From Planctomycetota bacterium (GTDB lineage: Bacteria > Planctomycetota > MHYJ01 > WSZJ01), in assembly GCA_038060895.1 (NCBI GenBank), contig JBBTCT010000035.1, positions 1 through 44,880 on the forward strand: DNA of 44,880 bases. Reading direction: 5' to 3'. Both the position numbers and the translations under genes were made by a program. Positions 1 through 44,880 of this stretch are shown here, piece after piece (within the stretch, counting starts at the first letter, position 1; each line of letters begins with the position of its first letter). Below the pieces are notes generated by a model, which saw only the letters and a program-made list of their open reading frames with translations, had not been told where the DNA came from and searched no databases.

Positions 1-2011
1 TCAGGAGGAAGGGGGCGAGGTGGTGGAGGAGGTAGGCGAGGCCGGTCGTGCCGTCGAGAAGATCGGCTCTGTCAAACCCAAGGTCCTTCAGCGCGTCCGG
101 CTCGATCGTGAACCAGTAGCTTGTGGTCTGCATTTCCTGGTCGGGGAGCTGGACGTCGCCGTAGCCGACGTTTTCGCGGGTGGCGAACTTGATCTTCTTG
201 AATCCGCTGACGCGCCAGGCGACGTGGACTTCGCCGTGCTCGCGGCTGGCGGCCGGGGCTTCGGCGTGGTCGAAGATATCGATGACACGGACGGAGGTGT
301 TCGTGATCGCCTCGGTGTAGTAGTCGACGTCCACGGGCTTCACGTAGGCGCGGTGCTGGGCGTAGTCGAGCTGCGTGACGTGGTACGGCTTGCTTTCGCA
401 GAGGTAGATGGCCTCGGGGTAGACGGTTGACGGCGCGCTCTCGAAATCGACCTCCGCAATCACTCTGTTCTGCTGCGACTGGTCCATGATCACGAAGTTC
501 TCGTTGTTCACGCTGCGGAGGGGGACGGTGTCGGCGGGGTAGACCTGGCTGGCCCAGTGCCACGAGCCTCCGGCGGAGTGGAGGATCTTGCGCTCACCGA
601 GAATTCCGAGGATCTCGGTGACGTTCCCGAGGTTTGAGGCTGGTCCGAACGCTTCGCCGGAAGCTATGGGCAGCTCGAACGCCGCGCATTTGAGGTGCTC
701 AACGAGGATCGACAGGTTGTCGGGGTTCACGAGCCCGTGTTCGGGCGACCGTCCGAAGAAGTAGTCGGGGTGCGCCGCGAGAAACTGGTCCATCGGTTCA
801 CTTCTTGCCACGAACGCCGCGACCGAGAGGCCGCTTCGGCGCCCTGCGCGCCCCGCCTGCTGCCACAGGCTCGCGATCGTGCCCGGATATCCCGCGATCA
901 CCGCCGCGTCGAGCGCGCCGATGTCGATCCCGAGCTCAAGCGCATTCGTCGACACGACCCCCTGGATGTTCCCCGCCCGCAGTTCCCGTTCGATCTCCCG
1001 CCGCGTGTTCGGCAACAGCCCGCCGCGGTACGCGCGGATGCGGCCCGCGTCGTGCGGCATCTTCTCAAACCGCTCCTTGAGGTACGTCGTCAGTACTTCG
1101 GCATTCAGGCGGCTCGTCGTGAACACGATCGTCTGCACCCCTGCCTTGATGAACTCCTCCGCAATCCGCCTCGACGCCGTCACGTACGAGCCGCGGATCC
1201 CGAGCTCGCGGTTCACGATCGGCGGGTTGTAGATCAGGAACAGTTTTTCGCCCGCAGGCGCGCCGGTCTCGTCGATCAGCTCGACCGGCCGCTCCACCAG
1301 CTTCTCCGCCAGCTCCTTCGGATTCGCAATCGTCGCCGAACACAGGATGAACTTCGGGTCGCTCCCGTGAAACCGGCAGATCCGCTTCAGCCGCCGGAAG
1401 ACGTTCGCGAGGTGCGAGCCGAAGACGCCGCGGTAGGTGTGAAGCTCGTCGACCACCACGTACTTGAGATTCTGGAACAGCTTCGCCCATTTCGTGTGAT
1501 GCGGCAGGATCCCCTGGTGCAGCATGTCGGGGTTCGTGACGACGATCTGCCCCGAAGCCTTGATCGCGCGGCGGGCGTCGTCGGGCGTGTCGCCGTCGAA
1601 CGTGTGCGCCTTGATCGAAGCTCCCGTCCCGGCAATGACCTCGTCGAGCTCGGCAAGCTGGTCCTGCGAGAGCGCCTTCGTCGGGAACAGGTAAAGCGCC
1701 CGGCTCGATGGATCGTCCAGCATCGCCTTCAGCACCGGCAGGTTGTAGCAGAGCGTCTTCCCGCTGGCAGTCGGCGTCACCACGACAAAGTCCTTCCCCG
1801 ACAGCGCCAGCTCCGCCGCCCGCGCCTGGTGAACGTACGGCCGCTCAATCCCGCGCTTCGCGAACGCCTCGCGCAGCTTCTCCGGCACCGCCGCCGGCCA
1901 GTCCGCGTGCCGCGCCGCCCGCGCCGGTAGCCGCTTCATGCCCGCCAGCGTCCCTTTCCGTGTCCATTCCGCGACAAGCCGTTCGAGAAGAGCCTCCGGT
2001 ACCGAACTCAT
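1..2011 (-). CDS. DEAD/DEAH-box helicase, YprA/MrfA (Hrq1-like) family; 3' end lies beyond the left edge
   Basis: Absent from the ORF track because it is open-ended. Manual translation from ATG at 2011: MSSVPEALLERL...TPTASGKTLCY (Walker A)...YLFPTKALSQDQ...VVDELHTYRGVFGSH (DExH)...SATIANP...STNALELGID...QQAGRAGR. Confidence 0.9.
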   Translation of the reverse strand, partial: MSSVPEALLERLVAEWTRKGTLAGMKRLPARAARHADWPAAVPEKLREAFAKRGIERPYVHQARAAELALSGKDFVVVTPTASGKTLCYNLPVLKAMLDDPSSRALYLFPTKALSQDQLAELDEVIAGTGASIKAHTFDGDTPDDARRAIKASGQIVVTNPDMLHQGILPHHTKWAKLFQNLKYVVVDELHTYRGVFGSHLANVFRRLKRICRFHGSDPKFILCSATIANPKELAEKLVERPVELIDETGAPAGEKLFLIYNPPIVNRELGIRGSYVTASRRIAEEFIKAGVQTIVFTTSRLNAEVLTTYLKERFEKMPHDAGRIRAYRGGLLPNTRREIERELRAGNIQGVVSTNALELGIDIGALDAAVIAGYPGTIASLWQQAGRAGRRSGLSVAAFVARSEPMDQFLAAHPDYFFGRSPEHGLVNPDNLSILVEHLKCAAFELPIASGEAFGPASNLGNVTEILGILGERKILHSAGGSWHWASQVYPADTVPLRSVNNENFVIMDQSQQNRVIAEVDFESAPSTVYPEAIYLCESKPYHVTQLDYAQHRAYVKPVDVDYYTEAITNTSVRVIDIFDHAEAPAASREHGEVHVAWRVSGFKKIKFATRENVGYGDVQLPDQEMQTTSYWFTIEPDALKDLGFDRADLLDGTTGLAYLLHHLAPFLL

Positions 2012-2027
2012 ACCTAACTCCTGGGCG

Positions 2028-2052
2028 AAAAAAAAGAGCCCTCGAGGGGCTC
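2028..2052 (-). terminator. Intrinsic terminator after the response regulator gene
   Basis: Minus strand GAGCCC-CTCGA-GGGCTC hairpin followed by a T run, 17 nt past the stop at 2070. Confidence 0.8.
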
Positions 2053-2069
2053 ATGGATGTTTCGAAAAC

Positions 2070-2693
2070 CTAGCCGTTCGAGACGGCCCTGTTCGTTACG
2101 GTGGTGCCGCGCCGCTCGATCCCGAGCAGCGAGTAGACCGTTTCCTTGAGCCCCTTGACGTCGGGCTTCGCGACGAACGCGTCCGCGCCGGCCTTGAGAA
2201 CTTTCGGCTTCAGGCGCGGGTAGCCGCTGAACACGACGACCGGAACTCCGGTCAGTTCTTTCGACGCCTTGATGAACTCCAGCACTTTTTCGCCGCGCAT
2301 GCCCGGGATCTTGAGGTCCAGGATGATCAGCTCGGGCTTGGCCGTGCCGCAGGCGAAGAGCGTGTCGACGGCGTTGTTGGCGATGCGCACTTCTACGGAG
2401 AGGCGCACGTCGAGGGAGAAATTCGCCTTCAGCGCCTTCAGGAGGACCTCGTCGTCGTCCACCATCAGGATGCGCTTCTTTTCGCCGCCGATTTCCGTCC
2501 GGTCCAGTTCTTCGCGCGGGATGCCGAGCCGGTCCATGAAATCGGTGAGGTACTGGCGCGGGACGCGCAACTCGCCCTTGTCACCCCGGGTCTTGTAGCC
2601 CTTGAGGATGCCTTCCTCGTGACGCTTGAGGACGGTCGGGACTGAGATGCCGCAGATGCGACCGACTTCGGCGGAAGTGAAAAACCGCTTCAT
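2070..2693 (-). CDS. Response regulator with N-terminal excisionase/MerR-like HTH and C-terminal receiver domain
   Basis: MKRFFTSAEVGRICGISVPTV (HTH), then ILMVDDD...LIILDLKIPG...VVFSG...FVAKP receiver motifs. AAGGA SD precedes ATG 2693; alternative ATG at 2723. Confidence 0.85.
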   Translation of the reverse strand: MKRFFTSAEVGRICGISVPTVLKRHEEGILKGYKTRGDKGELRVPRQYLTDFMDRLGIPREELDRTEIGGEKKRILMVDDDEVLLKALKANFSLDVRLSVEVRIANNAVDTLFACGTAKPELIILDLKIPGMRGEKVLEFIKASKELTGVPVVVFSGYPRLKPKVLKAGADAFVAKPDVKGLKETVYSLLGIERRGTTVTNRAVSNG

Positions 2694-2728
2694 TTGGGAG
2701 TCCTTGGAGCTGGAGATGACCATGGGCA

Positions 2729-2757
2729 AGTGTAGATAAGCTCTCCCGTCGGGTCAA
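2729..2757 (-). promoter_or_regulatory. Sigma70-type promoter for the response regulator
   Basis: Minus strand TTGACC-N17-TACACT within an AT-rich divergent intergenic region. Confidence 0.65.
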
Positions 2758-2938
2758 CAAAAACGTTAAAATGGTAAAGTATGTCGAGAACATGAGGTAT
2801 TGGGGCAAGCTTCACGCCCCTAAAGACTTGTGAAAGATTCAGCCTTCACAAACGTACCCGGATGCACGCACGAGGAACTCCTCCTTGCCGCCCCCGGCGT
2901 GCGCCGAAAGAGTATAAAGCGCAGTCTTGGAGCCTCCC

Positions 2939-3673
2939 ATGAAGCCCCTGATCGGCCTTAACCTGAACCAGGAAAAGAACGTCTATTCGCTTCAGCACCC
3001 TTACTGGAACGCCGTAGTGGAGTCGGGCGGGATCCCCGTCCCCATTGCGCCGCTGACGTCCCTGGACGACGTTGACGCCATCCTTGAGGTGCTGGACGGG
3101 CTGGTCCTGACCGGCGGCGGAGACATCGACCCGGCGCGCTATGGCCATGCCCAGCACCGCGCGCACGCGCCGGTCGCGCAGCCCAAGCACGACGCCGACT
3201 TCCAACTCGCCGCGCGCGCCCTCGAATTCGAGTTGCCGATCCTGGGAGTCTGCTACGGGATGCAGCTCCTCACGGTGCTTCACGGCGGTGACCTGCTGCA
3301 GGACGTGCCTACGATGGTGAAAGGCGCGCTGGAGCACTGGGGGGATCCCCCGAAGGACGGCGAGCATCCCATCCGGGTCGAAAAGGGGAGCCTTCTCCAC
3401 AGGATCCAGGGGTGCGAATCACTCCTCGTGAACAGCCACCATCACCAGGCGGCGGGGAAGACCGGCACCCTCAAGGTCACGGCGCGCACCGAGGACGGCG
3501 TCGTGGAAGCGGTGGAGCCGTCCCAGCCGTCGAAGTCCTTCCTCCTGGGAGTCCAGTGGCACCCCGAGCGCATGAAATCACAGGCCGACGGACTGGCGCC
3601 TTATCGTGCGCTTATTGCGGCTGCCGCGCACTACCGGGACGGAAGCGGGTTCGACGTGACCATTCTCAAGTAA
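2939..3673 (+). CDS. Gamma-glutamyl-gamma-aminobutyrate hydrolase family (peptidase C26, class I glutamine amidotransferase-like)
   Basis: LVLTGGGDIDP, LGVCYGMQ (nucleophile Cys), VNSHHHQA, GVQWHPE motifs; GGAG SD before ATG 2939. Confidence 0.9.
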   Translation: MKPLIGLNLNQEKNVYSLQHPYWNAVVESGGIPVPIAPLTSLDDVDAILEVLDGLVLTGGGDIDPARYGHAQHRAHAPVAQPKHDADFQLAARALEFELPILGVCYGMQLLTVLHGGDLLQDVPTMVKGALEHWGDPPKDGEHPIRVEKGSLLHRIQGCESLLVNSHHHQAAGKTGTLKVTARTEDGVVEAVEPSQPSKSFLLGVQWHPERMKSQADGLAPYRALIAAAAHYRDGSGFDVTILK

Positions 3674-3697
3674 GCAGGCACTCCCGGTGAAGCGCCG

Positions 3698-3735
3698 TTT
3701 TGGAGTCGGAGTTGGGGTTGGAGTTGGCCTTTTCC
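3698..3735 (+). repeat. Intergenic (GGAGTT/GGGGTT)n repeat copy
   Basis: 21-nt core GGAGTTGGGGTTGGAGTTGGC at 3708-3728 is identical to 15138-15158; it lies between convergent stop codons. Confidence 0.7.
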
Positions 3736-3742
3736 GCCCTCC

Positions 3743-5050
3743 CTACCGCCCAGCCCACTCCCGCCGAATCCTCGCCAATCTCCCCGCCAACCTCCCCAGC
3801 CCCAGGTTTCCCGTCCCCCCGATGTGCGACCGCATCCTGAGCGCCCCGTCGAGGTCCGGCACCTTCCACTTTCCCGCCTGCTCCGCCACCTGCCGGTACG
3901 CATCCCTCCATGGCACGCCGCTGGACACGCGCCGAAGCGCTTCGTCCGTCGCGAACAGCTCTGGCGTGCACGCCGCGCGGCACCGCTTCTCGTCGAAATC
4001 CAGGTGCGGGACGACGTGGGCCATCACCTGGAGCGTGGCCAGCGCGTGGGAAACGCCGCGCAGAAACGGCTCCTTGGTGAGCTGATAGTCGCGGTTGTAG
4101 CCGGACGGGAGTCCCAGGAGCGTTTCGCGGACCTGGTGCTCGCAGGACGAAACAAACGCGTAGGCGCCGCGTGCCAGCTCGAACACGTCGGGATTTTTCT
4201 TCTGCGGCATGATCGAGCTTCCCGTCGTGAACTTCTCGGGCAGCTTGATGTACCCGAACTCTTCCGCGCTGAACCACACCACGTCCGTCGCGAGCCGGTT
4301 GACGGAGAGCATCAGGAACGACAGCCCCGCGAGGATCTGCGCCTCGATCCGGCCGCGCGCGTTCTGCGCCGCCAGCACGTTCTCGTGCACCCGCCCGAAT
4401 CCCGCGGCCTCCGCAACCAGCGCGCGGGGCATGGGAAGCGGCACGCCGTAGCCCGCGGCGCTTCCGAGCGGTGACCGGTCGGCGAGTGCGTATCCGACGG
4501 AGAGCATGGCGATGTCATCGGCGATGGTCTCAGCGTGCGCCCCGGCCCACAGTCCGGCGGATGAGAGCATGGCGCGACGCGTGTGCGTGTACCCCGGCAT
4601 CGGAATGCGCTCGTTGTGACGCGCGAGCCCCATCAGCGCGTGCGCGAGGTCAAGCGCCGCATCGGAAATGAGGCGGAGGCGGTCCTTGGCGAAGAGGCGA
4701 AGCGCGGCGACGATCTGGTCGTTGCGCGAGCGCCCGGTGTGGACCTTCTTCCCGAGGTCGCCCAGCTTCTTCGTCAGCTCGAGCTCGATCGCCGTGTGTC
4801 CGTCCTCGTGCTCCGGCTTCGCGCGGAACCGCCCCTTCTCCCAACGCGCCAGCAACCGCTCCATTTCTTTCGCGAGCCGGTCCGCTTCCTTCGGCGTGAG
4901 CACGCCAAGCTGGACCAGCCCCCGCGCGTGGGCGATCGAGGCCTTCAGGTCGTACGGCAGGAGTTCGTTGTCGAGCTCCCAGTCCGATCCCGCGCAGTAG
5001 GCCTGCGTCAGCGCGTCGGGCGACAACCCTTTGAACCAGAGCGTCGGCAT
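3743..5050 (-). CDS. argH: Argininosuccinate lyase
   Basis: HTGRSRNDQ, MPGYTH, GSSIMPQKKNPD fumarate-lyase signature, LPSGYNRD; clustered with arg genes. Confidence 0.95.
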   Translation of the reverse strand: MPTLWFKGLSPDALTQAYCAGSDWELDNELLPYDLKASIAHARGLVQLGVLTPKEADRLAKEMERLLARWEKGRFRAKPEHEDGHTAIELELTKKLGDLGKKVHTGRSRNDQIVAALRLFAKDRLRLISDAALDLAHALMGLARHNERIPMPGYTHTRRAMLSSAGLWAGAHAETIADDIAMLSVGYALADRSPLGSAAGYGVPLPMPRALVAEAAGFGRVHENVLAAQNARGRIEAQILAGLSFLMLSVNRLATDVVWFSAEEFGYIKLPEKFTTGSSIMPQKKNPDVFELARGAYAFVSSCEHQVRETLLGLPSGYNRDYQLTKEPFLRGVSHALATLQVMAHVVPHLDFDEKRCRAACTPELFATDEALRRVSSGVPWRDAYRQVAEQAGKWKVPDLDGALRMRSHIGGTGNLGLGRLAGRLARIRREWAGR

Positions 5051-5109
5051 GCGGGCAGTCTAGGGAAGGGTGTTCGGAATGACGCGCTTTTCACGCCGCG
5101 CCGCCGTCG

Positions 5110-5826
5110 CTACTTCAGCACCTTTGTCATGTCGTCGTTGTATTTCGCCTCGTTCTTCTTCCACCACTCCACCCACAAGGGGTGCTGCTGCATCCGTTGC
5201 CCGGTCAGCCGGGCCAGCGCCGCGATGACTCTCAGATCGGCCGCGGGGGGAGGGGAGCCCTTCGCCGGCTTGCCCGCCCGGTCTTCGATTCCCTTCAGCA
5301 GGAGCATCAGCGCTTCAACGCTTTTCTTATGGCGGATCCCCGCAAGGGACTCGATCGCGGCGTCGACGGTCGGAAGAGTCGCGGTTTCTTTCTTTTTCAG
5401 CTGCTTGTCGATCCAGGACTTCAGCACGGCGATCGAAGACGGCAGGGCAACCGCCTCGATCGCCCTTAAGATCGCGAGGAAGATCGGGCTTTTCTCCTCG
5501 TTGGCCGTGAATCCCGACTCCAGCGCCGTTGCGGCCTCCGCGACGCCCTTCATCAGGCTGAGGGCTGCGACGGCCTTGGTCCGAATGTCGTCGGCCGGAT
5601 TCGCCAGCAGGGGTGCCAGCGCGTTGGCGGTGAGGGCATGCGGGGTAAGGCCGCAGCCGGCAATGGCGACGGTCTTCTCGTCATCGGTGCCGTCCTTCAT
5701 CGCGAGAATGAGTGCATCCACTTTCTCCTGCGCGATCTCCGCTTCCGTCTTCGGCGGCGGATCCTCGGCCAGGACAGACGCGGCGAGCGCGAGCACGGCG
5801 GCTGCCGCGAGCATCAGGCGATTCAT
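5110..5826 (-). CDS. Exported HEAT-repeat-like protein
   Basis: Signal peptide MNRLMLAAAAVLALAASVLA; helical repeats (IRTKAVAALS, AAIESLAGI, VIAALARLTG); WVEWWKK end motif; GGAG SD. Confidence 0.6.
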   Translation of the reverse strand: MNRLMLAAAAVLALAASVLAEDPPPKTEAEIAQEKVDALILAMKDGTDDEKTVAIAGCGLTPHALTANALAPLLANPADDIRTKAVAALSLMKGVAEAATALESGFTANEEKSPIFLAILRAIEAVALPSSIAVLKSWIDKQLKKKETATLPTVDAAIESLAGIRHKKSVEALMLLLKGIEDRAGKPAKGSPPPAADLRVIAALARLTGQRMQQHPLWVEWWKKNEAKYNDDMTKVLK

Positions 5827-5928
5827 GGTTCTCTCCGGATCGCGAAGGGGGTTCCACAATCTAGCGTTTTCCGCCCCGCATGAAACGTCCAGATCGCCTC
5901 CGACGCAGGACGACTCTTGCTCACGCTT

Positions 5929-6855
5929 TCAGAGCCGGAGCCCGCGGACTTCAGGAAAGCCGAGCAGGAGGTTCATGTTCTGCACGGCCTGTCCTGCGGC
6001 GCCTTTGCCGAGGTTGTCGATCGCGCTGATCACGACGAGCCGCCCCCTGCCGTCCGACTCGAATCCCCCCAGCACCGCGCGGTCCGTTCCCCGCACGTCC
6101 CGGAAGTCCGGGATCTTCTCCTGCACCTTCACCACCGGCTCGTTCCGGTACGCATCCTCGTACAGTTCGCGGAAATTGCCGTCGCCGCGCACGAACAGGT
6201 GCGCCGTCACGATGAGGCCGCGGAACGAGGGGACGACGTGCGGCGTGAAGTGGACCATCATCCCGAGAGCGCGCTCGATCTCCGCGACGTGCGCATGGTT
6301 CGCGAGGTGGTACGGCATGAGATTGTCGGCCAGCACCTTCGGGTCGTTCCGTTCGTTGGGCTTGCGTCCCGCCCCCGAATAGCCGCTCTTCCCGTCGAAC
6401 ACCGCGCGTTCGACCAGCCCTTCTTTCACCAGCGGCCACGCTGCCAGGAGGCACGCCGTCGCGTAGCACCCCGGATTCGCGATGGCATCCGACGTCGCGA
6501 TCTCCCCCCGGAACAGTTCCGGCAGCCCGTAGCGCCACTCGCCGCGCCAGTCGCGCGACAGGTCGATCAACTTCGACTTCGTGAAGAGCGGCGCGAGACG
6601 CTTCGCAATCCCTTCGCTCGTCGCGAAAAAAACCAGGTCGGGGTGAAGCTCCGCGATTTGCTCCGGCGTTTTTTCCGAGAAGCGCTCTTCGCCCTGCCAG
6701 TCCGTGAACACCTCGCGAAGCGGCTTCCCGGGCGACGACTCGCTCTGGAGCGCGATGACCTCGACGCCGCCGTGGCCCCGCAGGATGCGCGCGAGCTCGC
6801 CCCCGGCGTAGCCGGAAGCGCCGAGGACGGCAACAGTTTTGCGGGAAGCGGTCAT
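5929..6855 (-). CDS. argC: N-acetyl-gamma-glutamyl-phosphate reductase
   Basis: GASGYAGGEL, IANPGCYAT (catalytic Cys), SGYSGAG, IDNLGKGAAGQAVQNMN. Confidence 0.95.
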   Translation of the reverse strand: MTASRKTVAVLGASGYAGGELARILRGHGGVEVIALQSESSPGKPLREVFTDWQGEERFSEKTPEQIAELHPDLVFFATSEGIAKRLAPLFTKSKLIDLSRDWRGEWRYGLPELFRGEIATSDAIANPGCYATACLLAAWPLVKEGLVERAVFDGKSGYSGAGRKPNERNDPKVLADNLMPYHLANHAHVAEIERALGMMVHFTPHVVPSFRGLIVTAHLFVRGDGNFRELYEDAYRNEPVVKVQEKIPDFRDVRGTDRAVLGGFESDGRGRLVVISAIDNLGKGAAGQAVQNMNLLLGFPEVRGLRL

Positions 6856-7053
6856 GGAACGGCCAGACTTTAGAGACTCTTCGCGACGAAGGAAAGGACC
6901 CATCGCTGGCCTCGAGGATCAAATTGGCTTCAGGCTCACGGTCGTTGCGCTCTGCGGCGCGTCACTTTCGATGACGGCATGGCCGGCGTTCCCCGGGTCG
7001 CGAACTTGCTGACCGTTCGAATCACGAGGCCTGCCCGCCCGCCCGCGTACGTC

Positions 7054-8364
7054 CTACTTCGGCCTCAGCGGATCCTGCAATGTCGGCGGCAGCTTCAGCG
7101 CCACCTTGATCGCCTTGCGGATCTGCGATTCACGCAGCCCGATCCAGAACACGGTCCAGTTCCCGAACTTCACCGCGCCCGTGGACTGCTCGAAGTACCA
7201 CGAGTTGATCGGGTTGTCGGAGCGGGAGCGCCAGAAGAGCTTCGGATACTTCTGGAGCATCGCGAGCCAGACGTCGCGGCCGAGGCCCTCGCCCTGGGCT
7301 TCCTTTCTCACGGCGAACTTGTCGAGGTAGTCCATCCCGGCCATCTTGCGCATGACGGCGCAGCCGCGGTATTTCGGGTCGAGGAAAACCGAGGTGATGT
7401 CGCGCTGGAAATAGTCGCGAACGAGCTTGCGGCCGAAACTGGCCTCGATCAAAGTGCGCATCCGGTCGCGATTGATTCCCTTCCAGGACTTGTGCTCCTC
7501 GATTTCGCTGCCGAGCTTGATGAAGGTGCCGGAGCCCTTGACGGTGAAGAGCTCCTTGATCAGCGAGTGGGGGCTCGTGATGGTCACGAACATCGTCGTG
7601 GGGAGATCGTCGAGCAGTTGCTTGGTCTCGCGCAGCTTGAGCGCCATTCCGCCCGTGACTTCGCCGCGGTCCTGCATGCCCTGCAGGTCGGCCGTGAGGT
7701 TGATGAACGGGATGATTTTGCCGTTCCCGTCGCGCACGCCCCCTTCGTCCGTGAGGAGGATGAGCTTCTTGGGGCGCAGCGCCATGACCAGCGCGCGCGC
7801 GACGACGTCGGCGTTGACGTTGAGCGGCTGGCCGTAGTCGTCGAAGCCGACGGGGGAGACCACGGGGATCCGGTCCATGCGGATCGCGCGAAAGATCGGC
7901 TTGAGGTCGATGCCCGTGACTTCGCCGACGAATCCCAGGTCCCGGTCCGGATGCGGGCGCGCCTTCACGGCCAGCCGGATCCCCTCGGCGTCCCCTCCCT
8001 GCGCGCGGATCGCCTCGACGAGCTTCCGGTTCTGGTCCTCGAGAACTTCGCGGATCACGTCAATCGCCTCGCGCGACGTCACTCGCAGGCCGTCTTTCTT
8101 CTCGAACGCTATCCGCCGCACGTCCAGCTCACGGTCGATCTGCGGCCCGCCTCCGTGGACGATCACCGGGAACAGGTCGAGATTCGTCAGATAGGCCAGG
8201 TCGCCCGACAGCACCGGCATCGTCTCGGCCAGCGTCTTCCCGCCGACCTTGATCACCGCAAACCGCGACGGATTCCCCTTCTTGAACAGCCGGAGGTAAT
8301 TGTTCGCCTCCTTCGTGTTGCCGATGTTCTTGAAAAAATTAATGATGAACTCGTAATTCTCCAC
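7054..8364 (-). CDS. argB: Acetylglutamate kinase with C-terminal NAT (DUF619) domain; Xanthomonas/vertebrate-like NAGS/K type
   Basis: AVIKVGG, VHGGGPQI, NVNAD, GGMALKL kinase motifs, then YLDKFAV...LFWRSR..NPINSWYF NAT domain. GTG 8364 has a GAGGAAG SD; the upstream part of the 614-aa ORF overlaps argG and is spurious. Confidence 0.88.
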   Translation of the reverse strand: MENYEFIINFFKNIGNTKEANNYLRLFKKGNPSRFAVIKVGGKTLAETMPVLSGDLAYLTNLDLFPVIVHGGGPQIDRELDVRRIAFEKKDGLRVTSREAIDVIREVLEDQNRKLVEAIRAQGGDAEGIRLAVKARPHPDRDLGFVGEVTGIDLKPIFRAIRMDRIPVVSPVGFDDYGQPLNVNADVVARALVMALRPKKLILLTDEGGVRDGNGKIIPFINLTADLQGMQDRGEVTGGMALKLRETKQLLDDLPTTMFVTITSPHSLIKELFTVKGSGTFIKLGSEIEEHKSWKGINRDRMRTLIEASFGRKLVRDYFQRDITSVFLDPKYRGCAVMRKMAGMDYLDKFAVRKEAQGEGLGRDVWLAMLQKYPKLFWRSRSDNPINSWYFEQSTGAVKFGNWTVFWIGLRESQIRKAIKVALKLPPTLQDPLRPK

Positions 8365-8522
8365 GTTCGTCTTCCTCACGGGTGCGGCGCCGGCGCCGCG
8401 GGCCAGTCCTTCAGGGGGATGCCAGGGAAGAAACGGGTCGCCTGTTCGCGCGCCGTTCCCCTTGCGCTCTTCGACAGGACGCCGGCCGCGCACGTCGCCG
8501 GGTCCCTTGTACAACCCCTCGC

Positions 8523-9839
8523 TCACGGTCGGTCGCGCCTCGCCGCCGTCACCGTGGACAGCCCGAACAGCTTCACGAACGCCGCCGCCTCGTCCGGCGT
8601 CCAGGCGCTCGACTGCGCGTAAACCGTTCCCTTCTGGCGCAGCTCGTTCGGGGATTCGTACGCGACCGGAAGAGCCGTTCCGCGGTGCAGCTTCACCGTC
8701 ACCGTCCCTTTCACACAACTCTGCATCGAGGCCAGCATCGTCTCGAGATCGCGGGCCAGCGGATCGTAGAACAGCCCGTTGTACGCCAGCTCCGTCCACT
8801 TCTTCCCGATCCCGTCCTTGAACTGGTTCTGCTCCTTCGACAGCACCGCTTCTTCCAGCGCCCGGTGCGCCACCAGCACCGTGTGCAGCCCCGGGCACTC
8901 GAACGCGATCCGCCCCTTGATCCCGATGACGCAGTCGCCCGTATAGATGAAGCGCCCGACGCCCTGCCGCCCCGCGATTTCATTCAGTCGCCGCAGGATC
9001 TCGATCCCGTGCAGCTTCTTTCCGTTCAGCGACACCGGGAGTCCGGCGTCGAAGCCGATCGTCACACGGTCCGCTTTCAATGGCGCTTTGTCGGGGGAAG
9101 CGGTGATCGTCCACGCGTCCTCCGCGGGCTCCTCACGCCGGTCGATCTCGCTCCCGGAAATCGTCACGCCGAACACGTTCTGGTTCACCGAGTACCGCGA
9201 GTGCCGCTTCGCAACCCCGAACCCTTTTTCTTCCAGGTACTTCATCTCCCGGTCCCGCACGTTCCCGCCCCCCGACGCCTGGAAGTCGCGGATCGGCGCC
9301 AGGATGTTGTCGCAGCCCAGCGCGCGAAGGGTGACGTCGAAGCGCACCTGGTCGTTCCCCATCCCGGTGCAGCCGTGCGCGACGCCGTCGGCATTGAAGC
9401 GCTTCGCGAACTGCACCGCTTTTTCCACGATCAGGTAGCGATCCGCGCACATGACGGGGTACATCTGCTGGTAAGTCCCGTTCGCGCGGATGCAGTGCGC
9501 GATCATGCGGTCGTAGATTTCTTTCCGGCCGTCGACGAAGAAGTGCTTCTTTGCGCCGAGCTCGCGGGCGCGCTTTCCGATTTCCCGGACCTTCTCGGGC
9601 GAAAACCCACCGGTGTCGACCAGCACGGTGATCACGGCCCACCCGCGCTCGCGCAGCCAGGGCACGCAGAAAGACGTGTCCAGGCCTCCCGAAAACGCGA
9701 GCACCGCGAGCTTCCGCTCCACCCGCCGGGGGCTCTTTGCCGCCTTGGCCAGCGTCTTCTCAATGCTCGCCAGCGTGCGGCGGTCGGAATCGGACAGGAG
9801 AGCCTCGGCCTTGCGGACAAGCGACTCGGACGTCTTCAT
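8523..9839 (-). CDS. argG: Argininosuccinate synthase
   Basis: LAFSGGLDTS, AHGCTGMGNDQVRFD, IGIKGRIAFECPG. True start could be the GTG at 9722. Confidence 0.93.
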   Translation of the reverse strand: MKTSESLVRKAEALLSDSDRRTLASIEKTLAKAAKSPRRVERKLAVLAFSGGLDTSFCVPWLRERGWAVITVLVDTGGFSPEKVREIGKRARELGAKKHFFVDGRKEIYDRMIAHCIRANGTYQQMYPVMCADRYLIVEKAVQFAKRFNADGVAHGCTGMGNDQVRFDVTLRALGCDNILAPIRDFQASGGGNVRDREMKYLEEKGFGVAKRHSRYSVNQNVFGVTISGSEIDRREEPAEDAWTITASPDKAPLKADRVTIGFDAGLPVSLNGKKLHGIEILRRLNEIAGRQGVGRFIYTGDCVIGIKGRIAFECPGLHTVLVAHRALEEAVLSKEQNQFKDGIGKKWTELAYNGLFYDPLARDLETMLASMQSCVKGTVTVKLHRGTALPVAYESPNELRQKGTVYAQSSAWTPDEAAAFVKLFGLSTVTAARRDRP

Positions 9840-9879
9840 CGACGGGGGACCCCGAAAGGGCGATTTGGGCGAGCGGCGG

Positions 9880-9907
9880 ATTATAGCGGTGGGGGGGGTG
9901 GGGGCAA
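9880..9907 (-). promoter_or_regulatory. Sigma70-type promoter of the arg cluster
   Basis: Minus strand TTGCCC-N16-TATAAT, 40 nt upstream of the argG ATG. Confidence 0.65.
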
Positions 9908-9915
9908 GGAAGGGG

Positions 9916-10521
9916 CTATCGCCCCCCGACCATCCCGCGAAGGTCCGCCTCCAGTCGTTCGAGAACCGCCCTCAGCCCTGCATCCCACGCCTGCACCGCC
10001 TCCTCGGGAGTGTCTTCCTTCATCGTGACCGACTCGCCGTAGGATTTCGTGAGCACGATCTTCGCCGGACTCTGGCTTTCATCCGCCACCATGACCTGTA
10101 CTTCGACGACGGCCTTCAGCGGCATTGCGCGCGAGTCGATCCAGAGCTGCGCGACGTGGCCTTCGAGGATGTGCGTTGACGGTACGGAACTCGACATGCC
10201 CGTCACGCTGCCGAAAATTCCGGCGCGGGCGATCCAGGAACGCGATGCGTCCGTGATCATTTCGCGCGGCGGGACGAAGAAGGCCTCGTAGTAGTCGGAT
10301 TCCCACGTCGTCTCGGACTTGCGATAGACGAACTCGGCGCCTTCGTAGCGCGAGTTAATGGTGAAGGGTTTCACCGCAAGGATCGCGCCCTTCGGGCCGT
10401 CCACGGAGTCGCCGGGACGTTCGGCAGCAATGGCGTGCAGGTGCCGCTCGGGGTAATCCTTCGCGAGATCGATGCAGCCCGTAAGCAGGGGGAGCAGCAG
10501 CGCCAGGCTGTATTTCTGCAT
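9916..10521 (-). CDS. ABC-type transport auxiliary lipoprotein (PqiC/DUF330-like)
   Basis: Lipobox LLTGC; last gene of the MlaE-F-D operon; length and composition fit the family. Confidence 0.75.
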   Translation of the reverse strand: MQKYSLALLLPLLTGCIDLAKDYPERHLHAIAAERPGDSVDGPKGAILAVKPFTINSRYEGAEFVYRKSETTWESDYYEAFFVPPREMITDASRSWIARAGIFGSVTGMSSSVPSTHILEGHVAQLWIDSRAMPLKAVVEVQVMVADESQSPAKIVLTKSYGESVTMKEDTPEEAVQAWDAGLRAVLERLEADLRGMVGGR

Positions 10522-10524
10522 GGA

Positions 10525-11745
10525 CTACTTCCTTTCGCGCGGCGGGGGAGGGTTGCCGAACAGGATGTGCGCCGGGTACTTCTTCGCGTAGCCGCCCAAT
10601 TCCTGGACGTCCTGCGAAACGGCGCGGATGTTGCTGAGGACGTCGTTCAGGTCGTCCTGCTCGAGGGCGATGAGCCGATCAACGCGTTTGAACGTCATCT
10701 GGAGCGAAGCCAGCGCTTCAGGGAGATCCTCGGCAGTCCGGTTGATGTTCGTGAGCGTCGGGCCGAGATCCCGGTCAACGACAAGCTGGAGGGAGTCGAG
10801 GAGTTTCGTCGGCTGGGCGGTGAGCTCGTCAACGCGGGTGCCGATCTTCGCGATCGTCACATCCGCGTTCATCGCGACTTCGTTGACGCTGTCCACCGTG
10901 GCGGGGAGTCTTGACGAGGCATCCTTCAGGTCCTTTGCCACGGGAGCGAGGTCATCGCTGATCTGGCGGACGTTTTTCAGAAGCGGGGCCAGTTCCTCAC
11001 TGGCGGTACCGACATTCCTGAAGGTCGGTCCCAGATCGGCGATCGCGGCATTCACATTTTTCAGCGCAGGCGTCAGGTCTTCCTTGATCAGCCGCGTGAC
11101 CTCGAGGATGGCGAGGTCGACGTCCCTGGCCACGACGTCGATCTTGGCGTCCGCCAGCGAGTTGACGACGGACTCCGCCTGCATGGTGAGCCGGTTCGCG
11201 GTGCTCGGGACGGATGGAATGTAAATGTGCTCGGGAATCCACAGCGGCTTGATTTCTCCCGGGGGTGGGTCGGCAGGAGCGTCCGGGTCCGGGCCGGCCT
11301 TCTTGTCGGCGAAATAGTCGAATTCCATGTAGGCGACCGGAGAAATCCCCTGCGTCGCGAGGCGAACGCGGAGTCCGCGCTTGATCTCCTTCTCCACGAC
11401 TTCACGCGGATCGCGCGCAATGCGGTTCTGGTCGGTGAAGGCGGCACGGCTGATCGTCATCCGGACCACGACGAACCTGCCGGATTCGGTGAACGACTCG
11501 CCCGAGCTCCCCTCGCCGTACGTCTGGTACGCGAAGCCGACGGACTCGACGGCTCCGACCTCCACTCCCCGGTACTTGACCGGAGATCCTTTCGACAGCC
11601 CCGACACCGCTTCGTCGAGGTAAGTCTCCACGATGATCCCCTTCTCCTTGAACGCGCCGGAGCCGAGCATGATCAGGCCGGCGCTCCCCACCAGCACGGC
11701 GGCGATGACGAAAACGCCGATCCGGAAATACGCGGACTTGCTCAT
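10525..11745 (-). CDS. MCE/MlaD family protein
   Basis: N-terminal TM helix, VSGLSKGSPVKYRGVEVGAV MCE motif, long helical C-terminus. Confidence 0.9.
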   Translation of the reverse strand: MSKSAYFRIGVFVIAAVLVGSAGLIMLGSGAFKEKGIIVETYLDEAVSGLSKGSPVKYRGVEVGAVESVGFAYQTYGEGSSGESFTESGRFVVVRMTISRAAFTDQNRIARDPREVVEKEIKRGLRVRLATQGISPVAYMEFDYFADKKAGPDPDAPADPPPGEIKPLWIPEHIYIPSVPSTANRLTMQAESVVNSLADAKIDVVARDVDLAILEVTRLIKEDLTPALKNVNAAIADLGPTFRNVGTASEELAPLLKNVRQISDDLAPVAKDLKDASSRLPATVDSVNEVAMNADVTIAKIGTRVDELTAQPTKLLDSLQLVVDRDLGPTLTNINRTAEDLPEALASLQMTFKRVDRLIALEQDDLNDVLSNIRAVSQDVQELGGYAKKYPAHILFGNPPPPRERK

Positions 11746-12515
11746 GCGGGCTCTCCTGAAGTTTGCGCCGAGGCTTCACGGTTGAAGAACTGCCGGACGA
11801 AGGCGTTGTCGCTGTGGTCGCGCAGGTCGGCGGGCTTTCCCGTCGCCACGATCTTCTTCACACGCTTGTCGAGCATGATGACGCGGTCCGCGATCGAGTA
11901 GATGCTCGGTAACTCGTGCGTCACGACGACGAACGTCACGCCGAGCGTCCGCGCGAGCCGCTTGATCAGCGCATCGAGATCCGCGCTCGTCACGGGGTCC
12001 AGCCCCGCCGAAGGCTCGTCGAGGAAAAGGATCCGCGGGTCGAGCGCCATCGCGCGCGCGATCGCCGCGCGTTTCTGCATGCCGCCCGAGACTTCGCTGG
12101 GAAAGTGATTCTCGAAGCCGGCGAGGCTGACGAGCTTGAGCTTCATTTTCGTGAGAAGCGTCATCGCTTCGTCCGGAAGGTCCGTGAACTCTTCCATCGC
12201 CAGGCGGATGTTCTGCATGAGCGTCATGGAGCCGAACAGCGCGCCGCTCTGGTACATCACGCCGATTTTGCGCAGAATTTTCATTCGCAACCCGCCTTCG
12301 GCGCCCGCGATGTCGTCTCCCTCGATGAGGATCTTCCCGGCTGCCGGCTTGTAGAGGCCGATCATGTGCTTGAGCAGCGTGCTTTTGCCGCAGCCCGAGC
12401 CGCCCAGGATCACAAAGACCTCACCCGGGTTCACTTCGAACGAAATGTCGTCGATCACCACCGTGCCGTCATAGGCGGCAGTGAAATTCTCGACGCGGAT
12501 GATCGGCTCGGGCAT
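11742..12515 (-). CDS. ABC transporter ATP-binding protein, MlaF family
   Basis: GGSGCGKST, VSGGMQKRAAIARA, LFLDEPSAGLDP; ATG 12515 overlaps the upstream stop (TGATG). Confidence 0.92.
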   Translation of the reverse strand: MPEPIIRVENFTAAYDGTVVIDDISFEVNPGEVFVILGGSGCGKSTLLKHMIGLYKPAAGKILIEGDDIAGAEGGLRMKILRKIGVMYQSGALFGSMTLMQNIRLAMEEFTDLPDEAMTLLTKMKLKLVSLAGFENHFPSEVSGGMQKRAAIARAMALDPRILFLDEPSAGLDPVTSADLDALIKRLARTLGVTFVVVTHELPSIYSIADRVIMLDKRVKKIVATGKPADLRDHSDNAFVRQFFNREASAQTSGEPA

Positions 12516-13645
12516 CAGAACCCCAGGGAGTAGTAGACGACGGAGAAAAGACCGTCGGAAAGAATGATGAGCACGATGCCGGCGACGACGGCGCGGGTCG
12601 TGGATTCGCCGACGGCGCTGGCGCCTGTTCCTGTCTGCAGGCCGCGAAGGCAGCCGATGCCGGCGACGAGCAGGCCGAAGACGAGGGACTTGAAGAGTCC
12701 CGATGGAAGGTCGCTGAACTGCAGGGCATGGGACACTTCGTTCCAGTAGATCGTCGGTGGAAACCCGATCGACCACATGACGACCATGCCGCCGAGGAGG
12801 GCGAACAGGTCCATGAAGATCGTAAGCAGGGGGGTCACGGCGACCGCGGCGAGCACGCGCGTGACGACGAGAAAACGGACCGGCGGGATTCCCATCGTCG
12901 TAAGCGCGTTGATTTCCTCGTTCACGCGCATCGTTCCGATTTCCGCGGCGAACGCGCTTCCGGATCGCCCGGCCAGGATGATGGCGGTCATGAGGGGGCC
13001 GAGCTCTTTGACCACGGAGAGGGAGACGAGGTCGGCGACCATGATCTCTGCACCGAACATTCTCATGGGAGTGACGGCCTGGAAGGCGAGGATGAGGCCG
13101 ATGAGGAAGCCGATGAGCGCGATGATCGGGAACGCCATGACGCCTGCCTGTTCGACGACGCGGAAAGTGTCCTTCCAGCGGACGGACCGCGGGTGCGCCA
13201 GGGCGCGGACGAGAGTGGCGATGAGCTCGCCCGTGAAGACGAGCTGCGCGGCGGCGTCCTTCACGACCGACGAGACCGAGCGCCCGACTGTCTCCACGAA
13301 CGACACCTGAGTCGACGGGCGTGACGGCGTGTCGAGCGCGCCTGGAGGGAATTCGTCGAACAGCGGTTTGAGGCTTTCGGCGATGCCGCGGGAACCGAAG
13401 GGCAGGTTCTCGGCGAGCAGCCGGTCGCGCAACCGCACGTAGAGCGCTACCCCGGCGCCGTCCATGGACGTCATCCCCGTGGCATCGAAGACGACCGTGT
13501 CCGGCCGGTGCCCGGCCAGAGCGGTTTCGGCGGCGCGCCACGCAGCTCCCGTCGAGATCGTGTCGAGCCGGCCCTCCACGAAGAGAGTGAGGGTGCCTGC
13601 CGTGAACTCGGCGCGGAGGACTGAAGTTGCGTTGGCGACAGGCAT
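12515..13645 (-). CDS. MlaE family permease with N-terminal STAS-like domain
   Basis: KELGPLMTAIILAGRSGSAFAAEIGTMRVNEEINAL MlaE signature; N-terminal GRLD...MDGAG STAS-like segment. Confidence 0.92.
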   Translation of the reverse strand: MPVANATSVLRAEFTAGTLTLFVEGRLDTISTGAAWRAAETALAGHRPDTVVFDATGMTSMDGAGVALYVRLRDRLLAENLPFGSRGIAESLKPLFDEFPPGALDTPSRPSTQVSFVETVGRSVSSVVKDAAAQLVFTGELIATLVRALAHPRSVRWKDTFRVVEQAGVMAFPIIALIGFLIGLILAFQAVTPMRMFGAEIMVADLVSLSVVKELGPLMTAIILAGRSGSAFAAEIGTMRVNEEINALTTMGIPPVRFLVVTRVLAAVAVTPLLTIFMDLFALLGGMVVMWSIGFPPTIYWNEVSHALQFSDLPSGLFKSLVFGLLVAGIGCLRGLQTGTGASAVGESTTRAVVAGIVLIILSDGLFSVVYYSLGF

Positions 13646-13861
13646 GAGCAGGAGATCTTGCCCTCAGAATCCGCGCGGGAGAATGAATTGCTCCGTTCTG
13701 CAGCAGCACCCGGAGGGCGATGCATCCTTCTTACGGCGGCCGGGAGCTTCCGGTTTCCTGCAGATCATGAGAATCATTCCGGCTCGCCCGTCCGCATGCC
13801 ACACTCGTCGTTTCACCCGCTCTCTTCACAGGCCTCCCGTCCCCCGCTACCCTCCCGCCCC

Positions 13862-15070
13862 ATGCCTCCGCGCCCGCGCCGACAGAAACGCTCGCTCCTG
13901 AACACCGGCGGTGAAAGCACGCGCTGGGGCGACCCGGAGACCGCGGCGAAGCTGGCGGAGTGCCTGCAGGTCGATCCCGAAGTGCGGCTGCCGTTCACGC
14001 ACGGGTTTCACACGTACCCGGCGCGGATGCACCCGCAGACGGCGGAGCGGGCGATCGCGCTGTTCGGCGGAAAGTCGGGCGCGGTTCTGGATCCGTTCGT
14101 GGGAAGCGGCACCGTCGCGCTTGAAGCGCTCCGGGCCGGCCGGCCGTTTACCGGCGTGGACATCGGGGCGGTGGCGCTCGAGATCGCCTGGGCGCGGACA
14201 CGGGTGTTCCGCAACAACGAGGAGCGGCTGGTCGATCGCGAGGGGTTCGAGATTGCGAAGCGCGCCGCGAAGTGGAACCTGCGCGACATGCCGATGCCGG
14301 ACTGGGGGAGCGAAGTCGAGAGCTGGTTCAGCCCGCACACGCTTCGCGAGATCGCGCTGGTGCTGGACCTGATCGACCAGGTGAAGCGAGACGACCTGCG
14401 GCGCGTGCTGCGTGTCGTGCTGTCGTCGGTGGTGATCCGGCTGTCGAAGCAGGCGTCCGACTCGGTGACGGTGGTGGACCGGGAGTGGAAGCCGTGGCCG
14501 CCGAGGGCGACGTACCGGCTGTTCTCGGAGAAGTGCAAGGAGACGGCGATCAGCTTCGCGAACCTCGCGAAGGACATGAGGGAGCGCGGGGTGAAGCCGG
14601 TGGAGCCGGAGTTCTGGCTGCAGGATGCGCGCACCGTGCAACTGCCGAAGGGGGCGTTCGCGATCGGGGTGTCGTCGCCGCCGTACCCCGGGACGTACGA
14701 CTACGTGTTTCACCATTTCCTCCGGTATCCGCTCTTTGGCGAGGACCCGGGCTTCGCGCGGCAGCACGAAATCGGAGCGCGGCGGGATTTCAAGAAGGGC
14801 GGGGACGCTCTTCAGAAGTACGCGACGGACATGACGCAGTGCGTCAAAAACGCCCTCGACGCGCTCGTCCCGGGCGCCCCCCTCCTGCTTCTCATCGGCG
14901 ACGGCCGCTTCGGCATGAGAGACGTCCCCGCCGCCGACCTCGTCCGCGACATCGCGAGGAAACTCGGCGCAAGAATCCCGGCAGGGGCTTCGCAGCAGCG
15001 TACGGAGTGGTCATTCGGGGCGAGGGCGGGGAAGAAGGCGGAGCATTTCATTCTTGTGACGCGCGGGTAG
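13862..15070 (+). CDS. Orphan site-specific DNA methyltransferase (N4-C/N6-A type)
   Basis: THGFHTYPARMHP, motif I LDPFVGSGT, motif IV SSPPY; start codon uncertain. Confidence 0.75.
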   Translation: MPPRPRRQKRSLLNTGGESTRWGDPETAAKLAECLQVDPEVRLPFTHGFHTYPARMHPQTAERAIALFGGKSGAVLDPFVGSGTVALEALRAGRPFTGVDIGAVALEIAWARTRVFRNNEERLVDREGFEIAKRAAKWNLRDMPMPDWGSEVESWFSPHTLREIALVLDLIDQVKRDDLRRVLRVVLSSVVIRLSKQASDSVTVVDREWKPWPPRATYRLFSEKCKETAISFANLAKDMRERGVKPVEPEFWLQDARTVQLPKGAFAIGVSSPPYPGTYDYVFHHFLRYPLFGEDPGFARQHEIGARRDFKKGGDALQKYATDMTQCVKNALDALVPGAPLLLLIGDGRFGMRDVPAADLVRDIARKLGARIPAGASQQRTEWSFGARAGKKAEHFILVTRG

Positions 15071-15163
15071 GGAAAACGCCAACTCCAACCCCAAATCCCA
15101 ATCAAAGGCCATTCGAGTTCGGGGGTGCCTTGGGGTTGGAGTTGGGGTTGGAGTTGGCATTTA
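15071..15163. repeat. ~90-bp inverted-repeat element built of GGAGTT/GGGGTT hexamers (REP/MITE-like)
   Basis: Left arm AAACGCCAACTCCAACCCCAA and right arm TTGGGGTTGGAGTTGGCATTT are reverse complements with one mismatch; same core as 3708-3728. Confidence 0.75.
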
Positions 15164-15297
15164 GGTCGTCGTCGTCCCATTTCCGTTTGCCCCCCACCCC
15201 GCCGCTTCGCACAATGGCTCCCCCAACCAGGGGAATGCGCGCCACCCCGCGCGCGTTCAGGAAAGACGTGTCAGGGGGCCGTTTCGAGGAGGGATGA

Positions 15298-16659
15298 ATG
15301 AACTGTCGAATGCTGGCCGCCGCGCTGGTGGCCGCGGCGCTCGTGGCGGGACCGGCGCGGGCGGATGAGCCGGAGACGTCGGAACTGGAAGGGGAGCACG
15401 AGAAGGAAATCCTGTGTGTCGCGTGGAGCCCGGACGGCACGATGCTGGCGTCTTCCGGCGACGACAAGATGATCGTCGTCTGGGACGCGAAGGCCGGGTC
15501 GCGCAAGATGCGGCTGGGAGAGCACGAGGGGTCGGTCTGCGGGATCGCGTGGAGCCCGGACGGGAAGTACATCGCGGGCGCGGACGCGCATGGGCCGATC
15601 CGGGTCTGGGACATCGGGCGGCGGAAACAGGCGCGCGAGATCGAGGGGCACAGTGACGGATGCCTCGCGGTGGCGTGGCGCGGCGATGTCATCGCCAGCA
15701 CGGGCCGGGACGGCGTTCTCAAGCTGACCGACTCGAGAAACGGCGCGGAAATCCGCCGCTGGAAGATCAAGGGCGAGGGGTGGGGCTGCGCGCTCAGCGC
15801 GGACGGGTCGAAAGTTGCGGTCGGCGACGAGCAGGCCGGCCTCGGCGTCTACGACGCGCTCAGCGGAAAGATCCTGTTCTCGCTTCGCGGCCATAAGGAC
15901 CAGGTCCACGGCGTCACTTTCAGCCCCAACGGAAAACTCCTCGCCACCTCGAGCTTCGACGGCACCGTCCGGCTCTGGGATATGGACAGCGGCCGGGCCA
16001 CACAGACTCTCCAGGTCGGCGACCAGCGCGTTTGCGGCGTTGCATTTAAGCCTGACGGAAAGCAGGTGGCGACCGCGTGCCATGACGCGAAAGTGAAGAT
16101 CTTTGAAGTGTCGAGCGGGAATCTGCTCGAGGACTTTGACGGGTTCAACAATAACTTCGCGGCGGTGGCGTGGAGCCCGGACGGTAAAGTTCTGGCAGCC
16201 GCGGGCGGAGACAGGAATGTGCATCTCTGGTCGTTCGAGCCCGCGCCTCGCAGAGTCGAACCGCCGCGCCGGGAAGATCCCCCGCGGCGCGAAGATCCGC
16301 CCCGCGTCGATCCGCCGAAGCCTCCGCCGCCGGAGCCGCCGAAGCCTGACAAACGAGATCTTGCGAAGAAGCAGATCAAGGATCTGGACGCTGCGCTGAA
16401 GGCGTTCCAGGCCGAGAACGGGTACCTGCCGCACTCGGTCAACGCCAGCATGGTAGTCGCGCTTTCCGCCGGCAGGCGCGCGGTTTACTACCGCTTCAAT
16501 CGTGAAGAGCTGAATGGCCGAAGCGAAGCCGTGGACGTCTGGGGAAATCCGCTGATCTATCACTCGCCGGGCACGAAGGGGGCAGCGTTTGACTTGTTCT
16601 CGTGCGGCCCGAACGGGAAGGATGAGTGCGGCGCGGGGGATGACATTGGGAACTGGTAG
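15298..16659 (+). CDS. Exported WD40 beta-propeller protein with Pro-rich linker and C-terminal GspG-like pseudopilin globular domain
   Basis: Signal peptide; about seven GH...WD-type repeats; PPRREDPPRREDPP linker; DLDAALKAF..ENGYLP...DVWGNPLIYHSPG...FDLFSCGPNG...DDIGNW. Confidence 0.82.
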   Translation: MNCRMLAAALVAAALVAGPARADEPETSELEGEHEKEILCVAWSPDGTMLASSGDDKMIVVWDAKAGSRKMRLGEHEGSVCGIAWSPDGKYIAGADAHGPIRVWDIGRRKQAREIEGHSDGCLAVAWRGDVIASTGRDGVLKLTDSRNGAEIRRWKIKGEGWGCALSADGSKVAVGDEQAGLGVYDALSGKILFSLRGHKDQVHGVTFSPNGKLLATSSFDGTVRLWDMDSGRATQTLQVGDQRVCGVAFKPDGKQVATACHDAKVKIFEVSSGNLLEDFDGFNNNFAAVAWSPDGKVLAAAGGDRNVHLWSFEPAPRRVEPPRREDPPRREDPPRVDPPKPPPPEPPKPDKRDLAKKQIKDLDAALKAFQAENGYLPHSVNASMVVALSAGRRAVYYRFNREELNGRSEAVDVWGNPLIYHSPGTKGAAFDLFSCGPNGKDECGAGDDIGNW

Positions 16660-16723
16660 GGAAAGACGGCAGGGGATGGAGAACGACGGGTCGGGGTCGG
16701 GGCGGGCTGGGGTGAATGCAACA

Positions 16724-16757
16724 GCCTCCGCGGGCGATGAGCTCGCGGGGGTTTTTT
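16724..16757 (+). terminator. Intrinsic terminator
   Basis: CCTCCGCGGGC-GATGA-GCTCGCGGGGG hairpin (with G-U pairs) followed by TTTTTT, between convergent genes. Confidence 0.7.
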
Positions 16758-16782
16758 CGTGGGGCTGCGGCCAGTGGCCCGG

Positions 16783-17676
16783 TCAGCCCTTGACCCGGAC
16801 TTCGTGAAGCGCGTACCGCCCGCTCTTCCCCTTGATGAGCACATCCACCGTCTTTCCGCCTTCGACCTGGTCCTTCACCCGTTCCCAGACGGCGGCCGTG
16901 ACGAGCACGTCGACGCCCGCGTTTTTTGTTTCCGCTTCGACGCGCGCAGCCAGGTTGACCGCGTCGCCGACGACCGTCATGCGGCGCGCTCCGCCGGCGC
17001 CGACGGCGCCGAGGACGACGTCGCCGGCGTGGACGCCGCAGCCGATGCGGAATCCGGAGCCGAACTGCGACTCGACCCAGGCGGACATCTGGTTTGCCGC
17101 GGCAACGAGGCCCAGGGCGGCGCGGACGGCATCGCGGGGCTCCTGGAAGAGCGCAAGAAAGCCGTCGCCCATGACGTTGTCGATCCGGCCGTTCGCGGAC
17201 TGGACTACCTTTTCGGCCCGGACGTACCAGCGGTTCAGGACGTGGATCACGTCGTAAGCCGAATGCGACTCTGCGAACGTGGTGAAGTTCCGGATGTCGC
17301 AGAAGAGGATCGCGACGTGCTGCTCCTCGCCGAGGCTGTGCGGTCCGGTGTTTTCGAGTTCGCCTTCGACGAGCGCTTCGTCTTCCGCGTCGATGACGAG
17401 CCGCCAGGCAGTCACGTCGCCGTGGATCCTGGCCTGGCACGCGAGCCGGACGCCTTCGGGAAATCCCAGGCGGGTGGCCATTTCGCGCTCGGCTTCCGTC
17501 GGAGGCGAGAGGTGGGCTGCCCCTTCAAGAACGAGCACGCGGCAGGTCGAGCACTTCGCATTCCCGCCGCACGCGTGTGCCAGCGGCAGGCTCGCGGCGA
17601 GCGAGCACGCGAGGAGCGTCGAGTCGGCGGCGCACTCGGCCCGGCGGCTGTCGGCAGGCCAGGAGACGATGGGCAT
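16783..17676 (-). CDS. Class III adenylate/guanylate cyclase with N-terminal 2Fe-2S ferredoxin domain
   Basis: HACGGNAKCSTC...RLACQ ferredoxin Cys pattern; ILFCDIRNFT, MGDG, GDAVNLAARVE cyclase motifs. Confidence 0.9.
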   Translation of the reverse strand: MPIVSWPADSRRAECAADSTLLACSLAASLPLAHACGGNAKCSTCRVLVLEGAAHLSPPTEAEREMATRLGFPEGVRLACQARIHGDVTAWRLVIDAEDEALVEGELENTGPHSLGEEQHVAILFCDIRNFTTFAESHSAYDVIHVLNRWYVRAEKVVQSANGRIDNVMGDGFLALFQEPRDAVRAALGLVAAANQMSAWVESQFGSGFRIGCGVHAGDVVLGAVGAGGARRMTVVGDAVNLAARVEAETKNAGVDVLVTAAVWERVKDQVEGGKTVDVLIKGKSGRYALHEVRVKG

Positions 17677-17696
17677 GCGTGGATCGCTGGAAGGCG

Positions 17697-18728
17697 TTAC
17701 TTCTCCGCAGGCGCCTTCTTCAGCTCCTCCTCCAACCTCGCCTCGCTACCGCCCTTGACCAGGTTTCCCTCCGGGTCGATCAGGATCACCGTCGGGAACG
17801 AGTGGATGCCGAGTTTCTTGATCGTGTCCCCGGAAGCGTCGAGCAGGATGGGAAAGGGAAGCGACTTTCCCTGCCACTTGTCCTTGATGATCGGCTTCAG
17901 CTTCTCGTCCAGTTCCTCGAACGTCTTTGCGCGGGCGTCGTGGAAGGCGAGGATCTCGAAGCGGTCGCGCTGGTCCTTGTGCTTCTCGTAGAAGTCCATG
18001 AGGCGCGGCAGACTGCCGCCCGTGCACGGCCCTCACCAGAAGCCCCAGAATTCGATGAGGACCCATTTGCCCCGGTAGTCGGCGGGCTGCGCGGTTTTCG
18101 CGACGCCGCGGGCGTCGCTGATCTTCCAGGCCGGGAATTCCTTTCCCATGAGCGTCGCCAGGGCGGTCGGCGCGATCTTGAGAAGCCCCAGGTCCAGGTC
18201 CTTGCCGGAGGCCGCTTCGACGTTCTTCGAGAGCGTCTCCATGTCGCGATGCGAAACCCAGAAATTCCACGCGCCAGGCGGCAGCTTCGTGGACCACTTC
18301 AGCTCCGTCGCGTGCAGGTTTCCCGCCCGCGCCTTGCCGAACTGCCACTGGAGGGAAGCGCCAGCGGGGCTGAGCGACGCATCGGTGCACGCCAGCTCGC
18401 CGCTCACGGTCGCCAGGGGCGCGAGGCGAAGCGGTTGCGGGCTGGCCGGGTCGCCGACGACGACGGCCGCGCCGAGCTCGCGCGCTTCGTCGAACGCGAT
18501 GAGCGCCACCGGCGCGCGGTAGTACTTGAGGACCAGGGTAAATGTCCCGTCCTCGCCGGTCTTCACGCCGCCGTAGGACTTGATCTCCCTGCCGAACTGC
18601 CAGTTGGTCCCGACCTCGACGCCCGCGACGGGTTTCCCGTCCGCGCCGTTCACGGTTCCCGTGAGGGTAGTGTCTGCGACGGCAATGCCGGCCATCGCGA
18701 CGGCCGCCAGGACCCAGCGTGCGTGCAT
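17697..18728 (-). CDS. Exported TlpA/redoxin-family protein, probable selenoprotein (UGPC active site)
   Basis: ORFs 18033..18728 and 17697..17999 are in one frame joined by TGA at 18033-18035: KWVLIEFWGFW-U-GPCTGGSLPRLMDFYEK...FPTVILIDPEG. AAGGAG SD, signal peptide, hairpin downstream of the UGA. Confidence 0.85.
18008..18022 (-). promoter_or_regulatory. Candidate bacterial SECIS hairpin of the TlpA-like gene
   Basis: GCGGCA-GTC-TGCCGC stem-loop starting 14 nt after the in-frame UGA; G at the start of the apical loop. Confidence 0.55.
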
Positions 18729-18766
18729 CGAAAGCTCCTTCAATCGCGGCGAACCGCCGCGGAGTC

Positions 18767-19270
18767 CTACGGGCAGTATTTCTGAGCGACCCAGACGTGC
18801 ATCTTCCCGATCTCGTTGATGACGGCCCGCCGGTGCGCCTCGGTCCCCTGCCAGTTGTTGAAGGCGCCGGCGCTGACTTCGGCGCGCCGGTGTCCCGTGT
18901 TGTCCGTGAGGTTCTTCGGCTTGATCAGGACCACCGTGTCGTGCCAGGCCTGCCCGGCGCCGACCAGGATGCGCGCCGCCTTGCTTCCGAGGTGGAACTC
19001 CAGCACGTCCGCGCGCAGCACCAGGTCCGCTGAGCCGGGGTCGGAAACCACGCGGAATCCGTAGTGGGTCAAGAGTTCTTCCGCGGCCTTCTTGATGTCC
19101 GCTTCCGTCGCGGCCTTGTCCAGCTCCGCATGGCAGTTGGTGATCTTCGGCGACTCGACGAAGACGTTCCGGCCTCCGACTCTCTCTATGTCCCGCTCGT
19201 AGTCGATCGGGCCGCAACCGGTTGCGGCCATCGCGGCGAAGGCGAACAGTGCGGCCGTGGCGAGCCTCAT
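18767..19270 (-). CDS. Lipoprotein, DUF4410-like
   Basis: Lipobox AATGC; DLVLRADVLEFHLGSKAARILVGAG resembles DUF4410; strong GGAGGAG SD. Confidence 0.6.
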   Translation of the reverse strand: MRLATAALFAFAAMAATGCGPIDYERDIERVGGRNVFVESPKITNCHAELDKAATEADIKKAAEELLTHYGFRVVSDPGSADLVLRADVLEFHLGSKAARILVGAGQAWHDTVVLIKPKNLTDNTGHRRAEVSAGAFNNWQGTEAHRRAVINEIGKMHVWVAQKYCP

Positions 19271-19366
19271 GGATGTCTCCTCCCCTTGTTGGAACCCCGA
19301 CGAACGGCGATCTCTTCGCGGCGAATCCTACCAGAAGCGCCGACGTTCCAGCCGGGGTCGCGGGGC

Positions 19367-19393
19367 AAAAAAAACCGCCCCTGAGAGGGGCGG
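19367..19393 (-). terminator. Intrinsic terminator
   Basis: Minus strand CCGCCCCT-CTC-AGGGGCGG perfect 8-bp stem followed by T8. Confidence 0.85.
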
Positions 19394-19813
19394 CGACGAA
19401 GGGCGGCGGTGCGGCTCAAGGCACACGATCTGCTCGCGACACGGACTTCACGGTCACCTGACCACCACAGGACGGACGGCAAAACCACGGGCCAATCACG
19501 TCACCGTCACCTTCTCCGTGTGTCGCACAGGCCTCCTTTCTTCTCCGCACGTCCCGCACCGATCCGCCCGACAGGCGCGCGCCGCCGACCGAGGGCACTT
19601 CACCGCCATCCCGCCTCGGACGGGCACGCGAAGGACGCGCGCCCCGACACCGGCTTCGCGGAGGCCGCTCGCGATCTGCGGATGGCTCCGCGGGACCATC
19701 ACGGCGTCCGGGGAGAGCGCTTCGAGGACCGGGCAGGACTGCCTCACTTCCCGACCCTGCCTCCGGTTCGCCTTGGGGAGCTTTTTCGCTCGCCTCGGGC
19801 TTTCCTCGGACCG
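19367..19813 (-). ncRNA. Putative sigma54-dependent structured non-coding RNA or 5' leader (family not recognised)
   Basis: Bounded by a sigma54 promoter (19825-19840) and a terminator (19367-19393); successive hairpins; no credible long ORF in the ~700-bp intergenic gap. Confidence 0.4.
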
Positions 19814-19824
19814 CTCTACTAGGG

Positions 19825-19840
19825 TGCAAGGTTCGTGCCC
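19825..19840 (-). promoter_or_regulatory. Sigma54 (-24/-12) promoter
   Basis: Minus strand GGGCACG-AACC-TTGCA versus consensus TGGCACG-N4-TTGCW; one mismatch, correct GG-N10-GC spacing, intergenic. Confidence 0.7.
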
Positions 19841-19974
19841 GGCCCGGTATGGATAGCCGGCGCGTCCGGCGCCGCAGAATGGCTCTTTTTGCGCGGAGAG
19901 GTGGGGCAGAAGAGCCATCTTCGATTCGTCGTCTTGAAGACGCACGCGCCGATCCCGGATGCGCACGAATGTTC

Positions 19975-20385
19975 CTACTTCTTGTCCTTCTGGAAAACCA
20001 GCGAGACCGAATTGATGCAGTACCGTTTGTGCGCCGGCGCCGGGCCGTCGTCGAACACGTGGCCGAGGTGGCCGCCGCACTTCGTGCAAGTCACCTCCGT
20101 CCGTACCATCCCGTGGCTCGCGTCCACGGTTTCGGCCACGCCGCCGTTGTCCGCCGGGTCGGTGAAACTCGGCCAGCCGCAGCCGGAGTCGAACTTTGAG
20201 TCCGAGCGGAAGAGCATTTCGCCGCAACCGGCGCATCGATAGACGCCCGGCTCATGGGAATTCCAGAAAGCACCCGTGAATGCCCGCTCGGTCCCTTTCT
20301 CGCGAAGGACGCGGTACTGCTCCGGCGTCAGCTTCACCTTCCATTCCGCTTCGGATCTGGGCAGCGGGGATTCGTCGTTCGGCAT
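19975..20385 (-). CDS. msrB: Peptide-methionine (R)-S-oxide reductase
   Basis: [12 protein letters not shown] and CTKC Zn ligands, [27 protein letters not shown]. Confidence 0.96.
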
Positions 20386-20479
20386 CGGCTTCTCCTGGGT
20401 GCGGGCGGCCAGCCTATGTTACGCGCGCCGCGTCCCGCCGGACTGGTCACGCTCGAAGTCGCGTCGTACGATCCGGGGA

Positions 20480-20830
20480 ATGCCCACCTCCCCGGAATGG
20501 AAGACCGACCTCGACGCTGCACAGGCCGAAGCCCGCGCTTCCGGCCGCAAGGTCCTGCTCGACTTCGGCGCGCACTGGTGAGGGGGATGCAACGAGCTCG
20601 AGGCCGAGCTCTCGGATCCGCGCGTCGCGCCGCTCCTGGCGAAGTTCGTGCTGGTGAAGATGGACCTGACGGACCGTTCGGCGGCGAACCCGGCGCGGGC
20701 GGTGGCGATCAAGTACGCGGTGCGTAACATTCCGGACCTGCGGGTGCTGGCGCCGGAAGGGAAGCAGGTGGGGGTGATCGATTCGTCGGACGTGACAGAC
20801 CTGATCGCGCAGCTCCGGCTTTTTGCCTGA
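20480..20830 (+). CDS. Small thioredoxin-family protein, probable selenoprotein (UGGC active site)
   Basis: MPTSPEWKTDLDAAQAEARASGRKVLLDFGAHW-TGA(20579-20581)-GGCNELEAELSDPRVAPLLAKFVLVKMD...IPDLRVLAPEGK; frame continues into ORF 20648..20830; 116 aa on readthrough. Confidence 0.85.
20594..20611 (+). promoter_or_regulatory. Candidate bacterial SECIS hairpin of the thioredoxin gene
   Basis: Perfect GAGCTCG-AGGC-CGAGCTC stem-loop starting 13 nt after the UGA. Confidence 0.6.
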
Positions 20831-20845
20831 TTCTGCGGAGTGGAC

Positions 20846-20895
20846 TTGACTTCAGTTCCCGGGCGGCGTATGATGTGAGTGAATGTTCACTCACA
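20846..20895 (+). promoter_or_regulatory. Sigma70 promoter with palindromic operator (copy 1)
   Basis: TTGACT-N17-TATGAT followed directly by the perfect inverted repeat TGTGAGTGAA-TG-TTCACTCACA (20874-20895). Confidence 0.88.
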
Positions 20896-20948
20896 CATCC
20901 GAACGCGCCCCCCGATCCGCCGCTTCCGACCTCCCTGGAGCGCCTCCC

Positions 20949-22685
20949 ATGCCCTGCACCGAACTCACCTTCAAGTCCGTCGACGGCGTCCCCCTCTTCT
21001 ACCGCGCCTGGAACGCTTCCCGCCCCGGCACCCGCGCGGCAATCCTCTTCCATCGCGGCCACGAGCATTCCGGCCGCATGGAGGAAACCGCCGCCGCGCT
21101 CGCGGCCGCCGGTATGGCCGTCTTCGCGTGGGACCAGCGCGGACACGGGAAGTCTCCCGGGGACCGGGGATGGGCGGAGGACCTCGGTGTCTTCGTGAAG
21201 GACGCCGAAGCGTTCGCACGGCACCTCGAGCGAGAGCATGGCGTGCGCATGCAGGAGACGCTCATCCTCGGTTACAGCGTCGGCGCCGTCCTCGCCGCTT
21301 CCTGGATCCACGACTACGCCCCGCCCGTTCGCGGGCTCGTCCTCGCCGCGCCGGCGTTCCGCGTGAAGCTCTACGTCCCGTTTGCGCTCACGGCGCTTCG
21401 GCTGCGGCGACGGATGGGGGGAAAATTCTTCGTGAAGAGCTACGTGAAGAGCCGCTGGGTGACGCACGACCCGGACCAGCAGGACCTGTACGACGCGGAC
21501 CCGCTGATCTTCAGGCAGATCGCGGGCAACATCCTGCTCGACCTGCGCGACGCGAGCGAGCGGCTGATCCGGGACGCGGGGGCGATCGTGGCGCCGACGC
21601 TCGTCCTGTCGGCCGCGCAGGACTACGTCGTCAGCGTCGCAGACCAGAAGCGGTTCTTCGACGGTCTGTCTTCGCCTCTCAAGGAATGGCACCTGCTTTC
21701 CGGGTTCCATCACGCGGTCCTGCACGAACGCGAACGGGCGATGGCGATCGGGATGATCGTGGATTTCGCGAAGCGCTGTTTCGATCGTCCCGCCGGCGAT
21801 GGGGCATCGCTGCTGCAGGCTCACCGCGCGGGATTCACGCAGCGAGAGCATGACGAGCTGAGCACGCCGTTGTCGATCTTCTCGCCGAAGCGCTGGATGT
21901 TCGCCGCGGCGCGCGCCTGGATGCGCACGGTGGGACGGCTGAGCGACGGGATCGCCCTCGGCTGGCGCCGCGGGTTCGACTCCGGCGTGTCCCTCGATCA
22001 CGTCTACCGGGACCGCGCTTCCGGAAGCCTCGGGCTCGGGCGCCTCATCGACCGCGTCTACCTCAACTCGATCGGCTGGCGCGGAATCCGGCGCCGCAAG
22101 CAGAACATGGAATCGCTTCTCGCTTCGGCAATCGCCGAAACCCGCGCCGCGGGGCGACCCGTCCGCATCCTCGACGTCGCGTGCGGAGGCGGCAGGTACG
22201 TGCTGGATGCGCTTCGGCGCGACGGCGCCAACGGCACCACGGCCGTCCTGCGCGACTGGAGCGACGCGTCGGTGCGCCGCGCCACCGACCTGGCGCGCGA
22301 GCTCGGCGTCCCCGGCGTCACGGTCGAGAAGTCGGACGCGTTCGACCGCGCTTCGCTCGAGTCCGTCTCCCCCGCGCCGACGATCGCCATCGTCTCGGGC
22401 CTCTACGAACTATTCGGCGACAACGACCGCGTTCTCGAGTCCCTCAAGGGAATCGCCGCCGCCATGAAAGACGGCGGAGTCCTGCTCTACACGAACCAGC
22501 CGTGGCATCCTCAGCTGGAGATGATCGCCCGCGTCCTCGTCAACCGCGACGGCGCGCCCTGGATCATGCGGCGCCGCACGCAGGCCGAGATGGACCAGCT
22601 CGCGGCTGCGGCGGGGTTCGTGAAACGCTCGATGGAGGTGGACCCATGGGGAATCTTCACGGTGTCGCTGGCCGCGAAGGCGTGA
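20949..22685 (+). CDS. Bifunctional alpha/beta hydrolase / class I SAM methyltransferase, YnbC-like
   Basis: LFHRGHEHSGR, WDQRGHGKSPG, GYSVG nucleophile, then ILDVACGGGRY, IVSGLYELF, YTNQPWHPQLEMIAR; GGAG SD. Confidence 0.88.
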   Translation: MPCTELTFKSVDGVPLFYRAWNASRPGTRAAILFHRGHEHSGRMEETAAALAAAGMAVFAWDQRGHGKSPGDRGWAEDLGVFVKDAEAFARHLEREHGVRMQETLILGYSVGAVLAASWIHDYAPPVRGLVLAAPAFRVKLYVPFALTALRLRRRMGGKFFVKSYVKSRWVTHDPDQQDLYDADPLIFRQIAGNILLDLRDASERLIRDAGAIVAPTLVLSAAQDYVVSVADQKRFFDGLSSPLKEWHLLSGFHHAVLHERERAMAIGMIVDFAKRCFDRPAGDGASLLQAHRAGFTQREHDELSTPLSIFSPKRWMFAAARAWMRTVGRLSDGIALGWRRGFDSGVSLDHVYRDRASGSLGLGRLIDRVYLNSIGWRGIRRRKQNMESLLASAIAETRAAGRPVRILDVACGGGRYVLDALRRDGANGTTAVLRDWSDASVRRATDLARELGVPGVTVEKSDAFDRASLESVSPAPTIAIVSGLYELFGDNDRVLESLKGIAAAMKDGGVLLYTNQPWHPQLEMIARVLVNRDGAPWIMRRRTQAEMDQLAAAAGFVKRSMEVDPWGIFTVSLAAKA

Positions 22686-24022
22686 CCGCCGGCGACGCGC
22701 GTCCCTCCCGGTGGGAAGCGCTCGCCGTGGCCACGGGGTTGTCGATTCTGTTCTTCGCGGTCTACGGGACGTGCAACGCGCTGGCAGCCCGGGCGGGCGA
22801 CGCCGGGGTCATCTGCGCCGAATGGGAACGTCGCATCCCGTTCGTGCCGGCCGCCATCGTCCCGTACTGGTCGATCGACCTGCTGTTCTTCCTCGCGCCG
22901 TTCCTCCTGACGACGCGCCGCGCCCTGCGCACGCACGCGGTGCGCATCGTCGCGGCGACGCTTGCCTCCGGCGTGTTCTTCCTCGTGTTTCCCCTCACGT
23001 TCGCGTGGCCCCGGCCGCCCGTGGACGGCGCCCTCGGCGCGCTGTTCGGCGCCCTCGATACGATGGACGACCCGCACAACCTGTTTCCGTCCCTGCATGT
23101 CGCCTACGCGACGATCCTCTGGCCGGTCTTCGCCACGCTGCGACGCAAGGGTCGCCTCTTCTTCCAGGCCTGCCTCGTCCTGACCGTCGCTTCGACGCTC
23201 TTCACCTGGCAACATCACGTCGCCGACCTCGTCGGCGGTTTCGCCCTCGGGTCGCTGTGCCTCCTGCTGTGGCCCGGAAGCGCCCCCGACGCCGCGCCCG
23301 GCGGACGTCTCCACGCCATTCCGGGCCTGGCGTACCTCGCGGGCTCGGTCGCCTGCATGGCGGCCGCCTTCCTCCTTCCGTCCGCGTGGGGACTGGCGTG
23401 GCCGGCGTTTGCCCTCGCCTGGGTGGGCGCCGCGTACCTCGGTCTCGGCCCCGCGACATTCCGCAAGTCGGGCGGAACTCTGCCGGTCGCGTCGCGCTTC
23501 CTCCTCGCCCCCGTCCTGGCCGGCTCGTGGGTGAACTGGCGCCTTCGCGCGAACGGCCGGCCTCCCTGGTCCGAGATCGCGCCGGGGCTGTTCCTCGGAC
23601 GCGCGCTGACGGAAAGGGAAGCGGCGAAGCTGCTCTCGAGGGGCGTCGTTCGCGTCCTGGATCTCACCGCAGAATTCTCCGCGCCGCGCGCTTTCCGCGG
23701 CATCGCGTACGCAAACTTTCCCGTCCTTGACCTGACGCCGCCGCGTCTCGATCAGATCCAGCAGGCGGTCGAGTTCCTTCGCAGGAGTCCCGGGCCGGCG
23801 TACGTCCACTGCGCGATCGGCCTGGGAAGAAGCGCCGCCATTGCCGCCGCCTGGCTGGTCGCGACGGGCCACGCGAGAACCGTTGAATCTGCCATCGAAT
23901 CCCTGAAGACCGCCAGGCCGGGCGTCGTATTCCCCGAGGCTTCGCGCCTCGTGCTCGAGAGTTTCGCGAGAATGCACTCCGATGCCGTGAACCTGGACTC
24001 CGCGGGCGCGCTTCACTCCTGA
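22682..24022 (+). CDS. PAP2 / dual-specificity phosphatase fusion, YnbD-like
   Basis: WERRIPFVP..IVPYWSID, FPSLH, TWQHHVAD, HCAIGLGRS (HCX5R); GTG start overlaps the upstream stop (GTGA). Confidence 0.88.
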   Translation: MTAGDARPSRWEALAVATGLSILFFAVYGTCNALAARAGDAGVICAEWERRIPFVPAAIVPYWSIDLLFFLAPFLLTTRRALRTHAVRIVAATLASGVFFLVFPLTFAWPRPPVDGALGALFGALDTMDDPHNLFPSLHVAYATILWPVFATLRRKGRLFFQACLVLTVASTLFTWQHHVADLVGGFALGSLCLLLWPGSAPDAAPGGRLHAIPGLAYLAGSVACMAAAFLLPSAWGLAWPAFALAWVGAAYLGLGPATFRKSGGTLPVASRFLLAPVLAGSWVNWRLRANGRPPWSEIAPGLFLGRALTEREAAKLLSRGVVRVLDLTAEFSAPRAFRGIAYANFPVLDLTPPRLDQIQQAVEFLRRSPGPAYVHCAIGLGRSAAIAAAWLVATGHARTVESAIESLKTARPGVVFPEASRLVLESFARMHSDAVNLDSAGALHS

Positions 24023-24056
24023 AGCGCGCCGGGGAGAACCGAGACCGGGAGACAAA

Positions 24057-24731
24057 ATGGACGCTTACGCACCGAAGTCGCGCCGTCCGATCGCCGGCAT
24101 TTTCCGCCGCACGGCGGACTGGGCCGTGAGCGCGTGCGTGAGTCTGGGCATCCACCCGGACACCATCTCCTACGCCTCCATCGTGGCTGCCGCGGGCGCG
24201 GGAGCCTGTTTCTTCTACTCCGGGCGCGTCCCCGCACTGCTCTTCGCCGCCCCGCTTCTCTGCCTCCTGCGTCTCTGGTTCAACATGCTCGACGGCATGG
24301 TCGCCCTCGCTTCCGGCAAAGCCAGCCGGCGCGGCGAGATCGTCAACGAGCTTCCCGACCGCGTGAGCGATGTCCTGATCTTCGCAGGCGTGGCGCACTC
24401 GGGGCTCTGCTGCCCGCTCTTCGGCTACTGGGCGATCATCGGCGCGCTCCTTACGGCGTACGTCGGGGTGCTCGGGCAGGCGGTGGCGGGGAAGCGCGAA
24501 TACGGCGGCGTGATGTCAAAGCAGTGGCGGATGGTGGCGCTGATGGCGGCGTCGGTGGCGGCCGGCGTGCTGGGGTGGCGCGGCCTGACGGACGAGTGGC
24601 GGGGGTGGAGCGTGCTCGACGGCGCGCTCATGCTGGTCATCGCCGGCTCCGTGGAAACGTGCGTCGTCCGGCTCGCGAACACGCTGAGACTTTTGCGCGA
24701 CCGGCCTGCGGCAGGCGGGCCGCGGCCATGA
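24057..24731 (+). CDS. CDP-alcohol phosphatidyltransferase, YnbA-like
   Basis: NMLDGMVALASGKASRRGEIVNELPDRVSD matches the DG(x2)A(x9)G(x6)D(x3)D signature; HPDTIS. Confidence 0.9.
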   Translation: MDAYAPKSRRPIAGIFRRTADWAVSACVSLGIHPDTISYASIVAAAGAGACFFYSGRVPALLFAAPLLCLLRLWFNMLDGMVALASGKASRRGEIVNELPDRVSDVLIFAGVAHSGLCCPLFGYWAIIGALLTAYVGVLGQAVAGKREYGGVMSKQWRMVALMAASVAAGVLGWRGLTDEWRGWSVLDGALMLVIAGSVETCVVRLANTLRLLRDRPAAGGPRP

Positions 24732-25813
24732 GCTTCCTCCGCCGGGCGCCTGCATGGCTTCTCCTCGCCCTCGTGGCGCTCGCTGGCTGCGGTCCCGAAA
24801 AGCGCAATCCGTCGCCGCCCGTGAGCGCCGGGCCGTACGCGTGGCCGTGCCTGCCCGTGAACTGGCGCACGGCCTTCGACAGCCCCGTCTATCGCACCTA
24901 CGCGCTGCTGGTCGGAGGCGCCCTCCTGGCCGGCGCGCTCGGGCTTCTCATCGCGCGTTTCGTCTTCAGGCGCGACGTGGCGAAAATCTGGATCACGTAC
25001 CGCTCGTGGCTCTTCATGGCGCCGCTGGCATTCCTGGTGATCGGGCTCGGCCGCGAAGTCACGATCGTTGCACTGACGGCGCTCTCGGTCCTCGGCGTGA
25101 AGGAATTCGCGCGCGCCACCGGGCTGTACCGCGACTGGTGGATGACGGGCGCCTCCTACCTGGCGATCGTGGCGACCGGCGTCGCAACCCTCGTTGGCGA
25201 CCCGACCTACACGGGACTTCACGGCTGGTGGGGCCTGTTCCTCGCGATGCCTGCCTTCGCGATCACGGTCTTCGTGCTGATCCCGATCCTCCGCGACCGC
25301 GTCGCCGGCCAGCTCCAGTACATCGCCCTCACAATCCTCGCCTTCCTCTACCTCGGCTGGATGTTCGGCCACCTCCCCTGGCTCGCAAACACCAACCACG
25401 CCTACGGCTACCTCCTCTACCTCATCTTCGCCGTCGAGCTCAACGACATCGCCGCTTTCACCTTCGGGAGAATCTTCGGCCGCCACAAACTCCGCCCGGC
25501 CATCAGCCCCAACAAGACCTGGGAAGGCGCCCTCGGCGCCCTCGCCGTCTCGATGGCACTGCCCTGGCTCCTCCGCTTTTCGTTTCCGCACTTCACGCCC
25601 ACCGACCTCATCCTCACCGGCCTCATCGTCGGCGTCGGCGGCCAGCTCGGCGACCTCTCCATCTCCGTCATCAAGCGCGATCTCGGCGTCAAGGACATGG
25701 GCGCCCTCATCCCCGGCCACGGCGGCGTCCTCGACCGCATCGACAGCCTCCTCTACACCGCCCCACTCTTCCTCCACCTCATCCAGAACAGCCATGGAAT
25801 CTACGCCCACTGA
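24728..25813 (+). CDS. Phosphatidate cytidylyltransferase, YnbB/CdsA-like
   Basis: ISPNKTWEG, GDLSISVIKRDLGVKDMGALIPGHGGVLDRIDS signature; ATG 24728 overlaps the upstream stop. Confidence 0.92.
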   Translation: MSFLRRAPAWLLLALVALAGCGPEKRNPSPPVSAGPYAWPCLPVNWRTAFDSPVYRTYALLVGGALLAGALGLLIARFVFRRDVAKIWITYRSWLFMAPLAFLVIGLGREVTIVALTALSVLGVKEFARATGLYRDWWMTGASYLAIVATGVATLVGDPTYTGLHGWWGLFLAMPAFAITVFVLIPILRDRVAGQLQYIALTILAFLYLGWMFGHLPWLANTNHAYGYLLYLIFAVELNDIAAFTFGRIFGRHKLRPAISPNKTWEGALGALAVSMALPWLLRFSFPHFTPTDLILTGLIVGVGGQLGDLSISVIKRDLGVKDMGALIPGHGGVLDRIDSLLYTAPLFLHLIQNSHGIYAH

Positions 25814-26528
25814 CGCCGCCCCGCACGACTGGGTCTACGAGCCCGCCCCCGACCTGGGCGAGTCCCTCGTCGACCGGCTGCGCCGTTTTCCGCGCGAGCC
25901 CGACATGCTCGTCTACGGCGCGCGCGCCCTGGCAGCCATCGCGATCCGCGTCGGGCTCCGCGTGTGGCACCGGCTGGAGATTTCCGGAAGAGAAAACCTG
26001 CCCGCAGAAGGGGCGTTCGTGATGGTTGCGAACCACTCGAGTCACCTCGACACGCTCGCGCTCTTGTCCGCGCTTCCGTTCTCGCGCCTCCACAACGCGT
26101 TCCCCGCCGCCGCCGCCGACACGTTCTTCACTTCGGTCCCGCGAATCGCACTGGCCACGATCGCCATCAATGCGCTTCCGTTTCACCGCAAGACGCGGCA
26201 GAAGAGGAGCCTTGATCTCTGCCGTGGCCTGCTGGGGAACCCGAAGAACGTCCTGATCCTGTTTCCCGAGGGGACGCGCTCCGCGACGGGAGAGATCGGC
26301 GAGTTCAAGCCGGGCATCGGCCTGCTGCTCGCGGGAAGCGACATCCCCGTAGTCCCCTGCCGGATCGAAGGAGCTCACGCCGCCTGGCCGCGACACGCCT
26401 GCATCCCGCGGCCGCGGAAGCTCCGCCTCCGGATCGGCACGCCCCGTAGCTACGCCGATCTGCCGCGCGGGCGCGAGTCGGCCGAATGGATCGCGGAGGA
26501 GTTGCGCAGCGCGGTGCTGGAAGCCTGA
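25794..26528 (+). CDS. Lysophospholipid (1-acyl-sn-glycerol-3-phosphate) acyltransferase family
   Basis: ANHSSHLD (HX4D), FPEGTRS, FKPG motifs. Confidence 0.92.
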   Translation: MESTPTDAAPHDWVYEPAPDLGESLVDRLRRFPREPDMLVYGARALAAIAIRVGLRVWHRLEISGRENLPAEGAFVMVANHSSHLDTLALLSALPFSRLHNAFPAAAADTFFTSVPRIALATIAINALPFHRKTRQKRSLDLCRGLLGNPKNVLILFPEGTRSATGEIGEFKPGIGLLLAGSDIPVVPCRIEGAHAAWPRHACIPRPRKLRLRIGTPRSYADLPRGRESAEWIAEELRSAVLEA

Positions 26529-26555
26529 CCGGCCATTTCGCGTTCGCTGAACTGC

Positions 26556-27560
26556 CTACCCCAGGACGTGCGTCAACATCGCCCGCTGCCCGTGAATCCG
26601 GTTCTCCGCCTCGTCGATGATCAGGCACTTCTTCGAGTCGGCGACCTCGTCGGTCATCTTGACGTTGCGGCGCATCGGGAGGCAGTGGCTCACCCAGGCG
26701 TCGTTGGTCATCTTCATTTTGTGGGCGTCGACAATGAAGTGCCGGTGCGGCTCGCGGATCGCCTTCTCCTCTTCCCAGCGCCCGAAGTAGTCGAGGCGGC
26801 CCCAGCTCTTGCAGTAGACGAAGTCCGCGCCCCCGTACGCCTTCGAGATCTCGTCGGTGACCGTGACGGTCCCGCCCTGCGCCCTCGCGTTCTCGCGCGC
26901 CTGGTCCATGAACATCGGGTCGAGGTCGTACCCGGGCGGGCGCAGCACGGTGAGGTTCATGCCCATCTTCGTCGAGATCAGCGCCGCCGAGTTCGCGACC
27001 GCCGTGTTCAGCCCCTTCGGGTGGAACGTCCACGTCAGCAGGAACTTCTTCCCGTCCGTCTTCTTCATCTTCTCCTTCATTGTCAGCGCCATCGCCAGCT
27101 CCTGGCACGGATGCACGATCGTTTCCATGTTGATCACGGGGACGCCCGCGTACCGCTCGATCGCGCGCAACATCGAGTCCTGTTTGTCGACCGTCCAGTC
27201 CTGGAACTTCGGGAAGCACCGCACGCAGACCGCGTCAAAAAAACGCCCCAGCACCCGCGCCGCATCCTTCACGTGCTCCTCCGCCTCGCCGTCCATCGCG
27301 ATCCCCTCGCGCCACTCCATCGCCCATGCGTCCTTCCCGGGCTGAAGCGTCACCGCGTGCCCGCCGAGTTGCCACGCCGCGAGCTCGAACGAAGACCGCG
27401 TGCGCAACGACGGGTTGAAGAACAGCAGGGCGAGCCTCGGCTTCGACTTGAGCGGCTTCCAGCCCTTTTTCTTTTGAAGAGCGGCGGTCGCGAGGATCTG
27501 CTCGATTTCGCGGCGCGTGAAATCCTGGGTGCAGAGAAAGTTGCGGCCTTTGAGGGACAT
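26556..27560 (-). CDS. argF: N-acetylornithine carbamoyltransferase (ArgF'/AOTCase)
   Basis: FNPSLRTR, MDGEAEEHVKD, HPCQE, WTFHPKGLNTAVANS, SHCLPMRRNVK motifs distinguish AOTCase from canonical OTCase. Confidence 0.88.
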   Translation of the reverse strand: MSLKGRNFLCTQDFTRREIEQILATAALQKKKGWKPLKSKPRLALLFFNPSLRTRSSFELAAWQLGGHAVTLQPGKDAWAMEWREGIAMDGEAEEHVKDAARVLGRFFDAVCVRCFPKFQDWTVDKQDSMLRAIERYAGVPVINMETIVHPCQELAMALTMKEKMKKTDGKKFLLTWTFHPKGLNTAVANSAALISTKMGMNLTVLRPPGYDLDPMFMDQARENARAQGGTVTVTDEISKAYGGADFVYCKSWGRLDYFGRWEEEKAIREPHRHFIVDAHKMKMTNDAWVSHCLPMRRNVKMTDEVADSKKCLIIDEAENRIHGQRAMLTHVLG

Positions 27561-27903
27561 GATGAGGTTGTCCGTGATTGGGGAAGCGGCGGATGATAAC
27601 GGTGATGTCGAGGAACGCGAAATGAGCGTGCTCGGGCGCGTCGGCGATGGCAGCGCTGGATCCCCGAACGACCTCCTGCGACCGCCGGCTGCCCTCGCAG
27701 CCCTTCTTCGCGCAGCTCGCCAACATCCTGCAAGTATCGCTCGCAACGGCGAGGCGTTGGGAGGAAGGGACCGGTGGTCGTCCCGGCCCGCGCGCTGCTG
27801 TCGCAGTTGCTTTGACCACCCCCCGGCGCTTTCTCAGATTCTGCGGAACTCGAGTCCATTCCAGGACGTCCAAGGACGTCACCATTGCCCCGGAGCCACC
27901 GAC

Positions 27904-29058
27904 ATGATGCGCACGCGCCCGCACCCCTTCCTGTCCTGCCTTCTTGCCGCCTCGGCGATCGTGACTCCGGCCTGGGCCGACGATGGGGACGACCTCGAGG
28001 AGCCTGCCGGGCGACGGCCGGCGGCCGGTGAGGAAGGCGCGCCCGGGTTCGCTCCTCGCGACCGGAAGGAGAACATGGAGCGCGGTCCCGTCCAGGAGCT
28101 TGTGTACACCCGGTCGGACGTGAAGGCTTCCGAGGAGAAGGTGGCGGCGATTCCGGGTGGATTCGTGATTCGCGAAGGAAAGGCGTTCGCCCGGTACGAC
28201 GCCGCGGGGAAGAACCGGAAGGTCGTGTGCGAGGTTGAAGGAAAAGTGGCGGACTGGCTGGTGGCCAGCGACGGGATCCGCTTCGTGGTTTCTGCGGACG
28301 GACGCGTCTATTCCACGTTGTTGGACGGCGGGGGCGAAGTCGAACTCGGGAAGACGGCCGGCGGCCCCCTTTCCTGCTCGACAGGCGGGTGGATCGCGTT
28401 CGCGGACGAGAAGGGCGGCGCGGTGTCGGTTTCTCCCGATGGCAAGACGACGCGCCGCGCAACCGTCCCGGCCGGCTTGAAGGTGACCGCGGCCGGAGCT
28501 TCGGCGGACGGCCAGCGCCTCTTCGCTCTCCTCGCCCCCGTGGCCGACGCCGCGGCGACTGCGATGGGAGCGGCGGATTTCGCGGGGAACGCGGACGTCG
28601 AATTGAAAGTCGTCCACAGCGAAGCGCAGGCGACGCTTCACGGCCTCGCGGTCGTCGCCCCGAAATCGCGGCTCGTCTCGCGCCGCGTCCCGACGGCCGG
28701 CCCGGCCGCGATGGAAAGCGTCCTCTCGATCGATCCCGACGGTGGGAAGGAGTTCACTCTAGCGACGGCCGCGAAACTCGGCGATCCCTCGCTGGCCCCC
28801 GGCGGCGGGCTGGTCTGGTTCGCGGGGAAGGGCGTGAACGGGCGCATGAAGGTCTGGCGTTCGGAAGCGCAGCCGAGCGGAACCGTGAATACCGCCCGCG
28901 GCATCGTTGACTGCCACGAGCTCTTTTCGTTCCCGGACACCGATTGCCTGGCGCCGGCGTGCCTCTGGAAAGATCCCGCGATGCTCTTCCTCGAAAAGGG
29001 CGCCGACGGGGTCGCCAAAGTCGTCCGCGTGACCTGGAAGCCCGCGCTGGTCAAGTAG
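27904..29058 (+). CDS. Exported hypothetical protein, probable beta-propeller
   Basis: Signal peptide ending PAWA; repeated SxDG turns (ASDG, SADG, SPDG); GGAG SD. Confidence 0.55.
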   Translation: MMRTRPHPFLSCLLAASAIVTPAWADDGDDLEEPAGRRPAAGEEGAPGFAPRDRKENMERGPVQELVYTRSDVKASEEKVAAIPGGFVIREGKAFARYDAAGKNRKVVCEVEGKVADWLVASDGIRFVVSADGRVYSTLLDGGGEVELGKTAGGPLSCSTGGWIAFADEKGGAVSVSPDGKTTRRATVPAGLKVTAAGASADGQRLFALLAPVADAAATAMGAADFAGNADVELKVVHSEAQATLHGLAVVAPKSRLVSRRVPTAGPAAMESVLSIDPDGGKEFTLATAAKLGDPSLAPGGGLVWFAGKGVNGRMKVWRSEAQPSGTVNTARGIVDCHELFSFPDTDCLAPACLWKDPAMLFLEKGADGVAKVVRVTWKPALVK

Positions 29059-29104
29059 GTTCGGTGGTAGCCTGTCGCCGCTTCTCATTCGCGGAGACTG
29101 AACC

Positions 29105-29416
29105 ATGTCCGTGCTGCTCGAGTTCTCGATGTCGCCGCTCGACAAAGGGGAGTCCGTAGGAAAGTACGTTGCCCGTAGTCTCGCCATCATCGACCGCTCG
29201 GGCGTCCCGTACCGCCTGAATCCGATGGGCACGGTGCTGGAAGGGAACTGGGACGAGGTGATGGAGGTCGTGAAGCGCTGCTACACCGCGATGTCGAAGG
29301 ACTGCCGCCGCGTCTCCTGCTCCATCAAGGTCGATGCGCGAAAGGGGAAGGACGGCAGGATCGATTCGAAGGTGAGGAGCGTTGAGAAAAGGCTCCAGCG
29401 CAGGTTGCGCGGGTAA
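29105..29416 (+). CDS. Thiamine-binding protein, MTH1187/YkoF-like family
   Basis: LEFSMSPLDKGESVGKYVA...YRLNPMGTVLEG...RIDSKVRSVE. Confidence 0.9.
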   Translation: MSVLLEFSMSPLDKGESVGKYVARSLAIIDRSGVPYRLNPMGTVLEGNWDEVMEVVKRCYTAMSKDCRRVSCSIKVDARKGKDGRIDSKVRSVEKRLQRRLRG

Positions 29417-29452
29417 GGGCCCGCCCGTCGTTGCTGGTATGCTCCTTTGCCC

Positions 29453-32326
29453 ATGCGAAATCTCCCCGTGTCGGCATTCCTGCTCGCGATTCTTTCAGGG
29501 TGCGACTCCAAGGCGCCTCCTCCTTCGACCGGGACCCCCGTCGCCGGCCGGACGATCCGCGGCAGTGTCAGCAGGGAAGAAGGTGGCCGCGTTGGCGAAG
29601 CGGACAGCGCCACGCTCACGGTTCCCCCGGGCGCCGTTGACCGATTCGTCCAGGTCTCACTCCAGAAGGAGCCGGCGGAAACGCACGAATCGGAGACCGT
29701 GCACCTCGCCGGGGCGGTCTGGAGTTTCAGGGTCAACGACGAGGAGCACTTCACATTTTCCAAGCCGGTCCGGCTGACTCTCCCGCTGGATCCCTCGCTC
29801 GTGTTCGCGGACACGCCGGTTGGCCTTTCGGTGTGGCAGGAGGGAGCGTGGCAGGAAGTTCCGGAAGCGCGCGTTGAAGCCGGGCAGGTCGTCGCGGACG
29901 TCGATCACTTCAGCAAGTACGCGCCGACGCAGGGCGCGGGGAAGAGCGCTTCCCAGGAGAATCTCCGGAAGCGCTTCTTCGAAAACCAGTTGTGGTACGG
30001 CACCGTGCACATTTCGATCCGGGGCGCGGGCCATCGCAGCGGGGATGTGGAGCAGAGTTACACGATTTGCCGGGATGCGGCGGTCAAGTTCCGTATTCCC
30101 GGCATGCCGGGCGAGCAGGCCACCGCCGCCGCCTACGCGCAGATGCAGAAGAACAAGGACCCGGGCCCCAAGCCGAAGGGATTCGATGCCCAGATGGAGA
30201 GACTCTCGAAGGTGCGGCACTGGATGAGCGCGGTCATCAATCCCGGGCCCGAGGATGACACGGAATTCAGCCTCTCGGTCGCCGACAAGTTCGACTCTTC
30301 GGGGGAAGATTGGGGCGAGGGAGGATCGACGGGCCGTGTCACTTTCGGCCAGGAGCTGAAGGGAGGCCTCGCGGGCAAGCGTAAGGAAATGCACCAGCTG
30401 GAGATCGACATCGCGAAGGGAACGTACTCGTTCGAGATGGGCCAGATCCGGGCGGGCGACGTGACGCTGACGAAAACGGGGGATGAGGTGCCCTTCACGC
30501 CGGAAACCGTGCCGGCGTTCGTGAGGTGGCAGCTGAAGGACCGGAAGCTGCCGTCGTCGGGGAGTGTGCTGACGGGGACGATGCGGATTCCCCGCAAGGA
30601 ATTCGGGAAATACATCACCGAGCGCGGCGACTGGAAGTTCCGGTACGGCTCCGTGCAGGGAACGATCACGTGGACGCTCTCGCCCGAGCCGCTGGAGGAT
30701 GTGGTTCTCGAGATCAAGCCGGAGAACTACGACAAATGGCTGCCCGAGGGTGGCGCCGACGAGAAAACTCGGGGTAACTCAATTCGGATGAAGGCGACGC
30801 TTCGGCGGCGCGACGGCGGCACGACGACGGCGAAGCTGAAGACCCTGGAGCTCGAGATCAACGGAGTGTCGAGGGAGAAGGGCGTCTGCCTGAATTTCCC
30901 GCTCAAAGACGGGGCGGAGACACCGGATTTGAAGTTTGCAGCCGGGACCGGATTCACGCTGGAGAAAGAGGACACGTTTCTTCGCAAGGAGGGGAAGTTC
31001 ACCGAGGTCGACTTCGAGGTCGAGTCCTTCGACTGGGGAGGCTGGGGTGCGGTCACCGGGCTGGGGATCCTGACCGACGGCCGGCCGGTCTGGGCGACGC
31101 TTGAAGGGGATCCGTCGCTGGACGAGGTGCGCCTTCCGAAGCGCACGGAGGAATCAAAAGTGGCCGACGCCTGGAAGAAGGACAACAAGGTCGAGGACAA
31201 GGCTGACGCGGACGACGCGGAGCAGCTCATCAAGGCCGGCAAGGCGCCCGGTGACGGCTTTGCGCTCTACGAGGAATACCGCGGATTCATGGAAAACGGG
31301 AAGCACCTGAAGGGCGACCCGAGAAAGATCGACTTCTTCGTGCGCAACTACGTGGGAGGCGACGCCGTGGTGGGGATCGAGCGGTTCGCGCAGCTCACGG
31401 GGGCCCTGGTGCACCACGAGCTGAACGATGCCGAGTTTGACAGGGAAACGCGCGTCATGAACGCGAACCACACCCAGGGGGCGCACGCCGTCGACCAGCA
31501 CGGCGTGTATCTTCTCACCGAGTCCGGTACGGACGGCGCGGTGACGGTGTTCACCGTGGCGGGCGTCCGGGGCCGGCCGAAGATCACCAAGGGCATCTCG
31601 GTCCAGCCGCGCGGCGCTTCGACGTCGATCACCACCAGTGAAAACCTCCCCGCTTTCGACCTCATGTCAACCTACGACATTGCGATCGCGCACGAACTGC
31701 TGCACTCCGTGGGCGTCGAGCATCACGGGAAGGGCGACGAGAGGAAGTTCTTCACCTTCTTCTTCGCCGACGATCCTGGCAACCCGACCGGCAAGGCCGC
31801 CTGGAAACAGTATGACCACTTCGTCACCATCCTCGACGAGACGACGGGGCGCGACCTGGCCGCCGAGATGGAGTCCGCAATCCGGCGCAAACTCGAATCC
31901 CAGAATCAAGCCATCCGGAATGCGCTGAAGGAGATGCTGAAGCAAAGGCCTGACGTCAAACTCACCGACAAGCAGCTCGAGGATTTTCTGAAAGTCGACA
32001 GCACCGATCTCCGTTGCTGGTATGTCGGAGCCCAGGGTGGCGAGTGCTCCGGCGACGATGGCTGCGTGATGCGCTACTTCTTCGCGCGTCTCTATGAGAA
32101 AAAGAGCGATCCTTCGCACAACACCTTCTACTACATCAGCAAGAAACCTTCCGAGCGCCTGGGCCGGGGGCTGTGCCGCTCGGCCCTGGGGACCGGCGTG
32201 AACGCTTCCGGGCACAAGCCCCAACCGCGCTACGGCAACGCCATGGGCGGCTGCGGCGCGTGCGCCGACTGGATCGTGTTCAACGACGCGGTGCCACCGG
32301 ATCCGGAACCGGTGGAGAAAAAATGA
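29453..32326 (+). CDS. Large lipoprotein with ZU5-like N-terminal domain and C-terminal zincin motif
   Basis: Lipobox ILSGC; GGRV..ATLTVPPGAV...FSKPVRLTLP...VDHFSKYA (ZU5-like); AHELLHSVGVEH (HExxHxxGxxH) and CVMRY Met-turn-like segment. Confidence 0.65.
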   Translation: MRNLPVSAFLLAILSGCDSKAPPPSTGTPVAGRTIRGSVSREEGGRVGEADSATLTVPPGAVDRFVQVSLQKEPAETHESETVHLAGAVWSFRVNDEEHFTFSKPVRLTLPLDPSLVFADTPVGLSVWQEGAWQEVPEARVEAGQVVADVDHFSKYAPTQGAGKSASQENLRKRFFENQLWYGTVHISIRGAGHRSGDVEQSYTICRDAAVKFRIPGMPGEQATAAAYAQMQKNKDPGPKPKGFDAQMERLSKVRHWMSAVINPGPEDDTEFSLSVADKFDSSGEDWGEGGSTGRVTFGQELKGGLAGKRKEMHQLEIDIAKGTYSFEMGQIRAGDVTLTKTGDEVPFTPETVPAFVRWQLKDRKLPSSGSVLTGTMRIPRKEFGKYITERGDWKFRYGSVQGTITWTLSPEPLEDVVLEIKPENYDKWLPEGGADEKTRGNSIRMKATLRRRDGGTTTAKLKTLELEINGVSREKGVCLNFPLKDGAETPDLKFAAGTGFTLEKEDTFLRKEGKFTEVDFEVESFDWGGWGAVTGLGILTDGRPVWATLEGDPSLDEVRLPKRTEESKVADAWKKDNKVEDKADADDAEQLIKAGKAPGDGFALYEEYRGFMENGKHLKGDPRKIDFFVRNYVGGDAVVGIERFAQLTGALVHHELNDAEFDRETRVMNANHTQGAHAVDQHGVYLLTESGTDGAVTVFTVAGVRGRPKITKGISVQPRGASTSITTSENLPAFDLMSTYDIAIAHELLHSVGVEHHGKGDERKFFTFFFADDPGNPTGKAAWKQYDHFVTILDETTGRDLAAEMESAIRRKLESQNQAIRNALKEMLKQRPDVKLTDKQLEDFLKVDSTDLRCWYVGAQGGECSGDDGCVMRYFFARLYEKKSDPSHNTFYYISKKPSERLGRGLCRSALGTGVNASGHKPQPRYGNAMGGCGACADWIVFNDAVPPDPEPVEKK

Positions 32327-33165
32327 AACGCCTCCTCAGGATCCCGTTCCTCGCTCTCGTCGCGGCGGCCACCGCCCGCGCGGAATCCCCTGCGCCGAAA
32401 ATCGCGTTGAGCGTCGACGGCCATCTCGCGCCGACAGCCGCGCCCCAGGCGCTATGGCGCGGCGAGCCGGTGATCGTGGGAGTCGTTCTGCGCCATCCTG
32501 ATCCCGATTCGAAGGCGCCGATCTCCCTCGAACCGCCCGAAGGCGGCTGGGCTACCCGCGTGAAGATCGTGGTGAAGGACGCCGGCGGAGCGGTCGTCGC
32601 CTGGCCGTTTGTGGTCGCCGGAAAACCGTCCGGCGGCGCGCTTGCGCTTCAGCCCGGCGCCGTCACCACCCTGGTGCTCCGCATCGATGCGGCCTCGCTC
32701 GCCTCCCTCGCCAAGGGGCGCTTCCGCCTGGTCGCGCGACTCGAGTTGCAGGACGGTCGCGGCTGGCAGGGCGAAGTTCAGAGCGCAGCGGCCGAAGTCG
32801 ACGTGATCGAGCCGCCGGCGGCGCCCGCGGGCGCCGAGCTCGGCCGTCGGCAGATCCGCCGCGTGCAGGACGCGCTTCTGGCCGGCGATTTCCCACGGGC
32901 CGAAGCGGCCGCCGGGGAGATGCTGTTTGCCGGGCGCGAGCGGTCCGAGGGCTGGGTCGCTCTGGCGCTTGTGCTGGAGGCCAAGGGACAGCTTCGGGAG
33001 GCGTTGAGCGCGATCGAGAAGGCGATCCCGCTTGCAGCGGGAGCGACTGCAAAGGAGCCCGGGCCTGTCCCGCCGGAATACGAGGACCTGCGCCGCCGGC
33101 TCGAAGGCCTGGTCGCGGACAGCGACGCCAAACCCGGGGAACCCGCGACACCGGGTCCGAAATAG
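32323..33165 (+). CDS. Exported protein with C-terminal TPR-like helices
   Basis: ATGA overlap with the upstream gene; signal peptide; GWVALALVLEAKGQLREALSAIEKAI TPR pattern. Confidence 0.6.
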   Translation: MKRLLRIPFLALVAAATARAESPAPKIALSVDGHLAPTAAPQALWRGEPVIVGVVLRHPDPDSKAPISLEPPEGGWATRVKIVVKDAGGAVVAWPFVVAGKPSGGALALQPGAVTTLVLRIDAASLASLAKGRFRLVARLELQDGRGWQGEVQSAAAEVDVIEPPAAPAGAELGRRQIRRVQDALLAGDFPRAEAAAGEMLFAGRERSEGWVALALVLEAKGQLREALSAIEKAIPLAAGATAKEPGPVPPEYEDLRRRLEGLVADSDAKPGEPATPGPK

Positions 33166-33208
33166 AGGGGACGGCAACCGCGCTTTTCAGGCGAGAGGGA
33201 GGCAGCCG

Positions 33209-33325
33209 ATGAAGTGGATCACCCGTGCGATGCAGGCCGCGGAGTTCCCGATGTATGACGCGCTCTACGCATACTGCCAGGAGATAGTGAAGCGCGGAAA
33301 GCCGGACGGGGCGTTTCGCAGTTGA
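33209..33325 (+). pseudogene. Internally deleted ChrB-like (chromate resistance protein family) remnant
   Basis: 38-aa ORF with GGGAGG SD: MKWITR (family N-terminus) joined almost directly to FPMYDALYAYC (family C-terminus). Confidence 0.6.
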
Positions 33326-34545
33326 CGTCCCGGCTCTCGCGGGATGCCCGCATCCTGTTCGCGACGCGCTTTCTCCGGCTCTTCGCCTACGGCGGGCTGG
33401 CGACGGTTTTGCTGTTGCACCTCGCGGCGGCCGGGATGTCGGAACGGCAAGCGGGGCTCCTTCTGACCGCGGCGCTTCTCGGCGACACGGCGATCTCGCT
33501 CGCGCTCACGACGGCTGCGGACCGCTTCGGACGGCGTAAAACCCTGCTGGCCGGCGCCGTGCTCATGCTGCTGGCGGGCGCTGTCTTTGCCGTCACCGCG
33601 AACCCGGTGATCCTCCTCCTCGCGGCGATCGTCGGGGTGATCAGCCCCAGCGGAAGCGAAGTCGGGCCATTCATTGCGGTAGAGCAGGCGTCGCTGGCCG
33701 AGGTGTCGCTGGAAGCGGACCGGACGGCGATCCTCAGCTGGTACAACCTGACCGGGTCAGTGGGGACGGCGCTGGGGTCGCTCGCCGCGGGACTCGCGGT
33801 GAAATTCCTCGAGGCGAGCGGCCTCCCGGCGGCAGAGGCGTACCGCAGCATCGTCGTCGCTTACGGCGCCTGCGGGGTCGTGCTCGGCCTCCTGTTCCTG
33901 CTCCTGCGCCGCAACGTCGAGCCGTGCGCACCCGCGCCGACGGCCCCCCTCTTCCTGGGGCTGCACAAGTCGCGCGCCGTCGTCTTCCGCCTGTCGGCGC
34001 TCTTCGCCCTCGACGGCTTCGGCGGCGCGTTCGTGCTGCAGGCCGTCGTCGCGTACTGGTTCCACGTGAGGCACGGGGTGCCCGAGGCCACGCTCGGCGC
34101 GATTTTCTTTGGCGCCAATCTGCTCGCCGGCTTGTCGGGACTCGTCGCTTCGCGGATCGCGAAGCGCTTTGGCCTCATCAACACGATGGTCTTCACTCAC
34201 CTGCCCTCAAACGTCCTCCTCATCCTTGTCCCCTTCATGCCGACGCCCGCGCTTGCCGTCGCTGTCCTTCTCGCGCGCTTCTCCCTTTCCCAGATGGACG
34301 TCCCCACGCGGCAGGCATTTATGTTTTCGGTCGTCGACGCTGACGAGCGTTCTGCCGCAGCCGGTGTCACGGGCGTCGCGCGCACCACCGGCGCCGCCCT
34401 GGCGCCCGTCTTCGTCGGCCCGCTTCTCGCCAGTCCCGCGCTGGCAGGCGTGCCGTTCTTCGTCGCAGGCGCCCTCAAAATCGCATACGACCTGCTTCTC
34501 TATCGCAGCTTCAGGCGCGTCCATCCGCCCGGCTTGAAGGCATAA
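33322..34545 (+). CDS. MFS transporter
   Basis: About 12 hydrophobic segments; ADRFGRRK motif A; SQMDVPTRQ; TTG start overlaps the upstream stop. Confidence 0.9.
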   Translation: MTSRLSRDARILFATRFLRLFAYGGLATVLLLHLAAAGMSERQAGLLLTAALLGDTAISLALTTAADRFGRRKTLLAGAVLMLLAGAVFAVTANPVILLLAAIVGVISPSGSEVGPFIAVEQASLAEVSLEADRTAILSWYNLTGSVGTALGSLAAGLAVKFLEASGLPAAEAYRSIVVAYGACGVVLGLLFLLLRRNVEPCAPAPTAPLFLGLHKSRAVVFRLSALFALDGFGGAFVLQAVVAYWFHVRHGVPEATLGAIFFGANLLAGLSGLVASRIAKRFGLINTMVFTHLPSNVLLILVPFMPTPALAVAVLLARFSLSQMDVPTRQAFMFSVVDADERSAAAGVTGVARTTGAALAPVFVGPLLASPALAGVPFFVAGALKIAYDLLLYRSFRRVHPPGLKA

Positions 34546-34552
34546 TGACCCC

Positions 34553-35392
34553 ATGAAGCGCCTCGATCTCGTGGCCCTTGCCGTTTCGCTGGTCGCGCTG
34601 ACATTTTGCCTCGCCCTCCTTTTTCAGAATCGTTCCCTGAGGCACGAGCGCGACGAAGCGGTGGCCGCGGTCCGGGCTGAAGCCCAGGCGGCGCTGGAGG
34701 GGCGGCACAGGGCAGTGGAAGAGGAGCGACGAGTCGCGGCCGAGTTGAAGAATCACGGCAGCGCGGTGAGGGCCCTCGAAGCGGATCTCCTGGCGTTGCG
34801 GGAGAAAACGGCGGCGATACCGGCGCCGCCGAAGGTCGTCGCGGAGCAGAAGCCGAAGGAACTTCCGGTGGAAGAAGGAAAGCACCGCAACCCGCTTCGG
34901 GTCGGCCAGGAGCCGACGAAGGAGATGTTGGAATCGCTCGGCCTCGATCCGCTGGGAGAGGCTGCCTTGCGGAAGGCGATCAAGGACGAGGAGGCGCGTG
35001 TGCTCGAAGGCCTCCGGAAGCTGTACCTGGAGATGGTCGATCCGGCCGATCACCGGCTCGAGGACCGGTCGGGGCAGGAGATGATCATGGCCCTGGCGGA
35101 CAAGCTGAAGGCGGAAATCGCCGAGGTCGAGAAACTGCCGCAAGAGACCAGGCAGAAATTTGAGAAGCACGAGATCTCGCTTGAGGAGCTGCTCGGCGAG
35201 GAAAACCGGATCTCGCGCGTTGCGCGGGCGTTGCATGCGGCCCGCGCGTTGACCTACGACGACCTCGTGCGGCATCTCACTCCCGAACAGCTCGCCGTGA
35301 TCCGGAAGGACTACCTGCCGGAGGGGACATTCCAGTGGCCCAATGATGTTGACATCGAGCTGGGGCCGGCGCCGAAGGATCTGAAACGGTAA
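34553..35392 (+). CDS. Membrane-anchored coiled-coil hypothetical protein
   Basis: N-terminal TM helix, then E/K/A-rich helical sequence; coding-like composition. Confidence 0.65.
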   Translation: MKRLDLVALAVSLVALTFCLALLFQNRSLRHERDEAVAAVRAEAQAALEGRHRAVEEERRVAAELKNHGSAVRALEADLLALREKTAAIPAPPKVVAEQKPKELPVEEGKHRNPLRVGQEPTKEMLESLGLDPLGEAALRKAIKDEEARVLEGLRKLYLEMVDPADHRLEDRSGQEMIMALADKLKAEIAEVEKLPQETRQKFEKHEISLEELLGEENRISRVARALHAARALTYDDLVRHLTPEQLAVIRKDYLPEGTFQWPNDVDIELGPAPKDLKR

Positions 35393-35453
35393 CGGCGCGC
35401 CAGGAACCGATAGCCAGCGAACGGATTGCGCGGCGAATTCCCTCGCCCAATCG

Positions 35454-35657
35454 TCACACACCCCGACACTTCAGCGCACTGTCCAGCGCTTCCACCAGCC
35501 GGGCGACCTCCGCCGGCGAGACGTAATGCAGCAGGCTCGCGCGCACGTCGACGCGGCGATGCGGCGCGACGCGGACAATGTTGGAGACGCGTGTGAAGCA
35601 GACGAGTTTCGTCCGGGCGCCGAGCACGGCGTCTCGAAACGATCCGGGGGTGCTCAT
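35454..35657 (-). pseudogene. Remnant of a class V aminotransferase (cysteine desulfurase-like) gene
   Basis: RTKLVCFTRVSNI (central motif) fused to VRASLLHYVSPAEVARLVEAL (C-terminal motif) within 67 aa. Confidence 0.55.
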
Positions 35658-35734
35658 GCGCCGAAGTGTACGCAGACTGAATTCAATGAAGTAAGTTCCC
35701 GGACAATTCCGGAACCGAGGACAGGGAGGCGCGG

Positions 35735-36484
35735 GTGAAACGGCTCATGTCAGGCGCTGTGATCGTCGGAGTGATGCTGACTTTCCTGGCCGCGGGGTGC
35801 GGTAAGAACCAGGGGCCTTCGGCCGGGGATGTCATCGAGGCGCGAAAACCCGAAGCGCTGAAGAAGCGAGACGCGCTCGTGACGGTCCTGGACGCGGCGG
35901 CGAAGCTTCCCGCGCTGAAGGCGCCGGAAGGCGCGGTGGATCCGGCCATGGACGTGCAGCCCCTGGCCCGCAATTCGCCTGCAACCAGCCCCTCCTGGAA
36001 CTGCCTCGTCCTGCACGACGTGCAGGTGTCGATCCTGAGGGATCCCTCAAAACCCGGTCCCGCAGGCACAATCTGGCTTCCCGAGCGCGCTTCACGGCTC
36101 GCGCTCGAAGCCGCCGTCACCGGCCGCGCTGACGGGTCGCCCGCCGACATCAAGTCCCAGGGAGAACTGAACGAGTGGTTCGACGCTCTCGCAGGGCTCA
36201 AGTACGCCATCGTTATCCACTCGATCGAATACACGCTCCCGATGGCAGAAGGGAAGACGTTCACGCAGGGCAGGTGCGTGTGCGAAGCGCGCGTTTATCG
36301 GCTCGAGGGGGCGACCTACCTTGGAGGATTCCGGTTCGCCGCCTCCGGGACGAGTGAGAGCGTCCAGGCGTGGGGAGGGAAGTCCCAGATGTACGTCGAA
36401 ATCGATTTCAAGCGGTTTGCCGAAGCGGCGTTCAATGCCGAGCTGAAGAAGCTGTTTCCGGGCACGGGGACTGAGATTCGATAG
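35735..36484 (+). CDS. Hypothetical lipoprotein
   Basis: GGGAGG SD, GTG start, lipobox LAAGC. Confidence 0.7.
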   Translation: MKRLMSGAVIVGVMLTFLAAGCGKNQGPSAGDVIEARKPEALKKRDALVTVLDAAAKLPALKAPEGAVDPAMDVQPLARNSPATSPSWNCLVLHDVQVSILRDPSKPGPAGTIWLPERASRLALEAAVTGRADGSPADIKSQGELNEWFDALAGLKYAIVIHSIEYTLPMAEGKTFTQGRCVCEARVYRLEGATYLGGFRFAASGTSESVQAWGGKSQMYVEIDFKRFAEAAFNAELKKLFPGTGTEIR

Positions 36485-36538
36485 TCTCCTTCCGCCGCGT
36501 GCGCCGCGGGGGGGCAGGGCACCGGCACGCGCCGGCTG

Positions 36539-37621
36539 CTACCCGTTCAGTGCGGGGTAGTCCGTGTATCCCTTTTCTCCCGCCGAGTAGAACGTCTTCA
36601 TGTCGGCCTCCGTGAGCTTCGCGCCCGTCCGCAGGCGCTCGGGGAGGTCGGGATTGGCGAGGAAGGGTCGTCCGAAAGCAATGAGGTCGCCGCGTCCGGC
36701 GGCGAGGTCCTGGTTGGCGCGCTCGAGCGTGTATCCGCCGGAGAGAATCGTCGCGCCCTTGAACGCCGCCCGCATCCGGTCGACGGTCGCCGGATCGACC
36801 TTTGGCGCGCCCATCGAAGTGTGGTCGACGATGTGCAGGCAGGCGAGGCCGAGGCCGCCCAACTCTTTCGCGAGCGACGTGTAGACGGCGTCGATTTCGG
36901 GGAAGGGCGCGATGTCGTTGAACACGCCATAGGGCGACAACCGGATCCCGACGCGGTCCTTGCCGATCGCGGCGGCCACGCCGGCCGCAACTTCGAGGGC
37001 GAAGCGGCTCCGCTTTTCGATCGTCCCGCCGTAGGCATCGTCGCGGCGATTCGAGCCCGGGTTGATGAACTGCTCCATCAGGTAGCCGTTCGCGGAGTGC
37101 AGCTCGACGCCGTCGAATCCTGCTTCCCGCGCGTTCTTCGCGCCCTGCACGAATTCGCGGATCGCGGTCTTGATGTCTTCGAGCGTCATCTCGCGCGGCA
37201 CGGGGTGCGGCTGAAGCCCCTCCTGGTCCGTGAACATTTTCCCCTTCGCCACGACCGCCGACGGCCCGACGATCTCGGCGCCGGCCGGGAGGTTGAGCGG
37301 ATGCCCGACGCGTCCGGTGTGCATGATCTGCAGGAAGATCCGGCCGCCCTTCGCGTGCACGGCCGCGGTCACTTCCTTCCAGCCCGCCACCTGCGCCGGC
37401 GAGTAAATCCCGGGGATGCGCGCGTAACCTAGGCCATTCGGCGAAGGCGACGTCCCTTCCGTGACGATGAGGCCTGCGCTCGCCCGCTGGGCGTAATAGG
37501 TCGCGACGATCGGGCCCGGAATGTTCCCGATCGAGCGGCTCCGCGTCATCGGGGACATCACGATGCGATTGGGAAGGGTCAGCGGGCCGAGCGTGAAGGG
37601 AGCGAAGACGTTGATGGCCAT
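36539..37621 (-). CDS. Alkene reductase, old yellow enzyme (NemA-like) family
   Basis: NRIVMSPMTRSR, YYAQRASAGLI, ELHSANGYL, FGRPFLANPDL, GYTDYP. Confidence 0.93.
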   Translation of the reverse strand: MAINVFAPFTLGPLTLPNRIVMSPMTRSRSIGNIPGPIVATYYAQRASAGLIVTEGTSPSPNGLGYARIPGIYSPAQVAGWKEVTAAVHAKGGRIFLQIMHTGRVGHPLNLPAGAEIVGPSAVVAKGKMFTDQEGLQPHPVPREMTLEDIKTAIREFVQGAKNAREAGFDGVELHSANGYLMEQFINPGSNRRDDAYGGTIEKRSRFALEVAAGVAAAIGKDRVGIRLSPYGVFNDIAPFPEIDAVYTSLAKELGGLGLACLHIVDHTSMGAPKVDPATVDRMRAAFKGATILSGGYTLERANQDLAAGRGDLIAFGRPFLANPDLPERLRTGAKLTEADMKTFYSAGEKGYTDYPALNG

Positions 37622-37661
37622 GGTGCGGTGTCCTTTTTGAAGCGGTCCTGGGGCGCGGATG

Positions 37662-38915
37662 CTACCTCGACAGGGCGGCGGCGTAAAATCCGTCGGTGCC
37701 GTGACGGACCGGGTCGATGGAAAGGTCGCCGCGCGTCAAGAGGCCATCGGGTTTGACGCCGGCCCGCCGCAGGATCGCCGCGGCGTCGGCGCGACGGAAG
37801 TCGGCATGCTCGCGCAGGAACCGAGCTATCTGCTTCTCGCCCTCGACCGGGAGAAGCGAGCATACGGCGTACACGAGCCGGCCGCCCGGTTTCACGAGCG
37901 GCGCGTAGGCCGCAAGCAGTCGCGCCTGCTCTTCGACGAGCCGCGGGATGTCTTCCTCGCGCAGCTTCCAGGCGATGTCCGGGTTGCGGCGCAGCACGCC
38001 GGTGCCGGAACACGGCGCGTCGATGAGGACGACGTCGGCCTTGCCATGGAGTCGCTTGAGCAACCCCGGATCGCTTTCCAGCAGCTGGACACGCACGTTC
38101 TGCGCCCCGGCGCGGGCGGCGCGCTCGCGCAGTTCGTCGAGGCGGAAGGCGGCAGTGTCGAAAGCGTGGAGCGTGCCCCGGTTTTCCATCATCGCCGCGA
38201 GCGCGAGTGTTTTGCCGCCTGCGCCCGCGCAGCCGTCCACGACGACGTCCGCGGACCCCGGCGCGCAGAGGAACGCGACCAGCTGGCTGCCCTCGTCCTG
38301 CATCTCGAACATTCCCTGGCGGAACGCCTCCGTGCGGAAGACATTCGCGCGGTCCTCGAGCGTCATTCCCAGCGGCGAGAAACTTGCCGGCTGCGCGGCG
38401 ATCCCTTCCTGCCACAGCCATTCCGCGAGCTCGCGGGGCGAAATTTTCAGCGTGTTGGCGCGAAGCGTCACCGGCGGTTCCGTCGCGAACGAACGTAGCA
38501 GCTCGTGTCCCCCCGGGAGCATTCGCTTCATCCACTCCGGGACGAATGCATCGATTCCGCCAGTCTCCCTTTCTCCGGCGGCGATTGCGCCGCCCAGCCC
38601 CGCGGCGCGCGGCCCGACCGTCAGCCCGCGCCGCGCCCGCAGGAACACAAGCACCGCGTCCTCGTCGCGCCCCCGCGAGACATGCCTCATCGCCGCTTCC
38701 ACGAACCCGCGCGCACGCAGCATCCCCTGCACCACGTCCGCCAGGAACCCGCGTGCTTCTCCCGCCAGCCGGCCGTCTTCGCGGAACGCCCGCGCGATCA
38801 CCTTGTCCGGCGCGCCGGGCGCGTCCAGGCAGGCGCGATAGGTCGCGCCGCAAGCGCCGATGAGCCAGCGGGGCGGAAGCGGCGGACGGCGGGTGGGGCG
38901 GGATTTCCGTGGCAT
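37662..38915 (-). CDS. RsmB/NOP family RNA m5C methyltransferase
   Basis: LRANTLK, QDEGSQLVA, DGCAGAGGKT, DAPCSGTGVLRRNPD, YAVCS, TDGFY. Confidence 0.92.
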   Translation of the reverse strand: MPRKSRPTRRPPLPPRWLIGACGATYRACLDAPGAPDKVIARAFREDGRLAGEARGFLADVVQGMLRARGFVEAAMRHVSRGRDEDAVLVFLRARRGLTVGPRAAGLGGAIAAGERETGGIDAFVPEWMKRMLPGGHELLRSFATEPPVTLRANTLKISPRELAEWLWQEGIAAQPASFSPLGMTLEDRANVFRTEAFRQGMFEMQDEGSQLVAFLCAPGSADVVVDGCAGAGGKTLALAAMMENRGTLHAFDTAAFRLDELRERAARAGAQNVRVQLLESDPGLLKRLHGKADVVLIDAPCSGTGVLRRNPDIAWKLREEDIPRLVEEQARLLAAYAPLVKPGGRLVYAVCSLLPVEGEKQIARFLREHADFRRADAAAILRRAGVKPDGLLTRGDLSIDPVRHGTDGFYAAALSR

Positions 38916-38956
38916 CAGGGGCGAGATGCTAAGGACAGGGAGCGCCGCGCGAAAGG

Positions 38957-40186
38957 TCAGGGTTTCAGCGCGATCTTCGCGAGGGGCGCCCCGGAGAAGT
39001 CCCTTCGGGTCTCGACCCATTCGAGCGCGACGCGAAGCGTTCGCTTCACGTCGCCCTGGAACGCCGGTTCGCCTTCAACCAGGACGGTAACGGGCTTGTC
39101 GAGATCGACGAGCGCGTCCGAGAGCACGATCTCCGCGGGGCGCGCGCCGGAGATCCTGATCTCGTTTCCCTCGACTTTGGCCGTGAACGCGGCCGTGGCG
39201 GATTTCGAGGACGGATCGATCCAGAAGAATCCGCCTTCGGTCCGCGCGCCGTCGCGGCTCCAGCGGACGTCCTTCGACCAGAAAGTGCGCGGCCGCACTG
39301 CGAGCCACGCCAGCGACTTGTCGCACTCGTCGGCGTAGACGTCGTGGCCGCCTTCCTTCTCGACGATCTGGAGCGGTCCGCCGGCTTCCTTCAGCCTCTC
39401 GCTGTTCTTGCGGCCGGTGGAGAGGAAGAACTCGTTGTCCTTCTTCCCGAGCACGTGATAGACGGCGAAATTCCAGGCGTTTTTCAGCCGGTCGCCGTGC
39501 TCCATCCCGCACACGAACGGCGCGATTCCCGCGAAGAGGTCCGCGTTCGGCGGGCCGACCATGAAGGAGCCGACGCCGCCGGCCGAATGCCCCACGAGAA
39601 ACAGGCGCGACCGGTCCACGCTCCAACGCTTCGCCGCCGCTTCGATCGTCTCCATCACGATCCGCGTGGGGTCGCCGATCCAGCCCGGTGAGCAGAGAAT
39701 CAGCTTTTGCTTTGCGGCGGGGCCGGTCCAGTACGAGTGTTCCTGCGGAGCGGTCACGAACGCAGTCTTGAAGTCGGGGGCGGGGCCCCCATGAAGCGCG
39801 ATGGCGAGCCCGGGCGGCTTGTCCTTTCCGGGCTTGTATCCCGGCGGAAGCTGAAACCAGGCCTTCGTCGTCTCGCCGTCCTTGCCGGTCGGAACTTCCA
39901 GGACGCCGGAGTTCGTCTTGTCGGTGAGGAACGGGTTTCCGGCGGAGAGCGTGTTGAGGAGCGCCTGCGCCTGAGCCTTCGTCAGCGGCCGGTCGAGCAC
40001 GTCGCGCGACTCGAGCGCCTTGCGCACGTCGTCGCGCGCCTTGCCCTCCGCCCAGAGCCATGCCGGCGCGAGGCGGATCGCTTCCGCAAGTTCCCTGGCG
40101 GATTGCGCTTCGGACTTCTTCGGAGCTTCTTCCGCTGCAGCTGCGAGCGCTAGCAGGGGCAGAAGGACGACGGTCATCAGTCGCAT
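38957..40186 (-). CDS. Exported alpha/beta hydrolase (esterase/peptidase-like)
   Basis: Signal peptide; IALHGG oxyanion motif, GHSAGG nucleophile, GKKD and GGH triad positions. Confidence 0.8.
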   Translation of the reverse strand: MRLMTVVLLPLLALAAAAEEAPKKSEAQSARELAEAIRLAPAWLWAEGKARDDVRKALESRDVLDRPLTKAQAQALLNTLSAGNPFLTDKTNSGVLEVPTGKDGETTKAWFQLPPGYKPGKDKPPGLAIALHGGPAPDFKTAFVTAPQEHSYWTGPAAKQKLILCSPGWIGDPTRIVMETIEAAAKRWSVDRSRLFLVGHSAGGVGSFMVGPPNADLFAGIAPFVCGMEHGDRLKNAWNFAVYHVLGKKDNEFFLSTGRKNSERLKEAGGPLQIVEKEGGHDVYADECDKSLAWLAVRPRTFWSKDVRWSRDGARTEGGFFWIDPSSKSATAAFTAKVEGNEIRISGARPAEIVLSDALVDLDKPVTVLVEGEPAFQGDVKRTLRVALEWVETRRDFSGAPLAKIALKP

Positions 40187-40299
40187 GGCTCACTTCCTGA
40201 ATCTGGCCGCGGTAGCCTCACCCGATGCTACGCCGTGACGGGGCGGGGGATTCCAGGAAAGCGCGACTTGCGCTGAAACCCGTTTTCTGCAGGGAGCGC

Positions 40300-40348
40300 T
40301 TGACTCTCAATCAGCGGCGGTTTAGAATGTGAGTGAGCGTTCACTCGC
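40300..40348 (+). promoter_or_regulatory. Sigma70 promoter with palindromic operator (copy 2)
   Basis: TTGACT-N17-TAGAAT followed directly by GTGAGTGAGCGTTCACTCGC (40329-40348), 17/20 identical to copy 1 and in the same position. Confidence 0.85.
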
Positions 40349-40435
40349 TATCTGGGTTCCTTCGACTTTCGGTCTTCCGTCCCTACAATGCCCGCGCATC
40401 GGTCGCTTCCGGCTCCCATTCCGAGGGATTTCCAG

Positions 40436-41839
40436 ATGCCCGACCTCGCCCCGCCGCTCGCCGAGACCATTCCGATCGACCAGCGCCTTGGGTTGCCGCC
40501 GCGCCAGGCAAGGCTTTACAACAAGCTGCCCGACGGCCGCGTCCAGTGCTTCCTCTGCCCCCGCCACTGCAACCTCGCGCCGGACCGGTATGGATTCTGC
40601 AAGGTCCGCAAGAATCTCGACGGCGAACTCGTCACCCTGAATTACGGCGTCTCAGTCCAGCTCACCGAGGAAGTTATCGAGACCGAAGCGGTGAATCACT
40701 TCCGCCCCGGCGCGCGCATCCTCTCGCTCGGAAACGTCGGGTGCATGATGCGCTGCGAGTTCTGCCAGAACTGGGCGACGTCGCAGGCGGCGTACGTGCG
40801 AGAAGAGGACGTCCGCCGGTACACGCCGGAAGAAGTCGTCGAGACGGCGCTGGCCCACGGCATCGGCGTGCTCTCATGGACCTACAACGACCCCGTCGTC
40901 TGGCACGAGTTCGTGATCGACACGGCACGGTTGGCGCGGAAGCACGGCATTCTCAACCTCTTCAAGTCCGCGTTCTACATCGGGCCCGAAGCCGTCGACG
41001 AACTCCACGAAGTCATCGACATCTTCAGCCTGTCGCTCAAGTCGATGGACCCGGTTTTCTACACGAAGATGACCCGGGCACGGCTGGAGCCTGTCCTTGA
41101 GGCCATCAAACAGGTGCGGCGGTTCGGCGATTGCCACCTGGAAATCAGCAACCTCCTGGTCACGGGCGCCAACGACACGCTCGCAGACGCGGAAAAAGTC
41201 GCGCGCTGGATGCTCGACGAACTGGGCGACGATGTCCCGCTGCACTACGTTCGCTTCCATCCAGCGTTCGAGTACACCGCCGTCGGCCGTACGGACATCG
41301 GCCTGCTGAAGGCAGCGCGCGAGCAGGCGTTGCAGATGGGCGTGAAGCACTGCTACCTAGGCAACGTTTTCGAAACGGGCCCGTGGTCCGACACGGCCTG
41401 CCGGAAGTGTGGCGAGATCCTGGTGAAGCGGTTCGGGCTGCGCTCGTCAACGCCGGGGCTCGACGGGGAAGGGCACTGCCGCGGGTGCGGCGGGAAGTCG
41501 TCGGTGACGGTCGCGCCGGCGGGAGCCGCGCCGAAGGTGTCGGCCGCGACGTTCCCGCGGCAGATCACGCGCCTCTGGTCGGGAGAGATCGGCTCCGGTC
41601 ACGTGGAAGTCCTGAACCTGACGGATTCGCCGCAATCTGTCGTCCTGCGCCGCGACCTGCGGGACCAGGCGGGCGAAGTCATCCCGCTCCGGCCCGGCGA
41701 GCAGTGGCGCTTCCTTGTCTCCCGCGAGCGCCCCGATTCTCCCGGCGTCGCACTTCATCACACGGACGGCGTCCGCGTGGACTGCTGGGACGTCCTCGAT
41801 CGCGCGCATTTCCCCACCGCGCAGGAGATGAACCGATGA
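40436..41839 (+). CDS. Radical SAM enzyme, AmmeMemoRadiSam-like, with C-terminal extension
   Basis: N-terminal CFLCPRHC...GFCKVR, CMMRCEFCQNW (CxxxCxxC), WTYNDP, RFHP, YLGNV, CRKC and CRGC; GAGGG SD before ATG 40436 (alternative 40388). Confidence 0.88.
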   Translation: MPDLAPPLAETIPIDQRLGLPPRQARLYNKLPDGRVQCFLCPRHCNLAPDRYGFCKVRKNLDGELVTLNYGVSVQLTEEVIETEAVNHFRPGARILSLGNVGCMMRCEFCQNWATSQAAYVREEDVRRYTPEEVVETALAHGIGVLSWTYNDPVVWHEFVIDTARLARKHGILNLFKSAFYIGPEAVDELHEVIDIFSLSLKSMDPVFYTKMTRARLEPVLEAIKQVRRFGDCHLEISNLLVTGANDTLADAEKVARWMLDELGDDVPLHYVRFHPAFEYTAVGRTDIGLLKAAREQALQMGVKHCYLGNVFETGPWSDTACRKCGEILVKRFGLRSSTPGLDGEGHCRGCGGKSSVTVAPAGAAPKVSAATFPRQITRLWSGEIGSGHVEVLNLTDSPQSVVLRRDLRDQAGEVIPLRPGEQWRFLVSRERPDSPGVALHHTDGVRVDCWDVLDRAHFPTAQEMNR

Positions 41840-42981
41840 ATCCGGAAACCCGCCTGCTTCACCGGAAAGTGCCCGTCGCGGGCGCCCACCCGAACGTCAC
41901 GCCGCTCTTCCAGTGCAGCTCGTTCTTTTCCGATTCGGAATGGTTCTACTCGCGCAAGTCGAACCCGAACGTCGACGAGCTGGAAGCGGCGGTCCGGGAC
42001 ATCGAAGGGTGTGCGCACGCGGTCGCGGTGGCGACGGGAATGGCGGCGCTCACGATGGCGCTTCGGCTGCTCAAGCCGGGCGACCGGCTTGCTGCGAACG
42101 CGCTCATCTACGGGTGTTCGTACCGGCTGTTCGCGGACTTCTGCGCGCACTACGGGATCGGCTTCGACGTCCTCGATTTTACGGACCCCGCCGCCGTGAG
42201 CGCGGGGATCCGGCCCGGCACGCGCATGGTCATCTTCGAGACGCCGACGAATCCGCTTCTGCGCACGGTCCCGATCGAGGCAGTCGCGCGCGAGGTCCGC
42301 GCCGCGGCGCCCGGGGCGCTGGTCGTCGTGGACAACACGTGGGCGACGCCGCTGTTCCAGAAGCCGCTCGCGCTCGGCGCCGACCTGTGCGTCGTCAGCG
42401 CCACGAAGTTCTTTTCCGGCCACAGCGACGTCATGGGCGGGCTCGTCACCACGGACCGCGCCGACCTGGCCGAGGAGATCCGGAAGATCCGTTTCTATTC
42501 CGGCTCGAACCTGGACCCGCATTCGGCGTGGCTCCTGCGACGCAGTCTGCAGACGTTCCCGATCCGCATGCGCGCGCACGCCGCGACCTTCGGGGAGATG
42601 GCGGCACACCTGCGGTCGCACCCCCGCGTCCGCCGGGTGTACGTCCCGGAAGTCGACGGCCGGCAGCTCGCGTCGTACGGCGGGATTCTCTTCATCGAAC
42701 TCGACCCGGCGCTCGAGCCCGCGGTCGAGGCGTTCATGGATTCGCTGAAGCTGTTCGAGCGCGGGACTTCGATGGCGAGCGTCGTCTCCGCGGTGGCGCA
42801 GCCGTGGAGCGGGAGCCACCTGTCCATGACCGCCGAAGAAAAGCTCGGCGCGGGGATCGGGAAAACGCTCGTGCGGCTCTGCTTCGGGCTCGAGGATCCG
42901 GCCGATCTCAAGGCCGACCTGACGCAGGCGCTCGACAAGGCCGGCGTAACGCCGCCCGCCGCCGCGGGAGTCAAAGCATGA
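41836..42981 (+). CDS. PLP-dependent Cys/Met metabolism enzyme (cystathionine gamma-synthase/lyase fold)
   Basis: YSRKSNP, ATGMAA, FETPTNP, VDNTWATP, SATKFFSGHSD (PLP Lys), VRLCFGLED; ATGA overlap. Confidence 0.88.
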   Translation: MNPETRLLHRKVPVAGAHPNVTPLFQCSSFFSDSEWFYSRKSNPNVDELEAAVRDIEGCAHAVAVATGMAALTMALRLLKPGDRLAANALIYGCSYRLFADFCAHYGIGFDVLDFTDPAAVSAGIRPGTRMVIFETPTNPLLRTVPIEAVAREVRAAAPGALVVVDNTWATPLFQKPLALGADLCVVSATKFFSGHSDVMGGLVTTDRADLAEEIRKIRFYSGSNLDPHSAWLLRRSLQTFPIRMRAHAATFGEMAAHLRSHPRVRRVYVPEVDGRQLASYGGILFIELDPALEPAVEAFMDSLKLFERGTSMASVVSAVAQPWSGSHLSMTAEEKLGAGIGKTLVRLCFGLEDPADLKADLTQALDKAGVTPPAAAGVKA

Positions 42982-43760
42982 AGCGGCTGCTGCCTCTCGC
43001 CGTGTTCCCCGCCGTGCAGATCGCGTGCTTCGTCGGCGCGGGTCTCACCTGGCGGGAGTTTCCGTGGCTCGCGGGGGGACTCTTCGCCCTCTCGGTCCTC
43101 GCGCTCGACCTGACCGTGCACATTTTCCTGCACGAGTGCATCCACGCGACGCGACCTGAAGGGATGTCGTGGACGGGTTCGTTCGCGCTGACCCTGGTCG
43201 GCGGGATGCCGTTCGACGGGTACCGCCTTCACCACTACAACCACCACCGCAACGACAACGGCCCGGGAGACTGGTCGACGACATGGGCCTGGGATGCCGC
43301 GGGCGGCCGGCGGCCGCGACGCCGCTTCGCGTACGTTCTGGGGTGGCCCGCCGCGCTCGCCCGCGCCCGCGTCGCGGTGCGCGCGGAAGCGAAGGCCGGG
43401 CTGATTTCCGCCGGGATTCAACGCCGCCTGCGCTGGGAGAAGATCTTCCTCGGCGTTGCGATCATCGCCCTGGCCGCGGCCGACTGGCGCTGGGCGCTCG
43501 GGTACGTCGCGATGGTCTACGGCGGCTGGGCCCTCGTGTCCGTCCACAATTTCGGCCAGCACCTGCCGATCGAAGGCCACGATCCGGCGACGAGTTTCGA
43601 GTCGCGCCTCTACAACGCGCTGCTCTTCAACAATGGCCTCCACGCCGAGCACCATGCAGACCCCGCGAAGGCCTGGTACGAAGTGAAGCCGGACCCGTCG
43701 CACCCGCGCGCCCGGGGTCCGCATCTGGTGGCGGCGTTCCGCGGGGTGGGGAAGCGATGA
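42978..43760 (+). CDS. Membrane di-iron fatty acid desaturase/hydroxylase family
   Basis: His boxes HECIH, HHYNHH, HAEHH plus TM segments; ATGA overlap. Confidence 0.85.
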   Translation: MKRLLPLAVFPAVQIACFVGAGLTWREFPWLAGGLFALSVLALDLTVHIFLHECIHATRPEGMSWTGSFALTLVGGMPFDGYRLHHYNHHRNDNGPGDWSTTWAWDAAGGRRPRRRFAYVLGWPAALARARVAVRAEAKAGLISAGIQRRLRWEKIFLGVAIIALAAADWRWALGYVAMVYGGWALVSVHNFGQHLPIEGHDPATSFESRLYNALLFNNGLHAEHHADPAKAWYEVKPDPSHPRARGPHLVAAFRGVGKR

Positions 43761-44512
43761 CCGGGGAAGCCTTCACACACATCCTCGAGCACGGCTCGCC
43801 GCGCCTGGCGTCGGTCGCGGTGCTGGCGGCGTGCGTCGCCGGGAGCTGGCTGACTCGAAGGGACGCGCGCGGATGGCCGCTGTCGCGCTCCCAGCGCGCA
43901 GGCCTGTTCGCTTCGATTCTCATCGCAGGCTTCGCCGGATGCGCGATTCCCGCGTTTCTCGCGGGCGACGTGATCGGTTCGGCAGCGCTGCTCGAATGGC
44001 GGGGCCCGAAGACGATTCTCGGCGGCATTCTCGGCGGATTCGCCGGCGCGACCGCCTTCAAGGCGCTGGCGCGCATCTCGTACGACACCAGCGACGCCTT
44101 CGCCCGTGGCACCTGCCTCATGCTCGCCATCGGCCGCCTCGGCTGCGCCGCCCGCCACTGCTGTTTCGGCATCGAAGTTCCCTCCTGGGCCGGCTGGGAC
44201 CTCGGCGACGGCGTCCAGCGCCTCCCGGTGCAGGTCCTGGAAGCCGCGCTCGTGTTCGGCCTGTTTTTGTTCCTCAACCATCTGCACCGCCGGGGTCTCG
44301 CTCACAACCGGCGCTTCTTCGTCTTCCTCCTCGGCTACGGACTCACGCGCTTCTCCCTTGAATTCCTGCGCGAGCAAGTCGCCGGCGGGTGGCTCGGGCT
44401 CGGGTTCTACCAGTGGCTAGCGCTGGCCACGGCGGGCGTCGGGGCGTTCCAGATCGTGAAGCGGTCTCCACGGCCGGCGGCGGTCGAGACGTGCGAAGGG
44501 ACGGCGGCATGA
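43757..44512 (+). CDS. Prolipoprotein diacylglyceryl transferase (Lgt)-like membrane protein, divergent
   Basis: KTILGGILGG, AIGRLGC...CCFG, PVQVLEA, YGLTRFSLEFLR, YQW; ATGA overlap. Confidence 0.75.
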   Translation: MTGEAFTHILEHGSPRLASVAVLAACVAGSWLTRRDARGWPLSRSQRAGLFASILIAGFAGCAIPAFLAGDVIGSAALLEWRGPKTILGGILGGFAGATAFKALARISYDTSDAFARGTCLMLAIGRLGCAARHCCFGIEVPSWAGWDLGDGVQRLPVQVLEAALVFGLFLFLNHLHRRGLAHNRRFFVFLLGYGLTRFSLEFLREQVAGGWLGLGFYQWLALATAGVGAFQIVKRSPRPAAVETCEGTAA

Positions 44513-44880
44513 AGCGCGTGCGATTCGAATATGCGGGTCCCGTCGCGGAGCTTGTCTCGCGCCAGATCATGGGCGAGGCGATTCCTGGATTTCACCGGCG
44601 GGCGCTCGCGGGTGCCACTGTGAGTGGAAGCGCCGATTGGGTCGTGCGGCTCGGGGAGAATCTGTTGTTCGACGCAGGCGGCCTGCAACTCCTGGCCGCG
44701 GCGCTGGCTCGCTACGAAGGCCCGGCGGACCGCCTCGAGGTTCACCTCGTTCCCGACCCGATCGCCGCGCGCGACTACTACGGCCTTCAGTCCGGCCTGA
44801 ATCCCGACGGCACGGTCCGGCTTCCCGCGGAAGCCTTCCGAGTCACTCCGCCCCCCCGCCCCCCCCCCCCCGCCCCCCCC
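44509..44880 (+). CDS. Hypothetical protein, truncated by the right edge
   Basis: ATGA overlap with the Lgt-like stop; open frame MKRVRFEYAGPVAELVSRQIMGEAIPGFH... to the end of the window. Confidence 0.6.
   Translation, partial: MKRVRFEYAGPVAELVSRQIMGEAIPGFHRRALAGATVSGSADWVVRLGENLLFDAGGLQLLAAALARYEGPADRLEVHLVPDPIAARDYYGLQSGLNPDGTVRLPAEAFRVTPPPRPPPPAPP

Follow-up and report, generated by a model that had tools for sequence, protein, structure and literature searches.

Two distant operons with lipid-related genes on a planctomycete contig start from similar promoters, each followed by a palindrome. This raises the question of which factor, if any, reads the shared element, and whether shared control of the two operons also means a shared product. 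The window analysed here is the whole stretch of 44,880 nt (features in Table 1). The shared promoter-operator module seems to belong to a genuine repressor regulon of a conventional kind that controls membrane-lipid genes.

Predicted promoter-operator modules and the operons behind them

Both promoters (TTGACT-N17-TATGAT and TTGACT-N17-TAGAAT) are followed at once by a 20-bp palindrome, as the first-pass annotation had described, and the two palindromes are the same at 17/20 positions. The spacers both contain GCGGCG, a post-hoc detail to which we give little weight because this hexamer is frequent in the genome (2.7 per kb per strand at 66% GC) and occurs in 3/7 site spacers. In the window the palindrome pattern at ≤3 mismatches was found at two places only (4 strand-matches); shuffled windows gave a mean of 0.14 matches, and 0/100 shuffles reached 4. 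From its placement right behind the -10, the palindrome would cover the transcription start. A sigma-70 scan of 20600-40500 returned three promoter-like sites, namely the two operator promoters and a weaker element downstream of operator 2, and because of this second element the repression of operon 2 may be partial. Read coverage of 20700-40650 was taken from two metatranscriptome and two DNA runs, all stored as contigs. The metatranscriptome runs covered 17 and 18 of 30 bins at a depth of 0-2.3, as scattered contigs indistinguishable from carried-over DNA, in which no starts or ends were readable.

Table 1. Promoter elements, putative operators and genes in the window.
Feature	Position	Strand	Basis
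Predicted promoter P(ynb), -35 TTGACT 20846-20851, 17-nt spacer, -10 TATGAT 20869-20874	20846..20874	+	10/12 consensus matches
Putative operator 1, GTGAGTGAATGTTCACTCAC, perfect 20-bp palindrome, first base right after the -10	20875..20894	.	PWM 37.6 bits
YnbC homologue at the 5' end of operon 1, alpha/beta hydrolase + Methyltransf_20	20949..22685	+	Pfam
YnbD homologue, PAP2-like membrane part + dual-specificity phosphatase	22646..24022	+	35% identity to E. coli YnbD
YnbA-like CDP-alcohol phosphatidyltransferase	24057..24731	+	27% identity to E. coli YnbA, E 5e-13
YnbB/CdsA-like cytidylyltransferase	24728..25813	+	30% identity to E. coli YnbB
PlsC-type acyltransferase at the 3' end of operon 1	25794..26528	+	Pfam
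Predicted promoter P1 of operon 2, -35 TTGACT 40300-40305, 17-nt spacer, -10 TAGAAT 40323-40328	40300..40328	+	10/12 matches
Putative operator 2, GTGAGTGAGCGTTCACTCGC	40329..40348	.	PWM 33.2 bits
Second, weaker promoter-like element TCGACT-16-TACAAT, 3' of operator 2	40362..40389	+	sigma-70 scan
Radical SAM enzyme, AmmeMemoRadiSam type	40436..41839	+	TIGR04337, 291 bits vs cutoff 220
Cys/Met-metabolism PLP enzyme, gamma-lyase/synthase family	41836..42981	+	Pfam, NCBIfam
Short FA_desaturase-family membrane protein	42978..43760	+	Pfam
Lgt-like transferase	43757..44512	+	Pfam; NCBIfam scores below equivalog cutoffs
Start of gene 5, hexapeptide-repeat protein, runs off the window	44509..44880	+	

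The domain content that had been assigned to both operons was recovered with Pfam, and BLASTP searches of E. coli K-12 support the ynb naming of operon 1. All four proteins of E. coli ynbABCD are matched within this single cluster at 27-47% identity, the YnbC homologue being 47% identical over its full length. Unlike in E. coli, the genes run in the order C-D-A-B, there is a PlsC-type acyltransferase in addition, and the cluster stands under a predicted TetR operator. The acyltransferase gene is the last of the operon, and the gene that comes after it is convergent. YnbB has been linked to the glycolipid MPIase; a literature search on ynbABCD gave nothing useful on function and no paper on this link.

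In operon 2, the radical SAM enzyme has the PLP enzyme, the desaturase and the Lgt-like protein as neighbours, not AMMECR1 or Memo, and Pfam and NCBIfam searches gave no function for the operon as a whole. The frame of gene 5, compared with its orthologue in a related genome (G006), is shifted between contig positions 44841 and 44907. A paralogue of the radical SAM enzyme with 32% identity is encoded elsewhere in the genome.

Sites across the genome and a candidate TetR repressor

Scanning the 5.4-Mb genome with a PWM, alongside a pattern scan, gave exactly eight copies of the palindrome (32.8-38.0 bits), and with the next best match at 16.0 bits the sites are separated from the background by at least 16.8 bits. 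At 7/8 sites a TTGAC[A/C/T]-17 nt-[T/G]AnnAT promoter abuts the palindrome. These seven promoters are those of a tetR gene, of the two operons in the window, of moaC with an LplT-Aas fusion, and three more that belong to a 1464-aa membrane protein with a GDSL lipase and to two small proteins. The eighth site lies directly behind the tetR gene, has no recognisable promoter before it, and precedes a B12-radical-SAM/DUF2157/GDYXXLXY cluster. The idea of one operator common to several promoters therefore stands in silico, in a regulon of eight sites that is wider than the two operons for which it was proposed; the predicted targets are, as had been expected, largely lipid and envelope genes. Domains of acyl-CoA dehydrogenase, enoyl-CoA hydratase and thiolase were absent from the genes behind all eight sites (0/8).

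A TetR gene carrying the same site, which had been suggested as a check, was found outside the window on contig C2 (65575-66159, 194 aa). The site at C2:65543 abuts the -10 and has the tetR start 13 nt behind it, and a second copy follows the gene. Since its own promoter is overlapped by the palindromic operator, tetR is predicted from this arrangement to be autoregulated, as FadR is. The protein has the make-up of the TetR family, with a TetR_N helix-turn-helix (PF00440, E 3.9e-18) and, in the predicted structure, an all-helical C-terminal domain at a total of about 190 aa. An earlier model from seven close orthologues was poor (pLDDT 68.5), and a 57-sequence model with 9-10 helices and a pLDDT of 91.7 was used instead. 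Foldseek searches with this model gave at least 500 TetR-fold PDB matches.

By profile, fold and operator layout, the nearest characterised relative of the candidate TetR is Bacillus FadR (YsiA). The subfamily profile had its best match in B. subtilis FadR (3whb, E 1.4e-22), and the top eight Foldseek matches were all Bacillus FadR (TM 0.80-0.84, about 20% sequence identity; structures compared were PDB 3whb, 3whc, 1vi0, 5gp9, 5gpa and 5gpc). Against the curated FadR equivalog NF053878 the protein scored 55.8 bits, far below the cutoff of 200. As reported for B. halodurans FadR, its operator (ATGAATGAAT and ACTCATTCAT) has a 10+10 layout with tandem NTGA repeats and is bound by two dimers, which read it through Gly42 and Tyr45 (PMC5397183). 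Set against it, the operator found here (GTGAGTGAAC and GTTCACTCAC; motif logo from 43 sites) has the FadR-type build of 20 bp with inverted tandem (A/G)TGA(A/G)T repeats; 7/10 half-site positions are the same and the differences are all transitions. Gly45 and Tyr48 of TetR correspond to these two contact residues and are invariant in 57/57 aligned sequences.

The likeness is smaller on the ligand side. When the CoA-anchoring residues of B. subtilis FadR (Arg116, Asn120, Arg150, Arg153, Glu162 and Tyr174) were compared by manual reading of the alignment, they were mostly absent from TetR: R118 is kept two positions from 116, and positions 120, 150, 153, 162 and 174 carry P, D, Q, R and G. The regulons also differ, that of FadR covering beta-oxidation whereas the candidate TetR targets serve lipid assembly, re-acylation and the envelope. 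Large lipid-related TetR regulons are known as well: with mycobacterial KstR, one TetR repressor acts through a conserved palindrome before many lipid-metabolism operons (PMC1995591). Compared with KstR, which governs catabolism of host lipid, the targets here look biosynthetic or remodelling, and with its 8 sites the regulon is a small one that varies from species to species.

Conservation in the genus and in other phyla

At ≤1 mismatch the motif was present in 8/8 genus genomes, all of them metagenome assemblies by their record titles, with 3-8 sites each, and in 1/23 genomes from other families with a single match; the reversed-motif control gave 0 in all 31 genomes. The TetR orthologue showed a similar distribution (7/8 genus genomes vs 0/48 others, one of the 48 having a 34% match). 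In 7/8 genus genomes tetR has both flanking sites, and in the six other than the present one the site lies 13-29 nt before the tetR start. In the remaining genome (G005), which is 81% complete, three sites and no TetR were found.

The operator is kept before orthologous genes of four target groups within the genus, as would be expected of the proposed regulon. It was found at moaC-lplT/aas in 5/8 and at the 1464-aa protein in 4/8 genus genomes, and in G006, where all seven genes of operon 2 are syntenic, it stands 87 nt before the orthologous gene. The exception is G007, which has TetR and other sites, yet its operon-2 orthologue is without operator; the CCCTACAATGCCCGC core of the weaker promoter-like element is present there as well. 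Operon orthologues outside the lineage, in genomes without TetR, had no operator (best PWM <0 in L136-L141, L045 and L010).

Distant TetR homologues with 27-41% identity were found in other phyla, and the palindrome was present beside the gene in 36/74 loci at a threshold of >14 bits, with a background of 6 matches in 500,634 other bases. These homologues often adjoin lplT-aas or B12-radical-SAM genes: the LplT-Aas fusion is directly downstream of tetR in 10 of the loci, and the B12-rSAM at an Acidobacteriota locus is 50% identical to that of this genome. In five other-phylum genomes the motif at ≤2 mismatches was essentially at the tetR locus alone. Two extra 2-mismatch matches look like chance, the reversed control having given 2 in one of the five genomes. 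With one or two sites apiece, the homologues of other phyla have the appearance of local repressors.

Proposed repression model, alternatives and implications

We consider it likely that the two palindromes are operators of the C2-encoded TetR within a FadR-like regulon, in which seven promoters would be blocked and a lipid-like ligand would release them. The motif statistics, the geometry of the promoters, the conservation in the genus, the linkage of this TetR subfamily to the palindrome across phyla and the likeness to FadR are what the data show, and from these we infer that TetR binds and represses, and where transcription starts. In the repressed state TetR would occupy the 20-bp site that follows the -10 without a gap, probably as two dimers, after the example of Bacillus FadR, whose operator has the same build. 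It would thereby block RNA polymerase at the seven promoters, and a lipid-like small molecule would be expected to release it. We lean towards some acyl-chain metabolite as this ligand, while acyl-CoA specifically seems doubtful. In this planctomycete genus, TetR seems to have been taken up as regulator of several accessory operons for envelope lipids, among them both operons of the window.

Alternatively, the palindrome could be a real operator that is bound by another DNA-binding protein, with the neighbouring TetR as a mere target. This would agree with G005, where sites are present without a detected TetR, but we regard it as very unlikely: the palindrome travels with TetR homologues across several phyla, is essentially confined to the tetR locus in the five genomes mentioned, and matches in layout the operator of FadR, the closest solved relative. 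A 5'-UTR RNA hairpin, or a copied mobile promoter cassette without dedicated regulator, seems barely credible. A perfect 20-nt palindrome could fold as RNA, and the promoter-plus-palindrome unit is repeated seven times. However, the palindrome is fixed to the -10 and not to the start codon, from which it is 11 to 88 nt away, asymmetric variants are found in both orientations, and the expected transcription start would fall inside the putative hairpin. The mobile-cassette idea was dropped, since between promoter sites the spacers and flanks show little more than chance identity (0.31-0.38 vs 0.275 expected).

The first-pass annotation had further suggested that both operons serve a single pathway, each providing half of it, and together build one unusual lipid, so that shared control would reflect shared chemistry. 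Both operons bear the operator in this genome and their domain contents could complement each other, as head-group and acyl assembly on the one side and tailoring on the other, but the distribution of the genes leaves the suggestion unsupported and we hold it to be improbable. Of 401 sampled Planctomycetota genomes, 5 have a YnbC-type gene and 4 the radical-SAM orthologue, and the two co-occur in this genome alone. The operon-2 carriers G006, G007, G008 and G401 have no YnbC orthologue (the best match, in G008, is partial at 29%), none of the other genus genomes (0/7) has operon 1 by this search, and the operator also serves unrelated targets.

Returning to the TetR regulon, a broader reading is possible, which we put forward tentatively: that the small FadR-related TetR subfamily, with 312 representative clusters at E ≤ 1e-30, forms together with its near-invariant operator a conserved multi-phylum switch for a membrane-lipid intermediate, controlling lipid repair and remodelling genes. 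If so, the sensed intermediate need not be an acyl-CoA, and the controlled genes would be lplT-aas, the B12-radical-SAM enzyme and ynb-type head-group genes. The genus regulon would then have grown from a local repressor by flexible capture of newly acquired lipid operons, and would be a guide to the functions of the ynbCDAB, B12-rSAM/DUF2157/GDYXXLXY and radical-SAM/PLP/desaturase/Lgt-like clusters.

Knowledge of gene regulation in Planctomycetota is very limited, and no published description of the motif or of such a regulon was found in open-access texts, searched without supplements. An uncultured planctomycete now gains a concrete candidate repressor-operator pair with a crisp eight-site regulon. 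The pair would tie several sets of genes without assigned function to membrane-lipid homeostasis, namely ynbCDAB, the B12 rSAM with DUF2157/GDYXXLXY, the radical-SAM/PLP/desaturase/Lgt-like cluster and the 1464-aa membrane protein. By record titles, it also adjoins lplT-aas in isolate Alphaproteobacteria (Magnetospirillum, Pelagibius and Telmatospirillum), and because it is present in isolate genomes its ligand and logic are open to bench testing.

Promoter-operator modules and the predicted regulon of the source genome

Operon 1 (the ynbC-D-A-B-acyltransferase genes) and operon 2 (the radical SAM operon) were each preceded by a sigma-70-like promoter with a directly abutting palindrome, exactly as the first-pass annotation had read them, and the two palindromes were identical at 17 of 20 positions. 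With up to three mismatches allowed, the palindrome pattern matched the 44.9-kb window at these two sites only, while shuffled windows gave a mean of 0.14 matches and none of 100 reached the observed count. A consensus scan of both strands between 20600 and 40500 found three sigma-70-like promoters in total, of which two were those at sites 1 and 2, each with 10/12 matches. From this geometry we infer that the palindrome covers the +1 position.

The window corresponds to positions 1-44880 of contig C35 of the source genome (5.42 Mb, 65.8% GC, 47 contigs). This genome was scanned, as had been proposed, with a position weight matrix (PWM), which was trained on 43 sites from the genus. It gave exactly eight operator sites in the whole source genome, at 32.8-38.0 bits, with the next best position at 16.0 bits. 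Seven of them had TTGAC followed by A, C or T, a spacer of exactly 17 nt, a -10 element of T or G followed by AnnAT, and then the palindrome without a gap. Apart from the hexamers and the operator, the sites had a mean pairwise identity of 0.31-0.38 vs 0.275 expected; the spacers and flanks are thus no more alike than chance and the functional elements alone are common to the sites, by which a copied promoter cassette was ruled out. As a pattern picked post hoc, GCGGCG was seen in 3/7 promoter spacers (C1:515901, C35:20875 and C35:40329; expectation about 0.03 per spacer), at the spacer 3' end or at most three bases from it, immediately 5' of the -10.

Features of the window and the source genome (window coordinates unless a contig, C, or extracted locus, L, is named)
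Feature	Position	Description
Site 1 promoter	20846-20851, 20869-20874	TTGACT, 17 nt, TATGAT
Site 1 operator	20875-20894	GTGAGTGAATGTTCACTCAC
Operon 1	20949-26528	five genes
Frames 5' of operon 1	20254-20727, 20648-20830	overlapping; end 16 nt 5' of the operon 1 -35
Site 2 promoter	40300-40305, 40323-40328	TTGACT, 17 nt, TAGAAT
Site 2 operator	40329-40348	GTGAGTGAGCGTTCACTCGC
Second, weaker promoter-like element of operon 2	40362-40389	TCGACT-16-TACAAT, 3' of operator 2
Conserved segment	40380-40394 (L037, L045)	CCCTACAATGCCCGC
Operon 2	40436 to beyond window end	seven genes
Operon 2, gene 5	44509-44880 and beyond	frame switch at C35 44841-44907 (L134 4842-4908)
Target: TetR-family gene	C2 65575-66159	start codon 13 nt 3' of site
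Second operator region behind tetR	C2 66160-66253 (L002 6161-6254)	
Target: moaC and LplT-Aas	C9 160656-164691 (L003 4657-8692)	moaC (molybdenum-cofactor gene) first behind operator, overlapping a 1158-aa LplT-acyltransferase-acyl-ACP-synthetase fusion
Target: 1464-aa membrane protein		followed by GDSL lipase
Target: 155-aa secreted protein		
Target: 177-aa protein		
Genes 5' of C1 operator	C1 (L001 7986-9898)	second B12-binding radical SAM gene and DUF1559 protein, same strand, just 5' of operator

Among the targets, the 1158-aa fusion exceeds the NCBIfam cutoff for acyl-[ACP]-phospholipid O-acyltransferase, and its pairing with moaC is kept in five genus genomes (also L016, L019, L023 and L029). 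The DUF1559 family is typical of Planctomycetota. The eighth site lies 74 nt past the TetR stop codon, where the next reading frame begins, and no recognisable -35/-10 precedes it at the tetR locus of the source genome; on its 3' side are a B12-binding radical SAM gene, DUF2157 and GDYXXLXY. Possible roles for this second operator are those of a roadblock or of a looping partner. An equivalent stretch is present in six other genus genomes, and in the genus the distance from the tetR stop to the second operator is 41-124 nt, with a linker that is variable in length and poorly conserved. Additionally, a GTG inside the second operator shares the frame of the membrane-protein ORF that lies downstream, and a short stem whose loop is T-rich stands immediately 5' of the operator in several genomes.

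The candidate repressor and its likeness to Bacillus FadR

The repressor had been placed outside the window and a search for a TetR gene carrying the same site had been suggested; such a gene, encoding a 194-aa protein, was found on contig C2. Strong comparative evidence makes it likely that the palindrome is a real operator and that this TetR binds it. In the proposed mechanism the repressor would occupy the 20 bp immediately 3' of the -10, would repress its own gene as well, and would be freed from the operator by a lipid-like ligand. In the main texts of the open-access literature we found no paper printing the motif or describing the regulon.

The best match of a 57-sequence profile of the TetR was B. 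subtilis FadR (3whb, E 1.4e-22), followed by 1vi0 and by B. halodurans FadR. Similarly, a structure model from the 57-sequence alignment (pLDDT 91.7) gave only Bacillus FadR among the top eight Foldseek matches (TM 0.80-0.84). According to PMC5397183, FadR of B. halodurans has the operator GATGAATGAAT-ACTCATTCAT, on which two dimers bind two 16-bp repeats with a 4-bp offset, each monomer reads ATGA(A/G)T via Gly42 and Tyr45, and long-chain acyl-CoA releases the protein. The site described here, GTGAGTGAAC-GTTCACTCAC, matches that operator in its 10+10 layout and its tandem NTGA repeats, and 7/10 half-site positions are identical, the differences being all transitions. Gly45 and Tyr48 of the TetR are invariant in 57/57 sequences. 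However, the TetR scores 55.8 on the FadR equivalog model (cutoff 200), beta-oxidation genes are absent from its targets, and the CoA-anchoring residues listed for B. subtilis FadR are mostly replaced according to a manual alignment mapping. The FadR likeness together with the lplT-aas association points to an acyl-chain metabolite as the possible ligand, but does not clearly single out acyl-CoA.

Conservation of the operator within and beyond the genus

With at most one mismatch, the motif was present in 8/8 genus genomes (3-8 sites per genome) and in 1/23 genomes that represent other families in the class, where it occurred once; the reversed-motif control gave no match in any of the 31 genomes. 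TetR orthologues of 70-89% identity were found in seven of the eight genus genomes, the orthologue being not found in G005 (81% complete), and in none of 48 other genomes of the class, which gave one 34% match. Within the genus the operator was kept before orthologous genes, as had been anticipated: operators flank tetR on both sides in 7/8 genomes (sites mapped in extracted loci), and a site precedes moaC-lplT/aas in five genomes, the 1464-aa protein gene in four (one ortholog merely 41% identical) and the 155-aa protein gene in two. Species-specific targets included an EptA-like transferase, a Rieske oxygenase, an Rce1-like protease with an ECF sigma factor, BacA, and a hydrolase with a CoA-enzyme activase.

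Scanning one genome per species for TetR homologues yielded 80 loci, of which six were genus orthologues (labelled uncultured Planctomycetia or Planctomycetota, one Brocadiia) and 74 carried more distant TetRs (27-41% identical), found in Alpha-, Delta- and Gammaproteobacteria, Acidobacteriota, Acidimicrobiia and Bacteroidota. A linked site (>14 bits, at most 200 bp 5' or 250 bp 3' of the TetR gene) was found in 36 of these 74, on both sides in 14 loci, vs six matches above 14 bits in the rest of the distant loci (500,634 bases). Some sites were perfect, e.g. in Pelagibius (L074). In five distant-TetR genomes the motif was essentially limited to the tetR locus, where the homologue looks like a local repressor. 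The subfamily is small, with 312 representative clusters at E <= 1e-30 vs 139,657 TetR-like matches at E <= 0.001.

Based on a scan of 72 proteins beside distant TetRs, the LplT-Aas fusion lay directly 3' of the TetR in 10 loci, a B12-binding radical SAM protein with DUF4070 beside it in two (one 50% identical to that of the source genome), and a CDP-alcohol transferase with an acyltransferase in one. Loci of the culturable Magnetospirillum or Pelagibius (L100, L121, L074) have the tetR-lplT/aas arrangement. At least seven deltaproteobacterial loci had a radical SAM gene of about 306 aa 3' of the TetR, and two of these were confirmed to have a divergent FMN reductase. Further neighbours were hydrolases, a FabH-like enzyme, NAGPA and TRAP transporters.

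The two operons of the window

Genes were taken from a codon-usage gene call and domains from Pfam and NCBIfam. Operon 1 encodes, in order, a hydrolase-methyltransferase, a PAP2 and dual-specificity phosphatase protein, a CDP-alcohol transferase, a CdsA-like cytidylyltransferase and a PlsC-type acyltransferase; its ynb naming was borne out by a BLASTP comparison with the annotated proteins of E. coli K-12 (YnbC 47%, YnbD 35%, YnbB 30%, YnbA 27% identity). Operon 2, with 4-nt overlaps between its genes, encodes, again in order, an AmmeMemoRadiSam-type radical SAM enzyme, a Cys/Met-family PLP enzyme, a short FA_desaturase protein, an Lgt-like protein, a hexapeptide-repeat protein and two small proteins.

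The first-pass annotation had suggested that both operons, under one repressor, possibly build one unusual lipid, and had proposed their co-occurrence as a check. This idea was not supported: among 401 sampled Planctomycetota genomes YnbC-type genes were found in five and the radical SAM orthologue in four, and the source genome alone had both. None of four other operon-2 carriers tested had a YnbC orthologue, and operon 1 was not found in any of the seven other genus genomes. That orthologous promoters conserve the motif was borne out for operon 2 of G006, a genus genome with the site 87 nt 5' of the start and 7/7 genes syntenic at 58-90% identity. It failed for the G007 orthologue (73% identity), which has no operator though both the TetR and further sites are present in G007, and for orthologues of operon 1 or operon 2 from outside the TetR lineage, where no operator was found (best PWM scores below 0). 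As the operons rarely co-occur and their orthologues outside the lineage are without the operator, they look like independent accessory modules, each put under the same switch in the source genome.

Repression of operon 2 may be partial because of the second promoter-like element downstream of its operator, the core of which is also found in G007. The segment CCCTACAATGCCCGC is kept 5' of the radical SAM gene in the source genome, G006 and G007, independent of the presence of the TetR operator, and is not seen in G008. The two frames 5' of operon 1 had no Pfam match and could represent a gene that is frameshifted or was mis-called; read-through from them into operon 1 is conceivable. Gene 5 of operon 2, at the window end, aligns to its 389-aa G006 orthologue in two frames (residues 1-109, then 122-387), which reflects a frameshift or an assembly error.

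Follow-up and report, generated by a model that had tools for sequence, protein, structure and literature searches.

Lgt, represented by the E. coli enzyme (5AZB/5AZC) and by TIGR00544, acts on proteins in which a signal peptide at the N-terminus precedes the mature part, and no member of this family is known to act on anything other than protein cysteine. PLP enzymes of the gamma-lyase type need a free alpha-amino acid, and in the rhizobitoxine pathway RtxA, a PLP enzyme of the gamma-replacement type, is paired with RtxC, a membrane enzyme of the desaturase family. In the 44,880-nt stretch of DNA analysed here (the window), which forms the first part of a 95,109-nt scaffold, relatives of these enzymes are encoded side by side, together with a radical SAM gene, and constitute the 5' part of a genuine seven-gene accessory operon (Table 1). 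Compared at the level of gene families, the rhizobitoxine cluster offers a parallel, in that PLP enzymes of the Cys/Met family and enzymes of the fatty-acid-desaturase family work on one amino-acid-derived molecule, but it is not known to contain a radical SAM, Lgt-like or left-handed beta-helix (LbH) gene. The initial annotation had recognised no described pathway in this combination, and this stands: no characterised pathway for the gene set was matched in the family libraries (Pfam, NCBIfam), and a literature search found no description of a cluster of such genes.

Table 1. Coordinates of the operon genes and associated elements in the window
Feature	Position	Strand	Remarks
Sigma-70-like promoter candidate, TTGACT-17 nt-TAGAAT	40300..40328	+	10/12 matches
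Near-palindrome GAGTGAgcgtTCACTC, after first candidate promoter	40331..40346	+	arms 40324-40336 / 40341-40353
Second promoter-like site, TCGACT-16 nt-TACAAT	40362..40389	+	within conserved block CCCTACAATGCCCGC
g1, radical SAM enzyme, PFL-activase / AmmeMemoRadiSam type, 467 aa	40436..41839	+	PF04055, TIGR04337
g2, Cys/Met-metabolism PLP enzyme, gamma-lyase/synthase family, 381 aa	41836..42981	+	PF01053
g3, small membrane di-iron desaturase/hydroxylase-family protein, 260 aa	42978..43760	+	PF00487
g4, Lgt-family membrane transferase paralogue, 251 aa	43757..44512	+	PF01790
g5, N-terminal 124 codons	44509..44880, open at window end	+	continues past gap to about C35:45734
Poly-C low-complexity run	44843..44880	.	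at scaffold gap of 10 N; treated as repeat in alignment

Organization of the operon and its upstream region

The radical SAM gene (g1) is followed by genes for a PLP enzyme (g2), a desaturase-type di-iron membrane enzyme (g3), an Lgt paralogue (g4), a GlmU-like LbH protein (g5), a polytopic membrane protein (g6) and a zinc-ribbon membrane mini-protein (g7) with the C-terminus ...FVAC-ATSGF. The first five lie on the + strand with ATGA start/stop overlaps at 41836, 42978, 43757 and 44509, exactly where the initial annotation had placed them; it had counted five genes, and recovery of the scaffold past the gap, which it had proposed, completes the operon to seven, the window stopping within the fifth. 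The most telling component lay outside that earlier view: g7, together with its counterparts next to Lgt-like genes at other loci. The poly-C run occupies the last 38 nt of the window and abuts 10 N, and two DNA runs, independent of each other, gave contigs that align as far as position 44842 and continue for 229-481 nt past the aligned part. The run is probably an assembly artefact, with coding sequence there not trustworthy; the remainder of g5 is found beyond the gap, in another frame.

Two sigma-70-like sites were found upstream of g1, against 0.3 expected. The congener G006 keeps the -35 and -10 elements of the first candidate and the palindrome after it, and G007 carries at the position aligned with GAGTGAgcgtTCACTC a different, perfect palindrome, GCGGAAtccggTTCCGC; the block CCCTACAATGCCCGC is common to the window and both of these genomes. 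The near-palindrome is a candidate operator or 5' leader hairpin, and operator control of the predicted promoter, as initially proposed, appears plausible. The leader (40329-40440) has a predicted folding energy of -39.3 kcal/mol (z = -2.8), and the region matched no Rfam family. A Shine-Dalgarno-like GAGGGA motif precedes the g1 start at 40436 by 7-8 nt, and relatives align from residue 1; an alternative ATG is present at 40388.

Family assignment of the encoded proteins

The family calls made initially for g1 to g4 were borne out by profile searches. For g1, they returned Radical_SAM (PF04055, 63.2 bits) and AmmeMemoSam_rS (TIGR04337, 291.4 bits, above the cut-off of 220), and pyruvate formate-lyase activase (PFL-AE) was matched both by sequence (3c8f, E 1.8e-7) and as the best solved structure for the AF2 model (pLDDT 87.5; TMt 0.75-0.78). 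With AmmeMemoRadiSam enzymes and PFL activases g1 shares an N-terminal Cys cluster, CX3CX2C, and a C-terminal CxxC...CxxC, but it differs from them in an additional beta-sandwich domain at the C-terminus, specific to its own family and about 110 aa long, with invariant W, H, R and LDRAHFP residues, and in that a PLP gene nearly always follows genes of the g1 type. As the initial annotation had remarked, g1 has no AMMECR1 or Memo neighbour: neither gene occurs on its scaffold, the genome's copies being on C7, C11 and C14, and a canonical radical SAM paralogue on C2 (355 aa, 296.3 bits), which lacks the beta-sandwich domain, is a better candidate partner for them. Orthologues of g1 bear the NCBI name 'AmmeMemoRadiSam system radical SAM enzyme'.

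The g2 product matched Cys_Met_Meta_PP (PF01053) over its full length (303.1 bits) and aligned with cystathionine gamma-lyase 6k1n (E 2e-65), including the SATKF lysine motif and the C-terminal LVRL arginine. It shares full-length PF01053 and the aligned PLP-lysine motif with cystathionine gamma-lyases, methionine gamma-lyases and cystathionine gamma-synthases (e.g., 6K1N, 1E5E), but its N-terminus is, by alignment, about 20 residues shorter than in the solved enzymes, its partner is a radical SAM enzyme, and its scores remain below the NCBIfam cut-offs in the best 25 of 50 matching families (top, MGL NF005695, 271.9 vs 666 bits). Judged by these comparisons, g2 is not assignable to any known specificity. 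The g3 product matched FA_desaturase (PF00487, 83.5 bits), and its histidine boxes (HxxxH, HHxxHH, HNFGQH and HxxHH) are intact and kept across 26 family members. The 'sulfur-amino-acid chemistry' and 'acyl-chain oxidation' initially attributed to the pathway are suggested at the family level.

The Lgt-like character of g4 follows from its match to LGT (PF01790, 66.9 bits), its similar size, its partial alignment with 5azb, the E. coli enzyme, and its alignment with the canonical Lgt of the genome, with which it has three motif blocks in common (GRxGC...CC.G, R.P.Q..E and YG..RF..E..R). It is set apart from Lgt by only 29% identity to the canonical enzyme, which is encoded elsewhere in the same genome, by a TIGR00544 score of 26.4 bits against a cut-off of 118.9, by its biosynthetic-operon setting and by invariant residues of its own family (PK..GG, DTSD.F..G and RHCC); it also lacks the position-equivalent of one histidine of E. 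coli Lgt to which a role is ascribed. Because canonical Lgt, the AmmeMemoRadiSam radical SAM gene, AMMECR1 and Memo are all located elsewhere in the genome, g1 and g4 are extra, specialised copies.

The 124-aa fragment of g5 had no match in Pfam or NCBIfam, and LbH profile matches of g5 were weak, all those in Pfam falling below cut-offs. The AF2 model of the G006 orthologue (pLDDT 88) retrieved ST0452 with Foldseek (5z09, E 6.7e-8, TMq 0.52), and also GMPPA/B and GlmU, so that the gene initially left as unknown is, by predicted fold, GlmU/ST0452-like, with a nucleotidyltransferase-like alpha/beta N-domain and a left-handed beta-helix. It differs from GlmU, ST0452 and GMPPB-type enzymes in its identity of 8-14%, in its own very strong family-specific motifs (WLMHDLVL and FLIHGPYQFS) and in that some genomes carry g5-type domains fused to membrane enzymes; inspection of the family alignment by eye revealed no nucleotidyltransferase signature. 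The family is rare, with 37 representatives at E<=1e-30 among 1.84 billion for the g5 profile and occurrence in 4 of 401 sampled Planctomycetota genomes, counting G000.

Conservation of the gene set in other genomes

Conservation of the gene neighbourhood had been set beforehand as a test, and a census of the 54 loci that g5 retrieved shows the complete g1-g5 set together in 22 and g5 accompanied by at least one of g1-g4 in 48. Collinear seven-gene clusters occur in three relatives; across the census, gene order and strand differ, and the loci, scattered over uncultured lineages, derive from MAGs labelled Planctomycetota, Gammaproteobacteria, Elusimicrobiota, Bdellovibrionota, Geobacteraceae, Aquificaceae, Bacteroidota and Verrucomicrobiota (about eight phyla). 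In-frame fusions join LGT to LbH (P0031) and FA_desaturase to LbH (P0141, P0143). The gene combination is not due to chance.

An Lgt-like gene is present in 34 loci and a type-II FAS/ACP set in 17, and the two never occur together. The 17 FAS-type loci contain the same radical SAM, PLP, desaturase and LbH genes, including the g1-type beta-sandwich domain, without the Lgt-like gene, next to a FabA-like dehydratase, KS and a CLF-like protein, SDR, ACP, a saccharopine-dehydrogenase-like reductase and an MMPL/HAE3-type exporter. Upstream of the radical SAM gene, 23/54 loci encode a two-subunit indolepyruvate:ferredoxin-oxidoreductase-like enzyme.

Cysteine-tailed mini-ORFs

An ORF was counted if it had the same orientation as the core and lay no further than 3 kb from it, and if a Cys at most 14 residues from the C-terminus followed a 20-residue stretch in which 13 or more residues were strongly hydrophobic and no more than one was polar or Pro. 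This strict test, which gave 34 matches in real and 2 in reversed sequences, detected such ORFs in 22 of 34 loci with an Lgt-like match versus 2 of 20 others, namely a contig truncated before Lgt and a low-complexity ORF (L055), the sole strict match among the FAS-type loci. The 12 Lgt-containing loci where none was found include truncated contigs; three (L041, L014 and L015) have variants failing the test directly upstream of their Lgt-like genes, L044 has a relaxed-criteria ORF upstream of g3, and L016, L022, L023, L024 and L045 have no Cys-tail ORF even under relaxed criteria.

Loci with mini-ORFs carry one to three of them, whose post-Cys tails are conserved family-wise (CSVPFR, CSPLRF, CMI and CGGEFGIKW), and tails such as FVVCMI, IMGCSVPFR and LIACSPLRF recur across MAGs. 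As in the lipobox, the cysteine of these candidate g4 substrates directly follows a membrane helix, but unlike in Lgt substrates it lies 1-14 residues from the C-terminus (2 to 10 among the tails listed) and is often preceded by Val, Ile or Met; Val, found in 13/31 tails, is atypical for the canonical lipobox and the signal peptidase II site. K+R before the helix equals or exceeds K+R after the Cys in 23/23 single-helix mini-ORFs (16 more, 7 equal, 0 fewer), and for these forms, as distinct from multi-span zinc-ribbon ones such as g7, this fits a cytoplasmic N-terminus with the Cys at the outer face, like a lipobox.

Predicted function and alternative interpretations

We tentatively favour, as a possibility short of a probable one, the reading that the dedicated Lgt paralogue lipidates the mini-proteins while the other enzymes make or tailor the lipid. 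In this scheme, in which the mini-protein as substrate, the transferred group and the chemical steps of g1, g2, g3 and g5 are all predicted, g4 would attach a lipid (diacylglycerol from phosphatidylglycerol, or a tailored relative) through a thioether bond to the mini-protein cysteine that immediately follows the last membrane helix, mirroring Lgt at the lipobox; g3 and g5 would act with g4 at the membrane on the same lipid, and the adjacent radical SAM/PLP pair would start from a free amino acid to make or tailor this lipid or its head group. In favour of this reading count the collinear clusters of three relatives, the conserved linkage and the fusions, the association of Cys-tailed mini-ORFs with Lgt-like genes, including the variants directly upstream of some of these, the recurring tails and the charge distribution, the motif blocks that g4 has in common with Lgt, and the separate canonical copies. 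Against it count the Lgt-containing loci lacking a strict Cys-tail ORF, the frequent Val before the Cys, the histidine missing from g4, and the 17 FAS-type loci, which show that the chemistry of the radical SAM, PLP, desaturase and LbH proteins there cannot depend on the peptide. By analogy only, the proposed lipid, thioether-linked to a cysteine that a few residues separate from the C-terminus, recalls eukaryotic CAAX-box prenylation, from which the proposed modification differs in unrelated enzymes and in a variable Cys position after a membrane helix.

Somewhat less likely, in our estimate, is that the product of the cluster is a specialised membrane lipid in free form or a small lipophilic compound. 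The LbH protein would, for example, acylate a head group or starter unit derived from an amino acid, and the desaturase-type enzyme would oxidise it; the Lgt paralogue would use or remodel a phospholipid, and the mini-proteins would serve as small accessory or regulatory membrane subunits instead of substrates. The 17 loci that keep the core set without an Lgt-like gene, L055 alone among them having a strict Cys-tail ORF, speak for this reading, as do their gene content, which is that of a lipid or polyketide pathway with export, the desaturase+LbH fusions, the oxidoreductase-like enzyme, which could supply acyl-CoA, reduced ferredoxin or both, and the retention in g2 of aligned counterparts of two gamma-lyase features, the PLP lysine and the region of the alpha-carboxylate arginine, as would suit an enzyme acting on a free amino acid. 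However, it leaves unexplained both the close tracking of the Lgt-like gene by the mini-ORFs and their position immediately upstream of it, and it conflicts with the action of the known Lgt-family members on protein cysteine alone.

The conserved post-Cys tails also resemble core peptides, PFL-activase-type radical SAM enzymes act on proteins, and the best solved match of g1, 3cb8, is a peptide complex; a RiPP-like pathway might accordingly use the mini-protein tail as a precursor, S-lipidation and cleavage before the Cys giving either a small molecule derived from cysteine or a very short lipopeptide, made up of the lipid-Cys and 1-14 residues, to be processed by the radical SAM and PLP enzymes. 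We regard this as improbable: the radical SAM and PLP genes, with those for the desaturase and LbH protein, persist in the 17 Lgt-less FAS-type loci, with the low-complexity L055 as the one strict Cys-tail ORF; PLP gamma-lyase-type enzymes depend on a free alpha-amino acid, no protease or peptide-recognition (RRE-like) domain was detected, and the C-terminal domain of g1 is the beta-sandwich also seen in FAS-type clusters. A chance juxtaposition of a housekeeping AmmeMemoRadiSam enzyme, a methionine/cysteine-metabolism lyase, a fatty-acid desaturase and Lgt, compatible with the passing of Pfam thresholds of common families by each of g1-g4 and with the NCBI naming of g1 orthologues, is scarcely credible, being contradicted by linkage kept across distant lineages despite shuffled order, by the fusions, by the separate canonical copies, by g2 and g4 scores far below equivalog cut-offs among the matches listed, and by the rarity of the family. 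The operon points to an undescribed route to lipid-modified mini-proteins or special lipids.

Organization of the operon

Analysis of the scaffold corroborated the initial annotation in that five plus-strand ORFs run from position 40436 to the end of the window, each joined to the next by an ATGA start/stop overlap (41836, 42978, 43757 and 44509). Profile searches bore out the family names proposed for the first four, namely a radical SAM enzyme (Radical_SAM, g1), a PLP-dependent enzyme (Cys_Met_Meta_PP, g2), a desaturase-type protein (FA_desaturase, g3) and an Lgt paralogue (LGT, g4). The count of five genes holds for the window, but not for the complete unit, which comprises seven genes once the downstream scaffold is read: g5, encoding a left-handed beta-helix (LbH) protein, is followed by genes for a polytopic membrane protein (g6) and a cysteine-tailed mini-protein (g7). 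The window represents the first 44880 nt of the 95109-nt scaffold C35, within a metagenome-assembled genome (MAG; G000) of 47 contigs and 5.4 Mb. Inside g5 it ends with 38 nt of poly-C (44843-44880), after which come 10 N (C35 44881-44890), and the reading frame of this gene is not the same on both sides of the gap. Since contigs from two independent DNA runs, aligned up to position 44842, continue with more sequence past the aligned part, the poly-C run is probably a scaffolding or sequencing artefact. Neither Pfam nor NCBIfam yielded a model specific for g3, g4, g5, g6 or g7.

Genes surrounding the window part of the operon and the canonical radical SAM locus of the same genome
Feature	Location	Strand	Remarks
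Genes upstream of the operon	window 37662-40186	-	409-aa ORF and overlapping ORF
Remainder of g5	past the gap, to ~C35:45734
g6, 208-aa polytopic membrane protein	C35 45761-46387		weak 6TM_PilS match below cut-off
g7, 151 aa	C35 46384-46839		ATGA overlap with g6
1341-aa ORF, convergent on the operon end	C35 46852-50877	-	just outside the window
Canonical radical SAM gene (355 aa) directly upstream of canonical lgt	contig C2, locus L009 4580-7441	-

Judged by eye, the 409-aa upstream ORF, with its hydrophobic N-terminus, is secreted esterase-like, and the ORF overlapping it resembles an RsmB-type methyltransferase. On the same kind of reading the 1341-aa convergent ORF resembles a kinase with WD40 repeats; it was not found beside the cluster in any of the three relatives inspected.

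Two sigma-70-like sites were found upstream of the operon, against 0.3 expected, the -10 element of the first being directly followed by a near-palindrome. The congener G006 keeps both this site and the near-palindrome, genome G007 has a different, perfect palindrome at the aligned position, and three genomes have in common a block surrounding the second -10-like hexamer; the near-palindrome may be an operator or an RNA hairpin. The 5' leader (window 40329-40440) has a predicted fold of -39.3 kcal/mol (z = -2.8), in which a GAGGGA Shine-Dalgarno-like motif is paired with an upstream UUCCUUC stretch. An Rfam scan of this leader gave a sub-threshold miRNA match only, with no fitting family, and therefore no riboswitch was recognized in it. 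Four metatranscriptome contigs (151-260 nt, no differences), covering window positions 42321-43042 and 44140-44399, fall on g2, the g2/g3 junction (42892-43042) and g4. They originate from two runs of one aquifer sample, and, such libraries being able to contain DNA, they give at most a weak hint of operon expression; stretches without coverage carry no information.

Distribution and two architectures of the cluster

The seven genes form a rare, patchily distributed and conserved module with membrane-associated components. The g3 protein was detected in four of 41 genomes (G000 and three of its 40 relatives), and all seven genes are collinear in the three g3-bearing relatives; in the congener G005, g5 and g6 lie on a contig of 2.9 kb that the g3 query had missed. 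Two congeners possess the orthologue of the flanking esterase with no cluster beside it, and the context of the cluster varies among congeners in orientation and in the presence of the esterase gene. The g5 profile matched 528, 201 and 37 representatives among 1.84 billion at E ≤ 1e-3, 1e-10 and 1e-30, respectively, and the g5 family occurs in four of 401 sampled genomes of the phylum, G000 counted.

Scanning the g5 alignment against one genome per GTDB species yielded 54 loci, all from MAGs, which depositors labelled as Planctomycetota, Gammaproteobacteria (Thiotrichaceae, Cocleimonas, Leucothrix, Methylococcales), other Pseudomonadota, Elusimicrobiota, Bdellovibrionota, Geobacteraceae, Aquificaceae, Bacteroidota and Roseibacillus. 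Searching these loci by tblastn with the seven proteins revealed g1 in 36, g2 in 35, g3 in 34 and g4 in 34. Conserved co-localisation, the absence of which was initially named as grounds for rejecting the proposed pathway, was thus found: g1 to g5 are all present in 22 of the 54 loci, and g5 is accompanied by at least one of g1 to g4 in 48. Among the six g5-only loci are contigs that are short or truncated, as well as loci whose desaturase is divergent. Gene order and strand vary between lineages, which favours selection on linkage over inherited synteny. In-frame fusions of LGT with LbH (protein P0031) and of FA_desaturase with LbH (P0141 and P0143) physically tie g3, g4 and g5 together.

Clustering of ORFs, combined with Pfam and NCBIfam annotation, split the loci into two architectures. 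Type A (34 loci) is defined by the Lgt-like gene, and in 11 of these loci the alpha and beta genes of an indolepyruvate:ferredoxin oxidoreductase-like enzyme (IOR) precede the radical SAM gene. Type B (17 loci, Bacteroidota and Bdellovibrionota) is without an Lgt-like gene; besides IOR, radical SAM, PLP, desaturase-type and LbH genes, it encodes a FabA-like dehydratase, a KS paired with a CLF-like protein, an ACP of 130 aa, two reductases (an SDR ketoreductase and one like saccharopine dehydrogenase) and an exporter of the MMPL/HAE3 type, frequently together with an Acyl_transf_3 protein. In none of these 17 loci is the KS/ACP set accompanied by an Lgt-like gene, and the type B cluster looks like a separate, uncharacterised pathway to a lipid or polyketide. 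The operon of the window is of type A without IOR; no cluster-type IOR was found in G000, the only IOR-alpha homologue, on contig C22, being 27-28% identical.

Several further genes were observed around these clusters. In loci L046-L063 (Bacteroidota, Bdellovibrionota and Roseibacillus MAGs) the type B clusters comprise 12-14 genes, with an alpha/beta IOR. In five Gammaproteobacteria MAGs, a gene for a 'predicted metal-dependent hydrolase' (PF10118, 242-248 bits) lies next to the type A cluster, upstream of the IOR genes in L026, L027, L032 and L033 and immediately following the LbH gene in L029. Genes for B12-binding radical SAM proteins lie beside the cluster in L025, L043, L061 and L062, and an alpha/beta hydrolase gene just after the LbH gene in L025 and L043. 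In a MAG labelled Aquificaceae, a TMEM43-family protein (PF07787, 183.5 bits) is encoded between the desaturase-type and Lgt-like genes (L028 5665-6810).

Deduced enzymes of the operon

The g1 product matched PF04055 (Radical_SAM, 63.2 bits) and, with 291.4 bits against a cut-off of 220, TIGR04337, the AmmeMemoRadiSam system radical SAM enzyme, a model that does not tell it from the canonical paralogue of the genome (296.3 bits). Its CX3CX2C cluster motif reads CMMRCEFC, with C103, C107 and C110 invariant, and all three cysteine groups of the AmmeMemoRadiSam/PFL-activase type are present. The canonical paralogue is without the family-specific C-terminal beta-sandwich of g1 (W381, H389, R425, LDRAHFP). 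Foldseek was run with the whole g1 model and did not isolate this domain; used alone as the query of a word-indexed search, the domain retrieved four close relatives, a count that does not gauge its reach.

AmmeMemoRadiSam systems combine a radical SAM protein with AMMECR1 and Memo, whereas g1 has neither neighbour, as had been pointed out from the window alone: none is encoded on C35, AMMECR1 lying on contig C7 and Memo on contigs C11 and C14, and none was seen in those related loci that were annotated. A search of the open literature on AmmeMemoRadiSam found nothing on function. The g1 subfamily is automatically annotated as 'AmmeMemoRadiSam system', yet it travels with other partners, and the annotation is therefore misleading.

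Of 30 loci inspected, 6 have the canonical radical SAM gene next to canonical lgt. All 6 belong to one genus, and the adjacency probably reflects local synteny; for this reason the idea that the canonical AmmeMemoRadiSam enzyme and canonical Lgt are functionally linked was set aside. The gene upstream of this canonical radical SAM gene is selD-like by eye, and the radical SAM matches of several relatives at this locus have single in-frame stops (TGA, TAG or TAA).

Over its full length, g2 matched PF01053 (Cys_Met_Meta_PP, 303.1 bits). It aligned with cystathionine and methionine gamma-lyases (E 2e-65), including the PLP-lysine motif, SATKF in g2 against SATKY in 6k1n, which suggests a free amino acid as its substrate. 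The 25 displayed of the 50 NCBIfam families matched all remained below cut-off (best displayed NF005695, 271.9 versus 666), and among them g2 differs from methionine gamma-lyase, cystathionine gamma-lyase, CGS and CBL in falling below the equivalog cut-offs. The g3 product (PF00487 FA_desaturase, 83.5 bits) belongs to a set of 26 sequences in which the di-iron-binding histidine boxes HxxxH, HHxxHH, HNFGQH and HxxHH are kept; as query of a word-indexed search it retrieved 20 proteins, named at most 'fatty acid desaturase'.

The g5 fragment in the window gave no Pfam or NCBIfam match. The AF2 model (pLDDT 88) predicts a two-domain fold, nucleotidyltransferase-like and LbH, for which Foldseek returned 5z09 (E 6.7e-8, TMq 0.52). 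As a two-domain fold the model resembles ST0452, GMPPA/B, GlmU and eIF2B subunits, at 8-14% identity. Hexapep, LbH_EIF2B and GMPPB_C were all below cut-off, as was the best NCBIfam match (32.4 versus 440), and no nucleotide-binding signature was recognised by eye in the alignment, the C-terminal half of which is extremely conserved.

Lgt paralogue and cysteine-tailed mini-proteins

Lgt transfers diacylglycerol from phosphatidylglycerol to the lipobox cysteine and is regarded as a single-purpose housekeeping enzyme at the start of lipoprotein maturation; the structure paper on the E. coli enzyme reportedly describes the roles of its conserved catalytic and phosphatidylglycerol-binding residues. 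The g4 product passes PF01790 LGT (66.9 bits, cut-off 24.9) and fails the Lgt equivalogs TIGR00544 (26.4 versus 118.9; 127 for the canonical Lgt of the genome) and NF000778 (48.6 versus 334). It is 29% identical to this canonical Lgt and keeps the GRLG arginine, the YG..R..E block and the R.P.Q..E block of Lgt. The position of the HGG histidine of 5azb is occupied by Leu in g4 and by Tyr in the genome's own Lgt. Besides the arginine- and tyrosine-containing blocks in common with Lgt, g4 has invariant residues of its own.

The g7 product and small same-strand ORFs of other type A loci have a C-terminal hydrophobic helix, then a Cys and a tail of 1-14 residues, as in ...FVAC-ATSGF (g7), ...FVAC-VNEGVKW, ...FVVC-MI, ...IMGC-SVPFR and ...FIVC-LSA. 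By a strict rule, applied to ORFs in the Lgt orientation no more than 3 kb from the core, at least one Cys-tail ORF is present in 22 of the 34 loci with an Lgt-like match, in one to three copies each, compared with two of the 20 other loci. Of these two, one is a type A contig that breaks off before Lgt and the other has a low-complexity ORF. Strict matches numbered 34 in real sequences versus two in reversed controls. Variants failing the strict rule lie directly upstream of the Lgt-like gene in L041, L014 and L015, an ORF found by relaxed criteria lies upstream of g3 in L044, and in Gammaproteobacteria mini-ORFs are located between the desaturase-type and Lgt-like genes. The association between the Lgt paralogue and Cys-tailed mini-ORFs is tight.

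A CxxC...CxxC zinc ribbon opens the mini-ORFs in Planctomycetota, one Pseudomonadota MAG and one Bacteriovoracaceae MAG. Among 23 single-helix forms, Lys plus Arg residues before the helix outnumber those after the Cys in 16, equal them in seven and are fewer in none, a distribution that fits a cytoplasmic N-terminus and a Cys at the outer face, in lipobox geometry. This charge-based orientation applies to single-helix forms; multi-span zinc-ribbon forms, g7 included, are left unsettled by a crude hydropathy count. The residue preceding the Cys in 31 tails is most often Val (13), Ala (7), Gly (4) or Ser (3), and the site is therefore lipobox-like, not canonical.

Possible function and significance

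No account of this gene combination, initially not recognised as any described pathway, was found in openly readable full text, and subscription papers may differ. We tentatively propose that the Lgt paralogue lipidates the mini-protein Cys, while g1, g2, g3 and g5, together with IOR where present, would build or tailor the lipid. The PLP enzyme would release a 2-oxoacid, which IOR would oxidise to an acyl-CoA feeding the LbH transferase, and the reduced ferredoxin formed would serve as electron donor for the radical SAM enzyme and the di-iron enzyme; such a PLP-IOR-ferredoxin scheme is chemically coherent. For type B, assembly of the same lipid would take place on the dedicated ACP, followed by export.

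A broader reading, which we regard as doubtful in its entirety, is that in several phyla the Lgt paralogue places a module-tailored lipid on the C-terminal Cys of dedicated mini-proteins and that the type B module makes a lipid of this new class in free form. The mini-proteins (45-200 aa) would have a membrane helix ending in Cys and a short tail as their sole conserved feature. The system would then parallel, in bacteria, the C-terminal lipidation of CAAX-like proteins, or would offer a path to mini-lipopeptides of ribosomal origin; Bacteroidota and Bdellovibrionota would use the same tailoring module, there coupled to a fatty-acid synthase of its own.

The main competing explanation, a pathway to a free lipid or metabolite in which the mini-proteins would be accessory subunits, also seems to us rather unlikely. 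A RiPP-like route would find candidate precursors in the Cys-tail mini-ORFs, but no RRE or protease was found, and the modifying enzymes persist in the 17 loci without an Lgt-like gene, one of which has a low-complexity strict match only; the persistence of g1 and g2 in type B loci weakens this route, which we consider improbable. PMC8939145 describes ordinary lipoproteins near graspetide loci. Chance juxtaposition of the genes is excluded for practical purposes.

The cluster provides a concrete, testable context for assigning a specificity to four families: PFL-activase-like radical SAM enzymes that bear a new C-terminal domain, PLP enzymes resembling gamma-lyases, desaturase-type proteins of 260 aa and GlmU-like LbH proteins. 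As all 54 loci come from MAGs, the product, whether lipid or lipoprotein, belongs to the biology of uncultured lineages and would be reachable via heterologous expression. If the proposed lipidation is true, a second, specialised Lgt with linked mini-substrates would widen the concept of bacterial protein lipidation.
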